Assembly (NCBI GenBank): GCA_905178155.1
Contig: CAJINV010000007.1
Span: 283,279-347,278 of the forward strand
Reading direction: 5' to 3'
Length of the DNA stretch: 64,000 bases
Source of the DNA: Amoebophrya sp. A120
Lineage: Eukaryota > Protista > Dinoflagellata
The notes beneath the pieces are model-generated. The model did no database searches. It saw only the letters and a list, made by a program, of their open reading frames with translations, and was not told the origin of the DNA. This document shows positions 1 through 64,000 of this stretch, piece by piece; position 1 is the stretch's first letter; every line of letters begins with the position of its first letter. Made by a program: the position numbers and the translations under genes.

Positions 1-225
1 ATGCACTGCCCTCATTTGTCATGCAAAACCCCAAGTCCAGGTGCTTCGCTTGGCTTCCCTGTGGCAATATTTGCATGACAGATTTTTCCGGAAAGAACCC
101 AAATAGTACTACACCAGGTGGTCACCACTGAATTTGTCACGCACAGGCTTCACGTGTGCTGGTGTTTGTATTGCAGCTTATGCAAAAATACAAATGAGGA
201 GGAGGGAGAGTTGTGCACTCTCATA
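1..225. mobile_element. Introner family E (left end off-window)
   Basis: Right TIR GGAGAGTTGTGCACTCTCATA. Confidence 0.7.
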
Positions 226-3200
226 ATGGTCGTCAGCAAGTCATCGAACTTCACCGGGCGAAAAATGTCCATCATTTGCAAAAACGTCCCCGCCCCAGAC
301 TTGTCATGCAAACTGGCATGTCTAAAATGTTTCTCATGCGCAGCCCCATGATCATGAGAGCCATTTTCTATCTGGGAGTTTGTTTGTTATGCTGAAATCC
401 GGATGAGGTGATGCGTCTGCACTACCTCGAACAGAACTACACTACGGATCCAAATCTGTCATGCGAAACAGCCAAAAGTTGGCGATTTGTGTAGCAATAA
501 AGACACCATCTTGATTCTGGGGCCGGGCCGCCGTTTTTGCTCAGGATAATCTCCAGTAAATTGTCGGTGAAACGCACCGGAAACGACTGGTAATACGGAT
601 GGTACAAGAACTCCTCGAGGTTTATTTTTTTGCCAAAAACTGGTGTCTTTTCCGACACTTGCAACAGCTTGCTACGGTGGATGAACGGCTCTCCTTGTGC
701 CTTTTTACTGTCTCCCCCCACAACTTCCTCGTCGCTCGGCCACCCATACTTCGCATCTTTCGGGAGGAAGATCGGGGTGTCTTGCGTAACCACTTTCCAT
801 ATGGACTGCAAAAATGTCTGGGTCTGGAAATCACGCAAGTCGCGCTCGCGGACCACACTCATAGTCTGTAATGCAAACAGAAGCATCACAGATTTTTTGA
901 GACCTTCCGTATGCTTATTCCGCATGAGAAATTCGCCCTCTGCCTAGCGAGAATTGCGTAACTGTTGGCGTTCATGCAACACAGATTTTTTTGTGATCCG
1001 AAATCGCATGAAGACAGGCTTTATGTTTATTCTTCCAGACCCAGACATATTTGCAATGCATATTCCAGACGGTTTCGCTCATGGGAAACTGTCGGTCGCC
1101 CATTTGGACAAAAAGCTCGTTCGCCGCTGCTGGTGCTTCTTGTCCTCCCTTGATTGATTCTTTATCTTTCCCCCACCGGACCGGGATACTTTGCAAACCG
1201 TTCCTCCGTATCAAGAGCAAATATGTCTGGGTCTGGAGGAAACTTGTGATGCAAATCTACGAATTGTGCGCGCACTACAATACGCAGCCCAGCATGACAA
1301 GTATTTGCGCTGCTGTGTGTTTCGTTTTTCGCATGACAAACTAAATTTTTGCATGAAGGGGCCCTTTTCCTGCTCATGCATCACAGATTTCAGACTCATG
1401 CCAGGCAGGCATGACAAACTTGCATTTTTCCCGACCCAGACAAATTTGCATTTGATACTCCGCCGGTAATCCGACACTGCGTGAAAAAAGTCGACCACTT
1501 TTACCGCAAATTTTCTGCGTTCCAGCACCCAAGATGTTTCACCTTCTAGTGGGTTTAGTTCCTCTCCTCTTGCCCTTCGTCGCCGTCTTTCGTAACGGTG
1601 TCCTCTTTCTAATTCTTGGGTATCAGTACTTGCTAGAACGGTTTCAATTTCGATGGTGACCCGCAAGACAGCCTCGTGCCAGTGTATCCTGAGTAAAAAC
1701 GTACCCACACCAGAGTCAAGATGGGGACTTTGCAACACAAACCTAGGAGTTTTGGGAGTCACGCATGACAAGTTTCAGTCCGTAAGGTAGTGCAAGTTAG
1801 CAAGGAAAGCCGCATCACAAATCGACCTGCTGATCCTGTTCACAGCATCACAAATTCCAAAACACGATTGGAAATGGCTCTCATGGGGATGCGCATCACA
1901 AATGTCTTTGTCATTGCAAATCTGCATTACAACTCTGGGGTGGGTACGTTTTTACTCAGGATACAGTCCCTCATGAGTTCAGTCCCGGCGTCTTCCAGTT
2001 GCATATCGTAGGAAAAAAGTGTTACAGTTACACACTCTGATGGAAGACAAGCAAGACAGACAACCTCTGTGATGCTGGAAATGCTTGCCAGCCTCATGAT
2101 TATTTCATTCGCGTTTATTTCCATTAAAGCCTGCGCATCACAGGTTTTCTTTGCCATGCAGAGCAACTTTGTGATGCTGAAAGTCCAACAAATGTGTAAT
2201 TGTAACACTTTTTTCCTGTGATACTGTACCACCTTCACATACCGCGCAAAATTGGAATCAGCGGTAATAGTAAGCTGCGAAGTGCCTGGAACAACATCAA
2301 GACCTCCTCGCATCGTCGTGCCAACCGCCGGATGTATTCGTTCACAGGAACACGGGGATCCACTCGAGGGTAGAGGTTCTTGCAGCGGGTGTCCTCGACG
2401 AACTTGCTGACTCAGCATGTTGATGTTGCTGTCCCCTCCAGTGTATCAAATGCAAAAGTGTCTGGGTCTGGAAGGTTGCAAGACTTGTCATGCAGATTTT
2501 CCATGACCCGCAACGCCTGTAATGCATGCCGTACCATCACAGATTTTTAGACGGCTTACTGATGCCTACTCCGCATGAGAAACGCCCTCTCCGCGTAGCA
2601 CAAAGTGGACTCCTCTTGCTGGTCATGCAATACAGATTTCTTTAGAATCCAGAGATAGCATCACAAGTTGCAACCCTCCAGACCCGGACATTTTTGCAAT
2701 CCATACAGTGGACATCAGTGCGCCGCCGGCGCGGCTGGTCCTTGTGCAAGGCGGACAAACCAGCTTGTCCCACCAATGAAAAGGTATCAAATGCAAATAT
2801 GTCTGGGTCTGGATGAGTGCAGCTTTGTCATGCACGTTTTGCATGAGCCATAATGTCTGTGATGTATGCCCTAGCGTGACAGATTCTTAGCAGGCTACGA
2901 CCATCCTGATGCCTATTCCGCATGACAAATGCCCTCCCCACGTAGCACAAACTGGGCTCCTCTTGCTGGTCATGGTGCAATACAGATTTTTTTAGAATCC
3001 CAAGGCAGCCTCACAAGTTCCAACTTTCCAGACCCAGACACTTTTGCATTTGATAAAAGGTGCCGCGCAGCAGTTGCTACTCTCTCTGAAAGTCTCTTCC
3101 ACCTTCTTCTTTGAAAATCTCTGGCGCGATGAACCGAGGCCGCGCGAGGACTGGGCAGCAGTAGGCGCCAAAGCAGTACCAGTCTCCTCCATCCCGGCCC

Positions 3201-6200
3201 AGCTACGTGCGATATAACAGTGCACAACTCCCCCTCCCCCTCATTTGTATAGCATGAATGGCAACACAAACATCAGCAATAGTGCCGGTTTTGCATGACA
3301 AAATTTGCAACGGATTATAGTGCCATTTGGGCTACCAGAACTTGTCATGCAAACAGTGCCAAGAGGCAAAGGGTGGACTAGGTATTTTGCATGACAAATC
3401 GGGGGAGGTGGAGTTGTGCACTGTGATATGCGACATACCGCTCCCACGTGAGGTCGAACTTGTGTCGTAGAATATCCGAGGCTATCAAATGCAAAAATGT
3501 CTGGGTCTGGAAGAATGCAACTTGTGATGCTGCATTTGGATATCTAAAAAAATTGTGTTGCATGAGCAGCAAAAGGATTCTACTTTTTGTTACGCGGAGA
3601 GGGCATTTGTCACGCGGAATAGGCATTAGGAAGCCCTCAAAAAACCTGTGATGCTAGGTCATGCATTAGAGGCATCATCGATCATACAAAATATGCATGA
3701 CAAGTCTCAGAATCTTCCAGACCCAGACATTTTTGCATTTGATAGAGGCAGCCGCGTTTCGGAATTCATGCCACTGCACTTCCCGGCAGTTGCTGTGCAA
3801 CGAAGGTTCTAGTAGTTTCTGCGGCATCTTGGGGACACAGGGGTGCGGCAGCGATCCGTAGCTGAAACTCAGAATCGTTTTCAAGTTGTAGGCGACCAGG
3901 GGGCTACCATATTGCTTTCGCAGGCCGTGTAAAAGAATGGAATATTGCAGCGGCGGGTACAAATCGAAATCTTTATGCAGAGGGTTAGTACGAGCATGAT
4001 CTTCTGGCAGTCGCTCGAGCAGAATCGGCGGGGGCGCCACGGACACAGCCTCGTATGGCGTCGAAATTGCCTCGAAAGCTATGGATTACAAATATGTCTG
4101 GGTCTGGAATTTTGTATAATGCTAAAAGTGAATGGTAGACGCATTGCAATATTACGCAGCTATGCATGACAAATTTTTTTGGCTGCCATGTCTTACGTAT
4201 TCCGCATGGCAAACTGCGTTTTTGCACGACAGGTAAGAGGGCCTTTTCGTGCCTATGCAACACAGATTCATCTCGAGAAGTCATGCCAGACAAGCATGAC
4301 AAACTTGCATTCTTCCAGACCCAGACATTTTTGCATTTGATAAAAACCTGCCTGAACCGATCTTCCGGGGGAGCTTTTGGTGTCTTCTCGCCAATAAAGT
4401 AATACTCTGGGCCATCTTGCCCACCCGGCACGTCTTGCTTTTTCTGCTCGTCCTTTTTCTGCTCGTCCAGTGCGTTTCGAGCGCACTCTTGCACGTCAGC
4501 TACAAATTTTCGATAGTCCTGACTGGCATGCTATTGAGAGGAAAAATCCCCCCTCCCCATATCGAAAAGGCATGTTTCCGAAAATTTGTGTTGCGTATTT
4601 GAGGTCACAAATCACGTCTGTCTTGCAAGAAGACAAGGGCAAAAGCTTCGCCCCCATTATGGAGGCGATTTGTCATGCTGTTGGGCCTAAAGCGGAGCCG
4701 TTTGCCATGCTGAACAACTAGACCGATACGCCCCTGCATAGCCTGTGGATCTGGCCGCGATGCCTTCCTGCAATACAAAGCCGATTTGTGTACACAAATC
4801 CCGCATCACAGATTTCCATTTCGATATGGGGAGGGGGGATTTTTCCCTTTGATACATGCAGCGTCATGACCGCGTGGCTCCACACGACAGAGTCTACTGG
4901 GCGGACCGGCCCTTCTTGTCTTCCACCGTATGCAAGAAAAAAACTGTGTGAGTGTAAATTTGTGTTGCAGAACATGCAACAGAGTTACACCTGTCATGCA
5001 AGACAGCCATGAAGCTCTCTTTTCATGTGTGTTTTGCCTTACAAGCCACGCATGACAGGTTTTCTCTGTCGTGTAGAGCAAATCTGTGATGCTGTTCCTC
5101 AAAGAAAATTACACTTACACACTTTTTTTTCTGGATACACCGATGAGTTCTTGTACTATTTGCGCAGCCGCTTCAGGCTGGAACTCTGTCACCACGTCCA
5201 GAAAGGTCATGCCGAAGGTCCGCGGCGCAGAAGACCTCGCGTACAAAAATTTCTCCACCTGCTCTTTTACTGCCTCGAGCTCGCTCGAGCTGACCTTTGG
5301 TTGCTTGGTGAGCTGGGGTAAGGACTCGTGCTTCAATTCGTCAACCACCAACGCCCGGGCCCGCAAAACCATTTCCAGTATGGGACGCAGCACGGGCTCA
5401 AACAAGTGCTCAAACATTGCCGCGCGGTGCAAAACCGTTTCGCCCAGAGGCGAAACCGAATAGGTGAGGACTATTTCCAGAAACGGCGCTAGATCTATCC
5501 TGAGGAAAAACGTACCCACACCAGAGTTGTAATGCAGATTTGAAAAGACAGGAAGACTTGTAATGCGCATCCCCATGAGGGCCATTTCCAATCGTGTTTT
5601 GGAATTTGTGATGCTGTGAACAGGATGAGCAGATGAATCTGTGATGCGGCTGCACTTGCTAACCTGCACTACACTGCATAGTGCAACTTGTCATGCGTGA
5701 CTCACAAAACTCCTAGGTTTGTGTTGCAAGATCCTCACCCTGACTCTGGTGTGGGTACGTTTTTACTCAGGATAAGATCTTGCAGTTGTTCCAACACTGT
5801 TCGCTGCCGGCGGGGAGAGGAGCCGCCAGCTGCATCTTGTTTTTTTTCTTCTTGCGGGACACCAATGGCAAACAAAAACTGGGTCAGCCACACCGCCCGC
5901 GCGTCCAGCGAAATTCGCTCAAATTCGCTTGGGTTCTGCAGCTGCTCGTAGCTCATCTTCTTTCGCACCGATGCAGCTGCAATCGCCCGCTCCATTTCCG
6001 TATCAACTGCAATTGTGTGTCTGGGTGTAGAAGAATGCCAGACTTGTCGTGCAGGTTTTCCATGACCCATGAGGTCTGGCATGTAAGACATAGCATGACA
6101 GATTCTGTGAGAGTTCTATCTATCATGCCTATCCTGCATGAAAAACCGCCTCTCGATTGGCTCAAAGAAAAGTGGACAGCTTTTGGTAATCATGCAACAC

Positions 6201-9200
6201 AGTAGATTCTTTACATGATTCAGATTTAGCATGACAAGTTGCTTTGCTCCAGGCCCAGATATTTTTGCATTTGATATTCCGCCTCCGCGTGGCCGAGCGC
6301 CCGCATGAAAACGGTCTCACCCTCCACGTTATCGTGAAGAAAAATCCCTCCTCCACATACTCACAATGGAAATTTGTGCTGCTGATTTGTGACCACGAAT
6401 CAGCTCTGTCTTGCATATGAGGCAAATGGGAGCCGTGTGGCGCATTCCACAGCCAAGCTGTCGTGCGCTTCTGCCTAATGCAAAGCGGTTTGTCATGCCT
6501 GCGGAATTGCCTGAGTGCTAGCCTTTTGCATATTTTTACCTGATCAGGCTTAGAAAATGGAATGCCTACAAGCTCGCTTGTTGCAATACAGCTCTGTGTA
6601 CAGAAATCCAGCAACAGAAATTTCCGTTTCAATATAATGGGGAGGTGGCTTTTTTCAACTTGATACACGTCCCGGGCCTGGAACAGTTCGTAAAGAATCA
6701 TATCGCTCTATGAATGTGCACAACCCCACCCCCTCGTCCCTCTCGTTTGTCATGCAAAATCCCAAATCCAGTCGCTGCCTTGTGGCACTGTTTGCATCAC
6801 AAATTTATTTATCGGGAAGCCCGAATAGAAATAGTTGTATTTTTACACATAGGCACATAAATTTGTTATGCATATGCACAGGCTCCATGCGTGCTGGCGT
6901 GGTCATGTGTATGGCTCTTCATGCCAACCTACAAATGAGGGGGAGGGGACGAAGTTGTGCACTCTCGTACCGTCACCATTCTGTCGTTTCCGATGTTTTT
7001 CGTGGAGAAGAAGGCCAAGCTCAAATGGAATCGCAACAGATCTTGATTGCCGCTCGCCTGCGCTGCTACGTGCAGCGGCGACCGTCTCAGCAGGTCTTTT
7101 GGCGCAAAAAACAGCTGCCATACGGCCGGGAAGGACCCAGCCTGTATCCTGTGTAAAAACGTACCCCAGAGTTGTCATGCAAATGCGCAATGACAGGAAG
7201 ATTTGTAATGCGCACTTCCATGAGAGGCATTTCCAGTCGTGTTTTGGAATTTGTAATGCTGTAAACAGGACGAGAAAATGGCTTTGTCATGCGGCTTTCC
7301 TTGCCAGCCAGTACTACACTGCAGATGGAAACTTGTCATGCAGAACCTCTAAAACTTGGGGATTTGTGTTGCAGACTTCCCATCTTGACTATGGTGTGGG
7401 GACGTTTTTACATAGGATAGCCTCCGGATTTTCGCTTTCCCTTTCTCGCTTCTCAAGTGCGGTTTTCAGCAGTTCCAATTCTGCGATGTGGCCTATCAAA
7501 AGGAAAAATGCCCCCTCCCCGTATCAAAACGGAAATTTGTGTTGCTGATTTGCGACCACAAATCATGTTGTCATGCTGGAGGGCAAAGGATGCGGACTGT
7601 AGTGCTGGCTGGCGTTGGAAAGCCTTGCATCTTCAGCATGACAGGAGGCAACTGGAAGAGGGAAACAGCATAACAAATTGCCTACAATTCAGGCGACAGT
7701 TGCGTCTTTTGCCTTTCTAGCAATACAAGTCGATTTGTGTACGCAAGTCCAGCATCACAAATGTCCTCTTCGATATGGGGAGGGGGGGTTTTTCCTCGCA
7801 ATATGGCCGAAGGGCGCGTCCTTGTGAAGTTTTTGCGTGCCCTCCGCACGCAGAAACCGAATTTGGTCCGCAAGCAGCGCCGAGCCTTCCCAGTCTTTTT
7901 CCTTGTCGTCTAACACTATCTTCAGCTTCGAAAAAAAGACCCCGGCCATCTGCAGGGTACTAGTCCGCTCCCCGGCCCCGGAATAGAGAAGATGAAAATT
8001 GCTCCGGCCTGCATTGTATCAAATGTAAAAATGTCTGGGTCTGGAAAAGTGGAACCTGTAAGTATTGCGTGGTTTGGATCTCTGTAAAATCTGTTTTGCA
8101 TGACCAGGAAAAGGAGCCTTCTTTTGTCATGCAAAAGCGCAGTTTCTCATGCGCACTACGCATGAGGAAGTGTCCGAAAAATTTGTCATGCTTGGTCGCA
8201 CTCAGGAGCATGTTCAATCATCGCCACCCAGCATCACAAGTTTCCAGCAGACCCAGACATTTTTGCAGGTGATACATTGTCTGCCCCCCGAAGCCAAAGA
8301 CGCGGAAACGTGCTTGCAATCGACCACTTGGGCTCCTGTGTTTCATCTTCCCGCCACACGTAATCTTTTTTCACTGCGTCCCATTCGAACATCCTATCAA
8401 ATGCAAAAGTGTCTGGGTCTGGAAAACTGCCAGACTTGTCATGCAGGTTTTCCATGACCCATGAGGTCTGGTCTGTAGGACAGAGCATGACAAATTCTGT
8501 GCGATCTCTCTCATGCCTATCCTGCATGAGAAACTCCCTCCCGACTTGGTCAAAACTGGACGACTTTTGGTAATCCGACAACACAGATTTTTGCATGTTT
8601 CAGATTTAGCATGACAAGTGTCACTCTTCCAGACCCAGACATAGTTGCAGTCCATACATCCCCTCGCGTGGCAATTGAATCTTTCCGAGCAATTTTTCCA
8701 TGAAGATGACATCCCGCTCCTTGCCCTATCACACAGAAAAAAGCTGGCAGGGCATATCTGTCATGACAAGTACTCGGAACAGCTTACATATCACAAGTAG
8801 ACGCGCATCTTGTGCAACTTGTGCGCCGTTTGTGATTTCAGGTCTTTTCGAAAACCGCTTTCTTCTTCCTCGCCTTGAGCGCTAGCCGAAGCCCAGTTGT
8901 TCGTCCTTTCTGCGCCCATATATGTGCGGCGAATGCGAAGCCTGTTCCTGTAAGAAGCTCAAAGCCAAGTCCATTCGTTTTACTTTCTAAAATTTGCGCC
9001 TTCTTTCTCTTATGAATATGTGTATTTATTTTTGCATTACAAATACCAGCCATGCCCCGGCTGACGCCGGGGCGCAAGGCTGTTGGGGCGGGGCAGGACT
9101 ATTTGCGGATCGGGCCACAGCGACAGGGCTTTACGGACAGCGTGACAGATCGAAGGAAGTTTCGGCGCCGGTTTGCGCCATGTCAACCCGCAGGGCCTCC

Positions 9201-12200
9201 TGCGCGCTTCCCGCGCCTTCAGGCGCTATGCGCAGAGAGCAGCTGCAGCGAAGCTTGAGGGCGAAGAGAAGCCGCCTCGGCATCGGTGCCGAAGCAGAAC
9301 TCGGACCGCGCTGCCCTTTGTTGATCACACACACGCCCGCCCCCGCCCAACTGGCTTCCCGGCGGAAGCTGTTGGCGCGAGCGGTTAGCGCGAGAGGGTC
9401 CGCGAGAGGGTGCGCGAGAGGGTGCGCGGGGGGGTAGCGCGAGAGGTGTGGGCCTACACCGTGAAACAGTCCCACCAAAATCGGCCTCGTGCTGGGCGGA
9501 TTCGGTTCTTTTTTACCCCCTCGCAGGCCCTCTTTTTGGCCTCTCCCAAGGGGTGTGGCTAATAATCCGGCTATACTCGCCGGTAGAGGTCTACAGAGGT
9601 GGCCGAGAGGTGGCCCAGAGAGTGCGCGAGGGGTTCGCCCTTATTCGCGCAACCTCTCGGCACCTCTGTCCCCCTCTCGCTTACCCTCTCCCGGCCCTAT
9701 CGGCCACCTCCGTCCCCCATAGGCGCGGCTTTAGGGCGACCGGTTCGGCTGGCTATACTCGCGCCACCTCTCGGCCACCCTCCCGAATGACCTCCCGCGC
9801 CACCTTTCCACCTCTGTGGACCTCTTTTTGACCTCTTTTCACGTCTTTTTGACCTCTCGGCCACCTCTCTTCTATCCTCTGTAGACCTCTTTTTTCGCAT
9901 GAATATAATAGATAGTGATGCCCTCCCAGCTTTTTTCTCTGGGATATGCCCATCCGGATGCGCATGCCACTGAAGGTTTCCGCTGTCTCCACCGAAGTGC
10001 TCGACCAGAGCTGCATCACCACCCACGAAACAAACAGGTCCTGTGCGGCTATCGTACCGGAGATCCGGTAATTTAATCCCAGCCTAGCTTTAAAAGCATC
10101 GATGTGCTTTTCCGAGACTTTGGCATCGCAGTAGGTGTAGAGGTGCCAGAGGAGGAAAGGCGAATCCACCTCCTGAGGGGAAGATGAAGAAGGGGTTGTG
10201 GACGACCACGCAGCAGCTCCTTGTCCTGAGGCACTACCACCTCTTCTACCTTGAGCAGCCAAATCCGCTTTGGTACTTCTGCTCATCCGGTCGTTCGTTG
10301 CCAGGTCAAGAAGACCAGCCGGGCCCCGTCCCGGCCCGGCGGTGAGAAGCCCCGAGCGACGGCGCACCTCGTCCAAGTGTGGCTGGGGAGGATGGCCTGC
10401 CGCTTTAGTAGAGTCGTGGTAAAATTTTTCGGTGTATGGATTGCAAATATAATGTCTGGGTCTGGAAGAATTCATGTTTGTCGTGCTTGTCTGGCATGAC
10501 TCTAAAATCTGTCATGCACGTTGCCCAAGAGCTCCGTTTTTCTGTGATGCAGAAGCGCAGTTTGTCATGCAGAATAGGCAACACCTAGGAGCTCAGAAAC
10601 TTGTGATGCTGTGCCAGCATTTGTAGCCTCCTCATGAGACGCCACCCAGCATCACAAGTTTCCAGACCCAGACATTTTTACTTTTGATACGGTGAGATCG
10701 CCGAGTCTGCGCTCCGTCCCGTAATACATCTCCGATACCAGATACCCAAGGGCCAGCGCGTTTCTGAACCCGTTTGCATTCCCAATAATCGCGTCTGCCC
10801 TGGAGCTATCAAAGAACGCACATATGTCTGGGTCCGGAAGTATGCAGATTTTTCTCATGCTATGTTTCCATGACCCAGATCCAGCAGGTCTGGCATGCCG
10901 GGCATAGCATATACAGGTTTTGAGAAGTAGGTGGAGCGCCGATGCCTATATACACATGACAAATTGCCTATTTTGCGGTTGACAAGGATTGGCAATCTTT
11001 GCTGTCTGTGCTTTTTTGTGTCTTGTGAAATGCGCATTACGAGTTCCACCTTTCCAGACCCAGACTATGTTGCACTTGATAGGAGCTCACTGCGATCAAA
11101 ATCGTGTGCAAAAACTGCGGGTACCGCGTCCCTTGTGCCGACTCCAGCGAATCCAGGGCGTAGAAGACTCGCCGCGCCGGACACGCCGAGACGTCGCTTT
11201 TTGCGTCCTCGCATGACCCGAATGATCCATCGCCCCTTGTTGGCAACGATCTGCGATGATGAACCAGAAATTGCTGCTGCAGTTGCAGATCTGGTAATTC
11301 CTTTTCTTTCATCAGAGGTCCAGTCTGAACCCCCGCGCCAACCTGGTTCGCCGTCTGATGCGTGAACCTGGATACTGAGCGGCTACTCAGAAATTTCGCG
11401 TAGTCGATCTCCATCTGTAGGAGCCGGAACATGAGGCTTGCGATATCAAAATGAAAAATCCCCCCACCCCATACTCAAACTAGAAACTTGTGACGCAGAT
11501 TTGTGATCACAAATCAGCTCTGTCATGCTAGAAGGAAAGACATGCGGAGCGTAGTGCTGGCTGGAGTGGGAAAGCCTTGCGCCTTCAGCATGACAGAGAG
11601 CAACTGGAAGTGGGAAACAGCATGACAAATTGCCTGCACCCGAGGCCACAACTGCGGCTCTTGGCCTTCCAGCATTACAAGTCGATTTGTGTACACAAAT
11701 CCAGCATCAAAAATTTCGTTTTGATATGGGGTGTGGGCTTTTTTCATTTTCATATGCGAGATGCTTCCAATTCTGGAGGATTCTTTTCGTGGTCACCAAC
11801 TGGCGTTGGCTAGCAGGATTTCCAACATTTTGCTGCAAAAACGATCCGCCCCCAAACAGCAAGGTCTCCGCATCGCGCACTTTGATCCATTTCTATAAAA
11901 GTGCACAACTCCCCCTCCCCCTCAGCTGTCATGCAAAATACCCAATCCTCTCTTTGCCTCTTGGCATTGTTTGCATGACAAGTTCTGGCAGCCCAAATAG
12001 CACTACACTCCAGTGCAAATTTGTCATGCAAAACCAGCATTCTTGCTGATGCTTGTATTGCCATTCATGCTATACTCAAATGAGGGGGAGGGGGAGAGGG
12101 AGTTGTCCACTGTCATAATTTCAGGATGGGATCCAGAAACGATTTGTGCTGCGTATCAACTGCAAACGTATCGCACTCGTATAAATGCATTGCAAATTTC

Positions 12201-15200
12201 ATCAGCAGGAGAAATAAAATTTGTAATGCGGATTCACCTTAAGAAAAAGAAACGTGATGCATGATTGCAATTTTTGCTACGAGTACGATACTTTTGCACA
12301 AGATACTGCGCTGCGGATAGCAACTTGTCGACCGTTTGCGGGTCCCCCGCGGGGTCTACGCCCGCACCATGACTTGGATTTGGAATGAATGTGTATGCAG
12401 AGCAAAATAAACGTGTTAGTTACCCCGGGGCTGTCCAATTGGGAACTCAATAGCAATACAAATCCAGAAGTGGTGGGGTTCACGCATGAAAAGCTCCTCT
12501 CTGCACGGTTGTGCTGCAGTTTAGCAAGCAGGGCAGCCGTGGATCACATCAAAGCCGTTTCCTTATCCTCATCCTGTTTACAGCATGAGCATTACAAATT
12601 TCAAAACACGACTGCAATAAATGTTTCTTGTGGAGATGCGCATTACAAGTGTAGTTCTCGCGATTGCAAGGGTGGTCACGTTTGTGCTCAGGATAAGGGG
12701 TTGCTTTTTCGGCCCCCCATCACATACCCGTGCACAAACCCGTCCAACAAGCGCGTCAGTATGCAAATAAAGAAGTGTAAGTATAGGTGTAAGTTTGTGG
12801 TCGTGAAGATGCAACGCACGACGCAATACCATTACACCTGTGATGCTGGCCAGCCAGCATGATCAACTCCTGTTTTAATATGTGTTCTCAAACTCAAGTA
12901 CTAGCTGCGCATGACAGGTTTTGTTCACTAATCGTTATACAGAGAAAATTTGTCATGGTGTCACCCGAAGGGTCACCTACTTACACTGCTCTTCGCACAG
13001 TTTTCTTCCTGGATAGTCAAGTAGGACTGCGTCGTGTGCCCGGGAATGGATATCAAACGCAAATATGTCTGGGTCTGGAAGAGGACAAGTTTGTCATGCA
13101 CATTTTCCACGATTCGTGATGTCTGTGATGTATGCGTTCTTAGCATCACAGATTTTGCGAGCGCTTATCGATGCGCATTCCGCATGACTAATGCCCTCTC
13201 CGCGTAGCCGAAGTAGACTCCCCTTGCTGCTCACGCAATACAGATTTTTTTTAGCATCCAAAGGCAAAATCGCAATAATTGTACTCTTCCAGACGACCCA
13301 GACATATTTGCAAAGCATAATGGACTCCGGGTCCTTAATCCTAGTAGACGAACCCAGTATTGAGAGGAAAAATCCCCCCTCCCCATATTAAAACGGAATT
13401 TCTGATGCTGGATTTGTGTACACAAATCAGCTTAGTATTGCAGATAGGCACCCCGGCCAGATCCCCAGGCTAGGTAGGGGCGTATGGGCCTAGTTGCTCA
13501 GCATGGCAAACGGCTGACCTTTAGGCCCAACAGCATGACAAATCGCTTCCACAATGAGGCGGAAGCTTCTGCCCTTGTCTTCTTGCAAGACAGATGTGAT
13601 TTGTGACCTCAAATCAGCAACACAAATCTTCGGAGACATAAGTACCTTTTCGATATGGGGAGGGGGGATTTTTCCTCTGAATACCCAGCGAGAGGTATGC
13701 CATCAGGTGCATCGGGTAGGAAATTATCCTGTGTCAAAACGTCCCCACCCCGCCAGAGTTGTCATGCAAATCTGCATGCTCAAAATGTTTGTCATGCGGA
13801 GCCCCATGAGAAGCATTTTCTGGTCGCGTTTTGGAATTTGTCATCCGCCAACCAGCATGATGCACTAGATCAGTGATGCTTCTGAAGTAACTCAAACTCG
13901 GCACGACACTGCGATTTTTCCAAGTTTGTCATGCAAAACAGCCAAAACTCGTGGACTTGTCTAGCCGCTTCCCCATCTTGACTATGGGGTGGGGAGGACG
14001 TTTTCACATAGGATAGAAATAAACTCAAACTCATCGCTGTCGCGCACAGCCACCAACTCGCTCGGCGCTGTAGCTTTTTTTCCGAAAGCTGCAGCTGCAA
14101 TGTCGTCGTGTGTGGTTGAAGATTTTTCCCAGACTGGTAAGAGTAGAAACATCTTCCATTCATCATTTCCGTCTCGATACAACTCGTTGGACTTACTTGG
14201 ACTAAAAGAGTCAAACAGGAGCTCTATCAAATGTAAAAATGTCTGGGTCTGGAAGATTCTGAGATTTGTCATGCATGTTTTGCATGAGCCCTGAGGTCTG
14301 TAATGCATGCCCTAGCATCACAGATTTTTTCAGACCTTCTTGATGCCTATTCCGCATGACAAATGCCCTCTCCGCGCAGGAAAAATTACACTCCTTTTGG
14401 TACTCATGCAATACAGATTTTTCTGGAATCCAAATGCAGCATCACAAGTTGCATTCTTCCAGACCCAGACATTTTTGCAATCCATAAGCTCCACGAGTTT
14501 GCAATCGTGCGCAAGGTATTGTCGGTGATTTGTTGGCCCCTCTTCGTTGGTCTCCTTCCTACGCAGCGGGAACCATATGCCTTTGCCCTTGCCGACGAGT
14601 TCTTGATTGAAGTAAGTGCTTCCTTGATCAAGAGGGACAAGGTTGTAGCCCAACAGCGCGTTTTCCAGGATCGGTCCCAGCAGCCCCCGCTGATCCGCAC
14701 AACCGGTTAATGCGATCCGCATCTTTATCAAAAGGAAAAGTCCCCCTTGCCCATATCAACAGGAAGTTTCTCACGCTGGATTTGCGTACGCAAATCAGGT
14801 CTGTCTTGCAATAGAAGACTGCAGGCCCATAATATCACGCCTATAGTAGAAGGGTTTTGACGTAGGCGCGTAGCATGGCAAATGTGAACCCTGTAGGCCC
14901 CATAGCATCACAAACCCCCTGCATGAGGTCCCGGAGTCGCTGCATTGGCCTTCTTGCAATACAGAGACGACTTGTGTCCACAAATCAGCAACACAAATTT
15001 TCAGAAGTATCCCTTTTTGGTATGGGGAGGCGGGATAATTTTTCCTCACGATAATCTTTTCCGCCAAGCTAGGAATCTCCTGCAGGGCTTCGTACCACAT
15101 TCGCGCTCTTTTGGTCTCAAAACGCTGCCCGATCGGATCTACTTCCCAGGGTGGCAAATCCCGTAACCGGCACAGGCTTTCCTCCGCGGGTAAAGAGGAT

Positions 15201-15634
15201 AGTTCTTGTAAAATTCGAGCAGCAGAGGGATCGTTATCTGTTTGTTCCCGCGCGTCAAGTGACAACATCGAAAAGGACCCGGTCAAGACCACGGGTTGCG
15301 TTTCATGATCTCCTCTCCACTGCTGGTAAAAACCACTTTTCATTTTCTCGTCCTCCTCGGAATTTTTCAAAAGCGCTTCTTGAGGTCGTCCTTCTTCGAC
15401 ATCCCCCTCGTTTCCGTTCTGATCGGGAATGATTTGTTCAGCTGGACGACCACGTCCAGCTGACTCTAGCACTACTCCTGCTGCTTCATCTGGTGGCAAC
15501 TGTCGTGCGGCCGGGGTTCTACTTTCATCATAGTCCTCGTCGTCCCCCAGGAGTGGTTTCAGCTGCAAGGAGCTAATACCACGAAGAATTAGTATTTCAT
15601 TCAAAAGGAGGTGGACCAAAGTTGATGCGATCAT
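1..15634 (-). CDS. Multi-exon gene (34 non-canonical introner introns; 3' end beyond window): large protein with N-terminal signal-peptide-like segment and degenerate ankyrin-like repeats
   Basis: Start MIASTLVHLLLNEILILRGISSLQL at 15634. Exons join in frame after removing each element plus one 5-bp repeat. Ankyrin-like motifs: KDLLRRSPLHVAAQASGNQDLLRFHL (~7030-7100), ARDVEGETVFMRA (split by the element at 6330-6665) and SPLGETVLHRAA (~5420-5455). The function call is inference. Confidence 0.75.
270..548. mobile_element. Introner family B, degenerate
   Basis: CATC...CAGGATA; DR ATGTC/ATCTC. Confidence 0.75.
800..1062. mobile_element. Introner family A (TIR TATnnnnTGCAAAAATGTCTGGGTCTGGA)
   Basis: DR TTCCA. 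Confidence 0.9.
1209..1457. mobile_element. Introner family A
   Basis: DR CTCCG. Confidence 0.9.
1685..1963. mobile_element. Introner family B (TIR TATCCTGAGTAAAAACGTACCCACACCAGAGT)
   Basis: DR CAGTG/CAGTC. Confidence 0.9.
2004..2223. mobile_element. Introner family D (TIR TATnnnAGGAAAAAAnTGT)
   Basis: DR TTGCA/CTGTA. Confidence 0.85.
2444..2705. mobile_element. Introner family A
   Basis: DR CAGTG. Confidence 0.9.
2785..3055. mobile_element. Introner family A
   Basis: DR AAAGG. Confidence 0.9.
3213..3428. mobile_element. Introner family E (TIR TATnnnAGTGCACAACTCCCCCTCCCC)
   Basis: DR TGCGA. Confidence 0.9.
3483..3744. mobile_element. Introner family A
   Basis: DR GAGGC. Confidence 0.9.
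4080..4342. mobile_element. Introner family A
   Basis: DR AAAGC/AAAAC. Confidence 0.9.
4532..4854. mobile_element. Introner family C (TIR TATnnnAGGAAAAATCCCCCCTCCCCATATCGAAA)
   Basis: DR CATGC. Confidence 0.9.
4929..5137. mobile_element. Introner family D
   Basis: DR CACCG. Confidence 0.9.
5496..5774. mobile_element. Introner family B
   Basis: DR AGATC; opposite orientation to 1685-1963. Confidence 0.9.
6001..6276. mobile_element. Introner family A
   Basis: DR TTCCG. Confidence 0.9.
6330..6665. mobile_element. Introner family C
   Basis: DR CACGT. Confidence 0.85.
6709..6969. mobile_element. Introner family E
   Basis: DR CGCTC/CCGTC; right end CGTA. Confidence 0.8.
7145..7419. mobile_element. 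Introner family B
   Basis: DR GCCTG/GCCTC. Confidence 0.9.
7494..7803. mobile_element. Introner family C
   Basis: DR TGGCC. Confidence 0.9.
8017..8274. mobile_element. Introner family A
   Basis: DR CATTG. Confidence 0.9.
8395..8656. mobile_element. Introner family A
   Basis: DR CATCC. Confidence 0.9.
8727..9946. mobile_element. Long (1.2 kb) introner family G (TIR TATCACACAGAAAAAAGCTGGCAGGGCA)
   Basis: DR TGCCC; flanking exons MRIRMG|KERDVIF join in frame; GC-rich repetitive interior. Confidence 0.85.
10435..10689. mobile_element. Introner family A
   Basis: DR CGGTG. Confidence 0.9.
10807..11081. mobile_element. Introner family A
   Basis: DR GGAGC. Confidence 0.85.
11444..11754. mobile_element. 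Introner family C
   Basis: DR TGCGA. Confidence 0.9.
11894..12117. mobile_element. Introner family E
   Basis: DR ATTTC. Confidence 0.9.
12154..12305. mobile_element. Introner family F (TIR TATnnnnTGCAAAAGTATCGTACTCGTA)
   Basis: DR CTGCG. Confidence 0.9.
12394..12695. mobile_element. Introner family B, degenerate
   Basis: DR ATGTG/AGGGG; frame restored. Confidence 0.75.
12760..13015. mobile_element. Introner family D, degenerate
   Basis: DR GTCAG/GTCAA. Confidence 0.8.
13051..13319. mobile_element. Introner family A
   Basis: DR ATGGA. Confidence 0.9.
13358..13683. mobile_element. Introner family C
   Basis: DR CCCAG. Confidence 0.9.
13725..14015. mobile_element. Introner family B
   Basis: DR GAAAT. 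Confidence 0.9.
14225..14486. mobile_element. Introner family A
   Basis: DR AGCTC. Confidence 0.9.
14726..15053. mobile_element. Introner family C
   Basis: DR ATCTT. Confidence 0.9.
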
Positions 15635-17440
15635 GCTCTTATTTCTTCTCGGGCAATGAACCAGTGCTGCTGGTGCCCGCTTTACGGATTTTTCGGACCA
15701 CAGCCGCATTCTTTGCTTGAGCTTGTACTTGTAATTGTATAGTGTAAAGTATGCTTATTTCAATTTCACCGAAAAATAATCTGTACACTGGTTCGCTCAG
15801 AGCTAGAAAGCGAAAGCAATCTGTAGAATGTACCACAGGAGTCAGGGTAGAAGAAAACTTTTATGTACTCGGGTTCTAAGGTGCGCAGCACGTAGAAACT
15901 CTTGTTCATTAAAAAGCACAACTACAACCAGCAGTGCCAGGTCAAAAAATGTACTAGACTGGGTCAAAATTGTGTAGTTGTCCTGGCTAGAGGGAGCTAG
16001 GTCCTACGGTGCTGAAGTTTTCATTTTTCACTTCCTTTCGTGTTGAGCGAAGCAGTATATTAATTCGGCCCATAGGAGGCAAAATCAATCTAGGTCGAGG
16101 AGATGAACTTGTACTTGTACTTGTACTTGTACTTGAGTACATTCTTTAGTATTTTGGTGCGGAGAAGATTAACAATAGAACCTTGTTGTCCTGAACTACT
16201 TAGTTCCGATCGGATCTAGAACCGACTTACTTCACGCATTGGTTGTAATATCATTGCGACCGAGAGTTCTTGTGGGGCCAAAGCTACAGCACTGCTTTTC
16301 ATTTGTAGTCGTGCTTCGACGGGCTCGTTTCGATGGTGATCAACCGACGACTTCTAGACAAAAGGGAAGGGGCCCTTGGGAGTGCCAAAAGACAAAGAAG
16401 TTTACTTCTAGTACCGATGCTGACTGGCCGACTTTCTGCGAGCATTTGCCCGTTCTCCAGCTTGTCTGACAACTGGATCTGTAAAGAATATACCGAATCG
16501 CGAGAACAAACCTGCCGATTCTCAAGTACTTTTACCTTGAAAGTTTTCTTGATTTTCGTTTCTCTTGATTTTCGTTTTTCGAATTGCTTTCGTCAAACTC
16601 AAATGTTCTTGGGAAGATGATTTCGTGAAGTTCTTTCAAATTTTACTTACATCCACAATTGATGTTGCTGCTGTGCTCCTTGGTTCATCTGTTTATTCTT
16701 TCGCGCCAAATAAACTACTGGCTTCTCACGCGAGGATGTACGACCTTCGAGGTGGGAGGTTGACTACTTCGTAACATCATCGAAGATCTACTGTATCGAA
16801 CTACTATCAGCCTCCTCGCCTATCCCATCTCTACTGTCGTGGTGCCTCCGCTCGGCCAATAAGATGAAACAGACAGCCTTCTTCTTCTTCCTAGACGTCG
16901 CAGGACTACTTACAATTATTCCGCCCAGGCCATCATTGGTTTGTTCGCAGCAGCGAAATCTACCCGCAATGGTGGAGGCTCCAGAAGTACATGGGTATAG
17001 AACTGGTCAAAAGTCCGCATCGTTGAAAAAACCACGCGAACTAGACGGCCGCCGAGTGAGAGACATAGAGTTGATGTCCACCTCTCTAGATGGTATCGTA
17101 AACCAATGAAAATTGGTGATGCTCGTTGTAGTAGTACCTGCAGTCGTTTTGAAGATTCAGACATTTCATTTCATTTCATTTCTTTGCAGCCATTGAAGAT
17201 GTTGCACCTCGACCGATTGACCTAGAAGATGCTTGATGTTCTATCTGATGCAATAAAATTTCGTACTCTCGTGGCACGACATGGAGCTTGATACAAAAAT
17301 GCAGAAAAGAGATGCTAATACATGATACGTAAAAGTAAGTACCGAGCTGCAACATCTTTTCGCTAGGTCGCCGATAGCAGCAGCGGCAGCAGTGCTGGAG
17401 CTGCACCAGGCGTGTCAACAGTAGTTCTAGCACTACAACT

Positions 17441-17608
17441 TTAGCTGCCCTCCTGCGCCGCTAGCCTGGCGGCCTCGCGGTTTTGCCGCGCCTTCTCACG
17501 GCCCGCCGCTAGCCGTGCGAGGTTGGCCGCCTTCTTTGCGGCTTTCTCCTCCTGCTTCTTCTTCTTAGCCGCAAGCATCTTCTCGATGTGCTCGCGGGAA
17601 ATTGGCAT
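17441..17608 (-). CDS. Small basic Lys/Ala/Arg-rich helical protein, 55 aa (MPISREHIEKMLAAKKKKQEEKAAKKAANLARLAAGREKARQNREAARLAAQEGS)
   Basis: ATG preceded by AAAA. GC-rich, coding-like codon usage contrasts with the AT-rich surroundings. No family recognised. Confidence 0.5.
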   Translation of the reverse strand: MPISREHIEKMLAAKKKKQEEKAAKKAANLARLAAGREKARQNREAARLAAQEGS

Positions 17609-20007
17609 TTTTACTTTTGGTTTTGTGTCAACACAAATCGTCCGCTTCAACAAATGAAATAAATCTAGACTACAGAGTCAATCTAGAACTACTTGTTGCT
17701 ACTTCTTGTTTCCTTTGAAAACGGAGAGAACCTATTAGTTGCTTCTGTACAAGCACTTTTTAAGCTTAATAGAGTAGAGTTGCTACGGCGTTCTTTTGAA
17801 GAAGTAAGTAGTACTAGACCTTACAATTTTCTACACCTGTTGTTCGTTGTTTTCATTTTGGAAATGATCGCAGTTTCAAAAAGCGACTCGAAGTTAGTAG
17901 TTGCTTTCAGTATTTGGATATAATAGAGCAACGGGGGCCTATCACTACATCACTCTTGATATAAATTTTTGGGCCGAAATTGTTGCTTCTCACAGGTTGA
18001 TGACCTGGGCAGGGTGTGGCGATAGATTTGAAGAAAGATGATACCTCGACATTTATTTGCGGTGTAGTGATGATGATGAGACCTTGGGTGCATGCTTTGG
18101 CGAGAATTTCTTGTGGTGTGACAAATATTTGACACGCGGCAGGAACTTTTAGCACATCTTGCCGCGTGTCGTGTGCAAATTAAAAATCTGTAGTGTTCCA
18201 CTCACTTGAAAATCAGCGAAACTGGGAAAAGAACTGTTAAACAACCAGAACCAACTCAGCCGACATAATTGTGCAGGAAAGCTGGTTTCCTCATCGGTCT
18301 ACCAGTTCCAGAGCCTGATGATGATCGGCTTTGGTGCCTCGTGAAGATGATGATCGGTCGTGAGGGAGAAGTTCATCTACCTACAGATAGCTCAACTTAC
18401 ATTATATTACAACCTCGTCTTTATTTTATGTCTTGGTCCTCTCGCTCTCGTATAATAAGTACTTATGCTGCAGGAAGCATTTTCTTGATGGGCGCTTCCT
18501 CGTAGGCTGGAGTAGAGAAAAGATGACTATCAATCTGTGCAGACGATTCATTTCAACACCACAAGGAACACGGAACAAGATACCAAAACCGCTGAGACGA
18601 GGCCTCACCCGAAATGAGGAGCGGCTGCTGCACGAGCAGACCGACCAGCTTCTTTATCAGTACTTGTTCATCTGGGGTTCATTTTCGTACTGCAGTTGCA
18701 GCACGACGGCACAAAAAACTATGCGTGAAGATGTTGTAGTTCTCATCTCTAGTATAATTTCCGATGTTCTTCTTTCCTCTTGGTCCTAAGATAGACTCCT
18801 CTGGTGATCGCAGTTTGTATCGTTCTCGGAAAGGAGTTTTGCCTTGAAGTAGACCAGAGTAAAAACGTCGACCCGCACGAAGTAGTAGATCGATTCTACT
18901 TTGCGCCGCGAAAAATAGAAAAATGACGCCACAAGGGGATACCTTGCAGCGCGATAAAACTTGTCTACTTCTTATTCGTAAACCGAATAAGTAGCCACTC
19001 TGTTATGTAGAATAGTCAGAGGTAAAGAAATTCAATACCGCTGACAATGTTTAGATTGTTTTTCCATCGTGTACCTAAAAATTAGTGGTGCGTAGAAGTT
19101 GTTGTACATAGTGTCAAAGATGAATCATACGATGCTAAAAAGTTCTTGCGGAGGGCCGCCGTTCCGCCGCCTGAAGTTCTTTCCTAAATTGTTTAAAAAA
19201 AGTCCTCTTCAAGTGCTGTGAAGATAAATTGGTCCAATTGGAGGTGAAGGCGATCATGCTGCCAGGAAATAAAATGACTAATACGACATTCGTCGTGCCG
19301 AGATCATGTTGTACTTCTTTGTGGTGTTTCTCTCGATGGCAAGATTAAAATCATCTATCGATGCTGCATTATTTTTCGGCTAATTTATTTCCTGTCCTTC
19401 GCATGATTTATTTCGGCCTTTGTTACTTGCAAAAAGACGGCGAGACCAAAACCTCCAATGGTCGCGTAACATACAACTCGAACAGAACCAGGCGAATTGG
19501 ATTGCCTGCTTCTGCTGTAGTTAATATTACGGTAGTCAAATTGTCAAAACTATTTCTAATACTAGAAGCTAGAAAAACTAGCATTAAATGGTGCGTGCTG
19601 ATGATCATCGGCGTGATAGTGTTTTATTAATGGAAAAGTTAAAGAAGAAACAAGTAAAAAAAAAGAAAATCATACACGAAATCATAATACAATGCGCTTT
19701 CTGAAGAGGTAGTAGACATAGACATACACCGACGTAGTGGGATACTACCCATGTGGTCCACCGTGCCACTTTTCAAAATTCCTCATATGCTATGCAAACT
19801 GTATACTTCCTTGTTGTGGACCCAAAACTCTAGCGGCGACCAGGTTAAAAATTGCTTCTCTTGGCCTGGTGAGTTTTTGTACTATGTGACCTAGAATTTC
19901 TCTCGTAGCAAAACATCAAGTGTACTAAAATAAAACTCCTGGAGCTGGACCTCAACATGCCATCCTCTTCTACTACACTCTCGCTATCAACGCCCCTCCC
20001 GCGCATC

Positions 20008-23000
20008 CTAGGGCGCGGGTTCGATGAAGACGTAGTACATTGCGACCGGCCGGTCTTCCGACCAATTTCTGCGGTGCGAGAGCTGCCCGTAAGAACGTTT
20101 GAGGTCCTCTTCTTTCACCGGCTTCAGGACGTTTCCTTCGTGGTCAAGCTGTACGGAGGTCGCGTTGAAATTATCATCCGGCGGACGGACCGTGCCGCCT
20201 TCGTCCCGCATCAGAAATCTGGTCATGCCACGCAACCTCTTGTCCTTCAGCCCGTTGACCTCGTCCATCGGAAATCCGTATCAGAAGGAAAAATCTCCCC
20301 TCCCCATGATATTGAACATGCATGCTTCCGAAAATTTGCGCTGCGGATTTGAGGTCACAAATCACATTTGTATTGCAAGAAGACAAGGGCAGAAGCTTCC
20401 GCCCCATTGTGGACGCGATTTGTCATGCTGTTGGGCCTAAAGGGGAGCCGTTTGCCATGCTGAACAAGTAGACCCATACGCCCCTACCTACCCTGGTGAC
20501 CTGACCGCAAAGCCTCTCTGCAGTACAAAGCTGACTTGTGTACACAAATCCAGCATCAGAAATTCCGTTTTGATATGGGGAGGGGGAATTTTTCAAGTCC
20601 GTAATCCGAGAAGCGCGTTTAGCACGAGAATCCACTGCGGTGGGTCAAAGCCCTCCCAGACGCGGTTGCGCCCTTTCTGCTGCACATACAGTTTGTCACC
20701 CCAAATACCCACGTACCGGCGATAAGTTTCGGGAAAAACATCACGGTTGCCCTATCCTGAGTAAAAACGTACCCACACCAGAGTCAAGTTGGCAAATCTG
20801 CTAGACAAATCACACAGCTTTGGTCGTTTGGCATGACAAGTTTGTCCTCGTAGTGTAATCCTGTTTCGCTAGCTCAGAAGCATTACAGATCTAGCCTACA
20901 ATACTGATTCTAGCATCACAAATTCCAAAACACGAATAGAAAATGCTTCTCATAGGGCTCCGCATGAGAAACTTTTTTGGCATGCAGAATTGCATGACAA
21001 CTCTGGGGTGGGTACGTTTTTACATAGGATATGGCCCACGGATGCTCCGAGTTAGAAGAAACTTCCACTTTTTCAAAATCGAAATCCGAGGGTGTAACTT
21101 GCACTTTATCCTGTGCAAAAGTATCGTACTCGTAGTAATTGCAAACATGCATTACAAATCTTGCTCCTAAGGTAAATCCGCATTACAAATTTCATTATCT
21201 CATGCTGAGGAAATTTGTAATGCATCTTTTTTTTTTTTTAAATACAAATCACAAAAATAACGCAGCGAAATATCACATAGACAACTTCAGATCGGAAAAA
21301 GAGGTGATCCAGGCTCGTCGTCCTTGTTCTATCGCGGCATCGTATTCGTGGTTCGTAAGTGCCATCTGACCCCTTCGCCTTTCGGCTCCAGACTGCTTGT
21401 CCCTTCTCGTCGCGACATGCTACAGTTGTTCACATGGTCAGCAGGCGGCGAGTCACACCACCGAGTTGTTTCCATCCTCGCTGTGCAAGAGAGTCAACAA
21501 CCGTAGTGATGCAACAACGCAGGTGCTATGTTGCTCTTCCTTTTTTCGGTGGTGATTCTGTACCTGTTCCTAGAGCCCACTGGTCCGCCCCTCACGCCTA
21601 AAAAACTAAGCCTAAAGGTCGGGAAATCTCGAATCACATTTGCGTGAGTTTTGAAGAAGCAACTTTTGGGATCCTGATTTGCCATGACATGCATGGCTGG
21701 GCGCAGCGCGACTCCTGAGACCTTAGAGGGGCTTGACAGTGTGGCAGCGTGACTCCTGAGACCTTAGAGGGGTGAGGCAACATCAACCCTCCTACACAGT
21801 CGAACATGAGTGAGAACTTCAACACCGCAGCAACTCAAGGAAGGGAGCAGAAGCCGGGCGAAGAAATTCACACCCGAACTTTAGGTCTCCTGTTTTGGGT
21901 CCATTTGTAAAGAAATAAAAAGCGACTCGCTGTGGCCTTTTTTAACGTTAGGAGTCACGCCCTAGCGACATCTTTATCTTTGCCCTTGCTTTGCATCCCC
22001 GCCCGAAAAAAAAACGCGAGCTAGTAACAGATAGAGAATGTCGTTGAGTCTGTTGGGGCATCAGGCGTAGTGGACATCTAAGCTGCCTACTCCACTACCC
22101 CATCCTTTGCCCCAACTGTGGAATCTGCTTGGTTTTGTGTGTTGCTTTTTTAGCCAATCGAACAACGAGCGCTAACGCTGTAAAACCGCGATACGCAAAC
22201 AGATATCGAAATCGAGATCCTCTATCCTGCTCAGCTAGCCCTCCCCATACGAACCTCTAGGCGATACGAAAATTTGTAATGCATCTATACGAGTACGATA
22301 CTTTTGCAGTTCATACACCTTTTCAAAATCGAAATCCGAGAGTGTGACGACGTGCTCTGCTGATGAAGATCCACTGCTGTGCCCAGACAACTCTGGCTGC
22401 CTTCGGGTACCAGATTTTTGAGTGATCAGATTGTTTATCAAATGCAAAAGTGTCTGGGTCTGGAAGGATCCGAACTTGTGATGCGAGTTGCGGACCAAAC
22501 AAAGATCTGTCTTGCATGACTAGCAAATAAAGGTTCTGACTTCTGGCCATTCTGAGAGGGTATTTCTGATGCAGAATTATAGGCATCACCAAGGGGCTGT
22601 AGAACCTGTCATGCTAGGCCCCGCATTCCAGACTTGAGGGAGCTTGGAAAAACTGCATGACAAACTTGCACTCTTCCAGACCCAGACATATTTGCAATGC
22701 ATATTGTTCGCAGCGGTGTTATTTTTCATCTGCGGTAGCATTTTCGTGCTAAACTGAAACCAGACGTCTGCCGCGGTTATCAACTGTAAAAGTGTCTGGG
22801 TCTGGAAGAATCCAACTTGTCATGCTGATTTTGGATTCTAAAAAAATCTGTATTGCATGGGCAGCAAATAGAGTCCAAGTCTTGCTACACGGAAAGAGCG
22901 TCTGTCATGCGGTATAGGCATCAGGAAGCCCTCACAAAAGCTGTGATGCTAGGGCATGCATCACTGACATCAGGAGTCATGCAAAATGTGCATGACAAAC

Positions 23001-26000
23001 CTGGCAATCTTCCAGACCCAGACATTTTTACAGTTGATAACGGTCTTCAGGAACTGATTCTTCCCCGACGAGGGCAAATCATCCGGCAGCGTGAGCGGCA
23101 GCCCAGGACTGACCCAGACGGCCGAAACCCGCTGGCCGGCTTGGGCGCGGTACTCGATTTCTCGGCGGTAGTCGGCATCTTGGAGGAGGTCGGACCCCAG
23201 CGGCGCCAGGACTTGCACCACTTTGTACTTGCTGCGGGGCGTGGTGGGGTCCTCGAGGAAGGTCTCTAGCAATTCCAAGTACTCAGCTGGATGTGCGGTG
23301 GAACCGACCAAACGCTCCTTCTATCAAATGCAAATATGTCTGGGTCCTCTGGAAGAGCCATGCTGCTTTTGCATGACACAGGAGGTCTGGCATGGAAGCT
23401 CTAGCATCACAGATTTATTCGAGCAGCTTCCGCAATGCCGAATCCGCATGACAACTTATGGCCCACTTTGGTCGTGACAGAGAGTGGGCTGCAGCTTTTG
23501 CTGCCTATCATGCACGAGAGATTTTGATGCGTCGTGAAATTTCCGCATCACAAGTTTGCATTCTTCCAGACCCAGATCGATATTTGCAATGCGTACCTTC
23601 TCGTTCGCAAACTCTTCCCTCAGCCACACCAGGCGCGGATCGGAGTTAAACGCCTTTTCATCCTTCGTCCTAGCGGCGTTGTTATCTCCGCCCCGGCAAA
23701 AGACGTAGTACAACCCGAGTGCGAGGCCCAGGCACGCCACCAACGCGATAATGCCGACGGCGATCCAGATTGCGCGCGCCTGCTTCTTCCGATCCTCCAG
23801 CATTTTCTCATGCGAGAGGCCGTCGCCGTATTGCATATTACCGGCGCCAAACAACGCAGTTTTCAGGTCGATGGCCATCTGCCGGGTGAAGCCGGTCCCA
23901 GCGGGCTCGGAGAGAAGAACGAAGTCGTCCTCGGAAATGGAGAGGCGGTATGAATGTGCACAACTCTCCCTCCCCCTCGTTTGTCATGCAAAATACCTAA
24001 TTTACCACTTGGCTCTTGGCACTGTTTGCATGACAAGTTCTGGCAGCCCAAATAGCACTACGCTCCTGTCCAAATTTGTCATGCAAAAAGTGTATTATTG
24101 CTGACGCTTGTATTGCTGTTCATGCAATACAAATGAGGGGGAGGGGGAATTGTGCACTTTCATAGGTGCTGCTGAAGATCTTCTAGTTGCGCATCAACTC
24201 GCTGCTCTCCTTGGTAGGGTGTTGATGTTGGTACTACTCCACTTGCAGCAGGATTCTTTTCAACGTTACTTTGCTTGTTTTCATCCACAAACGCCAATCG
24301 TCTGCTCGGTTGACGTTCTGCTTCCAAACTTGATGTCCTTGCAGCTAAAGGCGCAACAGTTTCATCATCTTCGCCCGAAACCGGCGCACTCACTTTCGCC
24401 GCGGAACCGCGAGTGGAAGTAGACTTTGGCAGGAGCGGAGCTCGTTGCTCCTGAAGCTGCTGGTCTTCTTCATTTCGACGCATCGCGCGAGGAAAACCAG
24501 CCCGCTCATCCGCCGGGTCGACTTCTTCATCAAATGTTGTTGCGTTGTCTTTACTAGCTGTTGGCCTCGACCACGTCGGTTGCCGCCCGTTCACATTCTG
24601 ATTGGTATCATCTCTGGTGGACGTCGAAGAAGAAAAAAACCTTTTCCTCTCCTCTTCGAAGCACTGCTCGAGTATCCCAAAGAAAAAAGCTGGCAGGTCA
24701 GATTTGTAATGCAAGAATAAATAGACAAAACGCTCTGTCTTGCATGTCCTAAACAGCATGCTATGGCGTTCCCCATGACAGATTTTTCTGTGTATTTATT
24801 TTTGCATTACAAATCTGCCCTGCCAGCTTTTTTCTGTGTGATATCGAGTTTTCTCCGGAGTCCGCACTTCTTCGCGGGAATCTCTTCGGAAACGAACAAT
24901 AATCGCCCGTTGTTCCGGTCGTGGACCGACTCCACGAGAAGTTTCGCCTATCCTGAGTAAAAACGTCCCCACCCCACTGTTGTCATGCAGATTTGCAATT
25001 GCAGGAAGATTTGTAATGCGCATCTCCATGAGAGAGAGGCATTTCCAGTCACGTTTTGGAATTTGTAATGCTGTAAACAGGATAAGCAGATCGATTTGTA
25101 ATGCGGCTGCACTAGCTAATCTGCACTACACTACGGACTGAACTTTGTCATGTGTGGCTCCCAAAGCTTCTGGTTTTGTATTGCTAAGTAGTTCCCAACT
25201 TGACTATTGGGTAGGGACGTTTTTACATATGATATCGCCACGCGCCGGAGCAACCCCAGGCCGAACCGACACGCGACTTCCCGCTGCGGCTGGCCCTGGC
25301 TGCAGACGGTGGGGACGCCGTAGGACTCGAACACCTTCCCCGCCGTGTGCGTGTAGCAGCCGAGAAGGATGACAAATTTGGGCAGTTTGTCGTCGTCGGA
25401 CAGCTATCCCGTACAAAAGTATCGCACTTGTTGTATTGCAGTCATGCATTACAAGTCTTTTTCTTTAAGGTAAATCCGCATGACAGATTTTATCTCTCAT
25501 GCTAAGGAAATTTGTAATGCATTTACACGAGTACGATACTTTTGCAGTTCATAACAGCTCCTGGAGAAAAGCGTTCAGTTCGGAAAGCGGAATCTCCTCC
25601 TTGCCGAGCTTCAGGTTCTGCTTCACGTGCTTCAAGGCTGAGGGATATCAACTGTAAAAATGTCTGGGTCTGGAAGAATGCAACTTGTCATGCTAAACCT
25701 GAATGATGCAAAAATCTGTGTTGCGTGAGTGCCAAAAGCTGTCCGCTTTTGACCAAGTTGCGAGGGAGTTTCCCATGCAGGAGAGGCATGATAGAGACCT
25801 CAAAGAATCTGTCATGCTGGGTCTCGCATTCCAGACCTCATGGGTCATGGAAAACTTGCATCACAAATCTTGCATTCTTCCAGACCCAGACATTTTTACA
25901 TTTGATAAGGGAGCGGAGGATGATATTTCAACATCTGCAGTTGGCCCCGTTGTACCAGCAGCAGCTCCAGGTAGTTGTAGTAGTTGCTGCGTCTCCTCCT

Positions 26001-29000
26001 CGTCGGGATTCTCAGCATTATAGTTCCTCTCGTCTATAACTTCCCGCCCTGTGACACGGACCCGCGATCCGCGTATCTGCTCCACGGGAGCGTGGGTATC
26101 AACCGCAAAAGTGTCGGGGTCTGGAGGAGTCATGCTGTTTTTGCATGACCAAGAAGGTCTGGCATGGAAGCCCTAGCATCACAGGTTTCGAGAAGCTTCC
26201 GCAATGCCGACTCCACATGACAAATCCCCCACTTTGATGACAGAAAGTGCAAGTGATAAGCTTTTGCTACCTATGCATGAGAGAGCTTTCTGTGTTCTGA
26301 AATGCGCATCACAAGTTTGTATTCTTCCAGACCCACACACATTTGCAATCCATAGTGGGCAAAGTAGTACCACACATCTGCTCCGCCGTCCTTCGAGGCG
26401 GCGAGATTCTTGAACTTCTTGACGGTATCCACCGCTTTCAAGTGGTACAGGTCTCTCACATAATTCCCGTCTAAATAAAGCGAAGAGGACGACGAAGCGG
26501 AACTGGATCTACAGACGCGGGGAGCAGCAGGGGATGATGACGTTCTTGAAGGGGTCTTATTCATGATTTTTACCCGAGTCGTTGTTTTTGCTGCTCCTCT
26601 TGTTCTTTTGTTCGACGCTGTCTGATCGTCAGATTCTCCTTGAAAATGATAATCATCAGGATTATGTGGTCCTGAGAGTTCTTCTTCTTCTCCCTCGTCG
26701 TCCCGCACCACCTCGCGATGAATATCAGAATCGTTCTCATCCTCAGCGGATAATATTAAACCTTGTTCATCAGTACCAGAGCTCGGCATCGTCGTGGAGG
26801 TTCTACTTGAGGTGGGCCCGCTGCTAATACTATAATCGCTACTACCCAGCCTCGAAAACATCTCCTCGATCTGTTCCTGGTGCCGGTCTAAAAGCAGGTC
26901 CTTCCCGAAGCCGACCGCACTACGCTCCCCGTTGACCACCAAAATTCGCAACGGCTTCCACTGGATCAAACTCGTGTCCAGTTCCATGCCAATTCTTTCC
27001 AAAAGGTTCTCGATCTTCGGGCTTTTGCGCAGTTCGATCTGGGGCGGGCCTTCCGAGAGGGTGCCACCGAGAACCTTGTTGATCATGGCGAGGTAGTGAT
27101 CTAACGCGTCAAGCGTCTGCTCCTCCTGCTGTTTAGGTTTGTCTTCATTTTCATCTCCTTGTTGCTGCGCATCATTTTTATGCTGGAATATTAAATGATG
27201 ACCTTGTTCCTGCTCCTGTTGCGCGCACCGCGCCAAGTCCTTGCAGTAGAGCAGCCCGCCCGTGGGATTCAGCGGATCGTCATACACGACCTTCGCATCG
27301 ACGGGGGGAAGGGAGTAAGTGATGGAGTGGAAGATTGTGGGAACCGCAGAAGTTGTTTTCACTGTCCACATGATTTTCGGCATGAACCTTGCGAACCCTC
27401 TGGCGTAGTTAATGTTTGCCGACTTTCCGTAAAATTGGACCTTCCGCTGCTCTTCGGGCAACAGAAGCAACCCCTCGTCGACAGCCTTCATCAGCAGATA
27501 AATCCGCAAGCGGTCGGCGCACACCGGCTTGTTGTGGGCCCCGCCGGTCGTTGCGAGAACAATGCCGTATTGCTCGAAAATGCTCGGAAATTGCATCAGC
27601 AGCCGGTCCGCATGCTTTTTGCACGCACTGCCGCACTTCCGACACAACCGGAATGTGTAAGAGGACACGGACAACGCCTTTGAAGAGGTGGAACTACTGC
27701 TGTCGAAAGTGTTAGAAGTACCCGAGCTGGTACTTTTGTCGGCCTCCTTGCCCTCGACAATCGCTGGCCAGTAGAACTTGTAAAAGTTGTTGTCTAAGTG
27801 GAAAGATGAATTCTCGTCAATTGTCGTGTTGTTCGGAACATTAAACCTGTTCATCTGGGCTGCCGCGAACAAAAACGCTGGTGGTGTTTTCAGACAAAAT
27901 TCCGTGACATCGATCACCGGCCTTCTGGTAGAAATCGGGTCGACGGAATTCAGATTGCTGGTGGAGTTCTTAGAGCTGTCAAGAAGATGTTGAGCGGTGT
28001 TCTGTCTGTTGTTACTCGTGGTCTTGTTGCTCATCTTGTTGTTCCCACTTGTGCTGCTCGCCGCGGTAGAAAGAGTTCCTCGGGGACTGCTTTCCATTAA
28101 TATTTCCGCAGCATTCGATGGTGTAGCAGCTCCAGGAACTGCGCCGCCGGAAGTTGTCAAAGTGTTCACCATCTTGCCATTCACCACTGCAAACTGCGAC
28201 GTCTGCAAAATGCGCTGTTGAGTACTAGCGCCGGCTCCTTGAAGTAGACTTCCGGTGGAGGGTGCAGTACCAGAGGTTGTCGTGGCAACTTCGGTCACGG
28301 TGGTTTTCATCGTTACCAAATTACTTCTGGTTGTTGTTGTTTTTCCCTTTGTGGACGCCGACGGCGACGTCGCGGAACGAGAAGTACAAGAACTGCAGCT
28401 TTCGAAGTATTTTTCGCGCAGTTTCGACCGCAGTTCCGCGATGATTTTTTTCGTCAGCGCTGCATCTTTGCTCACGAGGTAGTGCAAGATCCCTAGCTGG
28501 GACAACAGAATCAGGATCTGGTGCTCCTGGCTCGGGATAAAATGATGATCTTGTTCGAGGACATCGCTAGTACTTTTTGTTGTACTAGTAGCTGATGCTG
28601 ATCCAATCGGCACAAGCTCGACGTGAAAAAGGGGCTCGCGATTAGGATTGCCTCCCGTACTAGTACTCGTAGTAGTCCGATTCAACAATGTTGCTTGTCC
28701 CGCCGGAGAAAAATGCGTGGTGGGCGAGGACCCTCGCTCGTCGGCCGCCCAGGAGGTGGTGGAATTGGTTGTGAATAACAGATTTTGATTTTGATTTTCA
28801 CTGTCTACTGTACTGTCCGGGGGAAAATTGATGTTCTGTGCAGCAGCAGCATTAGTAAAACCGGGACCCCCGCCTGACGAACTTGTGCCGCTCATCCGCG
28901 CGTTCGTGCTTATTGCCGGGATGTGTTCCAGAAAGGCAACTAAAAACTTCTCCGACTTCGTCCCGGATTCCCGGTCCATCGTTTGCCTTGTCAAGTACAG

Positions 29001-30284
29001 AAACCATTGGTTCTGTTGCTGCTCCCGGAGGTCCGCAAAGTGAAAGGGCGGGGACGAAGGGAATAGTGAGGTGGCAGCTGCATTGCGGTAGTTTAAAAAA
29101 GAATTGTCCACTTCGCCCGAAGCTGCAGCAGTTGCTCCGGCTCCTGGTGGAGACGAGGTCGTCCGGTCCAGAGAAAAGTTGTTCCCGCCTCGCCTGTGCC
29201 ACAAAAACGCCTGCGCTTCCTGGTCATCCGCAGTGTCAGCCGCCTTCACAAGTTCCAGCGAAAACCCGACCAGAGTACAACTAGGGTCGTGTGGTGGACG
29301 TCGAGGGTCCTTGTTGTTCTCAGCGAAATTCATCATTTGTCCCGGTTCATGCTGCACAAAAAACGTGCGGGTGGTATTCTTGAAGGCGGTTGAATTCGAC
29401 AGATAATTCTCCTGTGCCGGCGCTCCTCCAGGATAGTTATAATCATTCTTCGACGACGTGGCTGTTGTTGTACTTGTCGTGGGGGTCGTCCCATTGTTCT
29501 GCTCAAGAAGACCACCTACACTGCTAGTACTATCTAGCTCGAAAAACGCCCGGATTTCCTGTTCCGCGGCCTGCAATATCAGTCGCGACAGTTGTTCCTT
29601 TTCGATTTGAAAAAACGGTGCGGGGAGCTTTCGGATCCGGATCAGAACCTTTTTCAAATTCTTCAACAAGTTCTGTGCGTACTGCCGATTCAGCGCATTC
29701 GGCGGCAGAGTGATGCCGAACGGGTTCAAAACTGGATGGAAGGGACTGCCAGGAGCGCCGCTACTGCTGCTCTCGGTTCTAATTACAGGAGGGTCGCGAC
29801 GACCAGAGGTAGAATCGGGCAAAAATGACTGCTCGTCGTGGTGGCCCCCGATTCTATTCAGCATTGGTGATGTTGTTCCACCTTGACCTGCCACCGGCCC
29901 TTGTGCACTTCCAAAAGCTGCCGGAGGAGGTCCTGGAGGTCCTGCAGTTATGTTGCTTTGCAGGACAAGCTGCCTCATCAGGTCCAGGAAAAGTACATTC
30001 CGGGGGTCGACGAGTGGAGCGCCGGGGGAAGGAGCTGCAGCTCCGGCCATCGAGGGTGTCATGGTAGCGGAAGTAGCTCCACCTGCAGCTGCACCTGGCG
30101 CTTGTTGTACCAACATCTTCTCCTGCTGTCGAAAATTATAGTCCTTCTGTTGTTTCAAATACTGCAGTTTCGCCACCTCGTAGCGGCTCCCCGGAGATAA
30201 ATCATCAGGCTTGCTAGTGCTTTGGAGGGGCCCAGCAGTTTTCCCCGACGGGAGATTCTTTTTTTTCCTGGTATTGGGCTGCAT
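20008..30284 (-). CDS. Multi-exon gene (12 introner introns): long low-complexity N-terminus, CHAT/caspase-like peptidase domain, single transmembrane helix, C-terminal domain
   Basis: A 3.9-kb first exon (ORF 26271-30284) is followed by exons that join in frame to a TAG at 20008. Motifs KPLRILVVNGE...ADVWYYFAH...PKFVILLGCYTHTAGKVFESYGVPTVC...EVACRFGLGLL resemble the CHAT His/Cys dyad pattern. TM segment IWIAVGIIALVACLGLALGLYYVF at ~23700-23770. Confidence 0.7.
20279..20603. mobile_element. Introner family C
   Basis: DR ATCCG; right end CGTA. Confidence 0.9.
20753..21031. mobile_element. Introner family B
   Basis: DR TGCCC/TGGCC. Confidence 0.9.
21107..22315. mobile_element. Introner family F carrying a nested ~1-kb retro-insertion
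   Basis: F-type TIRs at both ends; DR CACTT/CACCT. Confidence 0.85.
21228..22269 (-). mobile_element. Poly(A)-tailed retroposed insertion (SINE, truncated LINE or retrocopy)
   Basis: T13 run at 21227-21239; flanked by a 17-bp duplication AAATTTGTAATGCATCT (21211-21227 and 22270-22286). Confidence 0.7.
22436..22703. mobile_element. Introner family A
   Basis: DR TTGTT. Confidence 0.9.
22778..23039. mobile_element. Introner family A
   Basis: DR GCGGT/ACGGT. Confidence 0.9.
23322..23595. mobile_element. Introner family A
   Basis: DR CCTTC; right end CGTA. Confidence 0.85.
23949..24164. mobile_element. Introner family E
   Basis: DR GGCGG/GGTGC. Confidence 0.85.
24673..24843. mobile_element. 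Introner family G (short, 171 bp)
   Basis: DR TCGAG; long imperfect TIR. Confidence 0.9.
24949..25234. mobile_element. Introner family B
   Basis: DR TCGCC. Confidence 0.9.
25405..25553. mobile_element. Introner family F
   Basis: DR ACAGC. Confidence 0.9.
25646..25907. mobile_element. Introner family A
   Basis: DR AGGGA. Confidence 0.9.
26097..26354. mobile_element. Introner family A
   Basis: DR GTGGG (contains the codon of the putative catalytic His). Confidence 0.9.
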
Positions 30285-32341
30285 GACTTGCTATGTGCTA
30301 TGCTTGTACGAATTATAAAGATGTATTTGATGTGCTCCTGTTATGGGGATGTTCCTGCTACCGGTAGGTAGATTAGAGCCACATCATAAATATGATCCCA
30401 TGCGGGAAAAATCTCCCGAGTTGGATTTGGTACGGTATCAAAGAAAAATGTACTTATACTCTGTGCAATACTGATGATGTTAGTTCTACTTTTTATCATG
30501 TATGAAATAGATCAACACAAAGATGCTCATAGACTGCTGCTTATCGTCCTGTATTTGTGGGTATGTTGCAGCAATCAATGTCGCACTTTTTTTACTGCGG
30601 TCGTGAGAAAACAACATCGTAAAATCTTCAAAGCGTGGTCGATTTCTTCCAGACTACTAGTTGCACTACTTTATTTCGTAGCAAAAGATAACTTTTTTTC
30701 GAACCAGCATCGGACTTGTCTTTATTACAGAACGCGTTCCGTGCGGCATATCTAGACATGTGATCGGTGGGTCATGGATCTTCACTAGTGCCAGCAAGTA
30801 GATCTTCTGCGATTTTGATTGAAAGTTAACATGAACATGTTGACCTCAGACTTGTTTGCGGACCACATGCAAGTCGTTTTGTCGATCCATATTCAAGTCG
30901 TTTTGTTATTTCTCGCGCAGGATCTTCGAAGTCGCGGTGATTAGATTTGCATCTCAATATCACTTCAGCTTTATGTCAGCCCGCCGAGGTGGACACCGAA
31001 ATATACACATCTTCAAAACCGAAAAGGATTGGGCTGTCACTGCACATCTATTCGACGCCTCCTCGGGGCCGAGCGAGTGTTATTGCTCATCCTGGAGCAG
31101 TCGTGCTGTGGTCCTCCAGCACTTGTTGGAATAAAAAAGCTACTATACCGACGGTATCCGAATATTAGTAGAGCTCCACCGAATTTTTGAATATTGAAGC
31201 TTATTATTTGATTGAACCGTGATCGTAGCAAGCGGAATTCATCTAATGCAAATTATGTGATCTCGGTGGGCTGGCATAGTACCGCTGCAGCTTTTCATGC
31301 AAGCTATGTCCTGCTTGTTCCCAGAACTGCTCGTCCTCGTGAGTCATAGAATAAAACCTGCATGATGATCTATGTCTTGCGATGTTTATCTTTCGGACCA
31401 CCCAGACCACCTATGTGATGCATGTATCAATTTCAACATCCACAAAGCAGAACATCAAGCGGCTAGGTAAACTATACCGCAGATGAAAGGTGCCAGAAGG
31501 CAACATTGCAACGACTCGCTAAGTGCTGACCACTGTGGAACCAGCCACGCAAAAGCGAGCAGAAGCAGTGCTCATGATTTTCTATCAGTTAGCTTCCGCG
31601 CTGTACTGTGCAGGGTTTGCCTAAAGTCCGACGATCGTGTTCGAAATATCTACTACTTGCTTCATCATAGCGTAGTATTTATTCGAGCTTTATTCGATCG
31701 ACTAAATCGCGCCGCGCCAGTGTGCTAACTTAAACTTTTCACTCTTCCTTGTGTAGCCTAAAAGATGACCATGGATATCACCACGACCACCACCTCTAGA
31801 CTACTATGCTTCTATGATGTACTTTACTTCTTGTACTAGGGAAAAAAAGGAAAATCTCCGAAAGATTTTCGTTTGCTGAATTATGTCAGGATTTTACATG
31901 TACCATGCTGATGATGAAAATATGCTCATAGCAGATTTGTTGAAGATGCAGATGTAAATGTATGAGAAAGGAGGATAGTGTAGTAGTAAATGCACAAAAC
32001 GATTTACGCAGAAGTATGTGGTAAAAAAAAAAATAACTCGCTTGTACAACTATTTTTCGGGTCACTTCTCGAATAGTTGTACAACAACTCAGTACAAGTT
32101 GTTAGACTCAACTTATCACAACTCATGTAGACTCACTGTAAAAATTCTACTTGTATGTACTAAAAAACTGTGGAAAGTGAACAAACTCGTTCGACTTTAG
32201 CCTGAATGGTGCTGTGTAGTTGAATTTGCATTTCCTATCCCTCTTCTCGGCGCATCATGATGACGAAAATAACCCGCAAAAGAATTGTGTTCAGAAAAAC
32301 GACGACTGTGGAGGAAAAAGCGATCCTATCATCAGACGCAG

Positions 32342-34709
32342 TTCTGTTTGTATAAAAAAAAATCCGAATTATCCCGTGCGGAATTCAACATCGTTAAGGG
32401 CCCAAAGAGACTGACGAAGAAAAATCGCAGAAATGCTGCGTCGAGGAACAGAGAAAAAATCTTGGCCCCGGGAGGGTTGCGAACGAGCGCAACTACCACA
32501 TGCTTGAAACAAATGAGGGGGGGCCCGCCAGGTTTAGGCGAAATGGGCGCCCCGAATTTTTTCAAGCCCGAAAAAAAATTGCCAAGCTGAAAAGACAAAA
32601 ATCCGCCCGGCGCGTTACCGCCTGACCGCCAGGCGGTAAGGGCAAGGCGCCGCGCGAGCGAGGAAAAACATGAAAGCCCGCCGCGCGCGAGCGACGAAAA
32701 ACTTTCGCCAAGGAGGCGCAAAGGGGGGCGGGGCGCCGAACCATCTGGCGCAGGCTCGGCAGCATAAAAAAATCGCGCGCGCAGCGCGCGGGCGAGAAAA
32801 ACATTTTGCGCCCCCGGCGCAGAAGCGTCGGGCCCGACGAAGCAGCGCCGGGCGTGTGCGTTTTTGTGCAGCCGGCGAAGAGCCGCCGAACGAGGTGCCA
32901 CGGCCCCGTCCCACATCGCGCGCGGCCGAAAAATTTCGTTTTTTCCGCAGCCGACACAGAAGCGCCGAGCGCGATGCCTCAGCGCCGACCCTCGTCAAGG
33001 TCCGCGCGCGCAACGCGCGGGCGGAGAAAAAAACTCTGCCCGATCGGCAAACCGGCCCCGGGCGGACTCTGTATGTTACCGGCTTTGGTAAATTGCCGCG
33101 CGCGCAGCGCGCGGGCGAAAGTTTTTTTTTTTGTTTGCCCAGCCGGCACAAGCAACAACGAACACCGGACCAACGCGGTAGGCCCCGACACTGATCAAAG
33201 TCTGCGCGCGCAGGAACGCGCGGGCGCGGAAAATTTTTCGCCACTCCGCGGCCACAGACATATCGCAGAGATGGCCGCGGGCTTCACGCGCGCGCACCGC
33301 CCCGCCTGACATGCGATCGATACGGCAGCAATGCTGGCCCCGGCCTTGAGAAAAACTAACCCACCACGCGCACGGCGCGCGGGCGACGAAAAATTTCCGT
33401 AAAGCGAAAAAGAGCACGCAGCGCCAAACAGTGTGGCCGGGCGAAGTAAAGGGTCCCTGCGCGCGAAAAAAGCTTCGCACTCCCGGCGCAGTAGCTCCAA
33501 GCGCGTTTCATCTGTGCAGCCGGCACAAGAACGTCGAGCGCGATGCCGCGACCTCGTCCGGGTCCGCCCCTAATCGCGCGCGTGCGCAAAAAGATCGCTT
33601 TTGCGAAACCGCTACAAAGGCCCGCGCGCGCAGCGCGAAAAAATTTTTTGCCCGGCCGGCACAAGCAACAACGCCGAACACGGTAGGCCCCGACCCTGAG
33701 TGATCAAAATCTGCGCGCACGCCAGCGCGCGGGCGAGGAAACAAAATTTCTTCGCCCCTCGCCGGCCAAAGACATATCACACAGGCGGCCGCGGGCTTCA
33801 ACCGCGCGGGCGAAGTACGATTTTTCGCAACTGAGAGAGCGGAGGCGAAGAATGAATGCCGTCCCCGGCTCCCGCGTGGGTGCGCGCGCGCTGCGTGCGC
33901 GCGAAGAAAAAAATTTCGGCCCCCGCGCCCGGATCCGGCTGCGGGCTTCACAATCACGGGCGGAGAGAGCTTTTATTTTCAAAACCTTGAGGGCCCGCGC
34001 GGGCAAGGCAATACTTTTACAAAAAATTTGGCCGCGCGGCACACTTGCAAACAGACCGCGCGCGGCTTCGGCCTCTCTTCAGGCTTCGCGAGCGCACGCA
34101 AAGGTTCGCCACTAACAGCGCGACGCTGGACAGAATGAGGCGTGCCACGTCAGAAGCAAAAACCGCGAGAGGGTAGCGAAGGTGGGAAGCTTCGTCGTTC
34201 TATTTGCAACGAGGGGGGGGCAGAGCTAGAAAGCGAACCGATGGAACACGCAATGCCGCGCGGTTTCGTTGCGTCGGATTTCGTAGGAAAGGGGGGCAGC
34301 CCCCCTCGGCTGAAACACGTCGGCCATGGCGAAGGAAAGGGGCGAGCGAAAGATAAAAGGCAGCGAACCAGCCCGGCGCCCCGATGCCAGGCTAGCACCA
34401 ACAAGGCACTGAATAGCGATGGCGCGCCGGCCTAGCGCAATCCCTTCCAGCGCGCCGGCGCGACGGTGGCGACCGGTAACAAACCCACCAAGCGCGCCCC
34501 GTCTGATGCGCTCGCCCCGTGTTGCGCCAGGAGTGTCCTTCTTGTCGTTTCCTGGCATATTCTCGCAGGGGGAATGTCTTTGAGGGAGAATCTCTTTAGG
34601 CCGTCGGTAGAATTTCTTTGAGATTTTTTTTTTCCCAACATATTTCTGTTTGGATTTAAAAAAAATCCGAATTATCCCGTGCGGAATTCAACATCGTTAA
34701 GTAGTCTAG
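32342..34709 (+). mobile_element. GC-rich non-coding island bounded by ~57-bp direct repeats, possibly a non-autonomous Helitron-like element
   Basis: Repeat copies at 32342-32398 and 34644-34701 (core AAAAAAAATCCGAATTATCCCGTGCGGAATTCAACATCGTTAAG); ends AGTAGTCTAG|T; internal ~200-bp duplication (~33100-33300 vs ~33620-33815). Confidence 0.5.
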
Positions 34710-34908
34710 TGCATCTCGATGCACGACCCTGTGCAGCAACTTAGAACTAGACTACCTGCGCTAGAGGATTTCTTCTTCAAAGAAACTTTTTGTTTTTGGA
34801 TAAACTTCTTCAGCCTGCCAAAAGTGTCGCTTGGAGGTTGTGACACAGGAGGTCGCCGGTGTTGATTTGTAGTATGTATAGCAATAGGAATAGCTACTAC
34901 TACGTGTA

Positions 34909-35161
34909 TATCAAGTGTAAAAATGTCTGGGTCTGGAATATTGCGAGATTTGTCATGCTTGTCTGGCATGACAAAAAAGTTTGTGATGCGTGTCCAAGAA
35001 GAGACCCTTTTTCCTGTCATGCAAAAACGCAGTTTCTCATGCGAAAAACGCAACACAAAGAAGCGCAGATATTTCTCATGCTTGGCTGTGCATTACAGAG
35101 CATTCACCACTCCCAACACAGCATTACAAGTTTCCAGACCCAGACATTTTTACATTTGATA
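34909..35161. mobile_element. Introner family A outside CDS (probable 3' UTR)
   Basis: DR GTGTA. Confidence 0.9.
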
Positions 35162-35354
35162 GTGTAGTGAGTAAAATACTAAATCGGTCTTCAGCACAAC
35201 GTAAAAATGCTGTAATGCTAAGTTGTACGCAACTGCTGAAGTACCGAAGCAACCCTGGTTCGGCTGCTGTTGCTCGCGGTGTGCTGGTCGCTAGAATGTT
35301 GAGTCACGACTCAACTTACTCTACTCTACTACCAAAAACTCAACTTACCTACAA

Positions 35355-38300
35355 TTAATTTGCCGCAACGACGTTCTTTACTTCATCTCCTGGCCCCTCC
35401 GTAGCAACCTGGCTGATACAACTACTCCTCCTATCATTATTTCGTCCGCAAATAACTTCTACGCTACTGCTACTACTACTACTGCTATTCCTGCTTCCAT
35501 TTCTTGCGCCCCCGCTGGAATTAGTTCGCGATGCCCGTCGCCCAAAGATGTTGTTTCGCTCCAGAAATGGTCGCGGCTGGCTCTCCTGACTTGTTTTCGT
35601 ACTAGAAGTGGGCTTTTCATCATCATCAGCATGATGATGGAAATTTCTAAACAAAGTAGTCCCGGCCGTCCTTGAAGTTGTAAAAACCGCTATCCTGAGT
35701 AAAAACGTACCCACACCAGAGTTGTAATGCAAATCTGAATGCTGAACATGTTTCTCATGCGAAGCCCCATGAGAAGCATTTTCTCATCGTGTTTTGCAAT
35801 TTGTCATGCTCCAATCAGCATCGTATGCTCAATCTGTGATGCTGCTCAGCTAGCTCAAACAGCACTACACTACGAATCCAAATTTGTCATGCAAAACAGC
35901 CAAAAGTTGTGGATTTGTCTAGCCAATTCCCCATCTTGACTATGGTGTGGGTACGTTTTTACTCAGGATAACCGCTGGGACATTATCAAAGGTACTACTT
36001 TCTGTGCTGTCTAAGGTACTTTCTAAGGTTGTTGAAGCCGATTCAACAGATGCATCGACTGCCTCCGAAGCATCGAGATCGGTCGAATCCTCCTCTTCGG
36101 AAAGAATGGATTCGATATCTTCACTTTTGTTCTCAGAAGTTTGTGATCTACTACTGTTCGATTGGGAGAACACGATGGCCTCGGCCTCCCTCTGCGTGTC
36201 CCGCAGTTGGAAGTTTTCGCAACTATAGTCCTCCTCCGCAGAAGTTCCATCAGCCGCTGCGATATCGCAAGAAAAAACTGTTTCACTGTAAACTTGTGAT
36301 GCATAAAAATGGAACACAGAACCATTTGTCTTGCTAAAAATGCAAGAAAGTGAATTTTTAGCTGTGTTTTCCCTTAGGAAGCTTGCATGGCAAATTTTCT
36401 CTGTCATGCTGAACAAACTTGTGATGCAAAAGGAAAAGTTGCAAGATCCTTACAGTGAAACACTTTTTTCCTGTGATATGCGACCACCGTCCCACAATGA
36501 ACATAGGCGTCGCCCCCGGTGATCAGGTCAAAAGTGACGGGAGAATATCCTGTGCAAAAACGTCCCCACCCCATAGTCAAGTCGGTAATAATCTGCAACA
36601 CAAATCTCCAAGTTTTGGGAGTTTTGCATGACAAGCTTCCATCTGTAGAGTCGTGCTGTTTAGCAAGGGTAATCGCATGAGAAAGCCAGCCTCTCATCCT
36701 GTTTACAGCATTACAAAGTCTAAAACACGATCGGAAATGCCTCTCACGCAGATCCGCATTGCAAATGTTCCTGTCATTGCGCATTTGCACGACAACTCTG
36801 GGGTGGGGGCGTTTTTGCTCAGGATAGAGAATCGCCGTGCTTTTGTGCCAGCTGGAACTTCGTGGTGTCCTCCTCGGCGGCGTTAAAAATACCCGAAGCC
36901 TGCCCTCCGGTGAGGACGATAGGGACGATCGTGTGCTGCTGGAGGTCGTGTTCTTGACCATTCTTAGAATTTCCGTTATCATCGATTGCTCCTGCTTGTT
37001 CTTTCGCTGGTTCCTGTTCCTCCGACCGGTAAAATTCCCTTCCGACCGGGGCCAACTGTTCGCGAAGGAATTTGGTCCAGGACAGGTCAGCGACATACCG
37101 CTCGACCCTGTTGTCGCGCTGCCCGTTTCCGCCCAAAACAACCTGTGCGGGGAGAAAGACTCGGTTTTCTTCCTCCCGCTTCTGTGCCTCCGTGAGTTGT
37201 GCGTGCCACACCCACCGCGTCTGCGGCAAAGAGTACAGGTGCATCTTGGTCTCCTGATTCAACAACCGGGCCGGCAGGGGCACCAGCAGCTCGGACAAGT
37301 TGGTTTGGTGCAGATGCTATGAACTTCAAAAGCATCGTACTCGTAGTATTGCAACACAAATTACCTCAGCATGACAAAGAGAATTTGTCATGCTGATTTA
37401 GCTAGAAAATGAAATTTGTCTTGCAGGACTGCGATTAGTACGAGTACGATGCTTTTGCACAGGATAGGTGCTCCGCGTTCCGGTGGATCAGCTTCCGCAC
37501 CATGTCCGCATACTGCATTCGCTGCCCAGTGTTCTTGCGAAAACTGATCGCCAGATTGGTTCCCGCGGCAACGTTGACGAAGTTGTTGCTATCGTACCTT
37601 TTGCCCTCCGCCAAGGCTTTGTCGCGCAAGACCATGCGCGCCGCGACCAAGTGCGCCTCTGTGTCAGATTTGGACTTCATCCCCCTGGCGTCGAAAACGT
37701 GAGAAAGCGGCCGCCACGCAGAGTTCGTGTTTCGGTCTTTCAGACACTTCCTCACTCGGAGGTCCAAGTAGTAGCAGAACTTTTTCCACAAGTCGATGCC
37801 GTACTCCTCTTGCAAGGTCACCAGCCGCTGCACCGCTTCGCCTTCCGTCGGGGCCAGCAGCTTGTAGGTGTCCCCGTTGGCGGCCACGGTCTGGAGGATG
37901 GAGAGCAAATTCGTGCCGCTCGCAAAGGTGATTTGCCCGTGCTTGTTGCCGATTTCTTCCGCGCTCTCTTCCGACCCGGATAACAGCCCGAAGCTGACGT
38001 GGATCTTGTGCTGAATTGCATGTGGTTGCAACACGCCAAACTCATCAACGGCGGTCGCGAACTTCTCCACCGAGGTCCTGTCGCTGCTACGTGCCGAGTA
38101 CATGTCCTCCAGCTTCTTCTGCAACCAGTCCCGGGGGGACACGTTTTGCTTCAAACTGTCAAAGTCGATGTACCCCAAACGCACTTCGTCCGCCACCATT
38201 TCGAATTTTCCGACAGAACCGACCTTGGGCCAGTTGAAGGGGTCGTCGTGGCGGTCGTTTGTCAGTTTCAGCTGCGCTTTTACCGCGGGCTTGAGACAGA

Positions 38301-41300
38301 CCGAGTTGGACGAGGTGGAACTCGCGACGGACAAAGTGTCAGAATCTTGCGAGCCCCGATCGTGGCAGTCGTGCACCTTTTTCACGAACATGCTCTTGAG
38401 CCCGGATCCGCCGAGATCCAAACTCAGGTGGATAGAATTGCGGGCTCTCATGTCTTCATCTTGCAGCTGCTCCTGTTGTTCTTGTTCAATCATGCTGCTA
38501 TAACGTGCCACCGCCGCGAACTTCACCTCTCCCTCCGGAACCGTGGGGTGCATGTCCGTGAACTGTGCCAGTTCGTGCACAAAGGCGGCCACTTCGTGCT
38601 CCCGTTCCAGAGCTTCCTGTTCTAGCTGCTTATAGACCTGCGCCAAATTCTCGTGGTATTTGGCAAGGTTCTTCGGTTCGGCCATATGCGCCACCGCCGC
38701 CTGCAGGGAGCTCGTGGGGTCAACAGCCTCGACGGTTGATGTACTACTGCGGGCCAGAAACTTGGTCCCACTTCTCGAGCTGCTTGAAGCTGACGAGGAG
38801 GTGGAAATGAAATCTTGTTTCTTGTGGAAGTCCGATTTGTACTCATCATCCGAAACCCAATTTCCGTTTTCGTCCCACCAGGTGTGGAGCGAGTGGCCCC
38901 CCGGTCGCATCACCAGCTTGTTCTTCTTCCATTTCAACGACAGAGACTCGGAGAGATTGATTCCCAGCTCCGCCCGCTCTATCAAATGCAAAAATGTCTG
39001 GGTCTGGAAGAATGCAAGTTTGTCATGCTTGCCTTGCATGACTCGAGAATCTGTGTTGCATAGGCACGAAAAGACCCTCTTACCTGTGATGCAAAAACGC
39101 AGTTTGCCATGCGGAATACGTAAGACATGGTAGCCAAAAAATTCGTCATGCATAGCTTCGTATTGCAGTGCGTCTACCATTCACTCTTAGCATTACAAGT
39201 TTCCACCAGACCCAGACATTTTTGCACTGCATACGCTCGATGGCACGGCAATTCGCTGGCTGATCCGAAAAAAGCATGGGGACGCAGATGATCGGCACCC
39301 CCAGTCCGATGGCTTCCGTCAGACCGCCAGCACCGCCGTGCGCGACGTACATGACCTGGCCGGGGAAAAACTGGAAGATTTCCTTCTGCGGATATCAAAT
39401 GCAAAAATGTCTGGATGTCTGGAAGACTCTGAGATTTGTCATGCAGTTTTTCCAAGCTCCGCCAGGTCTTCTGGAATGCATGGCCTAGCATCTTCACAGG
39501 ACCTGCAGCCCCTTTGTGATGCGTATTTCTGCATGAGAAATGCCCTCTTAGCATCACCAGAAATGAGCACCCTTTGCGAGTCACGCAACACAGATTCTTG
39601 TATGATCCGCAACATGCATCACAAGTTCGCATCCTTCCAGACATCCAGACATATTTGCAATTCATAGCGGAGCGTCCAGCACGATGATCGCCTTCTCGGC
39701 GTTTGGGTGGTGCAGCCAGAGGTCCGCGCAAAACTTCGCATTTTTTTGTTTTTGCTTCGTCCCGAACTCAACGCATTTTTTGTATTGGGTTTCCCGCCAA
39801 AAGACGCTGAACTCGTCCCAGGTAATATCCTGAGTAAAAATGTCCCCACACCATAGTCAAGATGGGGATCGGCTAGACAAATCCACAAGTTTTGGCTGTT
39901 TGCATGACAAATTTGGACTCGTAGTGCAGTGCTGTTTGAGCTAGCTCAGCAGCATCACAGATCTCGCATACCATGCTGATTGGAGAATGACAAATTGCAA
40001 AACACGAATAGAAACTGCTTCTCATGGGGCTCCGCATGAGAAACATTTTCAGCATGCAGATTTGCATTACAACTATGGGGTGGGGACGTTTTTAAATAGG
40101 ATAGGTAAACGCTGGGCTCCTCCCCTGCTCCCTCCGTTCGTGTATGAATTGCAAAAGTATCGCACTCGTCGTATAAATGCATTACAAATTTCCTCAGCAT
40201 GAGAAAGAAAATTTGTAATGCTGATTTACCTTACGAACAAGATTTGTGATGCATGATTGCACGACGAGTACGATACTTTTGCACAGGATATCGTGGACGA
40301 TCTGCTGAAAGTCCTCGTTGTCCGGGGCAACCAGGTATCAAATGCAAAAATGTACTCTGGGTCCGGAAACTTGTGATGCAAGTCCGTGAACAGTATTAGT
40401 GCTCTGTACTGCGCCGCCAAGCATGACAACTTTTTTCGTGTCTTCTGTGCTGTGTATTTGGCATGAGAAACTGCGCTTTTGCGTGACAGGTAAGAGGACC
40501 TCTTGGTGGCCACGCAATACAGCGTGCAGGGTCATGCCAGACTAGCATGACAAATCTCGCAATCTTCCAGACCCAGGAGACAACATATTTGCAATCCATA
40601 CCAGGTAGGGAAGCACGTTTTCGGGGACCTGCATCAGCCCGGTCCACAGTTCCTCCAATGCTTGGTAGCTATATCGTAAGGAAAAACCCCCCTATGTATC
40701 CCCATATTGACGAGGTGCGTTTTTTGTGTTGCTGATTTGTGACCACAAATCGCATCTGTCTTGCAAGAAGGCAACGCCACAGGCGCCGCCGCTTCATGCA
40801 GGCGGTTTGTCATGCTGTTCGGCGTACAGCGCGGACGTTTTTCATGCTAAGCGTCTAGGCAAAAACCTCTCTCCTCAGGCTCCATAGTTAGAGGCCTGCA
40901 GGAGTCCTCTACTGCAATACAAATCTGATTTGTGTATTGAAATCCGGCATCAGAAACTTCGTTTTGATATGGGGACGAGGGGGGATTTTTGCTTTTGGTA
41001 AGCTAAAGTAAAAGCCCTGACGCCCGAAGGCGGTGTACAGAATCAAATTCTTGCCAAACTTATCGCAAGAAAAAACTGAGTAAAGTGTAACTTTGTGTGG
41101 CAGCAAATGCAAAACTGTTACACTTGTCATGCTGGACATGCATCAGAGGCTATTTTCGTACGTGTTTTCAAGTACTAGCTACACATGACAGGTTTTCTGT
41201 GTCATGCAAAACAAATCTGTGATGCTGGTCCTGCAAAAAAGTTACACCTACACACTTTTTTCCTTGGATAAAACTGTTCCAGCTTCCGCAGGATGCGCTC

Positions 41301-44300
41301 GTCTTTCCCGCCCGTGCAGTTGGGCACCGTCTTCTGCATGACCAAGGCCATGGAGGGCACGCGTATGAGAGCGTCAGGCTCGAAATCGACAAAGATGAAA
41401 TAATCTGTAATGCATAATATGCGACACAAAAAGCGACTCTATTGCAGAGCATGCAAGGAAGGCGGATTGTAGTCCTGGTAAGGGTCAAGTGGAAGTGTTG
41501 GTCTGCTGACTAGCATGACAGACGGGAGCTCCTTTGCCCTGAACCGCATGACAGATTCGCTTCCACGACGTGGAAAATTTGTCATGCGCCGACTACTACA
41601 AACTGTGGGTCAAAAAACTGGCATCGATTTTTTGCATCACAAATTTTTCGACTTTGTCGATTTCGATTCTGACACCTCCATAACGCGCGCCCACCACTTA
41701 TCCGGCCCCGGCATCTTGCAGGACACGCAGGGGAGATTGTATCAACTGCAAAAATGTCCGGGTCTGGAAGATTACGAGACTTGTCATGCAGTTTTTCCAA
41801 GCGCCGCCAAGTCTGGAATGCAGGGCCTGACATCACAGGTTCTGCACCAGCCCCTTGGTGATGCCTATTCTGCATGAGAAATGCCCTCTCAGAATGGCCA
41901 GAATAAATGGGGACCTCTTGCAAGTCATGCAACACAGATTTTTGTATGATCCACAACACGCATCACAAGTTCGCAGCCTTCCAGACCCAGACATTTTTGC
42001 ATTTGATAGATTGGCCTTCTTGTCAACATTACCCTGACAGGCCTCCACCTTCGTGGGCAGGATGGGTCTCACGTGATAGCTCGGGCTGTCCATGGAAACC
42101 TTCAAGGGGAGGAAGTGGCTCACAAAGGTCGGGAAATGCTTCTCGACAGATGATATGCATTGCAAATATGTCTGGGTCTGGAAGAATTAAGCCTGTCATG
42201 CGAAATCTAAATCACGAGAAAATCTGTGTTGCATGAACGCCAACAGTTACCCAATTCTCGCTAGGCTGCAAAAGGCGAATTTCTCATGCGGCAGAGGCAT
42301 GAGGAAGGTCTCCAAAAGTGTGTGATGCTTCTGTCTGCATTACAGACCAATGAGTGTGGTCCGCGAGATGCATGACAAATCTTGCAACTTTCCAGACCCA
42401 GACACTTTTGCATTTGATAGATGAGCTGTTCTTCTTTTTTGACGGGAGGGTTTTGTTCAAGACCCAGCGGGCCGCCCAGGCCCCGTGGAAGTTTCCGCAC
42501 CAAATGCTCCCCGGCACGCGCAGCTTCTCCATCAGCGTCTTCGCGACCCCGCCCCACGCGGCGTAGCAGTCGGTGACGACAAAGTCCACCGGGCTGTCTC
42601 GGACAACGTAATTGGTGATGAATTTTTCGGTGAAATCCGAGATGCTACCCCAGGAGTGAGTCACCGAATCGTCCGCGGTCTGGGAAAAGAGCCAATCGCG
42701 CACGACGTATCCTGATTAAAAACGTCCCCACACCAGAGTCAAGATGGGAACCCTGCTAGACAAATCAGCCAGCCTTGGCTGTCTGGCATGACAAGTGTGT
42801 TCTCGTAGTGTAATCCTGTTTAGCTAGTTCAGCAGCATGACAGATCTAGCATAGCATGCTGATCCTAGCATCACAAATTCCAAACCACGAATAGAAAATG
42901 CTTCTCATGGGGCTCCGCATGAGAAACTTTTTTGGCATGCAGAATTGCATGACAACTCTGGGGTGGGGACGCTTTTACTCAGGATACGACGCCGCGCGGC
43001 TTCAGCGGGATCACCCGGATGCCGGCGGCTTCCAATTTCTTCCAGTCGTTCGGCGGATATTGCATTGACAATTGCCCCCAACCCCGAAGTGCAATAATTT
43101 GTGATGCGAAGTTTCCAAATGAAAGGCTTTTGTCATGCATGAAAGGAATGTGAATCTTTGTGATGCAGGGTCTAGGCGTATATAGCATTGCTTGCATGAC
43201 AAGCGCCGCTCTTGCTGGGCTCTTTTGCAATACAAGTTTTCACTTTTCACGATTGGAAATCTGTGATGCTGATAGATGCAAGAGGGCGAATGTTTCACAT
43301 GGAAAGGTTTGCAATGCAAATGCTCCCAAGTTCGGGGGTGGATGCATTTTTCATTGTAATAGCGGAATGCCGAAGTTCCACAGCACGGTGTCGGTCTCCG
43401 GGTTCTCGTGCTCCATCGTGTTATCAATTGCAAATATGTCTGGGTCTGGAAACGTGTGATGCAAGGAGGGGAATAGTGAAAGTAGCAGTGTAATGCGCTG
43501 CTCACCATGACAAGTTTTGCTGTGGTTCTGAGTTGCGTACTCCGCACAAGAAACTGGTGCGCTCTTGCATGACAGGCAAGGGGAGCTCTTCGCGGCCACG
43601 CAATACAGAGTTCAGAGTCATGCCAGACTAGCATAGCAAATCGAAATCTCGCAATCTCCCAGACCCAGACATATTTGCAGTTGATACGTGTCTTGTTCGT
43701 GCGAAAGCTCCAGGTGCTTCGGAAGCGCCGGGGCCTCGACGCCCGGCTTCGCGTCGACAAAGTAGATGGATTTATTCTTTGTTCCCGTGGCTCCTCCTTC
43801 TGCAGCTGCCGGAGACGAGTATCGTAAGGAAGTCACCCCCCTCCCCATATCAAAAAGGTACTTCTCAGAAAATTTGTAATGCTGATTTGTGGCAACAAGT
43901 CTTTTTGTCTTGAAAGAAGGCAATGCTACAGTCTCCGCCGCATTACGCGGGCGGTTTGTGATGCTGCTTGGGCTACAGCATAGACACTTGTGATGCTAAG
44001 CGTCCACGTCAGAAGCTCTGTACTCCGGCACGACATATGCCTGCAATTCTCTACTGCAAGACAGCTCTGATTTGTGTACGGAAATCCAGCATCAGAAACT
44101 TCATTTTGATAGAGGGAGGGGGGATGTTTCCTTTTGATAACGAGCTACTTCTGCGCACGAGTTTCCCGAACGGCGCCATATCCTGAGTAAAAACGTACCC
44201 ACACCAGAGTTGTAATGCAGATTTGCAAAGACAGGAAGATTTGTAATGCGCATCCCCATGATAGCCATTTCCAATCGTGTTTTGGAATTTGTGACGCTGT

Positions 44301-47300
44301 GAACAGGATGAGCAGATGAATCTGTGATGCGGCTGCACTTGCTAACCTGCACTACACTGCATAGCGCAACTTGTCATGCGTGACTCACAAAACTCCTAGG
44401 TTTGTGTTGCAAAATCCCCATCCTGACTCTGGTGTGGGTACGTTTTTACTCAGGATACGCCAGCAGCGTGACTTTCACGTTGAACTTCTGCGCCAATTCC
44501 TTCCTTTATGAAGGTACACAACTCCCCCTCCCCCTCGTTTGTCATGCAAAATTCCAAATCCACCCTTTGCCTGTTAGCAATATTTGCATGACAGATTCGG
44601 GAATCCAAAACAGCGCTACAGTCTTCTAAAAATTTGTCATGCAAATGCTGCATGATCTTTGCCAGCGCTTGATGTGTTGCTGTTCATGCAACACGCAAAT
44701 GAGGGCAAGGGGGAGTTGTGCACTCTCATATCATTAACGGATACGCTCCGCCCAGCTCCGTCTTCCCGCCCGCTTCAAACAAGATGTGCAGCGGCCGCTT
44801 GGCGTTTTCAATGGTGAAGTTGTGCGTCATGTTGTAGCTCTTCACCAATTGTTCGTACCACAAACGGAGGTTGTCGAGGGAGTCGTTTCGCGTCTTTTCC
44901 CGTAATGCCTGCTTCCTCGCTTTTTTCTCGGCTTCAGCATCCACTTTTTCGTGCTTCTCTTGATCATGATGTCCTACTTCTTGCGGAGTTGTACTATCGG
45001 AAGTAGGCAATTCAAGATCATCTTTTTCAGCCTTTTTTTTACTAGCTGTGCTGCTGTCCGTGCTTTGCTCATCATCCGATTCTTCTACTTCGTGGTCCAA
45101 AGCATCTTCCGCGAAATTGTCCCCGCCCAGATACCCGCCTAGGTAGCTGCGACGAGAATCAAAGGCGCCAGAAGACGACGCAGATGAAGACCCAGTCTTC
45201 CTCATCAGTTTAATCCGCTTGACCAGCCGGGTGAGCCGGTCGCGGATCTCCCACGGAATGCTGTCCCAGTCCAGATCCGGGTCGAAAAGATCGATGGGCA
45301 AGGACTTCGGCTTGTTTCCCAGGTCGAGATGGTGCTCGTCCCCTTGCTGAGAAGTCGATGTGCTGCTCGTGGGGGCAGGAACTTGCTGTTGATCGTCATC
45401 TGGTTTATTTTCCGCATCTAGTTGTACGGAAGATTGTTCTGGAGTTTCTTCCACCTCGGGCCGTTGTTCAACACCAAGACTTTCATCCGGACGAGTGGTT
45501 GGAACTTCTGTTGTTCCATCGGTCGTTGTTTCAGGTTGTACTGAGCCTGGGGATAATGGTTCTACTACTTCCACCTCTTCCGGCTCCTGCTCAGGTTCCT
45601 CATCATCAACCTCGGGTCGTTGTAGTTCTTCGACCACTTCAGGCTGTTCCTCGAGGCCCTCTTGTAAAACTTCTAGCTGCGGATGAACTTCTTCTTCTTC
45701 TTCCACCGGAAGATGTTGAACGGCGGTCGTTCCGACATGATCTTCTCGCGGATCATGAATTGTGATCGGAGGAACTACCTGCACAACCGGCAGTGCTTGT
45801 ACTTGAGGACCAGCACCACCAGGGCTCAAATGACCGGCGGTAGAAGAACTACTAGAAGTCGCGCCGCCATTCGTTGTGCTCGAGGTGGTCGTCCTCGTGG
45901 GCGGAGGCACAATTCCGGTAGTCGCAATGCCACCGTGAAACAAGTTTCCGTCCGGCGCTGGCGTAGTTCTTCGGGACGACGTCGGCCCCGTTTCGACATG
46001 CGAAGCAGCCTGCTGGTTCGCACCAGCTCTCGTCAGCATGTATGCATGGCAAATACCGATGAATCTGGGTCTGGAATATTAAAAGTGGACAATGTTGCAA
46101 AAACGTCGCACTTTGTAGTTCTCATGCGCGCTAAGTATGTACGCATTGAAATAAGGCGTCTCAAAATTTGTTGTCATGCTTGCCTGCACAAAACTCGAGG
46201 GGATGAGGACGATGGTCCGCTCAATCCTATTGCGATCACGTTCCAGCGTCGCAAGTTATTGCGGCCAGATATTGACCCAGATCGATACTTCTATTCCCAT
46301 TTGATAGCATGACAGCCGTCACAACACCGCCGATCAAGGTGAGCAGGACAGCGCCCCCAATGAGCAGGAAGTAGAGGCAGAACTTCTTCTTGTTGGTCTT
46401 GCGCAGTTCATCGTCTTCCGAATTACGGTAAGCCGCTGTAGTAGACGATGATACCAATGGCTGACACATCAACTCGGGTCGTCCCATATTACAACTCTCG
46501 TCTCCACCCGCAAGTAGGTCCTCGTGCTCCTCTTCGTGCGGAAAAAGCTCCGACAAGGAAGAACGCTCGAAGGCTATCGTGACGAAAATAAATCCCCCCT
46601 CGTCCCCATATTGAAAACGCATCCGTCTGAACAAGCTTTTTGTGATGCAGATTTGTGAGCACAAGTCCTGTCTGTCTTGCAAGAAGGCAAAGCCAGAGAG
46701 TCCGCCGCATTTTTATGCAGGCGGTCTGTGAAGATGCTGTTGGGCTTACAGCGTAGACATTTGCCATGCTAGTCACCTACGTCGAAAAAACCTCTCGAGG
46801 ACTCAGGCTTAGCATATGCCTGCAGTCCTCTCCAGCAAGACAGACCGGATTTGTGTACGCATTCCAGCATCAGAAACTTCGTTTCGATATGTTGGGAAGG
46901 GGGAGTTTTTCGCTTTGATAAAGGCCGGACTCGGGAGAGGAGAGTTCTTGTCTTCTGGGATCAAATATGAATTGCAAAAATGTCTGGGTCTGGAACTTTG
47001 CTCGACTTGTCATGCAGGTTTTCCATGACCCATTTGCTCTGTAATGGAGGACCTAGCATGACAGATTCCGTGAGATCACTATCATGGCTATCCTGCATGA
47101 GAAACTGCCTCTCAACTTGATCAAACGTGGACAGCATTTGGTAATCATGCAACACAGATTTTTGCGTGATTCAGATTTAGCATGACAAGTTCCAACCTTC
47201 CAGACCCAGACATTTATTTTGCAGTGCATATCAAAGTCCGCGTGTTGAAGTACAGTTTTTGATTCCGCTCGATGCTTCTAGTATCAAATGTAAAAGTGTC

Positions 47301-48094
47301 TGGGTCTGGAAACTTGTAATGCTGTGCTGGGAATAGTGAATGCTCTGTAATGCACAGCCAAGCATGAGAAATATCTGTGCTGCTTTGTGTTGCGTTTTTC
47401 GCATGAGAAACTGCGTTTTTCCATGACAGGCACAAGGGTCTCTTCGTGGACACGCATCACAAACATTTTTGTTATGCCAGAGAAGCATGACAAACATGAA
47501 TTCTTCCAGACGCAGACATTTTTGCGGTTGATATCTAGCATCGTCAAACAATGTTGATGACCCACAACGACCCGCCCCCTGTTGAAAATTTTCATTTCCG
47601 GGCCGCCCCTCTTGTTGTATGCAAGGAAAAAACTGTGTAAGTGTAACTTAACTTTGTCTTGCAGATGTTGCAATACAGTTACACTTGTCATGCTGGTTAT
47701 GCATCAGAGACTATTTTCTTACGTGTTTTCGCGTACTAGCTACGCATGGCAGGTTTTCTCTGTCGTGCAAAACAAATCTGTGATGCTGTTCCTGCAAAAA
47801 AGTTACACTTACACACTTTTTTTCTTGGATATGTTGTGTGAAATAAATACTGTCATAATTTTGCTCCTCGTTATTTTCTTCGTAATCATACTCAAAATTG
47901 TCATCGACAACGAGCTGCTGGCGCGCAAAATTTTGCCGCCCAGCGAGTAGCCCGTCATCTTGGTTCTCCGTTGTATTTTTCATGTTGCTCAACATATCTT
48001 TCTTTTCCTCGCGCTGCACAGTCGTGTTTTCTGCAAAAACGTTCTGCATTATAGTCGCGATTGTCTCTTCGGATTTAAAAGCTGTTGCTGATTC
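35355..48094 (-). CDS. Multi-exon gene (25 introner introns): TM anchor, Pro/Glu-rich stalk, family-1 UDP-glycosyltransferase, C-terminal ROK/ASKHA-like domain; 5' end uncertain
   Basis: Spliced UGT motifs: HILFEAGGKTELGGAYPLMKELAQKFNVKVTLLA, VDFVVTDCYAAWGGVAKTLMEKLRVP, LILYTAFGR, and a PSPG-like box APQKEIFQFFPGQVMYVAHGGAGGLTEAIGLGVPIICVPMLFSDQPANCRAIER. These are followed by LSLDLGGSGLK, SDTEAHLVAA, FVNVAAGTNL and IVLTGGQA. TM FCLYFLLIGGAVLLTLIGGVVTAVML. Stop TAA at 35355. Start is either ATG 48049 or an upstream exon joined via the AG acceptor at 48095-48096. Confidence 0.8.
35691..35970. mobile_element. Introner family B
   Basis: DR ACCGC. Confidence 0.9.
36263..36478. mobile_element. 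Introner family D-like
   Basis: DR TGCGA. Confidence 0.85.
36546..36826. mobile_element. Introner family B
   Basis: DR GAGAA. Confidence 0.9.
37318..37466. mobile_element. Introner family F
   Basis: DR GATGC/GGTGC. Confidence 0.85.
38980..39233. mobile_element. Introner family A
   Basis: DR CGCTC. Confidence 0.9.
39393..39666. mobile_element. Introner family A
   Basis: DR GCGGA; both TIRs carry the same GATGTCT variant. Confidence 0.9.
39826..40103. mobile_element. Introner family B
   Basis: DR GGTAA. Confidence 0.9.
40143..40290. mobile_element. Introner family F
   Basis: DR TCGTG. Confidence 0.9.
40336..40600. mobile_element. Introner family A
   Basis: DR CCAGG. Confidence 0.9.
40672..41000. 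mobile_element. Introner family C
   Basis: DR AGCTA; right end GGTA. Confidence 0.85.
41061..41270. mobile_element. Introner family D
   Basis: DR AAACT. Confidence 0.9.
41364..41682. mobile_element. Introner family I (singleton; TIR TATGnnnGnGTCAGnnTCGAAATCGACAAAG)
   Basis: DR ACGCG; frame restored (KWWAR|VPSMAL). Confidence 0.85.
41740..42008. mobile_element. Introner family A
   Basis: DR GATTG. Confidence 0.9.
42154..42419. mobile_element. Introner family A
   Basis: DR GATGA. Confidence 0.9.
42708..42986. mobile_element. Introner family B
   Basis: DR CGACG. Confidence 0.9.
43058..43361. mobile_element. Introner family H (TIR TATTRCAWTGAMAAWTG...ACCCCGAA)
   Basis: DR GCGGA. Confidence 0.85.
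43422..43686. mobile_element. Introner family A
   Basis: DR CGTGT. Confidence 0.9.
43820..44139. mobile_element. Introner family C
   Basis: DR ACGAG. Confidence 0.9.
44179..44457. mobile_element. Introner family B
   Basis: DR CGCCA; ~10 differences from 5496-5774. Confidence 0.9.
44507..44730. mobile_element. Introner family E
   Basis: DR TCCTT/TCATT. Confidence 0.85.
46041..46306. mobile_element. Introner family A, highly degenerate
   Basis: TATG...TTTGATA; DR GCATG; remnant CTGGGTC/GACCCAG. Confidence 0.75.
46575..46920. mobile_element. Introner family C
   Basis: DR AAGGC. Confidence 0.85.
46966..47230. mobile_element. Introner family A
   Basis: DR TCAAA. Confidence 0.9.
47282..47533. 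mobile_element. Introner family A
   Basis: DR TCTAG. Confidence 0.9.
47618..47831. mobile_element. Introner family D
   Basis: DR TGTTG. Confidence 0.9.
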
Positions 48095-49536
48095 CTAAAT
48101 AAAAAAATGAAAATGACTAAAGTAAAAAAAATATAAACTAAGTAAGCAGCCTATGAGCGAAACCTGGTTAAAAGCAACCTGAAAAAGCTCTCGTCTGTAG
48201 GTAAGCAAATAAAACAAAAATAGCTTTTAAGAGAAATCTCGACGCAGAATGTACTGAATACTGAAGCTAAGTGGTTAAAAACGTAACCGGGAAGCTTGAG
48301 TAAACAAAACCAAAGTTGAAATACGATGGCGTGAAGATGAAAGAAAGGAAAATACTAAAACAGCGTAAAGGTTATTCCTCTGAGGAAAAAGTAAAACAAA
48401 CCGCTTGTCTGCGAGTAAAAGCACTCTCTGACAAGGAAAATGTAGGTTTACTTAGTACCGAGTCGTGTGATTTTGTGTAATATTTTCCTAGTTTTCTATG
48501 TTGTTCACCACACACAGAGTTTTGATGTCTAAGCAACTTCTGCAGTATTTTTTTCACGAGGGTTGGGTCCTGTTCTTCCAACGATTTCGATTTTATGATG
48601 ATGGGGGGAAGACTGCTCTTTCAGAATCATCAGAAGATTGTCTTTGAAACTACTACAAAACATCCCGATTTAATATTTCTGTTCAACACAACATCACGGA
48701 CCGACCAACAGTTCAGCTCCACAGACTGATTTATTATTTTTCGGATTTTTTGACATTGTCATTGTACCACAGAACGCAGATACAACGATTTTTTGTTCGA
48801 GGACGATTTTTGTCAATTTAAACGAAATCATTTCCGGATCTTCGCTGTTGGTACTTTAATACCACCCAAATGATCTCCCATCCGGCCATAATTTCCGGGG
48901 CCGCTTCTAAGTTTGTTAGTAGTTGTTGCACTTAATATACGATCTTGATCCGTACTTTATTTCTAAATTTTTGATCTCGCACGACGATTTTTCAACAATG
49001 ATTTTTTTTCACTAATTGTAATTCTATGGCCCGACACTACTCATAGTTGTAGAGGTACTTTTTACACGTCCTTGGTGCGCCAGCTCTGAGAATTTCCGAA
49101 GCTGCAACATCCTCGCTTAGACTGTGGATTTTCAGCACCTCAGAAAAAATATATTTCTGCTGCGCACATGAGCCGACCACTCAGGTGGAAATTATAAGGT
49201 CTCGATTTATTGCCTTTGTTTGATATTTACCGATTGTTGTAATATATCGTAGACATTTCTTCCCCCAGCACTTCTTTTCTCGTCGAACCGGCTGCAAGTG
49301 TCTCAAGAGGTGAACACAGATCCGAGAGGTGTACATGGGATGCCCTGCCAGGAAGAGGGCGACAGACTCGGAGCGCTCCGGCGTGAGGGCATTGGAGTAA
49401 AGTCAAATCCAAGTTGTGCGATCGCCGAAGTAAAGGAGCACCACGAGTCATTATGTCACATTGATTCACTTCGCGGTGCTTCTTCTTTCCCACGTCTTCT
49501 CAGACGAAATTGAATCAGTCGCGAGGACCTCCGCTA

Positions 49537-50679
49537 TCATAAAGTAGAACTATAGAACTTTTACTCGGATTCTTCGCCCTTATAGATTATAGGGGCGCCC
49601 TTAGAAAATGAATTCTAGAAAAAAGGGCATCTAGAAACTTCCCCTAAGGGAGCTCCTAGGGGACGCCTCTAAGGGAACGCACTAAAGAAACAAAACGACT
49701 GGAAAGGCGGGGGCCAAAAGTCATGCGGCACAAAATAAACAAAACCCAGCGCGCGGAGTGGCCCGCGGGCCTCGCCCCATGGCCTGAAGAAATCGGAAAA
49801 AAAAAGCCGGGCCAGTTTTTAGCAGGCCTATTCTGGCTGCCCCCAAGCCCCGGCCGCGTTTGGGGGGGGGTAGGCGGGGGCGATAACCAGTGGCAAAACA
49901 AGATGGGGACGGTGGCGCCCGGATATCTGGGGATATATCTGGGGATATATCTGGGGATATATCTGGGGATATATCTGGGGATATATCTGGGGAGATATCT
50001 GGGGATATATCTGGGGAGGTATCTGGGGAGGTATCTGGGGAGGTATCTGGGGAGGTATCTGGGGAGGTATCTGGGGATATATCTGGGGATATATCTGGGG
50101 ATGTATCTGGGGATGTATCTGGGGATGTATCTGGGGATGTATCTGGGGATGTATCTGGGGATGTATCTGGGGATATGTCTGGGGATATATCCGGGGACAT
50201 ATCTTAGTTAGTAGGAGGGGGGGCCGTTCTAGGAGCGAGTTAGTTTTTTTTGGAAGAGGCCCCAGCAGGCGAGCTACTTGGGAATGATTGAAGGGGCCGG
50301 CGAAACGGCAGGGGAGGCGCTGCGGGTGGTCCTGCCTAGAAATGAGACAGCCCACAAGAGGGCAATCAGGGCAAGGCTCGCGGCCGGGTGAGGGCGAGCT
50401 AGAAGCTGAGCTCAGGGAACGAAAGCGGGCGCGCCCCCTAATGTGGGCCGCTACTAGGGCAGGGCGTTACTAGCAAGCGCGTGCCCGGTTTGCCATGCTA
50501 AAACCGCCCGCCGGGTTTCTAGTAGTGGCCGCGTTTGCGCTAGGTAGCAAATTCCCAATGGTAAGAGTCTTACGACTAGCCTGCGCCCCCACGCTCGCCA
50601 AGTTTTTTCCTTGGTGTTTGCATTTAGACTTACTAGACGACCTATCGCCGGCGTCCTGGACGCCGGCGTAGTAGTCTAG
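49537..50679 (+). mobile_element. Putative non-autonomous Helitron-like element (5' end tentative)
   Basis: Perfect hairpin CGCCGGCGTC-CTG-GACGCCGGCG (50646-50668), 7 nt, then CTAG|T; candidate A|TC start at 49537; internal 12-bp minisatellite. Confidence 0.55.
49921..50204. repeat. 12-bp tandem repeat (GGGGATATATCT and variants), ~23 units
   Basis: Direct reading; variant blocks GGGGAGGTATCT and GGGGATGTATCT. Confidence 0.95.
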
Positions 50680-50863
50680 TACACTTACAAATGCAGAGTT
50701 GATGTTGATGTTGTACACATTATGTCTAAAAGTCTTCTTAGAATCTGCAATAAATCATCCAAAGCATGTAGGATCACCAGTTTGATGACCTCATCTTTCC
50801 CAGCGGCTGGTGTCTCTCTGTTGTTCTTTTCCCTTTCTACACATCAGTCAGTCAGTAGCACTA

Positions 50864-53800
50864 CTACAGAACCACCACTGGTCGCAGCTGTTTTTGGTTC
50901 TGCGCCGCTTCTGGTTCCTCCGGGCGCTTCTGCGCCCAAAACGGACTGCAGTTCTTGGAAGCGTGGAATTCAATATTTCTGGCGGTGGTCAAGAACCTGT
51001 TCGGCTCTTGTTGCTGTTCCACCCTCGCAGCAGTGGTATCAATATCAAATGTAAAAATGTCTGGATCTGGAAAATTGGAACTTGTGATGCTGCATTTGGA
51101 TGGCAAAAAAATCTGTATTGCATGAGCACAAAGGGAATGCAATTTTTGCTACGCGGAGATGGCATTTGTAATGCGGAATAGGCATCAAGAAGGCCTCAAA
51201 AAGTCTGTGATGCTAGGGCACGCATCACAGACATCAAGACTTACGCAAAACCTGCATGATAAGTCTAGAAAATTTCCAGACCCAGACATTTTTGCATTTG
51301 ATAATCGGTTCGCAACGTGTTGAGAAACCCGCTCTGGGACGGTTCCGTCTTCGGCTTCAGCATGATCGTAAAGGCGTTGACTATATCAACTGCAAAAGTG
51401 TCGGGGTCTGGACGAGCGCCAGACTTGTCACGCAGGTTTTCCATGACCCATGAGGTCTGGTATGTAGGACATAGCATGACAGATTCTGTGAGAGTTCTAT
51501 CATGCCTATACTGCATGAGAAACTGCCTCTCGATTAGGTCAAAAGTGAACAGCTTTTGGTAATCATGCAACACAGATTTTTACATGATATAGATCTAGCA
51601 TGACAAGTTGCTTTGTTCCATTTTTGCATTTGATAGACAACCTCTGCGTCATCCGCTACCTGGATGGCCGTGTCGACAAACACCTTCTCCTCTGGATCGT
51701 GAATAAAAAGCCCGTAAACCCCCGCGCCGAACAGCTTGTGATCCTTTCCCGTCGCCCGGTAGCCCGTGTAGGGCGGCGGAAGCTCGTGGGGTAAGGGCTT
51801 TGCTACGTGTTTGAAGATAGAAGACTTAATATTTTGTTGCCCCTGGTGTCGATCCACGGAGCTCTTACCCACTAGTACTTCTCCTTGGGAAGCAGCGGCT
51901 GGCACAACCTCGACGTCCCCGTCTCCTGCCGGAGAAGTACGAGGACCAAGTAGTGGTGGCGCAGCACAAGAAAATTGATCTCGTCCATCGGCGGAAGTAG
52001 CGGAAAACCCCCAATCCGGCTGGATGTCTATCAAAGGAAAAACAGCCCCCACCTCATACTCAAAAGACAATAATCATAATGGATTTGTGTACACGAATGA
52101 GCTTTGTGTAGTTGCAGCAAGACCTCTTTGTCGGTATATTCTAACCCTATTTGGGTACGCATCCGGCTAGCAGCTACTTAAGCATGAGAAACAAGTCTGA
52201 CATAGGCGAAAACGCATGACAGACTCGCTGCACAATGCGCCACATGGGTGCCGTTTGGTGCCTTGTACGCAAGACAGAGCTGATTTGTGGTCACAACTCA
52301 GCATCACAAATTTTCTTTCGGATACGGGGAGGGGACATTTTTCCTTATGATACTGTCGTAGGGGAGTTCGCACTGGTAGAAAACCGTTTTCCCGAAATCC
52401 CCGGTCCACTCCTATCCTGTGTAAATAAAACGTTCCCACTCCAGATTCAAGATCAGGATCGCGCAACACAAATCGAGAAGTTTTGGGAATCACGCAAGAA
52501 AGGTTTTTCTCTGCATTGTAAGTGCAGTTTCGCAAGCACAGCCGTGGATCACAGAGCCATCTACCTATCCTGTCTGCAGCACGACAAGTTCCAAAGCACG
52601 ACTGGAATAATCACTATTCTTGCCTCTCATCTTCATCATGGGGATGCGCACTACAAATCTCTCTTTGACTGCAAATCTGCATCACAACTCTAGGGAGGTG
52701 GGGACGTTTTTACGTATCGATAACTCGACCTGGTTCTTCAGCAAATGTTCGACCGCAAGGCCGTACGCCGCCACGTGATTCCCTTTCACCCGCAACCCGG
52801 TGTAGGCCGGATTCTGTCCGTTCCCGATCTGCCCAGTCTTGGCGTGGTCCGCGCGCCAGCCCCAGTAATTCTCGAGTACTAGGTATGCTCTGCAAAAGTA
52901 TCGTACTCGTAGTAATTGCTGTCATGCATGATGAATCTCCTTTCCAAGGGAAAACAGCATTACAAGTTTCATTTGTCATGCTAAGCAAATTTGTAATGCA
53001 ATTTCTACTAGTACGATATCGCTTTTGCCATGCATACAACGAAACTGCGGTCGATTTCCAGCATGGTGTCCACGGCACGAAAATCTTCGCTCGGGTCCTG
53101 GTTGTCGCCACCCTATCAAATGCAAATATGTCGGGGAGGTCTGGAGACTTGTATGTAATGCTTGGTTGGGAATAGTGCATGCTCTGTAGCGCACAGCCTT
53201 GCATGAGAAATAAGGCCAGCGCCGCTTAGTGTTGCGTTTTCCGCATGACAAAGACAACCTGCGTCTTTGCATGACAGGCAAGAGGCCCTTTTCCTGCTCA
53301 TGCAACACAGATTTAAGAGTCATGCTCATGCCAGACAAGCATGACAAAAGTGCATTCTTCCAGACTCAGACATATTTGCAATGCCTACACCAACGCGGAT
53401 TACAATGTCCTGCAGGACCGCCGTGTTGATGCGGCTGGGCGTTACTTCATTCGCGGCCATCGCCTCCTTTATGTGCGCTGCCGTACTAGTAGAACTAGCA
53501 GCAGCAGCTACGCCAGTTTTATCATAATTCTTTGCTCTGTGCTGGCCCCCTTCCCCGGCGTCCTCGAACTCCTCTCCACGTGGCAGCAGCTTCGGTCTTT
53601 TGTGCTCAGGACCAACTTTTTTAGCAGTTGTTGGACTCGGTTTAGACATACAAGAATCTTCTTTATCTTCCCTAGCAGCACACACTGCTGAAGGAACACT
53701 ACATCCTGAGCCTTCGGGGGGAGGAATCAAATCAGAACCAGAAGATCCCCCAGAACCAGATCCTTCAACCCCCCGAGAGGATAAAAACGCCCTGAGTCTA

Positions 53801-56800
53801 GTACTTCTTGACGGACATGATATCGAACGACCAAGGACCGACCACCTAGGGGACAAACTGAGACCCCGCAGTCTCTTCGAAAGGCTATTGACGGCCTCGT
53901 CGTCGACGGGTGCGCCGCTGGCACCACAATTTTCAGGACCACCAATATTCGCCGTTGTATCACCATGAGTCTCATGATCTACTTGTTCTTCTATCTGCAT
54001 TCTACTAGTTGCACAGCCACTACAGTGATGATTTGTGCCTTGCTCTACTACTCCTTCCATAGCGCCAGTAGCATCGGGACGAGCACTACTAGTAGTACTA
54101 TTGACAAGGCCATGTTGGCCATGCTGCTGCATTTCATTTTGATGTCCTGCTCGGCTGTCTTCACTGCTAAATAAACAATCTCCTGCACGGCCATACGATT
54201 CTTGTTTTCGATCTTCCGCCGTTTCGACATATATTTCCGGCTCCATGACGCGCAACAATCGGGTGTAGCTGAGATTCTCTCCCTGCTTTTCTTGCGGCTC
54301 ACCGTTCATTTCCGTTTCCACCAGCCCCGACCCCTTTCCAGGCTGCAGGGTGAGCCCGGCAACGATAGGGGAAGCGGCCTTGATTTCCATCGCCGGGAAA
54401 GTGCCAAGCGTCTCCAGCATGGCAAACCCGAGACCAAGCAAAACCGGGCGGCGGGTAAGAGAGGACAAAGGCTGTTCTTCACCTCCTGCTCCGGCGGTTT
54501 CGAAAACCTATTGGCAATACAAGAAGCAAGTATAGATCGATAAGATGGAGCATTGCAGACCATGTCTTCGTGTCGTGAGGCATGCTGATAAAAACAAAAA
54601 TGTTGAGAAAACTTGTACATGTTTGAGTAAAAGTACTATCACAAACGAAACACCACCTCGACCGTTTTGAAGATTTCTAGCTGCGCATAATACTATACAT
54701 AGGTACCTGAATCGGCTCGGTGAGTTGGTAGATGCCCGGCGTGAAGACGATGTCTTTCTTCTCCACATTTAACTTGTGATTGATCACCTTCGCAACCTGT
54801 TCCATCTCTGGCCGGGCAACAAAAATGTTTGAAAAGGGCCGGGTCTCTTCCGCACGGAGGATGGTTTCAGCTGCAGCAGGAGCAGTACCTTGCTGGTGAT
54901 GTTCTTCAGCATTTATTTCCTCTCGGTAGGTCAAAGCGGGGACTCTCAAGTAGTACCCACTGGATAGTACACGACGACGGCGGTGCAGATGGGAGTCCGA
55001 GCAGTCCTCGTCGCTGCCGGAGTTCTGCTTCTTCGCCGATGAACATTCTCCTTCGCGTGGTTCATCGTGGTCGTTCCCACTTTCGTAAAAAATGTACGGC
55101 TTCGACTGGAAAACGAACCCGTGGTTTTTGCTATTGGGTGAAGATTTTTTTGCAGTAGTAGCGGTGGACGCAACTGTCCTCGTCGACAAAAGTACCTGCG
55201 TGACGGCTGCGTTGGGGTTCACTTTGTCCAACGGGCCTCCGCGGTGGGATGATGCACTTCTTTTCATCTTCTCGGTAGAAGAGGAATCCCGATCCTCTCC
55301 AAACCCGAAGTCACACTGCAGCCCGACGAAGCTCCAAGCACCGCCACTGGCCCCTTTTTCCGCTTTGGTGTTCACAAACAGGAACTGCTGTTGGCTGCCC
55401 AGCGCTAGCTATGCATTGCAAATTGTATGTCTTGATCTCTGGAAGGTTTGTCACGATTGTCTTGCATGCAGTTGACATCTGAAGGGTTTGTAATACGTGA
55501 TGTCGTGTCCAGGAAGAAAAGACCCTTATTTTGCCAGGCGTGCAGTAGCATGCAGAGAACGCATGACAACATAAATAGCGCAAATATTTCTCTATGCTTT
55601 GCGGCGCAACATAAAAGTAGCTACACGGCATTCACTATTCACATCCCAGCATTTTTAGTACAAGTTTCCAGACATTCAGAGAAGATATTTGCGAATGATA
55701 CCAGCTATCCTGTGCAAAAGTATCGTACTCGTATCAATGCTAATGCAAGTCTTGCATTACAAACCTTGTTCTCAAGGAAGATTAGCATTACAAATTTTCT
55801 TTCTCATGCTAAGGAAATTATTTGTAATGCATTTATACGAGTACGATACTTTTGCAGTGCATACCAGCTCCCCCCTCACCAAAACGTCTGCCATGAAGCC
55901 ACCGCTGGTGTTTCCGTAGTATTGCAAGGAAAAATCCCCCCTCCCCATACTGAAAAGGTATATTTTTGGAAATTTGCGATGCTGATTTGTGGCCACGAAT
56001 CGGGTCTATCTTGCAAGAAAGCAAAGCCAGAGCCTTCGCCGCTTTACGCCGGCGATTTGTAATGCTGCTGCGCTGACAGGGCAGACGTCTGCCATGCTGA
56101 GCGCCCGCCTCTAGCCAGCCCCTTCCAGGCTTTGCATCTGCCTGCAGTCCTCTACTGCAAGACAAAGCTGATTTGTGTACGCAAATCCCGCAACACAGAT
56201 TGTCACTTTGATACGGAGAGGTGGGATTTTTCCTTTTGATACGTAGTCAGGGGTATTCATCTTGAGATGCAGGGATTGCAGGGAGCGGGTCGGTGGTGGA
56301 TCCTGGTCTTTTCCATCTTCACTGTGATCAAAGAACAAGCGCTGCTTGTTCTTTTCTTTTTCTACTGCTTGTCGTTGTTCTTGTCCTTCTTCAGCTTCGT
56401 CGTCTTCGTCGGAAGTACTGTCATCACAGTACCCCGGAACATCTTTCACGGGGCCATACATGAAACCCTTGAAGGGGTCCGCCTTCCCGCACATGTCCTG
56501 AAACATCATCAAGCGAAAGTCTCCATCAACAATTAACCTCCGAAACGGGCTTGCCTGCGAGACCGCGGCGTTAACCGCCCCGAGAATCCGCATGTTTTCC
56601 ACGGACCGCCAGAAGTTGCAGGTGCCGCCGGGCCCGAAGGTGAACTCGCTGGCGTTCGGGATTTGCAGATGCTGAATTTTTATCCTATGCAAAAGCATCG
56701 TACTCGTATTGCAACCATGCATCACAGATCTTTCTCTTAAGGTAAATCCGCATTTTCTCATGCTGAGAAATTTTGTAATGCATTTATACGAGTACGATTA

Positions 56801-59586
56801 TACTTTTGCAATGCATAATTTTCACTTGATCAGCCGTCTCCCCAAGCCCGTAGTACGCTTGATAGTACCCCGGAGTGATGGAAATGTCTCTATAATTTCC
56901 CGGTTTGAACAACACTTGCACCCGCGACTGGTCCGATCGGTCAAACTCGCGACCCGGGTACGTGGGGATCTCGGTGTCCCGGAAGTTGTTCACAGATATC
57001 CTGTTTGGTTCGTCGCGCTTCAAATTGTCGAAAAGCTGCTCGTATGAACTGCAAAAGTATCGTACTCGTATAAATGCATTACAAATTTCCTCAGCATGTA
57101 ATGCTGATTTGCTTTCACAAAAAAAATTTGTGATGCAAGACTTGCATTTATACGAGTACGATACTTTTGCACAGGATAGCTCGCTCAATCTATTCGCCTT
57201 GTGCGGGATCCTCGCGAACTGACGGCCCTTATAAAAAGGAAAGATGCCCCCCCATATCGAAAACGAAATTTGTGATGCTGGACTTCCGCACAGTCTTGCA
57301 GTAGAGGACTGCAGGCCCATATCATGCCAATGTCGAGCGGCTTTGGCCTAGGCCCTTAGCATGAGGAACGCGAACGTCTATGCTGTAGGACCGACAACAT
57401 TACCAACCGCCTGCATAATGGGGCGGAGCCCATGTCGTTGCTTTCTAACAAGACAAACACGATTTGTGGCCACATATCAGCATCACAAATTCGCTGAGGC
57501 GTTCCTTTTCCATACGGGGAGGTGGGATTTTTCCTGACGATAGTCCTGGCTGGGACGCTCACGGTTGCTCAGGATAGAGGATTTCTGCAGGCATTTGGGG
57601 TAGAACTTCTCCCCTCCAGTGGATACACTGCTGCGTGAACACCGACGACCGGATGAATCTTTATGTTTACCATCATCTAATATCTCGTCGCTAATATTTC
57701 TATCCGCGGGGGCTTGCTCTTGACGGTCTTTTCCACCAGAACAAGGTCTTGTTTCTAATACTGTAGAAGAAGCTCTACTTCTGCATTTCTGTTCCATCTC
57801 CTTCAGCAGCAATAGCCCCTTTTCCGGGCACGACCCCCGTTCCAGTGCGTAACCCAGAGAGTCCTGTCCGCCCCAAATGTTTCGCTCGATGTTCGTTTCG
57901 AAATTCCAGGGAAACCAAGGCTGGTCCTTTGGGTAATTCGGCCGGGGCTTTCCTTCAGAGAAGATGTTATCCAAGACTGTCTGCAGATTTTTCGTTTCCG
58001 CATCATTCTTCGGCGGCTCGATAACAACAACGTGGTGGCCCCAGTCCGGGTGCATAGGCTCCACCTCGTCGCAGTTGTTGTATAATTGTGCGTAAGAAAA
58101 ACGTGTGTGTCCCCTTCCACTCCGAGACTTCTTGCTATGCATACTTATTTGCATGCCCAGATTGTTGTAAGTATCTCATGCGCAGTTGGAGCCTGATGTT
58201 AAGCAGCAGTTTCTTATGCTGTCTGGAACTTTTTGGTGATCCTCTAATCAGCAAAAAGAGCCACTTAGATTTGTGATGCCTCTGCACTAGCCAACCATCG
58301 GACATCAATCCTAGAGACACAAACTTGTCAGGAGGCCAGATATTACTTACCCAATAAACCTTGTTGGTTTGTGTTGCAAAATTCCTATGCTCACTCTGGG
58401 CTGGGGACCACGTCGCTACTTTTGCTCAGGATATTATGTCTTGTCCTTGTCTATTTTCCTCTTCTGCCACAAAGAACTTGGACAACATCCGGACGTCTTG
58501 ATGCGCATTACCAACAAGGAGATCATGATCTACTTCATGTTCGTCATCATCTGGCACACCTGCAGAAGTAGATCCCGTCTTCAAAACAGCCGCCGAAACT
58601 ACTGGTGCGCCGGCACTTGTTTTTCCGGACCACAACGGGAAATAAGAACCACAAAAAAGTTCCGCCGTAAAGAATATGCATTGCAAAAATGTCTGGGTCT
58701 GGAAAAATGTAGGACTTGTTATGCTTGTCTGGCATGCCTCTTGGATCTACTGTGATGCGTAAGCAGGAACGGGGCCTCTTGCCTGTCATGCAAAAACGCA
58801 GTTTGCCATGCAGAAAACGAAACACATGGCAGTGCAAAAACTTGTCATGCTTGGCTGCATATTTTAGTGCGCCCACCATTCAGAGATTTGCATCACAAAT
58901 TTCCAGACCCAGACATTTTTGCATTTGATAAAGAACAGCTGCAGTGCTGTTCCCGCCGCAAAGGAAATCATCGTCCTGAAGACCGCAGACCGAGCTATAT
59001 CAAGGTGAAAAAAAATTCCCCCTCCCCATATTAAAATCGAAATCTGTGATGCGGGACTTGTGTACACAGCTCGAGTCTGTCTTGCAGTAGAGGACTGCGC
59101 GCAGATCCGAGGCCTAGGCTGGGGCCTTTTGCTGTAGGCGCCTCGCATGACAGACATCTTCCTTATAGGCCTTACCGCATTACAAATCGCCTGCATAGCG
59201 TGCCGGACTGTCTGCACTTGCCTTCATGCAAGACAGACAGCATTCGTGGTCACAAATTTGCATGGCAAATCTTCAAGAAGGATGCACTTTCGATATGGGG
59301 AACGAAATTTTTCCGCACAATAAGCTAGTCCGGACGAAGGTAGTTCGCGATGGAAAGAGCATGTGTCTTCCCCAGCAGCACGACGAGCGGAAAACTTCCA
59401 ACGTGGAGAATCTTCACGAGCGGAGGTGCGACGTCGACTTTCGGTGCTACGCAAATGGAGGCTGGTGAATATTTTCCTCTTATTTTTTCCAACCAGGAGG
59501 ACACTGCGAGAAGGCGAATTTGTTTCCGAAAACTGTTGTGTCTGTCCTGGGACAAAATTTTTTTGCTGGCTAAAAATAAACGACAT
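50864..59586 (-). CDS. Multi-exon gene (15 introner introns + 1 canonical intron): bacterial-type GH55 exo-beta-1,3-glucanase (laminarinase)
   Basis: Spliced motifs appear in the order known from Streptomyces-type GH55: VLFKPGNY, GYYQAYYGLGE, NFWRSVEN, AVSQASPFRR, TSGGFMAD, GSQQQF, FTPGIY, VLLGLGFA, LQDIVIRVGG, WGWRADH, AYGLAVEH, VFYQCELPYD, HKLFGAGVY. The start codon (59586) and last exon are less certain. Confidence 0.85.
51043..51303. mobile_element. Introner family A
   Basis: DR ATCAA/ATCGG. Confidence 0.85.
51384..51635. mobile_element. Introner family A with a deletion inside the right TIR
   Basis: DR GACTA/GACAA; GACCCAGAC missing from right TIR. Confidence 0.85.
52029..52352. mobile_element. 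Introner family C, degenerate
   Basis: DR ATGTC/CTGTC. Confidence 0.85.
52413..52722. mobile_element. Introner family B, degenerate
   Basis: DR ACTCC/ACTCG. Confidence 0.8.
52884..53036. mobile_element. Introner family F, degenerate
   Basis: DR CTAGG/CAACG; frame restored. Confidence 0.8.
53114..53387. mobile_element. Introner family A
   Basis: DR CACCC/CACCA; right end CCTA. Confidence 0.8.
54508..54706 (-). other. Canonical GT-AG spliceosomal intron (199 bp) in the GH55 gene
   Basis: Minus strand CAG|GTACCT...TTGTATTGCCAATAG|GTT. Joins FTPGIYQLTEPIQ to VFETAG...VLLGLGFA in frame. No TIR. Confidence 0.8.
55410..55700. mobile_element. Introner family A, degenerate (stacked against the next element)
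   Basis: DR CTAGC/CCAGC. Confidence 0.8.
55706..55863. mobile_element. Introner family F (stacked)
   Basis: DR CCAGC, shared with the neighbouring element. Confidence 0.9.
55920..56241. mobile_element. Introner family C
   Basis: DR CGTAG. Confidence 0.9.
56681..56817. mobile_element. Introner family F
   Basis: DR ATTTT. Confidence 0.9.
57043..57178. mobile_element. Introner family F
   Basis: DR GCTCG. Confidence 0.9.
57230..57542. mobile_element. Introner family C
   Basis: DR GCCCT/GTCCT. Confidence 0.85.
58081..58433. mobile_element. Introner family B, highly degenerate
   Basis: TATA...CTCAGGATA; DR TGTTG/TTATG; frame restored. Confidence 0.65.
58675..58930. mobile_element. Introner family A
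   Basis: DR AAGAA. Confidence 0.9.
58998..59322. mobile_element. Introner family C
   Basis: DR AGCTA. Confidence 0.9.
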
Positions 59587-60210
59587 TTTGTATTGCTTTA
59601 CTCCAGGTAGTTGCACTTGCAAGAACTCTGGTCACAACAATAATCAACACAAAAATATCAAAAAAGAGACAGTAATAGACAGTAGACACAGAGTGACAAC
59701 TTACACAAGCGGACCTCCGCGAACGGGAAAAACTCTTCCGGTGTTCGTGTTTGTCGACTTGTAAACTAGCCCTGTCCTACTAAATCCACTTCACCTTCTT
59801 GCTAAGTTCATCTAGAGGTTGACATGGAGTTGAAAAAAAAATGATTTAGTCGATGTCTAACAAGGTACTACCCTACGTGCTTATTGTTAAAAGTATGTTG
59901 ACCGGCACGCAAGACGTGTTGAGATTACTATTTAAAAGTACTATGCTCGACGTATTGAGATTGAGATTGACCCAGCCAGCCGCGTCCAGGAAAATCATTC
60001 ACATTTGTGTTTTTTATCAACTGGCACCTCTGACGGGAGGACGAGGAAGTTTTTCTTTCTCCATGTCTATGTATGTAGCCGCGTTTTATTTTTCTTGACT
60101 TGCTATACGACTAGTTTTTCTAACCGCCCCTCTATATTTAGTACCAACTTCGACTTCTGAACGGGAAAAAGCTTTCCGATGTTCGCCGAAGGGTATTTGT
60201 TTTTGAAGAA

Positions 60211-60506
60211 TATCCTACGTAAAAACGCCCCCCACCGACCCCATCGTTGTCATGCTAATCTGCATGCATTGCATGTTTCTCATGCGGAGCCCCGTGACAA
60301 AAATGCTCTAGTAGTGTTTTGGAATAATTTGCGTTGCTCCAATCAGCGCAATATGCTAGGTCTGTGATGCTCCTGAACTAGCTCAACAGGATTACATTAC
60401 GGGACCAAACGTGTCATGCGCAATAACCGACTCTGGTTGATTTGTCTACCAGATTTGCCATCTTGACTCTCGGGTGGTCGTGGGGACGCTTTTGCTCAGG
60501 ATCATA
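60211..60506. mobile_element. Introner family B, degenerate, outside recognised CDS
   Basis: B-type TIR remnants; DR AAGAA/CAGAA. Confidence 0.7.
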
Positions 60507-61208
60507 CAGAAAGCTAGTAAACCATCACCACCATCTTCATGACACAACCCGGAGAGATCTCTCCAAGGTTCTTCGGGCGGGTCCTACCCAAAGAGTAAGG
60601 AGGTAGTGTCGCGACACGAGGTCGTTGTATTTTTAGTTTATCGAAATGTCGCTCGGATGGTGCTGACCTTTAGTTATAGATACTCGTTGATCATGATCTC
60701 TACAAAAATTGAAATTCCCAGACCACACTGACTGGAAACTCTTTTTTATACTGTGCCTGAAGAAAAAAATCGGTAGCAGAGCGGCGGAGGTAAATTGGTA
60801 TCGATATCGATATGCACTACATCATACAGTAAAATAATCTCATCGACCACTTCTATCTTTCTAAGGGTGCAGAAAACAGGATCGATTTGGCAGTTCACTT
60901 AAAGTGTGAAGATTCTCGTTCTTCCATTCTGCCCATCTCGGGAGATGATCATGAGCCGGATAATCAATTGCTATTGCACGGCACCAGCCTTGCCTTGGCT
61001 GCATTACTGGATCCTAGTACATCGTGATCTATGAAAACAGATACTTAGTACTCGACCGCTAGCTGGACTTCAGCTTTATGGAGATCTTCTACGAGTACTT
61101 CTACTGCTAGCACATCACGACTGCTCGATCTCGATCAAAAGCGTGCAGTTCTTGCAAGTTGATCTCCAGCCTCTGCCATGATCAAGATAACGCTTCGGAG
61201 CTTTCGGC

Positions 61209-61625
61209 TTGTCCCAGGTTTGTCCCACCTCTGTCTCAGGTTTGTCCAGTCCCACCCCTGGCTCAGGTGCGTCCCAGGTTTGTCCCACCTCTGTCCCAGG
61301 TTTGTCCCACCTCTGTCCCAGGTTTGTCCTCCCACCCCTGTCCCACCTCTGTCCCAGGTTTGTCCCACCTCTGCCTCAGGTTTGTCCCACCTCTGTCCCA
61401 GGTTTGTCCCACCTCTGTCACAGGTTTGTCCCCCTTCTGGCACACCCCTGTCACAGGTTTGTCCCACCCCTGTCCCAGGTTTGTTCCACCTCTGTCAAAG
61501 GTTTGCCACACCTCTGTCCCAGGTTTGTCCCACCCCTGTCCCAGGTTTGTCCCACCCCTGTCCCAGGTCTGTCCCAGGTTTGTCCCCGGTCTGTCCCAGG
61601 TCTGCCCAAAGTTTGTCCCAGATTT
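61209..61625. repeat. ~22-bp minisatellite (TGTCCCAGGTTTGTCCCACCTC; 11-bp sub-period)
   Basis: Direct reading. Confidence 0.95.
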
Positions 61626-62408
61626 GACCACGACGGACTACGAAAGCACTTAAAGCACACACGCGACTACGATCCGCAAGTACGATATACTAGGACCTTC
61701 ACACTGTCTGCTATCGGTATTTATAGTGGAATCTTGTTGTACTTGTACAACTACAACCGACATCCATATTTATTCGCGGCACACACACACACGTAGGAAG
61801 TTCTACACTTTGTCTTTCGCGGCACACATGATGATGAGCATGCGTAGTAATTTCGAACACCAGCTCGAGGTCAGGTGTTCGCGGGAAAGTTTTTTTCCAC
61901 TTCATGGAGGATTTTCCCGATAGTTTGATGTTGTCCGAATGGATTATGTTTGTGCTTACGTGAAAAATCGTACAGATGGATCATCAACACAATCTCGAGG
62001 ATGATCGTCGTGGAGCTTTTGTTCAATACTTACGTCTACATGCTTCTAGAAAAATTATACATGGTTCTGGTGCTGACGAGTCCGTTTTGGTGGAGAGAGA
62101 CGAGAGGAGCACGTGGATTTTTAAAATCATGGCTGTATGCACTGTGATTATATCTCTTTTTTTTTTTCAATTTGATGAATAAAATATAGCCAGGCGCATC
62201 AAGAGGCTCGCCACTCCCTGGCCCAACGTGTGGCCCGACGTGAAATCCAGGAGAGCACATCACGCGATTGTTGCCTTCTGTAAGACTGCCGGCAGTCTTC
62301 TACCTGCATCTTCTGCTACTTATCTATCATCTTCTGAGTACTTCACGCCAACGCTTTCGACATCGCAAAATACAATAAGTAACGCCATGAGATAATTGCT
62401 GTCAAAGT

Positions 62409-62487
62409 ACTTCCTTCTTTCAAAACTACTTCTTCCTTCAAAACTACTTCTTCCTTCAAAACTACTTCTTCCTTCAAAACTACTTCT
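62409..62487. repeat. 18-bp tandem repeat (CTTCCTTCAAAACTACTT) x4
   Basis: Direct reading. Confidence 0.9.
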
Positions 62488-62822
62488 GATAGACAAGGCA
62501 CGTACGTGCTTTTTGTGCAATTAAATTCTTTAACCAGTGAATCTTTAAGCTCCCGCCAGTACTTTTACTCTATGTTCATGCGACTCATCCTGAAATTCCG
62601 AAAGTAGAGTTGAAGTTTCGATACTATTAATAGAAAAGCCTTTTCTTGTCTATTGTCTTGTGTTAAAGTTGTAGCGCTCGTCGATTCCCCACGGAAAAAA
62701 ATCAACAAATCCCTATCCTTCCGAGACAACGACTCACGGCTTCTCTTTCCGAGCTTTCAAAGGACTTCGGCTGGAACTGCCACGTTGACCACGGCCGCGG
62801 GGCTGGGCACTAGGGAGGTGAT

Positions 62823-63859
62823 CTACCCAACTGATGATCTACCCAACTGAGGTGATGATGATGATCTACCCAACTGAGGTGGAAGCTGTGGTCTTCTTGG
62901 CTCTGATCGACGGACGTATTCCTGCGCCACAGACAGCTTCTGGTCCACCAAACGAAGCTTCTGCATCCACATCGGATGAAATTCCGATTCGGTAAGCAGC
63001 TCCGGGACCAAACCCTGAATCCGCCCTTTATTGCTGAGCAACTCGTCCTTTAGCTGAAGAAGCTGCCGCTGCGCAAAAAGAAGCACCAGCCGCAGCCGCC
63101 CAGCCGCAGCCGCAGAAGCGCCAGCCGCAAACTGTTCGGCCGTCGGCCGCATGACGAGAAGCAGCCCCGCATGGTTTACACCGACTCCACGAGCTCCAGG
63201 ACGGAGCTTCGACTCCACCAGGAGAAGCGTCTGATTATGAGAGAGAAGCTCGGGAATAACGTCGGGCCAGGAAGACGGATCCAAAAGACCACGGCGACGA
63301 ACGTCCCACTGCTTCCGAAAAAGCTCCGACCATAGCTCAAGGAGGTCTGCCCGAGTGTCGGTCAGCCCCTCGCTCTCCGAAAAAAATATCCTGCGTAAAA
63401 GCGTCCCCGTTCCAGAGTCAATAATACATGGGCTTTTTGCTACACCAACCAGCCTTTTTTGGGTGTCGCGCATGACAAGCTTGGACTCGCAGTGTCGTAA
63501 GTACTAGTTGTGCTGGTGAGCTATTGTATCTGCATCAGAAATCGATCCACTACTCATCCTGATTCTAGCACGACAAAAACTGCCAGGCAGCATTAGAGAA
63601 TGCTGCTCCTGGGGCGGCGCGTGAGAACAAGTATTGCAGATTTTCAGGAAGACACGTCTGGCGTGAAGAAGCTTTTACACAGGATAACGTACCTTTCAAA
63701 GTCCGAAAACGAAAATAGTGGAAATTCAAGACCTCCCGATTCATTCTTCGCCAATTCGTCTAGATATTCAACGACCTCTCGACTAGATGAGCAGCGAGAG
63801 CGAGCCTCTGATTCGACCTGTGTAAGGGTAAGATTTTGCTCCCGCCCGAGTAGCCGTTT
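62823..63859 (-). CDS. 3' end (last two exons in window) of a hypothetical protein gene continuing beyond the window
   Basis: Exon 63687-63859 (KRLLGREQ...DFERY) joins in frame to exon 62823-63386 (SESEGLTD...GRSSVG*) across a degenerate family-B element. Confidence 0.6.
63387..63686. mobile_element. Introner family B, degenerate
   Basis: TATCCTG...CAGGATA; DR decayed (AAAAA/ACGTA) but frame restored. Confidence 0.75.
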
Positions 63860-64000
63860 TATTACAATGAAAAATGTCCCCACCCCCGAACTTGAAAGCA
63901 TTTGTATTGCAAACCTTTCCAAATGAAACATTCGCCCTCTTGCATGTATCAGCATCACAGATTTCCGATCGTGAATAGCAAAAATTTGTATTGCAAAAGA
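63860..64000. mobile_element. Introner family H (right end off-window)
   Basis: Reverse-complement match to the right half of 43058-43361. Confidence 0.85.

Follow-up and report, generated by a model that had tools for sequence, protein, structure and literature searches.

Genes of Amoebophrya sp. A120 carry MITE-like inserts flanked by 5-bp direct repeats; with good confidence, these are taken to be non-autonomous DNA transposons that are retained in the DNA and cut from pre-mRNA through a predicted end-to-end stem, not through GT-AG signals. The window analysed here is a stretch of 64,000 nt from contig CAJINV010000007.1 (positions 283,279-347,278 of the forward strand), and its inverted-repeat elements of the form TAT...ATA number 88 complete and 2 partial, the partial ones lying at its edges (1-225 and 63860-64000). 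Judged from the sequence, these are the already published introner elements of this strain (Farhat et al. 2021, PMC7789003), because the reconstructed open reading frames (ORFs) match proteins named Amoebophrya sp. A120; the ends also carry the reported signature of TAT, 7 nt and AAA (PMC7789003), and the identification made in a preliminary description of this DNA thus stands.

The elements cover 25,000 bp, or 39% of the window. An unbiased scan for inverted ends agreeing at 15 or more of 20 positions together with a perfect 5-bp direct repeat returned 50 matches, against 0, 0 and 0 in three shuffled sequences. The repeat is perfect over 5 bp in 63 of the 88 complete elements, agrees at 4/5 positions in 17 and at 3/5 in 6, and is worse in 2; perfect direct repeats of length 3, 4 or 6-9 were not found at any of the 88, and in related loci 208 of 317 repeats are perfect over 5 bp. 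On the forward strand TAT starts 87/88 elements and ATA ends 83/88, and position counts give a terminal inverted repeat of TAT, 7 variable nt and then at least three A. The elements are short and non-coding, with inverted ends and a target duplication of fixed length, as in MITEs, and a Pfam search with two frames of the longest one gave no match. Their ends are repeated in the genome, as DNA depth there reaches 2.8e5 against about 45-60 for unique DNA. The 90 elements, nine families, bounding letters and share of perfect repeats given in the preliminary description were all recovered, with identical family counts.

Families were sorted by clustering, with hand placement of seven outliers. Family A has 33 members of about 250-290 bp (orientation 20 vs 13), located at 800-1062, 1209-1457, 2444-2705, 2785-3055, 3483-3744, 4080-4342, 6001-6276, 8017-8274, 8395-8656, 10435-10689, 10807-11081, 13051-13319, 14225-14486, 22436-22703, 22778-23039, 23322-23595, 25646-25907, 26097-26354, 34909-35161, 38980-39233, 39393-39666, 40336-40600, 41740-42008, 42154-42419, 43422-43686, 46041-46306, 46966-47230, 47282-47533, 51043-51303 (start 51043, not 51037), 51384-51635, 53114-53387, 55410-55700 and 58675-58930. 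The 17 members of family B, about 280 bp long (8 vs 9), lie at 270-548, 1685-1963, 5496-5774, 7145-7419, 12394-12695, 13725-14015, 20753-21031, 24949-25234, 35691-35970, 36546-36826, 39826-40103, 42708-42986, 44179-44457, 52413-52722, 58136-58433 (left end decayed), 60211-60506 and 63387-63686. Family C comprises 14 elements of about 320 bp (7 vs 7), at 4532-4854, 6330-6665, 7494-7803, 11444-11754, 13358-13683, 14726-15053, 20279-20603, 40672-41000, 43820-44139, 46575-46920, 52029-52352, 55920-56241, 57230-57542 and 58998-59322. Nine elements of about 150 bp (4 vs 5) form family F, at 12154-12305, 21107-22315 (which carries a 1.06-kb insert), 25405-25553, 37318-37466, 40143-40290, 52884-53036, 55706-55863, 56681-56817 and 57043-57178. 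Family D has six, of about 210 bp (2004-2223, 4929-5137, 12760-13015, 36263-36478, 41061-41270, 47618-47831), and family E five complete and one partial, of about 220 bp (1-225, the partial one; 3213-3428, 6709-6969, 11894-12117, 23949-24164, 44507-44730). The remainder are two elements in family G (8727-9946, with inserts, and 24673-24843), two in family H (43058-43361 and the partial 63860-64000) and one in family I (41364-41682).

Excision of each element with one repeat copy yields minus-strand ORFs of 1845 aa (33 junctions), 2087 aa (12), 2020 aa (25), 720 aa (6) and 677 aa (6), and 83 of the 88 complete elements lie inside four host ORFs. Over 54 junctions the reconstructions match three database proteins, two of which bear the name Amoebophrya sp. 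A120 (P0001 and P0002, 100% identical to the window exons); these proteins are gene models from the same genome and thus not independent data. Host gene 1 (231..15754, minus strand, 33 elements, 1845-aa ORF) extends beyond the window and is identical to a third protein, P0003, along 1830 aa. A Pfam scan of five of its exons found no family and a search with one exon among proteins of up to 2,000 aa found no match; a representative-protein search matched a 2,172-aa protein. Host gene 2 (20011..30290, minus strand, 12 elements) gives a 2085-aa model with one residue difference from P0002, and a Pfam scan of two exons found no family. Host gene 3 (35358..48094, minus strand, 25 elements, 2020-aa ORF) has a UDP-glycosyltransferase domain, matching PF00201 (E 3.5e-8) in the single exon 39239-39391. 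Host gene 4 (50867..58127, minus strand, 12 elements) is beta-glucanase-like: a stretch spanning four junctions matches PDB 4PEW and relatives (E 4e-19), which we take to be GH55 proteins. Its frame may continue to 59631, the upstream end being uncertain, and its model equals P0001 across 1046 aa once an ordinary 199-nt GT-AG intron (54508..54706, minus strand) is also removed. The tandem elements 55410-55700 and 55706-55863 share a single 5-bp repeat (55701..55705), which amounts to a zero-length exon, and both are missing from P0001. The earlier claim that removal restores stop-free proteins with glycosyltransferase and GH55 motifs holds for the ORFs, up to 2087 aa, and for the glycosyltransferase and beta-glucanase-like matches.

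Precise removal without GT-AG is required, as had been proposed, since retention of an element disrupts the frame in 80 of 82 cases and not one stop occurs in the 21,921 coding nt of the exons, where drift would predict 17-66. In related loci, conserved motifs of RNA polymerase Rpb1 are interrupted by elements. Removal occurs for both element orientations relative to transcription. When the junction is slid within the repeat, GT-AG is obtained in only 1/88 elements, as rare as the preliminary description had held, G[TCA]-AG in 9/88 (8 in a wrong-strand control) and AT-AC in 3/88; the GT/GC donor and AG acceptor of U2-type spliceosomal introns are thus not a property of this set. Cryptic sites away from the ends, the outcome named beforehand as fatal to the proposal, were checked for GT-AG: in-frame pairs within 12 nt occur at 39/88 elements, which is chance (null 39.3 +/- 4.8). 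Target sites favour neither a +1 G nor a 3'-terminal AG, the repeat letters have no purine bias, and no strand-biased branch-site signal was seen in the elements. The motif GCATnACAR was considered as a branch site and rejected: perfect sense copies near the 3' end number 108 against 114 antisense copies near the 5' end (281 vs 324 for all copies), and a sense copy is missing in 54/218. An ordinary spliceosome acting at GT/GC-AG sites within or near the repeats could draw on the GT-AG pair at element 23322, the GC-AG pair at 20753, where the annotated residue fits, and the shared layout reported for 15% of the canonical introns in A120 (PMC7789003). As a general route it is refuted by the splice-site counts and by the annotated proteins, which agree with no removal other than that of the element and 5 nt, and we hold it to be improbable in the extreme.

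The position of the cut can be read from 12 imperfect repeats in which the choice of copy changes a residue. In 11 of these the repeat itself contains the cut, which precedes TAT by 1-2 nt and follows ATA by 3-4 nt; keeping 0, 1, 2, 3, 4 or 5 letters of the downstream copy fits 9, 11, 11, 9, 6 and 3 of the 12, respectively. Register 0 is excluded by only two cases, and only a single contig distinguishes 1 from 2: a piece from sequencing run X4 that ends at 52876 allows only 0-1 downstream letters, which favours a cut 1 nt before and 4 nt after. Element 20753 contradicts this register, needing at least three letters, and GC-AG is possible there. The hairpin is thus probably removed together with one base on its 5' side and four on its 3' side, so that the intron would be N-UAU...AUA-NNNN and the repeat left in the mRNA would take its letters 1-4 from the upstream copy and its letter 5 from the downstream copy. 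With the cut placed in this way, U at +2 and A at +3 do not vary (218/218), like a GUA donor minus its G. Farhat et al. left the border inside the repeat undefined and detected no family-specific motif (PMC7789003), and no description of the register was found in the literature searched.

RNA-seq support for these introns has been reported (PMC7789003), and several features of sequencing runs bear on it indirectly. Runs X3-X6, taken as RNA by guess, contain 0.38-0.39 of the words tested, against 0.37 expected if only exons were present, and words from host gene 3 exons occur in probable RNA runs. Three contig pieces of run X4 end at element borders, and elsewhere these pieces continue for 26-43 letters. 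Among the 15 joints listed of 1,011, a set dominated by the DNA run, no junction-spanning read was seen. In run X1, a single DNA run that is possibly the source of the assembly, three contigs cross whole elements with 0 differences at a depth of 44-45, like unique DNA, and five further DNA contigs pass element borders with 0 differences. Coverage in runs X8 and X13 is almost restricted to element letters and gives no evidence on this locus. The elements are retained in the DNA and are probably excised from pre-mRNA.

Programmed DNA excision leaving one repeat copy, as in removal of ciliate internal eliminated sequences (IESs), would suit the TA-bounded ends, the strand symmetry of every signal tested and the DNA-like subterminal motif, and contigs drop rare variants, as rare or stage-specific excision would produce. 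It is nevertheless disfavoured, and very unlikely, because whole elements stand at full depth in DNA contigs and probable RNA contigs stop at the borders. Lacking a separate germline nucleus, a cell would moreover hand excisions on to its offspring. The joints in cDNA might instead be reverse-transcriptase jumps over hairpins between direct repeats, with translation by ribosome hopping between matching codons. A hairpin with a short direct repeat is reported to be a known recipe for such jumps (PMC8240250, PMC2923612); a crossover within the repeat is what they would give, and one in-frame codon is present in every repeat of 5 nt. Yet the in-frame codon differs between the copies in 12/22 imperfect repeats, on which count hopping is rejected, 33 hops within one gene are implausible, and element words of this locus appear largely absent from RNA-like runs; this account is even less probable than DNA excision. 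Of the earlier proposal of a dedicated pathway acting on RNA or DNA, the RNA branch is favoured, and the pathway may be a dedicated one or a relaxed spliceosome.

Predicted folding is strong (median z -5.7; z < -2 in 80/86), with no advantage of the sense strand (p 0.18). The arms co-vary within copies: in 106 disjoint pairs, own arms beat swapped arms 46 vs 15, to be read beside a slid-arm control that leans likewise (37 vs 24), and at positions 4-8 the effect is absent (19 vs 17). Terminal letters deviate in 6/528 cases against 36/440 mismatches in the repeats. The inner arms (positions 9-34) may thus act through pairing and not sequence, and the terminal TAT/ATA may remain under selection after insertion. 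Selection for wobble pairs in the arms was rejected, with no excess of G.U over A.C (89 vs 96; 150 vs 133 in a second count). All nine families have GCATnACAR in common as subterminal repeats; its divergence is 5.0% vs 12.4%, about half of that gap being ascertainment, and conservation after insertion is not claimed. Hardly any exon is shorter than 30 nt and hardly any copy is nested; a noisy end scan of related loci gave five SSEE patterns, and the four distinct loci inspected held no clean nested element. Removal in both orientations, arm co-variation, the all-family motif and the near-absence of short exons and nested copies were not found reported in the literature searched.

Mobilisation would likely depend on one enzyme recognising TAT-N7-AAAA and the subterminal GCATnACAR of all families. 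No transposase family was found among 96 frames, no autonomous partner in viral contigs, and no orthologue of the window exons among related loci; an Rfam search covering the window and 18 of the 146 related loci gave no match. The integrase-like family 38 of A120 (PMC12130899) is a possible lead to the enzyme.

For removal, a hypothetical U1-less spliceosome variant, to which we give about an even chance, would let the stem replace end-finding by U1 and U2AF and would drop the requirement for G at +1 and -1. U1 went undetected in A25 and A120 (PMC7789003) and was found in a GT-AG strain from Karlodinium (PMC12005148). A separate endonuclease-ligase that uses the stem as its ruler, on the model put forward for Euglena nonconventional introns, has a somewhat lesser chance. 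Donor, acceptor and branch bias are all absent, removal is orientation-independent, and both ends are predicted to lie within a long stem; Farhat et al. concluded a distinct mechanism (PMC7789003), and the Euglena authors prefer distinct factors and give a code, 5'-N3CDG...CH'GN5-6|R, with a similarly longer 3' spacer (PMC12501133). Against such an enzyme stand the constancy of U at +2 and A at +3 in the register proposed here and the loss of U1 in parallel with these introns across strains, and none was found for Amoebophrya in the literature searched. More tentatively, and with the balance somewhat against it, A120 may use N-UAU...AUA-NNNN as a second code for splicing; a U1-less spliceosome or a new nuclease-ligase would read it without +1 G or AG and would locate both ends through a stem that is self-complementary but otherwise free in sequence. 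Any DNA with such ends would make a perfect intron whichever way it points, the 1,954 'families' in the literature would be one transposon system with a single GCATnACAR-binding enzyme, and foreign inserts would also target the site as a safe harbour.

Tens of thousands of Amoebophrya introns lack GT-AG, and the question of their removal is here made specific for existing RNA-seq, through the proposed fixed register, the invariant UA/AU ends, the putative pairing-only inner arm and the shared motif. A fixed register would correct gene models at imperfect repeats. A stem-guided, orientation-free intron would show how a host can render exonic transposon insertions harmless, in parallel to Euglena.

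Among known systems, the MITE introners of Aureococcus, Micromonas and Polarella are likewise non-autonomous and bounded by inverted repeats; they duplicate their target and turn into introns upon insertion (PMC7789003, PMC11282704, PMC12130899), those of Aureococcus having canonical splicing motifs (PMC7789003). The A120 elements lack these motifs and function in either orientation. Paramecium IESs have TA ends, are inserted in coding exons and leave one repeat copy after removal. The A120 elements resemble them in all three respects, but their repeat consists of 5 variable bases outside the TA and they persist in bulk DNA, where IESs are absent from the expressed genome (the evidence being one DNA run, possibly the assembly source); we know of no germline/soma split in Amoebophrya. 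Euglena nonconventional introns are also MITE-like, with pairing ends, non-GT-AG borders and junction repeats (PMC12501133, PMC11282704). Their 3' spacer exceeds the 5' spacer by 2-3 nt, as here; they depart as circles, and they have a CAG/CTG core, spacers of N3 and N5-6 and an exon that begins with a purine (PMC12501133). The window elements do not follow that N3-CDG...CH'G-N5-6|R code, having TAT/ATA, probable N1 and N4 spacers and no target preference, and they belong to an unrelated lineage. From the published A120 introners, which have a 3-5 nt direct repeat across the exon/intron border (PMC7789003), there is no difference in kind: the elements are intragenic, fall into families and share the TAT terminal repeat, 5-bp direct repeats, lengths of about 240-270 nt, non-GT-AG borders and the junctions of public gene models. 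To the account of Farhat et al. are added here the register, the cross-family motif, the way the two arms co-vary and a lower limit of 30 nt on exon length.

Removal of the elements is required. Their retention breaks the reading frame in 80 of 82 elements, and the 21,921 coding nt contain 0 stops where 17-66 would be expected at 2-8% drift, the direct repeats differing at 36 of 440 positions. When the window was scanned without bias for inverted ends next to a perfect 5-bp direct repeat, 50 matches emerged, against 0, 0 and 0 in three shuffles. The catalogue, compiled from end libraries plus pairing by hand, holds 88 complete elements and two truncated by the window ends, and elements occupy 39% of the window. 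The nine-family counts of the preliminary description were reproduced exactly, with seven outliers assigned manually. The 5-bp repeat is perfect in 63 of the 88 elements, and none has a perfect repeat of 3, 4 or 6-9 nt. The same description had claimed that excising element plus repeat gives stop-free proteins and that sliding the junction generally does not produce GT-AG, and both points hold: removal of each element with 5 nt yields minus-strand ORFs of 1845, 2087, 2020, 720 and 677 aa, and GT-AG is reached in 1 of 88 elements. In-frame GT-AG pairs close to these 88 elements are at chance level (39 versus 39.3 expected). A metagenome scan recovered at least 146 loci with the same families, with wide flanks for 80 and identity of up to 99%; here, RNA polymerase Rpb1 is split by elements, and continuous junction peptides return after their removal. 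Six elements lie in an Rpb1 locus (L058, L060), one of them measuring 972 bp, and further ordinary introns also seem to be needed there.

Single-exon queries retrieved two proteins named Amoebophrya sp. A120 (P0001 and P0002, matching genes 4 and 2) and the unnamed P0003 (gene 1), each at 100% identity. P0001 is reproduced exactly by a model of 1046 aa with 9 elements and one 199-nt GT-AG intron. For P0002 the model (2085 aa, 12 elements) is off by a single residue, and for P0003 agreement is complete across 1830 aa with 33 elements; thus database gene models treat 54 of the 88 elements as introns. In the accessible text of Farhat et al. (PMC7789003), the A120 genome contains 1,954 families of these elements with 29,850 members, their starts read TAT, 7 nt and an A-run, RNA-seq supports these introns, and neither U1 nor a transposase was found. 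Protein matches and published description together bear out the proposed match to Amoebophrya introners, so the system is already known. It is real and striking but was published in 2021. The gene 4 frame (56594-59631) extends upstream of the annotated start and passes through more elements, perhaps as far as 59631, which suggests a public model that may lack its 5′ end; the junction at 58136 is ambiguous. The long reconstructed ORFs all lie on the minus strand (231-59631, 62826-63859), like the unidirectional gene blocks reported for Amoebophrya.

Farhat et al. do not fix the border position inside the repeat. In 12 imperfect repeats the copy kept alters the residue (five others are silent within matched proteins and eight lack a matching protein), and when 0, 1, 2, 3, 4 or 5 letters are taken from the downstream copy, the residue agrees in 9, 11, 11, 9, 6 or 3 of the 12, respectively, a test that rests on annotators' alignments in gene models (BLAT, est2genome, Gmove). 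A contig piece from run X4 that stops at 52876 permits 0-1 downstream letters only. We infer that the best single register is the intron form N-UAU...AUA-NNNN, register 0 being excluded by two cases alone and 1 separated from 2 by one contig alone. Element 20753 contradicts it, since at least 3 letters are needed there; GC-AG is possible at that site.

Excision had been proposed on either RNA or DNA. Runs X3-X6, taken as RNA by guess, contain 0.38-0.39 of the words of 38500-48400, exons alone amounting to 0.37. Within 50300-61150, three contigs of the DNA-like run X1 cross whole elements with 0 differences at a depth of 44-45, like unique sequence; X1 is possibly the assembly's own source, and rare forms are lost in contigs. 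Three X4 pieces from this region end at element borders and then run on elsewhere, one indicating a corrected element start at 51043 that P0001 later supported. Among the 15 of 1,011 joint rows listed, all from X1, there was no true joint. Runs X8 and X13 are uninformative for this comparison. Raw RNA reads of X13 (window 51042-51303, 58685-58930) join a family A end to another locus's flank, with 45 reads at one end, and one family A copy elsewhere seems to be retained in, or abundant as, RNA. An X4 contig of depth 7 differs from DNA at exon positions 53909 and 53925 (G>A, C>G), possibly reflecting a paralog, an allele or editing.

Internal exons below 30 nt number 1 of 79 in the window versus 9.6-10.8 expected, and among the related loci recovered 4 of 158 fall below 30 nt and 31 of 158 at 30-59 nt. 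Nested elements in the window number 0 versus about 48 expected with all bases equal targets. At 55410-55863, tandem elements of different families share one 5-bp repeat, with a zero-length exon between them; neither is present in the annotated protein. A 3.9-kb exon (26361-30290) is element-free while the 3′ part of the same gene has 12 elements, and the gaps 15755-20010 and 48095-50866 are also element-free. Intergenic tandem arrays occur at 49923-50204, 61210-61621 and 62404-62487 (units of 12, 11/22 and 18 nt), and a GC-rich low-complexity stretch at 32300-34300.

The motif GCAT[GCT]ACA[AG] is present in 87 of 88 window elements (9.6 per kb versus 0.13 outside), placed inverted about 32-44 nt from each end, plus internal copies, and in 311 of 317 elements from the related loci recovered. 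Because it is strand-symmetric, GCATnACAR is read as a site where the mobiliser likely binds DNA rather than as a branch site. An additional insert within a normal element accounts for the over-long ones (window 21107-22315; metagenome loci L036:571-1051, L037:3862-4492, L058:4792-5763 and L070:1581-1904). Target duplications of 8-19 nt fall on the motif in 5 of 5 clear inserts (chance about 1e-4), these five being chosen by eye among 20 listed cases. A poly(A) run terminates two of the five, and such inserts resemble site-directed retro-insertions; the host introns appear still removable. A GC-rich insert of ~870 bp lies in a family G element (window about 9044-9917) and in a family B element of a related locus (L067:5690-6559). 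The two copies are 81% identical and the motif adjoins both; this is a second mobile element riding on introners, with no Pfam match in the two frames searched.

Positions 1-3 of the elements are nearly invariant (6 of 528 deviate), positions 4-8 are variable and poorly paired, most families have an A-run at 11-14, and 15-30 pair despite being family-specific. For 86 elements the predicted sense-RNA fold has a median z of -5.7 (12 shuffles each), with no advantage over antisense. Arms co-vary within copies (50 versus 11 in the window, pairs not independent; 46 versus 15 in 106 disjoint pairs; 19 versus 17 at positions 4-8; 37 versus 24 in a slid-arm control); possible causes are selection for pairing, conversion driven by the hairpin, or descent from unseen masters. 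Elements lie in either orientation in the window (A 20/13, B 8/9, C 7/7, F 4/5) and, for family A, among the related loci recovered (30/29). Strand asymmetry is weak: position 3 deviates 8 versus 1 times and position 1 0 versus 3 times at 5′ versus 3′ ends (Fisher p 0.018, seven positions examined).

The elements likely insert as DNA, making the 5-bp duplication, with no insertion-site sequence preference apart from GC-rich coding DNA. Once transcribed, the arms would pair in either orientation and keep both cut sites close to each other. In the register given above, U at +2 and A at +3 never vary (218 of 218); the 5′ end is like a GUA donor minus its G, and AG is absent at the 3′ side. U1 is undetected in A25 and A120 (PMC7789003), and the available text of PMC12005148 reports it as found in the Karlodinium-derived GT-AG strain. 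A putative U1-less spliceosome variant has about an even chance of being the agent of removal. To a separate nuclease-ligase, proposed by analogy with Euglena as described in parts of PMC12501133 and PMC11282704, we give somewhat less than even weight. A fixed register, shared motif, exon floor and motif-targeted inserts were not found in the open-access text searched, including portions of PMC12130899 and PMC11453091. The splice register and the shared motif are testable leads that add value to a system already known from Amoebophrya.

Follow-up and report, generated by a model that had tools for sequence, protein, structure and literature searches.

Introner elements of Amoebophrya sp. A120 with TAT ends, a 5-bp duplication and a shared inner motif

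Described introners and transposons with comparable ends

Introner elements are non-canonical introns described in Amoebophrya sp. A120 by Farhat et al. (2021, PMC7789003). According to the main text and legends of that paper, an introner end consists of TAT, seven variable bases and three or more A, and direct repeats of 3–5 nt (5 bp in the legend of Figure S19) span the exon-intron borders. The same parts of the paper report that no transposase was found in A120, argue against a general transposase-mediated spread, and name as open questions how the organism removes introns that lack GT-AG and number in the tens of thousands, and which agent spreads them. Gozashti et al. (2025, PMC12130899) assign A120 introners to several TE classes and treat the families as diverse, with automated target site duplication calls from 2 to 11. 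Their family 38 (Dataset S2) is classified as Ginger with a 5-bp duplication and TA/TA termini, is about 810 bp long and has Copia/Gypsy-like ORFs. Among the transposons, IS3EU/GingerRoot elements have TA..TA ends and a 6-bp duplication, IS481EU elements have TNT..AYA ends and duplications of about 4, 15 or 25 bp, and TAT ends with a 5-bp duplication are found in no known superfamily (PMC6839031, PMC10045372). Tn7-type ends contain repeated binding sites with helical spacing and TG tips (PMC10201428). The non-conventional introns of euglenids carry the signature N3CDG…CHGN5-6, as described in the available part of PMC12501133.

We analyzed a window of 64,000 nt from A120 and catalogued 87 elements, which together cover 24,692 bp (39% of the window). 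These are almost certainly introner elements of this organism. Two A120 proteins (P0001 and P0003, A120 by source name) match the host genes at more than 99%; the ends follow the TAT, seven variable bases and at least three A of the published introners, with family I as the exception; the direct repeat across the exon-intron border is 5 bp, with the transcript joints inside it; and removal without GT-AG is seen in a contig of a probable RNA run and in annotated proteins. The elements are also repeated (as families), non-coding and predicted to form hairpins (four folds, no shuffle control), and the window ORFs gave no Pfam match. As far as the main text and legends of Farhat et al. (2021, PMC7789003) go, the organism, the TAT + A end, the border repeats, the hairpin and the lack of an internal transposase all agree, and nothing separates the window elements as a different kind. 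The terminal pattern is thus already known and adds nothing to that paper; what goes beyond its main text and legends is that all clean cases have a 5-bp repeat (3–5 nt in the paper), that the ends are interchangeable and that an inner motif is shared across families. Many A120 families filed as ‘TIR DNA, Unknown’ (PMC12130899) have lengths as in the window (about 149, 209, 260, 278, 305 and 320 bp), a match by length and not by sequence, while no 810-bp member with Copia/Gypsy-like ORFs, as in family 38, lies within the window. The 5-bp, TA-ended, integrase-like reading of the first-pass annotation has already been published for one A120 family (PMC12130899). An Rfam search of the elements gave no match, and the end patterns of families A and B had 0 and 0 matches in viral contigs.

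Element ends and the 5-bp duplication

A scored scan selected 69 of the catalogued elements, with 0, 4 and 1 candidates obtained from three shuffled sequences; the other 18 were included manually after BLAST and inspection of the ends. Without any assumption on TAT or the A-tract, a scan for inverted repeats flanked by direct repeats of at least 4 bp returned 128 pairs, in which TAT/TAT with 5 bp was the top class (n = 50; next class 8). At least four A at positions 11–15 occur in 150 of 174 element ends versus 32 of 1,192 other TAT sites. The combination of TAT tip, A-tract and 5-bp duplication proposed from the first inspection is thus confirmed, and all eight termini quoted then for families A to H are present as called element ends, 1–11 times each.

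Complementarity of 17/25 or better was found in 72 TAT..ATA pairs. Of these, 50 carry a 5-bp repeat and 12 carry none, while five, one and four have repeats of 1, 2 and 8 bp, respectively (three of the 8-bp cases inside a tandem repeat), and 3-, 4-, 6- or 7-bp repeats do not occur; repeat lengths up to 9 bp were considered in this and the following scan. In 164 loci of another assembly, chosen by the family-A end pattern and hence dominated by family A, 458 short pairs gave 290 repeats of 5 bp, 124 of 0 bp, 27 of 1 bp, 13 of 2 bp, three of 3 bp, one of 8 bp and none of 4, 6 or 7 bp. The logo of the ends in these loci, a check suggested beforehand, has the same two parts as in the window. Perfect 5-bp repeats flank 62 of the 87 elements, 58 of them distinct and with no base preference, and the near-identical B copies at 5496-5774 and 44179-44457 carry AGATC and CGCCA, respectively, which bears out the earlier view that the repeat is target-derived.

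The two ends of an intron are interchangeable. Left-right identity within one copy is 0.54 at positions 4–8 and 0.76 at positions 16–25 (Wilcoxon p = 4e-7), in agreement with the first description of a variable stretch between a conserved tip and A-tract. The asymmetry at positions 4–8 tracks element orientation, not transcript direction, and no difference between donor and acceptor ends is seen at positions 4–16 (p between 0.17 and 0.99). A G at position 4 as a mark of the donor end (a GUAUG-like site) was rejected (19 vs 12, p = 0.28). Family I has no A-tract at either end, as had been noticed, and an element can therefore do without the two-part end.

TA..TA termini and terminal inverted repeats are shared with IS3EU/GingerRoot, and GingerRoot also lacks a target base preference, but a 6-bp duplication is found in 0/72 and 0/458 pairs. 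The window elements also conform to the TNT..AYA termini of IS481EU, but with a duplication of 5 bp instead of about 4, 15 or 25 bp (in scans up to 9 bp only). Transib elements combine a 5-bp duplication with CAC termini, which are not present here, and the terminal TG of Tn7/Mu-type elements is also missing. A 5-bp duplication is made by the Tn7 family as well. Ginger1 and Ginger2 have TG..CA termini as opposed to TAT..ATA, with a duplication of 4 bp in Ginger1 and of 4–5 or 6 bp in Ginger2 (PMC6839031 and PMC10045372 differ), compared to 5 bp here. The initial statement that the elements fit no eukaryotic superfamily thus stands for the combination of TAT ends and a 5-bp duplication but was overstated, since TA..TA and TNT..AYA ends are known with other duplication lengths.

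The features of the window are collected in Table 1. Several elements lie close to the listed families. Further diverged copies lie at 10807-11081 (family A) and 58172-58433 (family B), and 46041-46306 resembles one more of family A. An additional family E copy (1-225) and a second family H copy (63860-64000) are truncated by the window start and end, respectively. The family C look-alikes 6330-6665 and 52029-52352 form separate clusters, and 2004-2223 and 12760-13015 have ends similar to family D and cluster apart.

Table 1. Host genes, introner families and selected features of the window (DR, direct repeat)
Feature	Position	Strand	DR	Description
Host gene 1	153..15754	-		Stop-free 1,871-aa frame after excising 33 elements + 5 nt each
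Host gene 2	20011..30290	-		2,087-aa frame after excising 12 elements; A120 protein P0003 (2,085 aa)
Host gene 3	35358..48049	-		A120 protein P0001 (2,005 aa, precomputed Pfam PF00201) over 24 catalogued junctions
Two host frames (679 and 700 aa)	50867..58166	-		Six elements in either frame; may be a single gene or two
Family A introners	800..58930		GAGGC (3483-3744)	31 copies, 249-291 bp; orientations 19/12
Family B introners	270..63686		CGCCA (44179-44457)	16 copies, 275-310 bp; orientations 8/8
Family C introners	4532..59322			12 copies, 310-346 bp
Family D introners	2004..47831			4 copies, 209-216 bp
Family E introners	3213..44730			4 copies, 216-224 bp, and 6709-6969
Family F introners	12154..57178			8 short copies, 136-158 bp, and long member 21107-22315
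Family G introner	24673..24843		TCGAG	171 bp
Family H introner	43058..43361		GCGGA	304 bp
Family I introner	41364..41682		ACGCG	319 bp, five inner motifs; missing from annotated protein P0001
1,220-bp intron	8727..9946		TGCCC	Family G ends; nested GC-rich insert of ~870 bp with Helitron-like ends
1,209-bp intron	21107..22315			Family F element with nested insert of ~1.04 kb (poly-T head, 17-bp flanking repeat)
GCAWBACAR array (example)	1717..1916			B copy 1685-1963 with six sites, all in one orientation, at 33, 64, 112, 145, 194 and 225 (element positions)

Host genes and removal from transcripts

The elements are non-coding inverted repeats of about 140–350 bp, located inside coding exons in either orientation. 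They are introns of host genes, a point missed by the first-pass annotation, so that splicing, in addition to a transposase, could maintain their shared end. When each element is deleted together with 5 nt, ORFs of 1,800–2,100 aa reappear, and 82 of the 87 elements come to lie within minus-strand frames that are 250 aa or longer, versus 21–33 for frame-breaking removals; removal of +2 or +8 also keeps the frame (76 and 77 of 87), so that ORF restoration alone does not fix the 5 bp. The spliced models align without gaps to P0001 (1,797 aa at 99.8% and 217 aa at 99.5% identity) and to P0003 (2,085 aa with one or two differences), but both proteins probably derive from this same genome and thus confirm the gene models, not the chemistry. 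A homologue search for host gene 1 retrieved none. An exact look-up of three exon ORFs gave no match.

A 5,903-nt contig of run X1, which is probably RNA, has direct joints at nine elements; all seven gaps between its pieces equal the predicted spliced length, and 32 elements are skipped exactly. The raw RNA runs X9 and X10 do not cover the gene spanned by this contig. The transcript joints lie inside the 5-bp duplication, where GT/GC-AG borders are found in at most three of 87 introns at any cut position. Family B copies 1685-1963 and 5496-5774 are skipped in both orientations, and the excised intron is predicted to fold into a long hairpin. Splicing is probably guided by the paired ends rather than by GT-AG. 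A single fixed cut position fits seven of the eight informative sites and was rejected, as it fails at 20753-21031, where two or fewer upstream bases are needed; this intron could be GC-AG. The proteins of genes 1–3 carry no information on position 4 of the duplication, which is silent there, and no read joint spans it. The published splice-motif tables with their NT…AN excess were set aside, since the aligner could presumably have placed the border anywhere in the duplication. By the descriptions in the available parts of PMC12501133 and PMC11282704, euglenid non-conventional introns likewise have paired ends, no GT-AG and duplication-like border repeats, but differ in their N3CDG…CHGN5-6 signature (TAT…ATA here) and belong to an unrelated lineage.

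Inner motif and the proposed mobilizer

All families contain an inner motif, GCAWBACAR, at about four copies per element. It has 320 matches in the 87 elements, on which it was also defined, versus a shuffle mean of 7 (maximum 18) and 15 matches in the other 39.3 kb of the window, and it is found in 290/290 elements of the other-assembly loci. Neighboring sites of the same orientation are 31–33 bp apart in 91 of 214 cases in the window and 290 of 689 in the other loci, a step seen in 10 of 15 clusters (counts with no null model, in which copies within a family are not independent). When the motif and the ends are masked, BLAST finds no similarity between the main families and only three pairs of clusters merge; the number, orientation and position of the sites depend on the family. 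A motif common to otherwise unalignable families favors one DNA-binding mobilizer. The motif does not act as a strand-specific splice signal: in family B the sites (up to six) all point in one direction, yet copies in either orientation are skipped. GCAWBACAR is likely the binding site of one shared transposase, and its arrays with a 31–33-bp step may be set beside the helix-phased inner sites of Tn7 and Mu. As in the Tn7 family (PMC10201428), a short fixed tip is combined with several asymmetric inner sites spaced along the DNA helix, but Tn7-type systems have TG tips, are bacterial and consist of several proteins, and the binding sites proposed here are putative.

We infer that one DDE/integrase-like transposase would spread the elements in trans, binding the repeated inner sites and cutting at the TAT tips, with a 5-bp staggered cut that would leave the target-derived duplication. 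The inserted element and one duplication’s worth of bases would then be removed from the mRNA, presumably by splicing that reads the paired ends. A single integrase-like mobilizer for all families is probable, and we give about the same credence to the entire explanation (A120 introners, one such mobilizer and end-pair-guided splicing). The earlier proposal of one enzyme recognizing a bipartite end is supported insofar as a 5-bp cut is the simplest cause of the duplication and the inner motif speaks for a single mobilizer, but the two-part end itself is dispensable in family I.

No autonomous partner was recognized within the window, as first stated: its 20 ORFs have no Pfam match of any kind, and the two 1.2-kb introns, considered as autonomous elements, were rejected as short elements carrying nested passengers. 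The longer one is entirely missing from the 5,903-nt contig and the other from P0003. Eight pairs in the other-assembly loci exceed 450 bp; six have a 5-bp repeat and span 457–1,104 bp, and the two whose repeat is 4 bp appear to be paired by chance. The suggested search for long elements encoding a DDE transposase, integrase or tyrosine recombinase found none by Pfam in 113 of 165 long ORFs (220 aa or more) of related loci, which matched only host-type families.

It is unlikely, but the best surviving alternative, that the splicing machinery and not one transposase maintains the shared end: several unrelated transposons would have converged on TAT and the A-tract, since insertions with other ends would be neither spliced nor tolerated in exons. 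The elements do look filtered by splicing, as 81 of 87 fall in four host frames and long intergenic stretches have none; G+TAT and ATA+G would yield GT and TAG, with a possible GC-AG intron at 20753-21031; and the several TE classes of Gozashti et al. (2025, PMC12130899) would agree. Convergence leaves unexplained, however, the strict 5-bp duplication and a motif that is neutral to the transcript strand (167 sense, 153 antisense) at a spacing of three helix turns, and the asymmetry at positions 4–8 goes with the element, not the transcript. Less probable still is a single ancestral element whose ends and motif are relics of descent or sites of a host DNA-binding protein, with little bearing on today’s enzyme: the shared tip, motif and 31–33-bp step are consistent with one origin, but the masked main families have no BLAST link and the family-specific arrangement of the sites would require continued selection on the motif. 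Spread by RNA or a tyrosine recombinase (reverse splicing, Crypton-like circles) is very improbable, although the hairpin and the lack of a transposase in the scanned ORFs and in the main text of Farhat et al. (2021, PMC7789003) would suit it, because reverse splicing into mRNA would not make both orientations equally common, near-identical copies with different repeats carry no fixed core, and Cryptons are classed by the absence of a target duplication (PMC12130899), unlike the 5 bp found here.

The single integrase-like mobilizer may extend further. We tentatively suggest, with more doubt than confidence, that the A120 introners, roughly 30,000 in number and currently divided among about 2,000 families of diverse or unknown origin, form one mobilization system: a new eukaryotic integrase-like superfamily, characterized by TAT tips, duplications of strictly 5 bp and arrays of helix-phased GCAWBACAR binding sites as in Tn7, coupled to hairpin-end splicing that would cut three or four bases into the duplication regardless of sequence or orientation. 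With ordinary RNA reads, decayed duplications offer a way to locate where splicing truly occurs. As bait for the mobilizer, in a genome filter or a pull-down, the inner motif common to all families is the most useful feature, along with the strict repeat length of 5 bp and the interchangeability of the ends.

Ends and flanking duplications

Self-BLAST identified many repeats of 140–350 bp in the window. In a window scan without motif assumption, the top class combined TAT/TAT ends and a flanking repeat of 5 bp (50/128 pairs), and among 72 TAT..ATA pairs this repeat measured 5 bp in 50 and 3, 4, 6 or 7 bp in none. Sixty-nine elements were picked by score (the same scan on three shuffles gave 0, 4 and 1 candidates) and 18 were added by hand, resulting in 87 elements (24,692 bp) in 16 BLAST clusters, of which three pairs merge. 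Families insert both ways (orientations 19/12, 8/8, 6/6 and 4/5). Perfect flanking repeats border 62 elements and comprise 58 different sequences, without base preference at or near the target. The repeat is target-derived, as the first-pass annotation took it to be. The end logo has two parts, with information at positions 1–3 and 11–14 across families and little at 4–10. At least four A are found at positions 11–15 in 150/174 element ends versus 32/1,192 other TAT sites. As also noticed earlier, the two ends of one copy diverge at positions 4–8 (identity 0.54 versus 0.76 at 16–25). The family-A end pattern retrieved at least 176 stretches (164 loci) from metagenome_contigs, the 68 listed all being contigs JACKZZ01…; a 5-bp repeat flanks 290/458 short pairs there, and one of 4, 6 or 7 bp none. 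The pattern of TAT, A-tract and 5-bp duplication thus stands, with a strict, target-derived duplication.

These elements are genuine and have been described before, as the introners of A120. Farhat 2021 (PMC7789003) describes inverted repeats of TAT, seven less-conserved bases and at least three A, with direct repeats of 3–5 nt, puts the number of such introns at 29,850, grouped into 1,954 families, finds neither a transposase nor U1 in A120, and leaves the exact exon-intron border open. Dataset S2 of Gozashti 2025 (PMC12130899) classes most of its 58 A120 rows as TIR DNA with the superfamily unknown and enters family 38 as ‘Ginger, 5-bp TSD, TA/TA termini’, whereas according to the paper's text this family has neither Ginger homology nor Ginger termini. 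Terminal pattern and first-pass inference are therefore both in print.

Introns of host genes and their removal

Cutting out each element plus 5 nt yields minus-strand frames of 1,871, 2,087, 1,804, 679 and 700 aa. This removal places 82/87 elements inside frames of at least 250 aa (frame-breaking removals: 21–33), and removal of +2 or +8 nt also keeps 76–77/87. Four runs were placed on window 1–15,300, and joints were read from one 5,903-nt contig of run X1, presumed to be RNA. Six of the 15 listed joints (of 91) connect repeat copies; all seven gaps between listed contig pieces equal the predicted spliced length, and 32 elements are covered. Raw RNA runs X9 and X10 gave no coverage of the host gene in this stretch. 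Two of three exon queries led to proteins assigned by name to Amoebophrya sp. A120 (the third gave no protein match); the spliced models match these gap-free across 24 junctions (P0001, gene 3) and 12 junctions (P0003, gene 2). The DNA of the window therefore comes from A120 or from a nearly identical strain. Given these matches and the exact skipping in the X1 contig, the elements are introns; the earlier mobile-element account had overlooked splicing.

For P0001 (2,005 aa; gene at 35358–48049, minus strand), the precomputed annotation gives a UDP-glycosyltransferase domain (PF00201); a paralogue of this protein in A120, P0002, is 1,061 aa long. All long host frames (153–58166) lie on the minus strand, in agreement with the report that Amoebophrya genes form unidirectional clusters (Farhat 2021, PMC7789003). 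Exons contain an introner every few hundred bases, while intergenic stretches 15755–20010, 30291–34900 and 48100–51040 contain none catalogued, which suggests gene targeting or quicker loss outside genes.

Cut positions and contig joints (window coordinates; joints are among the 15 listed of 91)
Feature	Coordinates	Duplication bases retained in upstream exon	Source
Cut	270–548	≥3	X1 contig
Cut	2004–2223	2–4	X1 contig
Cut	1685–1963	≥1	X1 contig
Cut	4080–4342	≥2	X1 contig, from piece boundary
Cut	44507–44730	≥3	annotated proteins
Cut	23949–24164	≥3	annotated proteins
Cut	22778–23039	≤4	annotated proteins
Cut	20753–21031	≤2, GC-AG possible	annotated proteins
Joint	794>1063		X1 contig
Joint	1203>1458		X1 contig
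Joint	1679>1964		X1 contig
Joint	3477>3745		X1 contig
Joint	5490>5775		X1 contig
Joint	8011>8275		X1 contig
Joint	14219>14487		X1 contig
Joint	14720>15054		X1 contig

Decayed duplications limit the cut position. A cut after base 3 or 4 is compatible with 7/8 informative sites (exception: 20753–21031), although positions from annotated proteins may carry aligner bias. GT/GC-AG borders occur in at most 3/87 introns at any single cut position within the duplication; mainly GT-AG introns are reported for another Amoebophrya (PMC12005148). At positions 4–16 donor ends resemble acceptor ends, the asymmetry at 4–8 tracks element orientation and not gene direction, and four example elements are predicted to form long hairpins closing at the tips. 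We infer that paired terminal ends would mark the intron, which would be cut within the duplication, in most cases following base 3 or 4. The A-tract is not essential, since family I lacks it and is nevertheless removed. The nearest parallel in the sources consulted is the non-conventional splicing described in euglenids (PMC12501133, PMC11282704).

Nested inserts and other repeats

The family G introner 8727–9946 contains a GC-rich insert of ~870 bp (~9047–9917). On the minus strand it starts with TC, ends with CTGG, has a hairpin near the 3′ end and lies between A and T, features by which we take it to be Helitron-like. A copy (79–90% identity) lies inside an introner of another end type (L022, a locus of the other assembly, 757–1568). 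The family F introner 21107–22315 contains a ~1.04-kb insert (~21225–22283) that is flanked by a 17-bp repeat, has a poly-T head and resembles a non-LTR retro-insertion; its three ORFs gave no Pfam match. A short sequence is copied on both sides of this intron (gene 2, 21900–22400 region), from which the spliced protein has a tandem peptide repeat of ~10 residues. It seems that introners offer other elements a safe harbour. The GC-rich intergenic block 32300–34700 has internal repeats (32342–32398 ~ 34644–34701; 33131–33294 ~ 33644–33808) and three ORFs without Pfam match, and is possibly another mobile element. Two tandem arrays of short units lie at 49920–50205 (12-bp period) and 61200–61630.

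Inner motif and candidate mobiliser

The 87 elements contain 320 matches to the motif GCAWBACAR, compared with 7 on average (maximum 18) after shuffling. The remaining 39.3 kb of the window has 15, and 290/290 elements of the other loci carry the motif. A weight matrix finds at least one site in 85/85 short elements (mean 4.2), although the main families share no alignable interior sequence after masking of motif and ends. Neighbouring same-orientation sites lie 31–33 bp apart in 91/214 cases in the window and 290/689 in other loci (raw counts), a step seen in 10/15 clusters; three DNA helix turns equal 31.5 bp. In transcripts the motif favours neither strand (167 sense, 153 antisense). All sites of family B run in the same direction, and its copies are skipped in either orientation. 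These arrays resemble Tn7-type ends, where site spacing is reported to follow the helix (PMC10201428). The sites are putative DNA-binding sites of a mobiliser common to the families. The motif was found neither in the main text of Farhat 2021 (PMC7789003) nor by literature search.

Staggered cutting by DDE enzymes leaves target-derived duplications of fixed length and insertions in both orientations, and such a cut would account for insertion here. IS3EU/GingerRoot shares TA..TA ends but has a 6-bp duplication, and IS481EU shares TNT..AYA ends but has duplications of 4, 15 or 25 bp (PMC10045372, PMC6839031); by the lengths given in these sources, membership in either fails on the 5-bp duplication. 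Their ends make an integrase-related enzyme our best guess for the mobiliser. Pfam searches of 20 window ORFs and 113/165 long ORFs of other loci gave no transposase. Two 1.2-kb members were rejected as autonomous elements, both being short elements with nested passengers, so that the window indeed holds no autonomous partner, as first proposed. The single-enzyme inference is plausible and partly published but unproven, and was drawn without regard to splicing. The strict 5-bp rule, the symmetric ends and the inner motif with its phased spacing are useful additions, by which both the splice rule and a search for the mobiliser become testable, although the papers’ figures or family consensus sequences may already show details of them.

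Follow-up and report, generated by a model that had tools for sequence, protein, structure and literature searches.

A helically phased word shared by families of short TIR elements in Amoebophrya sp. A120, a putative protein-binding site

We identified a 14-bp word, AAAYY-TGTVWTGC-W, that is repeated in both orientations with a period of 10.4 bp through approximately 90 TIR elements in a 64,000-nt window of Amoebophrya sp. A120 (the whole stretch of DNA analyzed, positions 1..64000), with 341 exact copies of its octamer core. The helical spacing of this shared word is a new observation. From the sequence we consider it somewhat probable (roughly 55%) that the phased word, with the octamer at its core, is bound by a single sequence-specific protein belonging to the transposition complex.

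Results and Discussion

The word and its restriction to elements

An earlier note on this DNA had described an octamer, TGTNWTGC, as common to the element families on both strands and rare outside them, and both observations hold. The window contains 351 matches (185 on the plus strand and 166 on the minus strand), of which 341 fall within the 25,406 bp occupied by elements (13.4 per kb), where 100 dinucleotide shuffles give a mean of 15.5 and a maximum of 23. The remaining 38,594 bp hold 10 matches compared with a shuffle mean of 9.8, which is chance level, and the control, a canonical GT-AG intron of 205 nt (17138..17342, minus strand), contains no exact site. The octamer is flanked by AAAYY on its 5' side and W on its 3' side, T is rare at its fourth position, and TCT- and TGC- variants of the word are found at lattice positions. 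The sequence GCATGAC is present in the interiors of all 14 family consensuses.

The word is typically repeated three to seven times per element. No exact site pair is present in 148 of 431 elements, and 90 of the 431 carry sites of a single orientation. The motif had also been said to persist in badly decayed copies. However, the two copies named (46041-46306 and 63387-63686) retain one exact site each, and persistence there is therefore weak. Scans of viral contigs for the TIR and lattice patterns returned no matches; a site-pair scan of prokaryote genomes gave at least 121 matches scattered over unrelated genomes, which we read as chance.

Element families in the window

The elements have TAT..ATA ends and a 5-bp target duplication (TSD). 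Their TIRs follow the pattern TAT, seven variable bases and an A run, which is replaced by TCA in families H, J and M. The duplication is exact in 337 of 429 copies, none of which has a duplication of 6–9 bp, and no target-site preference was found. Being short, with TIRs, a fixed TSD and high copy number, they resemble MITEs. Summed contig depth reaches up to ~200,000 for elements compared with ~45–90 for unique DNA (run X1), although depth is not equivalent to copy number. Frame selection on intron length was rejected, as 156, 134 and 141 elements fall into the three classes of length modulo 3. A candidate element at 50068-50213 proved to be a tandem repeat and was discarded.

Family A1 (~262 bp) has its type copy at 3483..3744, with sites at 3523, 3554 and 3647 in one orientation and 3695 in the other. 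Other A1 copies lie at 800-1062, 2444-2705, 2785-3055, 6001-6276, 8395-8656, 10807-11081, 13051-13319, 14225-14486, 22436-22703, 22778-23039, 23322-23595, 25646-25907, 26097-26354, 39393-39666, 41740-42008, 42154-42419, 46966-47230, 51043-51303 and 51384-51635. Family A2 (~252 bp) shares the TIR of A1, and its type copy (34909..35161) contains seven exact sites; the others are at 1209-1457, 4080-4342, 8017-8274, 10435-10689, 38980-39233, 40336-40600, 43422-43686, 47282-47533, 53114-53387, 55410-55700 and 58675-58930. Family B (~279 bp; type copy 44179..44457) has six consensus sites, all facing in one direction, and further copies at 270-548, 1685-1963, 5496-5774, 7145-7419, 12394-12695, 13725-14015, 20753-21031, 24949-25234, 35691-35970, 36546-36826, 39826-40103, 42708-42986, 52413-52722, 58081-58433, 60211-60506 and 63387-63686. 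Families C and C2 (310–346 bp; type copy 13358..13683) occur also at 4532-4854, 6330-6665, 7494-7803, 11444-11754, 14726-15053, 20279-20603, 40672-41000, 43820-44139, 46575-46920, 52029-52352, 55920-56241, 57230-57542 and 58998-59322.

The less abundant families are D (~209–220 bp; type copy 47618..47831, others at 2004-2223, 4929-5137, 12760-13015, 36263-36478 and 41061-41270), E (~149 bp; type copy 55706..55863, others at 12154-12305, 25405-25553, 37318-37466, 40143-40290, 52884-53036, 56681-56817 and 57043-57178) and F (~216 bp; type copy 23949..24164, others at 3213-3428, 6709-6967, 11894-12117 and 44507-44730, with one copy from 1 to ~221 cut by the window start). Family G (171 bp; 24673..24843) has three sites. 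Family H (~308–319 bp; 41364..41682) has five sites and its own TIR, and its left interior is homologous to family C. Family I (~305 bp; 43058..43361) has six sites and a second copy from 63860 that is cut by the window end. The site counts of the A1 type copy (four) and of these G, H and I copies confirm the examples originally quoted for the octamer.

Conservation and decay of the sites

The core positions T1, T6, G7 and C8 show 4.0% mismatch (365/9,165) compared with 24.6% (10,119/41,093) at other interior columns and 1,241/15,482 in the inner TIR. These counts cover 389 copies, omitting 42 of 431 elements that are singletons or in clusters of fewer than six copies. The N position of the octamer is free, with 29% mismatch. 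Between pairs of copies, core mismatch is 0.29–0.49 of the context-matched expectation, and the ratio climbs as pairs get closer. A strand-symmetric cis code under selection, as had been suggested, is thus supported, and the outcome named as its refutation, motif columns no more conserved than their neighbors, is the opposite of what we find.

Decay after insertion was estimated from pairwise, rare-allele and private-indel measures. Core mismatch climbs from 1.8% to 9.3% with the number of private indels, indicating that sites decay once inserted. This decay is slower than background: by novel alleles the rise is 6.1 points compared with 8.5–8.9, and the post-insertion rise in mismatch is 7.5 for the core, 10.6 for the TIR and 17.8 for other invariant columns. 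Core positions are no more often mismatched in copies that have one TSD mismatch (4.1% compared with 4.0%), and TSD mismatch is a poor age clock.

Helical phasing

Across 73 sites in the 14 family consensuses the best period is 10.4 bp (Z 8.6; null maximum 3.5 ± 0.8; 0 of 300 nulls). Z is 6.8 (0 of 300 nulls) once the dominant 29–35 bp same-orientation pairs are removed, and 4.7–5.6 when each homology group is represented by a single family. A competing period, 16.3 bp, reaches Z 6.9 (4.8 without the main pairs). In raw, unaligned copies from the window, the 238 same-orientation pairs have a phase of -4 degrees at 10.4 bp and the 141 opposite pairs one of 178 degrees; copies outside the window give 1 degree (864 pairs) and 178 degrees (625 pairs). 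Same-orientation sites are therefore whole turns apart, most often 31–33 bp, and opposite-orientation sites are half a turn off.

The lattice is also phased to the element ends. The distance from the end to the start of an inward site is 33–34, 41–45 or 54–56 bp (p 0.007 for 33 sites and 0.018 for 65 sites against an arm-shift null), and among homologous families this distance shifts by approximately one turn (34/44/54 in F/J/M, 45/56 in C2/C and 34/43 in A2/A1). The phasing supports the part of the original proposal that took the octamers for protein-binding sites.

Removal from RNA

The elements are removed from RNA together with one copy of the duplication. All 13 joints examined, in one contig of a run whose RNA nature is a guess, skip the element plus 5 bp. 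Raw RNA reads that skip the A2 copy at 34909..35161 together with one TSD copy number 1,345, and 1,041 skip the B copy at 35691-35970. Run X13 covers only ~34800-40040; over 8300-23100, X14 has 2 reads and X15 has 0. Copies with zero or one exact site are still removed exactly. These include the decayed A1 copy at 10807..11081 (no exact and two relaxed sites; skip of 280 = 275 + 5), the decayed A-type copy at 46041..46306 (one exact site; exact removal in an RNA-type contig) and a 1,220-bp element with G-type TIRs at 8727..9946 (one exact site; skip of 1,225), in which a secondary insert of ~870 bp adjoins a site. A 1,208-bp E copy at 21108..22315, in which a poly(T)-ended insert duplicated a motif site, is skipped in an RNA-type contig.

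A putative binding site and its alternatives

The protein reading the word may be an integrase-like transposase common to the elements or a helper from the host. It would coat and bend the 110–350 bp element, bringing the two TAT..ATA ends together in register, and lineages losing sites or spacing would then stop spreading. The family-specific inner TIR may act as a self-complementary stem while the shared lattice is read by the mobilizing protein, in which case one enzyme could move families with unrelated TIRs. A weaker benefit to the host may slow decay after insertion. The fixed 5-bp duplication is what a single type of DDE enzyme should produce, and is consistent with the binding-site reading. 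A Pfam search of the 24 window ORFs found nothing, the same search of 134 of the 315 locus ORFs of at least 170 aa found no transposase domain, and no kb-sized coding element is present in the window or loci. Farhat 2021 likewise reports that no transposase was found in A120 (PMC7789003). One phased, shared word is a ready bait for catching the protein. It also suggests a reason for the many IR "families" to act as a single system, and it distinguishes what the stem does from what the interior does.

Descent from one repeat-rich ancestor of all families, with the motif as its remnant, is an extremely improbable explanation. Interiors had been described as unalignable between families, which fails for 11 of 91 family pairs (F/J/M, C/C2/H, A1/A2, B/D and B/F) whose homology extends past the motif (Z>4), and because of this kinship their spacings are not fully independent. 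Shared ancestry is thus partly true. However, descent does not explain why core columns within families are approximately six times more conserved than their neighbors, also after sequence-context matching, or why in-phase spacing is kept across rearranged families. A role at the RNA level, with the motif forming paired stems or binding a protein so as to define the intron on either strand, is also very unlikely. When single copies are folded, motif bases are paired more often (0.75 compared with 0.62), 111 of 329 sites are paired to a second site, and one A1 hairpin shows a C-G/G-C exchange, but this exchange tracks a subfamily split. Covariation at N exceeds z 2 in only one of 42 site pairs of opposite orientation, same-orientation pairs reach z 6.9 by descent alone, the covariation term of the consensus fold is +0.22, and an Rfam search gave no match. 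Mismatch is equal by transcript strand (102/2,956 and 105/3,011), sites face one way in family B and in the other single-orientation elements, and the 10.4-bp period receives no reason. Given the lack of strand bias and of compensatory pairing between inverted copies, the exact removal of copies with zero or one site, and the 87 of 102 predicted canonical GT-AG introns that contain no exact site, the folding and intron-definition role once proposed is largely refuted.

A tentative alternative, which we regard as rather unlikely, is that the lattice marks intron DNA at the chromatin level and is read by a DNA-binding factor of the host. Such a factor would aid co-transcriptional removal or transcription through the insert, and elements would carry the lattice because marked inserts are tolerated. 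When the 14 families are masked in 456 kb, 145 sites are left compared with 95 expected, TGTCATGC occurs 39 times compared with 10.8, and 9 of 21 close same-orientation pairs are 31–34 bp apart (~0.7 expected if uniform); several of these relic pairs parse as TIR-less GT-AG introns, predicted at 106–174 nt. In the very indel-rich copy L031:5522-5822, 1 of 34 core positions has changed compared with 8 of 16 other invariant positions. Site density is 1.02 per kb in predicted canonical introns and 0.23 per kb in coding DNA, and U1 snRNA is described as undetected in Amoebophrya (PMC7789003). Against this, a 30–34 bp pair occurs in only 2 of the 102 predicted introns, most of which are site-free, the elements without an exact pair are numerous, and copies with zero or one site, as well as a 1.2-kb copy, are removed exactly. 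Sites in window DNA outside elements are at chance level, and the relic pairs came from a motif search and include some unrecognized families. The relic 31–34 bp pairs, mostly in TIR-less, intron-like DNA, are not predicted by a purely transposon-level role; together with the slower-than-background decay they leave room for a host role. A more specific version is doubtful: a host protein reading a phased dsDNA code would mark introns for chromatin-level removal, replacing the missing U1 snRNP, introners would have conquered the genome by carrying the code, and the 31–33 bp pair would be kept as an introner ages into an ordinary intron. Should a host protein be the reader and still matter once the element is inserted, introns would have a means of being marked at the level of DNA. 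It is quite improbable that the lattice is a signal for bending or wrapping DNA, as in nucleosome or DVNP-type positioning, and is read by no base-specific protein. Such a signal would account for the 10.4-bp period and for TG steps five bases apart within the word, and outside sites G/C dinucleotides are in phase with G7 (z 4.5) and AA/TT out of phase (z -3.7). However, this dinucleotide signal may reflect decayed sites, and the retention of T1, T6, G7 and C8 at 95–97% better fits base-specific readout.

Comparison with known systems

The window elements share TAT ends, border direct repeats and removal without canonical splice sites with the introners of Amoebophrya A120. As described in PMC7789003, these have IRs that start with TAT, seven variable bases and an A run, short direct repeats and non-canonical removal, and tens of thousands of A120 introns derive from them. 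Published lengths of 149, 208–214, 252–261, 278, 305 and 317–322 bp match the window families (PMC7789003, PMC12130899), and A120 family 38 is reported to have a 5-bp TSD, TA/TA ends and integrase-like homology (PMC12130899). In the accessible parts of Farhat 2021 (PMC7789003) and Gozashti 2025 (PMC12130899) classification is by IR only, and neither a cross-family internal motif nor helical spacing is described.

Among integrase-like DNA transposons, TDD-4/5 of Ginger2/TDD have 5-bp TSDs and IS3EU/GingerRoot has TA..TA ends, like the window elements, and IS481EU has similar TNT..AYA ends but TSDs of ~4, 15 or 25 bp; the combination of TAT..ATA with a 5-bp TSD occurs in none of the three (PMC2836005, PMC10045372). 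Ginger1/Ginger2 were rejected for their TGT termini, and IS3EU/GingerRoot for a TSD that is usually 6 bp, found in 0 of 429 copies here. Several short repeats internal to the TIRs, as in the window elements, are known from hAT (Hermes) and the Emigrant MITE/Lemi1, where transposase binding to the subterminal repeats, besides the TIR, has been proposed or shown (PMC1636448). The hAT repeats vary in spacing and orientation, whereas the word described here keeps strict phase and fills the whole element. It occurs in 14 or more families whose inner TIRs are unrelated. Repeats of hAT elements are tied to one family and the hAT TSD is 8 bp; this superfamily was rejected, with an 8-bp duplication in 0 of 429 copies. 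The closest model for how the lattice may work is IS1535 of the IS607 family, in which short motifs lying in helical phase 20–60 bp in from the end serve to nucleate cooperative filament formation by the transposase (PMC6188088). IS1535 has a prokaryotic serine transposase, no TIR, no TSD and direct repeats at 10–11 bp, whereas the window elements have TIRs, a 5-bp TSD, sites in both orientations and a dominant spacing of 31–33 bp.

Introners of the window and related loci

The window is a compact eukaryotic gene region with its genes on the minus strand (a minus score in 83 of 86 element flanks). It is crowded with elements of 136–353 bp that start with TAT, end with ATA, carry terminal inverted repeats (TIRs) of about 30 bp and lie within 5-bp target duplications. 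The window set consists of 82 candidates, less one tandem repeat, plus five decayed and four cut or long copies added by eye. A metagenome scan yielded 345 additional copies at 154 loci sharing one assembly prefix, and 431 copies sort into 14 families of at least three members each plus small clusters. Of 429 copies, 337 have a target duplication of exactly 5 bp, and none has one of 6–9 bp. Ends, duplication and lengths match those of the Amoebophrya A120 introners in the consulted portions of PMC7789003 and PMC12130899, including 40 of the 58 A120 rows in supplement file 8 of the latter, which points to A120 as the likely host.

Further TIR elements beyond the 14 families were observed at metagenome loci L059:6211-6575, L064:384-594 and L057:2009-2335, the last without the motif described below and without a 5-bp duplication. 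In all families, indels between close copies are chiefly 3 bp long (101 of 244), with another 24 of 6 bp; they are mostly not tandem duplications, yet intron length modulo 3 is flat. The pattern amounts to a mutational bias.

All seven long copies examined (window 8727-9946 and 21108-22315; L024:505-1608, L030:632-1465, L032:6299-6755, L061:571-1051 and L062:3862-4492) contain a secondary insert whose break is in or adjoining a motif site. Tails of (ATG)n/(CAT)n or poly(T), together with 8–16 bp duplications, occur in several of them. The inserts look like non-LTR retro-inserts, for which the ATG core may have served as microhomology or as a nick site. One GC-rich insert of about 870 bp (window 9041-9906 and L024:775-1568; 90% identity over 550 bp) is present in two copies from different host families, in each case following a motif site. 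The window also holds a GC-rich block (32342-34701) that has an internal 173-bp repeat and lies between the copies of a 58-bp direct repeat (95% identity). Three ORFs tested there gave no Pfam match. Intergenic tandem arrays lie at 49920-50200 (units of about 12–13 bp) and 61206-61629 (about 22 bp).

A conserved octamer

The octamer TGTNWTGC occurs 351 times in the window (185 on the plus and 166 on the minus strand). Elements contain 341 of these occurrences compared with 15.5 expected, and the remaining 10 match the 9.8 expected outside, in agreement with the earlier note, which described it as repeated through the elements in both orientations. The extended word is AAAYY-TGTVWTGC-W, and TCT- and TGC- variants also occupy positions of the array. 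The persistence claimed for badly decayed copies is weak in the two copies quoted for it, each of which has one exact site. Over their initial 14 bases, A-type TIRs (e.g. window 3483-3496) are motif-like apart from two added bases and the change of a G to A, and the A-type terminus may therefore be a variant site.

Across 389 copies of 11 families, the core columns T1, T6, G7 and C8 depart from their family's consensus in 365 of 9,165 positions (4.0%), compared with 24.6% in other interior columns, 8.0% in the inner TIR and 29% at the N position. Between disjoint nearest copy pairs, core differences amount to 0.29–0.49 of what matching for sequence context predicts; without the A families that had served as search seed, the ratio is 0.22. 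Families with different TIR types share some interior homology, 11 of 91 family pairs being alignable beyond the motif, and so resemble a single superfamily that has been reshuffled. Shared ancestry is thus partly true, but it does not account for the conservation. The motif is real, is under selection and has its organisation at the level of DNA, which supports the strand-symmetric cis code proposed earlier.

Helical phasing of the sites

Spacings between sites of the same orientation are grouped at 31–33, 49–53, 71–75, 80–84 and 92–95 bp, and those between opposite sites at 15–17, 34–35, 45–50, 58–59, 66–70 and 98–99 bp. A period of 10.4 bp scores best, opposite sites being displaced by half a turn (Z 8.6, 0 of 300 nulls); Z is 6.8 without the 29–35 bp pairs and 4.7–5.6 with one family per homology group. 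The second-best period is 16.3 bp. In raw copies, same-orientation pairs lie at a phase of -4 degrees within the window and 1 degree beyond it, and opposite pairs at 178 degrees in both. Geometrically, this places a point 2.6 bp from the octamer centre, close to G7, on one and the same face of B-DNA in all sites, whichever their orientation. Inward sites start 33–34, 41–45 or 54–56 bp from the element end (p 0.007–0.018), and this distance differs between related families by about one helical turn. Protein sites on double-stranded DNA have just this appearance.

Removal from RNA and decay after insertion

On an RNA-type contig (that its run is RNA is a guess), all 13 elements shown are skipped, each by its own length plus 5 bp, and raw RNA reads confirm two joints (1,345 and 1,041 reads). 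Exact removal, scored as joint position rather than efficiency, extends to a 1,220-bp copy and to copies with no or one exact site, which still carry relaxed or one-mismatch sites. At window 12394-12695 the skip is element plus 5 bp despite a decayed target duplication, so the cut sites seem to be fixed by distance from the element ends, not by the target repeat.

Sites decay after insertion, more slowly than TIR and other invariant columns. From copies without private indels to copies with seven or more, mismatch climbs from 1.8% to 9.3% in the core, from 1.7 to 12.3% in the TIR and from 3.1 to 20.9% in other invariant columns, although profile alignment may flatter the conserved columns. The rise by novel alleles is 6.1 points in the core compared with 8.5–8.9.

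Exact motif pairs 31–33 bp apart were also observed at L029:3383, L071:2397, L031:5947, L059:6817, L062:4652 and L032:11837, in AT-rich, intron-like DNA that lacks a recognisable TIR. Such DNA possibly represents introners aged into canonical introns.

Possible functions of the lattice

The earlier note left a choice between protein-binding sites and an RNA-folding or intron-definition signal. The RNA alternative fails on covariation, strand symmetry and the exact removal of site-poor copies: covariation at N is seen in only 1 of 42 pairs of inverted sites, the consensus fold gains no support from covariation outside the TIR stem, and the motif decays equally on both transcript strands. In family B every site faces one way. 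The octamer is absent from 87 of 102 roughly predicted GT-AG introns of the loci. The 10.4-bp phasing fits the protein-binding alternative, and we consider it highly probable (roughly 85%) that the array is a protein-binding lattice in DNA.

With somewhat better than even odds, the lattice comprises sites for a single protein belonging to the transposition complex, either the integrase-like transposase that the families would share or a host helper. Once bound, this protein would bend the short element and so bring its ends into register, and the family-specific inner TIR would serve as a stem. No protein could be identified as the lattice reader in the ORFs and element sequences examined. The main alternative, a host intron-marking factor that reads the lattice, is rather unlikely, and it draws on what persists after known families are masked: 9 of 21 close pairs are exact 31–34 bp pairs in DNA without a recognisable family, some of them in predicted GT-AG introns of 106–174 nt, which argues against a role in transposition only. 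These pairs were all located by motif search, some are in unrecognised TIR families and one looks like chance. A host role for the lattice keeps an open chance.

Neither this internal motif nor its phasing is described in the portions consulted of the papers that literature searches located, among them PMC7789003, PMC12130899, PMC9860276, PMC11282704, bioRxiv 2020.10.14.339549, PMC6188088, PMC2836005, PMC10045372, PMC1636448 and the Hermes BED papers; subscription papers or figures may contain them. We regard the sites as a novel form of transposon subterminal repeat within the known introner system. The target duplication here is 5 bp; in hAT elements it is 8 bp.

Follow-up and report, generated by a model that had tools for sequence, protein, structure and literature searches.

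Two introners stacked on one 5-bp repeat and missing from the transcript of a GH55-like gene in Amoebophrya sp. A120

Two introners, a 291-bp A-type element and a 158-bp F-type element, lie back to back on a single 5-bp site inside a GH55-like gene (minus strand) of Amoebophrya A120, and a 459-nt segment comprising the pair is missing from the spliced contigs of that gene. Introners, double insertion and zero-nucleotide exons are already known; what is reported here is a transcript-supported stack of two known elements occurring at chance level. The explanation towards which we lean, taken as a whole, is a chance insertion of F followed by composite removal of the pair.

According to the text of Farhat et al. 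(2021; PMC7789003), the removal mechanism of the tens of thousands of non-GT-AG introns of Amoebophrya is unsolved, and U1 snRNA is reported there as undetected in this genus. A stack discriminates between two models, which single introners cannot do: either each element is recognized by itself, or any two outer ends pair provided that they are compatible. The value of the stack is that of a probe of the splicing mechanism, and the two testable rules that accompany it matter more than the stack itself. One is a cut register that is fixed, as deduced from repeats with mismatches; the other is a minimum length of ~30 nt for the exons between introners.

The stack and its spliced product

Direct reading of the sequence confirmed, letter by letter, the arrangement CTAGC-A-CCAGC-F-CCAGC at 55405-55868 of the window (the whole 64,000-nt stretch of DNA analysed), in exact agreement with the original prediction of two introners on one 5-bp site at these coordinates (Table 1). 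On the coding strand, the layout reads exon-GCTGG-F-GCTGG-A-GCTAG-exon, so that a single target-site duplication, matching the outer copies, separates A from F. The 5-bp repeats are perfect for F and alike at 4 of 5 letters for A, and the TAT-N7-AAA motif is retained at all four ends, both inner ends included. The window holds 75 paired elements with 5-bp repeats (73 after cleaning), of which, by end motif, 31 are A-type and 10 F-type, the F-type element at 46041 being doubtful. The F of the stack is 81% identical to the element at 40143, and its A is 69% identical over 108 nt to the element at 47282. Since A is the most diverged of the A-type copies and no other of the 75 elements forms so weak a 30-nt duplex from its own ends, these sequence comparisons suggest that A is probably the older element and F the younger, as had been proposed. 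An empty or A-only orthologous site, which would fix the order of insertion, was not found in a homologue search whose 66 candidates included just two A120 proteins.

Table 1. Coordinates of the stack, its parts and its host gene (positions in the window)
Feature	Position	Strand	Description
Repeat copy 1	55864-55868		CCAGC, sense GCTGG; version present in the spliced product
Introner F	55706-55863		158 bp; 22-bp terminal stem intact; transcribed first
Middle repeat copy	55701-55705		CCAGC; would carry the putative shared bond between 55702 and 55701 (F acceptor = A donor), a zero-length exon
Introner A	55410-55700		291 bp; most decayed of the 31 A-type copies in the window
Repeat copy 3	55405-55409		CTAGC, sense GCTAG; altered letter absent from the spliced product
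Intervening sequence	55406-55864	minus	459 nt; gone in the spliced product, with 55405-55863 as an equally good fit
Upstream exon	55865-55914	minus	would finish with 4 repeat letters under the proposed register; based on the 51-letter joint side 55864-55914 and tblastn of P0001
Downstream exon	54705-55404	minus	contig pieces in X3 and X4
Spliced host-gene contig	50730-56599	minus	3281 nt, X3 record 1; without 9 introners and one 199-nt GT-AG intron

Other elements were noted along the window. A 1220-bp element at 8727-9946 has the same ends as the 171-bp element at 24673-24843; its longest stop-free frame is 169 codons and its interior is 80-90% identical to loci L066 and L011 of the related assembly JACKZZ01. 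At 21107-22315, the F ends of a 1209-bp F-family element enclose about 1040 bp with no match elsewhere in the window, and tandem arrays are present at 49864-50276 (12-bp period) and 61190-61670 (11-bp period).

The spliced product was examined over 50700-56650 in the assembled contigs of four runs from one sample (X3-X6), which are probable RNA (putative, though introns are missing). A join from 55404 to 55864, omitting 459 nt with one ambiguous letter and retaining one repeat copy, was found in three of the four runs (X3, X4 and X5, at depths of 11.3, 7.25 and 2.9, respectively), while X6 shows a 12-letter loose end compatible with it. From this join it follows that the single repeat copy retained is the CCAGC version. 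Removal of the 459 nt gives VRGELALGSQQQF. The prediction that the middle 5 bp adds no net sequence is thus seen in the spliced contigs, where the predicted junction was found rather than a different one or retention of the elements.

At the 459-nt join, the intron ends read GT..TA or TA..AG and not GT..AG, which holds for the pair jointly. As G is both the first and the last letter of the repeat, canonical in-frame GT-AG cuts would be possible, an option that the original prediction had overlooked. These readings (456 nt omitted, or two introns flanking a 3-nt exon, with 8 or 11 repeat letters kept in frame) were rejected, as the contigs show the 459-nt join instead.

It could be argued that the stack is an artefact in which an A-only and an F-only allele were merged. 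In the DNA run X1, a contig covering 53868-55730 (1863 nt, zero differences) leads from unique exon across A and CCAGC into 25 letters of F with no interruption, and its depth of 44.4 lies at the single-copy level of the other seven X1 pieces shown (35.9-53.8). If an A-only allele were present, the contig should have stopped near 55706, and its continuity therefore speaks against allele merging. The contig extends 30 letters past the end of A, where the bridging rule is 31 letters, the right-hand junction between F and exon is absent among the X1 pieces shown, and the assembly may itself derive from X1. Weighing both sides, we consider a merging of alleles, the misassembly envisaged in the original prediction, very improbable.

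The product of the host gene is ordinary and already present in the public annotation. A homologue search with an upstream exon returned two Amoebophrya sp. A120 proteins, each 100% identical. P0001 (public A120 protein, 1046 aa, 50730-56593) maps across the stack and already contains the residues given above. Compared with solved structures, it shows four collinear stretches of similarity to 4pew, 4tz1, 4pex and 4tyv (E 3.8e-19 to 2.4e-18), and its alignment to PDB 4pew/4tz1 is free of gaps across the stack junction. Structures of this group carry the database name 'Putative secreted protein'; we take the four to be GH55 enzymes of the bacterial Lam55A type. The solved-structure search with the single exon 54680-55408, or with 55310-55408, gave no match, and the Pfam search of the gene product gave no family above the cut-off. 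P0002 (56552-59469) shares with P0001 the same residues at 56552-56593, and the public annotation therefore appears to divide one gene into two. In addition, one X6 contig (depth 3) omits a minus-strand stretch of 600 nt bounded by GT-AG within the long exon (53597-54196), an in-frame loss of 200 residues from an unaligned protein insert that is possibly an exitron.

Frequency of stacks and of short gaps

Gaps between introners were counted in the window and in at least 146 loci (429 kb, L001-L146) of JACKZZ01, obtained from a metagenome-contig scan with the A-family end pattern. JACKZZ01, a second public assembly, has the same introner families as the window; the text of PMC7789003 calls introner families strain-specific between A25 and A120. 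After the removal of duplicates, of 13 weak JACKZZ01 calls and of two window calls, 329 elements with 205 gaps remained for JACKZZ01, together with 72 window gaps (277 gaps). Expected numbers were calculated per base from the gaps that measure 34-133 nt, a baseline picked after the data had been seen. A 6-nt gap at locus L045 was false, its ends lacking TAT, and was dropped; a 28-nt adjacency at L039 was seen only by an end-only scan and stands outside the count.

A gap of exactly 5 nt was seen once among the 277 gaps, against 1.38 expected (0.29 for the window alone), and none of the 205 JACKZZ01 gaps is a stack. The comparison with chance proposed together with the original prediction thus revealed no excess: the frequency of stacks is no higher than chance, and they are a by-product expected from dense insertion. 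Further stacks probably exist, as suggested by end-to-start junctions in X1, where, among 12 listed of 184 short-spacer rows, one element end meets an element start via 5 letters (CAGGC) and one via 6. The CAGGC junction is likely another stack, of A + F type, and the 6-letter spacer would mean a 1-nt exon if real.

Gaps just longer than the stack's are rare. Between 6 and 33 nt, three gaps were seen in the window and the JACKZZ01 loci against 38.6 expected (P about 2e-13), a deficit that could be inflated by the fragmentation of JACKZZ01; in the window, none was seen against 8.1 expected. The floor on the gaps between introners lies near 34-38 nt (exons of ~30 nt), and spacers of 18, 22 and 27 letters exist in X1. 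Very short internal exons are commonly skipped in splicing. Two readings of the deficit are possible: a loss of short exons lying between introners, with selection against it, or a block on insertion beside an existing element.

The original prediction had also proposed that a preferred target site was re-used, i.e., that F entered the same site because CCAGC or its surroundings are favoured. This would resemble the tandem dimers of Drosophila transposons, described as arising from site preference in the text of McGurk and Barbash (10.1101/158386), and the second end-5 nt-end junction in X1 could be read in the same way, as could the P of about 0.10 for one stack if 5-nt gaps occurred at the depleted rate, a value that also leaves the escape of zero-length exons unproven. 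Nevertheless, the information content of the 402 target duplications does not exceed 0.007 bits per position and their composition matches the background, 268 different 5-mers occur among 415 elements, CCAGC is found solely in the two stack members, and the second X1 junction has another 5-mer. Together with the absence of stacks from the JACKZZ01 gaps and a count at chance, this makes a hot spot improbable.

Cut register and route of removal

In the host gene (51037-56242), all eight introner joints omit the element plus 5 letters. The register of the cut can be read where the two repeat copies differ, since the product then reveals which letter was kept. For the element at 52029, no more than 4 letters from the upstream copy can have been kept; for the stack and the element at 52884, no fewer than 4. 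The only register that fits all eight joints is thus k = 4, with an intron of the form N-TAT...ATA-NNNN, as inferred from three informative joints of one gene under the assumption of a single rule. The F-type element at 52884-53036, the repeats of which are alike at 3 of 5 letters (CTAGG/CAACG), is still removed as element + 5 in the four runs. By letter count, the element at 57230-57542 is also compatible with k>=4. One element end (51037-51048) has its initial six letters, TATCAA, in two copies, of which the joint takes the inner one. Under k = 4, the first intron position is G in 33% of 217 stranded elements against 27% in the flanks, and no AG excess was found at the other intron end among stranded elements. 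Judging from their legends, Figures S19-S23 of PMC7789003 may already show the cut register.

If both elements follow k = 4, the F unit (163 nt) would end and the A unit (296 nt) would start at the same bond, between 55702 and 55701, which would then be a true zero-length exon reading TG/GT. The pair could leave the transcript by one cut or by two, and the original prediction had identified the right alternatives in setting two-step against composite excision. The same mRNA results from either route, and the mature product cannot tell them apart; both may be active.

We slightly favour one composite cut of 459 nt that uses the outer start of F and the outer end of A. These outer ends match at 12 of 13 bases, compared with 10 and 9 of 13 for the own ends of the two elements, and their 14-nt duplex is predicted at -13.2 kcal/mol, while the own ends reach -7.3 and -6.7; the own 30-nt duplex of A reaches -10.5 against a median of -34.9 over the 75 elements. 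Such matches are not exclusive to the stack: 8.7% of cross-element pairs match at 12 or more of 13 bases, and 4 of the 31 A-type ends match the stack's F end equally. The compatibility of the outer F and A ends follows from the terminal motif common to all families, and Farhat et al. (PMC7789003) had already detected no family-specific inverted-repeat motifs. According to the original prediction, composite removal would prove family-specific pairing of the terminal inverted repeats unnecessary, a conclusion that does not hold, as the outer ends match each other above the level of the own ends.

With flanks of 5-25 nt, RNA folding gives the pairing of the outer ends a probability of 0.73-0.93; when the flanks are lengthened to 30-56 nt, this value falls to 0-0.18 and the own ends of each element pair at 0.59-0.81. 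The 22-bp stem of F is predicted in every fold (0.98-0.99). The folding is therefore sensitive to flank length and does not decide between the routes. As F is intact, is transcribed first and forms its stem in all folds, nothing would prevent it from being cut alone, which counts against a composite cut.

A removal in two steps would take out F first, rebuilding the A intron with its repeat, and then A, with an identical product and with the shared bond acting as a ratchet point. The consensus of ratchet points is AG/GT, which this bond would lack. When an element is removed along with one of its repeat copies, the sequence returns to its state before insertion, as in the eight joints above, and the four ends of the stack keep their conserved motif in addition to the stable F stem. 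For the intermediate left after the removal of F, folding predicts that the own ends of A come together, with pairing of 0.83-1.0 at TAT and CAAAT, and under k = 4 the F and A units would each begin with GTAT. A strictly sequential removal leaves the deficit of 6-33 nt gaps unexplained, however, and it would depend on the A end duplex that is the weakest of the 75. No single-element joint (a skip of 163 or 296 nt) was found among the 12 joints listed for the X3-X6 contigs, which is weak evidence, since contigs drop rare forms. The interior of A (bin 55476-55674) has a depth of 0 in the four runs and is uninformative on intermediates. We regard recursive removal as plausible, though on balance somewhat doubtful.

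The sequence of events behind chance insertion with composite removal would be as follows. An older A would have left a 5-bp duplication into which F inserted by chance, and the 459-nt pair would leave the transcript cleanly, likely as one composite intron. The position of the cuts would depend on the paired TAT/ATA ends rather than on GT-AG, at a constant 1 letter before and 4 after. Closely spaced introners would tend to be cut out jointly, the small exon between them would be lost and gaps of 6-33 nt would be purged, while a zero-length exon would survive, as its joint excision costs no sequence. The gap deficit is weakened as evidence for composite removal, because blocked insertion could also produce it and is silent on splicing.

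A more general and rather unlikely extension is that of a family-blind ruler, placed 1 letter before TAT and 4 after ATA, under which stacked elements would share one phosphodiester bond, transposition would make recursive splice points without AG/GT, and exons of under about 30 nt between introners would be lost jointly. If this were true, stacks would be the only close pairs freely tolerated and a natural probe of the splicing machinery.

Comparison with known systems

The introners of A120 were described with inverted repeats starting with TAT-N7-AAA, direct repeats of 3-5 nt, non-canonical ends and many copies per gene (Farhat et al., 2021; PMC7789003). As far as the text of that study goes, the elements of the stack share with them the motif, the 5-bp repeats, the repetition in the genome and, for the pair jointly, the non-canonical removal; the host protein in the A120 annotation also carries the stack junction. 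The word 'nested' is absent from its main text and supplement, in which, figures aside, no stacked pair, single register or exon-length floor is described. Stacked introners are likewise undescribed in the available text of PMC12130899, PMC9860276, PMC11282704, 10.1101/2020.10.14.339549 and 10.1101/2024.09.05.611473, in a search covering few subscription journals.

The tandem dimers of Drosophila transposons, as presented in the text of McGurk and Barbash (10.1101/158386), are double insertions with one target-site duplication between the copies, by which the target is preserved and a new one is made. The stack has the same organization of two elements around one duplication. In contrast, the dimers consist of one family, are not introns and reflect site preference, whereas the stack unites two families, is removed from RNA and shows no sequence preference.

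The nonconventional introns of Euglena are described, in the text of PMC12501133, with paired ends and cuts at fixed spacers (3 nt and 5-6 nt) tested by knock-in. Their motif is CDG/CHG, in contrast to TAT/ATA in A120, where the spacers of 1 and 4 are only inferred.

In recursive splicing at zero-nucleotide exons, an acceptor and a donor are juxtaposed and the first cut recreates the donor, as outlined in the text of 10.1101/006163, PMC8605326 and PMC5126111. These ratchet points lie within long introns, while the putative bond of the stack would read TG/GT and lack AG/GT. Finally, the [D6,7] stwintron of Lipomyces starkeyi is a complex intervening sequence whose excision may take one or two reactions, according to the text of PMC7138796. 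Stwintrons consist of canonical U2 introns, one nested within the donor of the other; A and F abut, and neither has GT-AG ends at the observed join. Therefore, the stack differs from a stwintron in being built of abutting, non-canonical transposon introns that yield the same product by either route.
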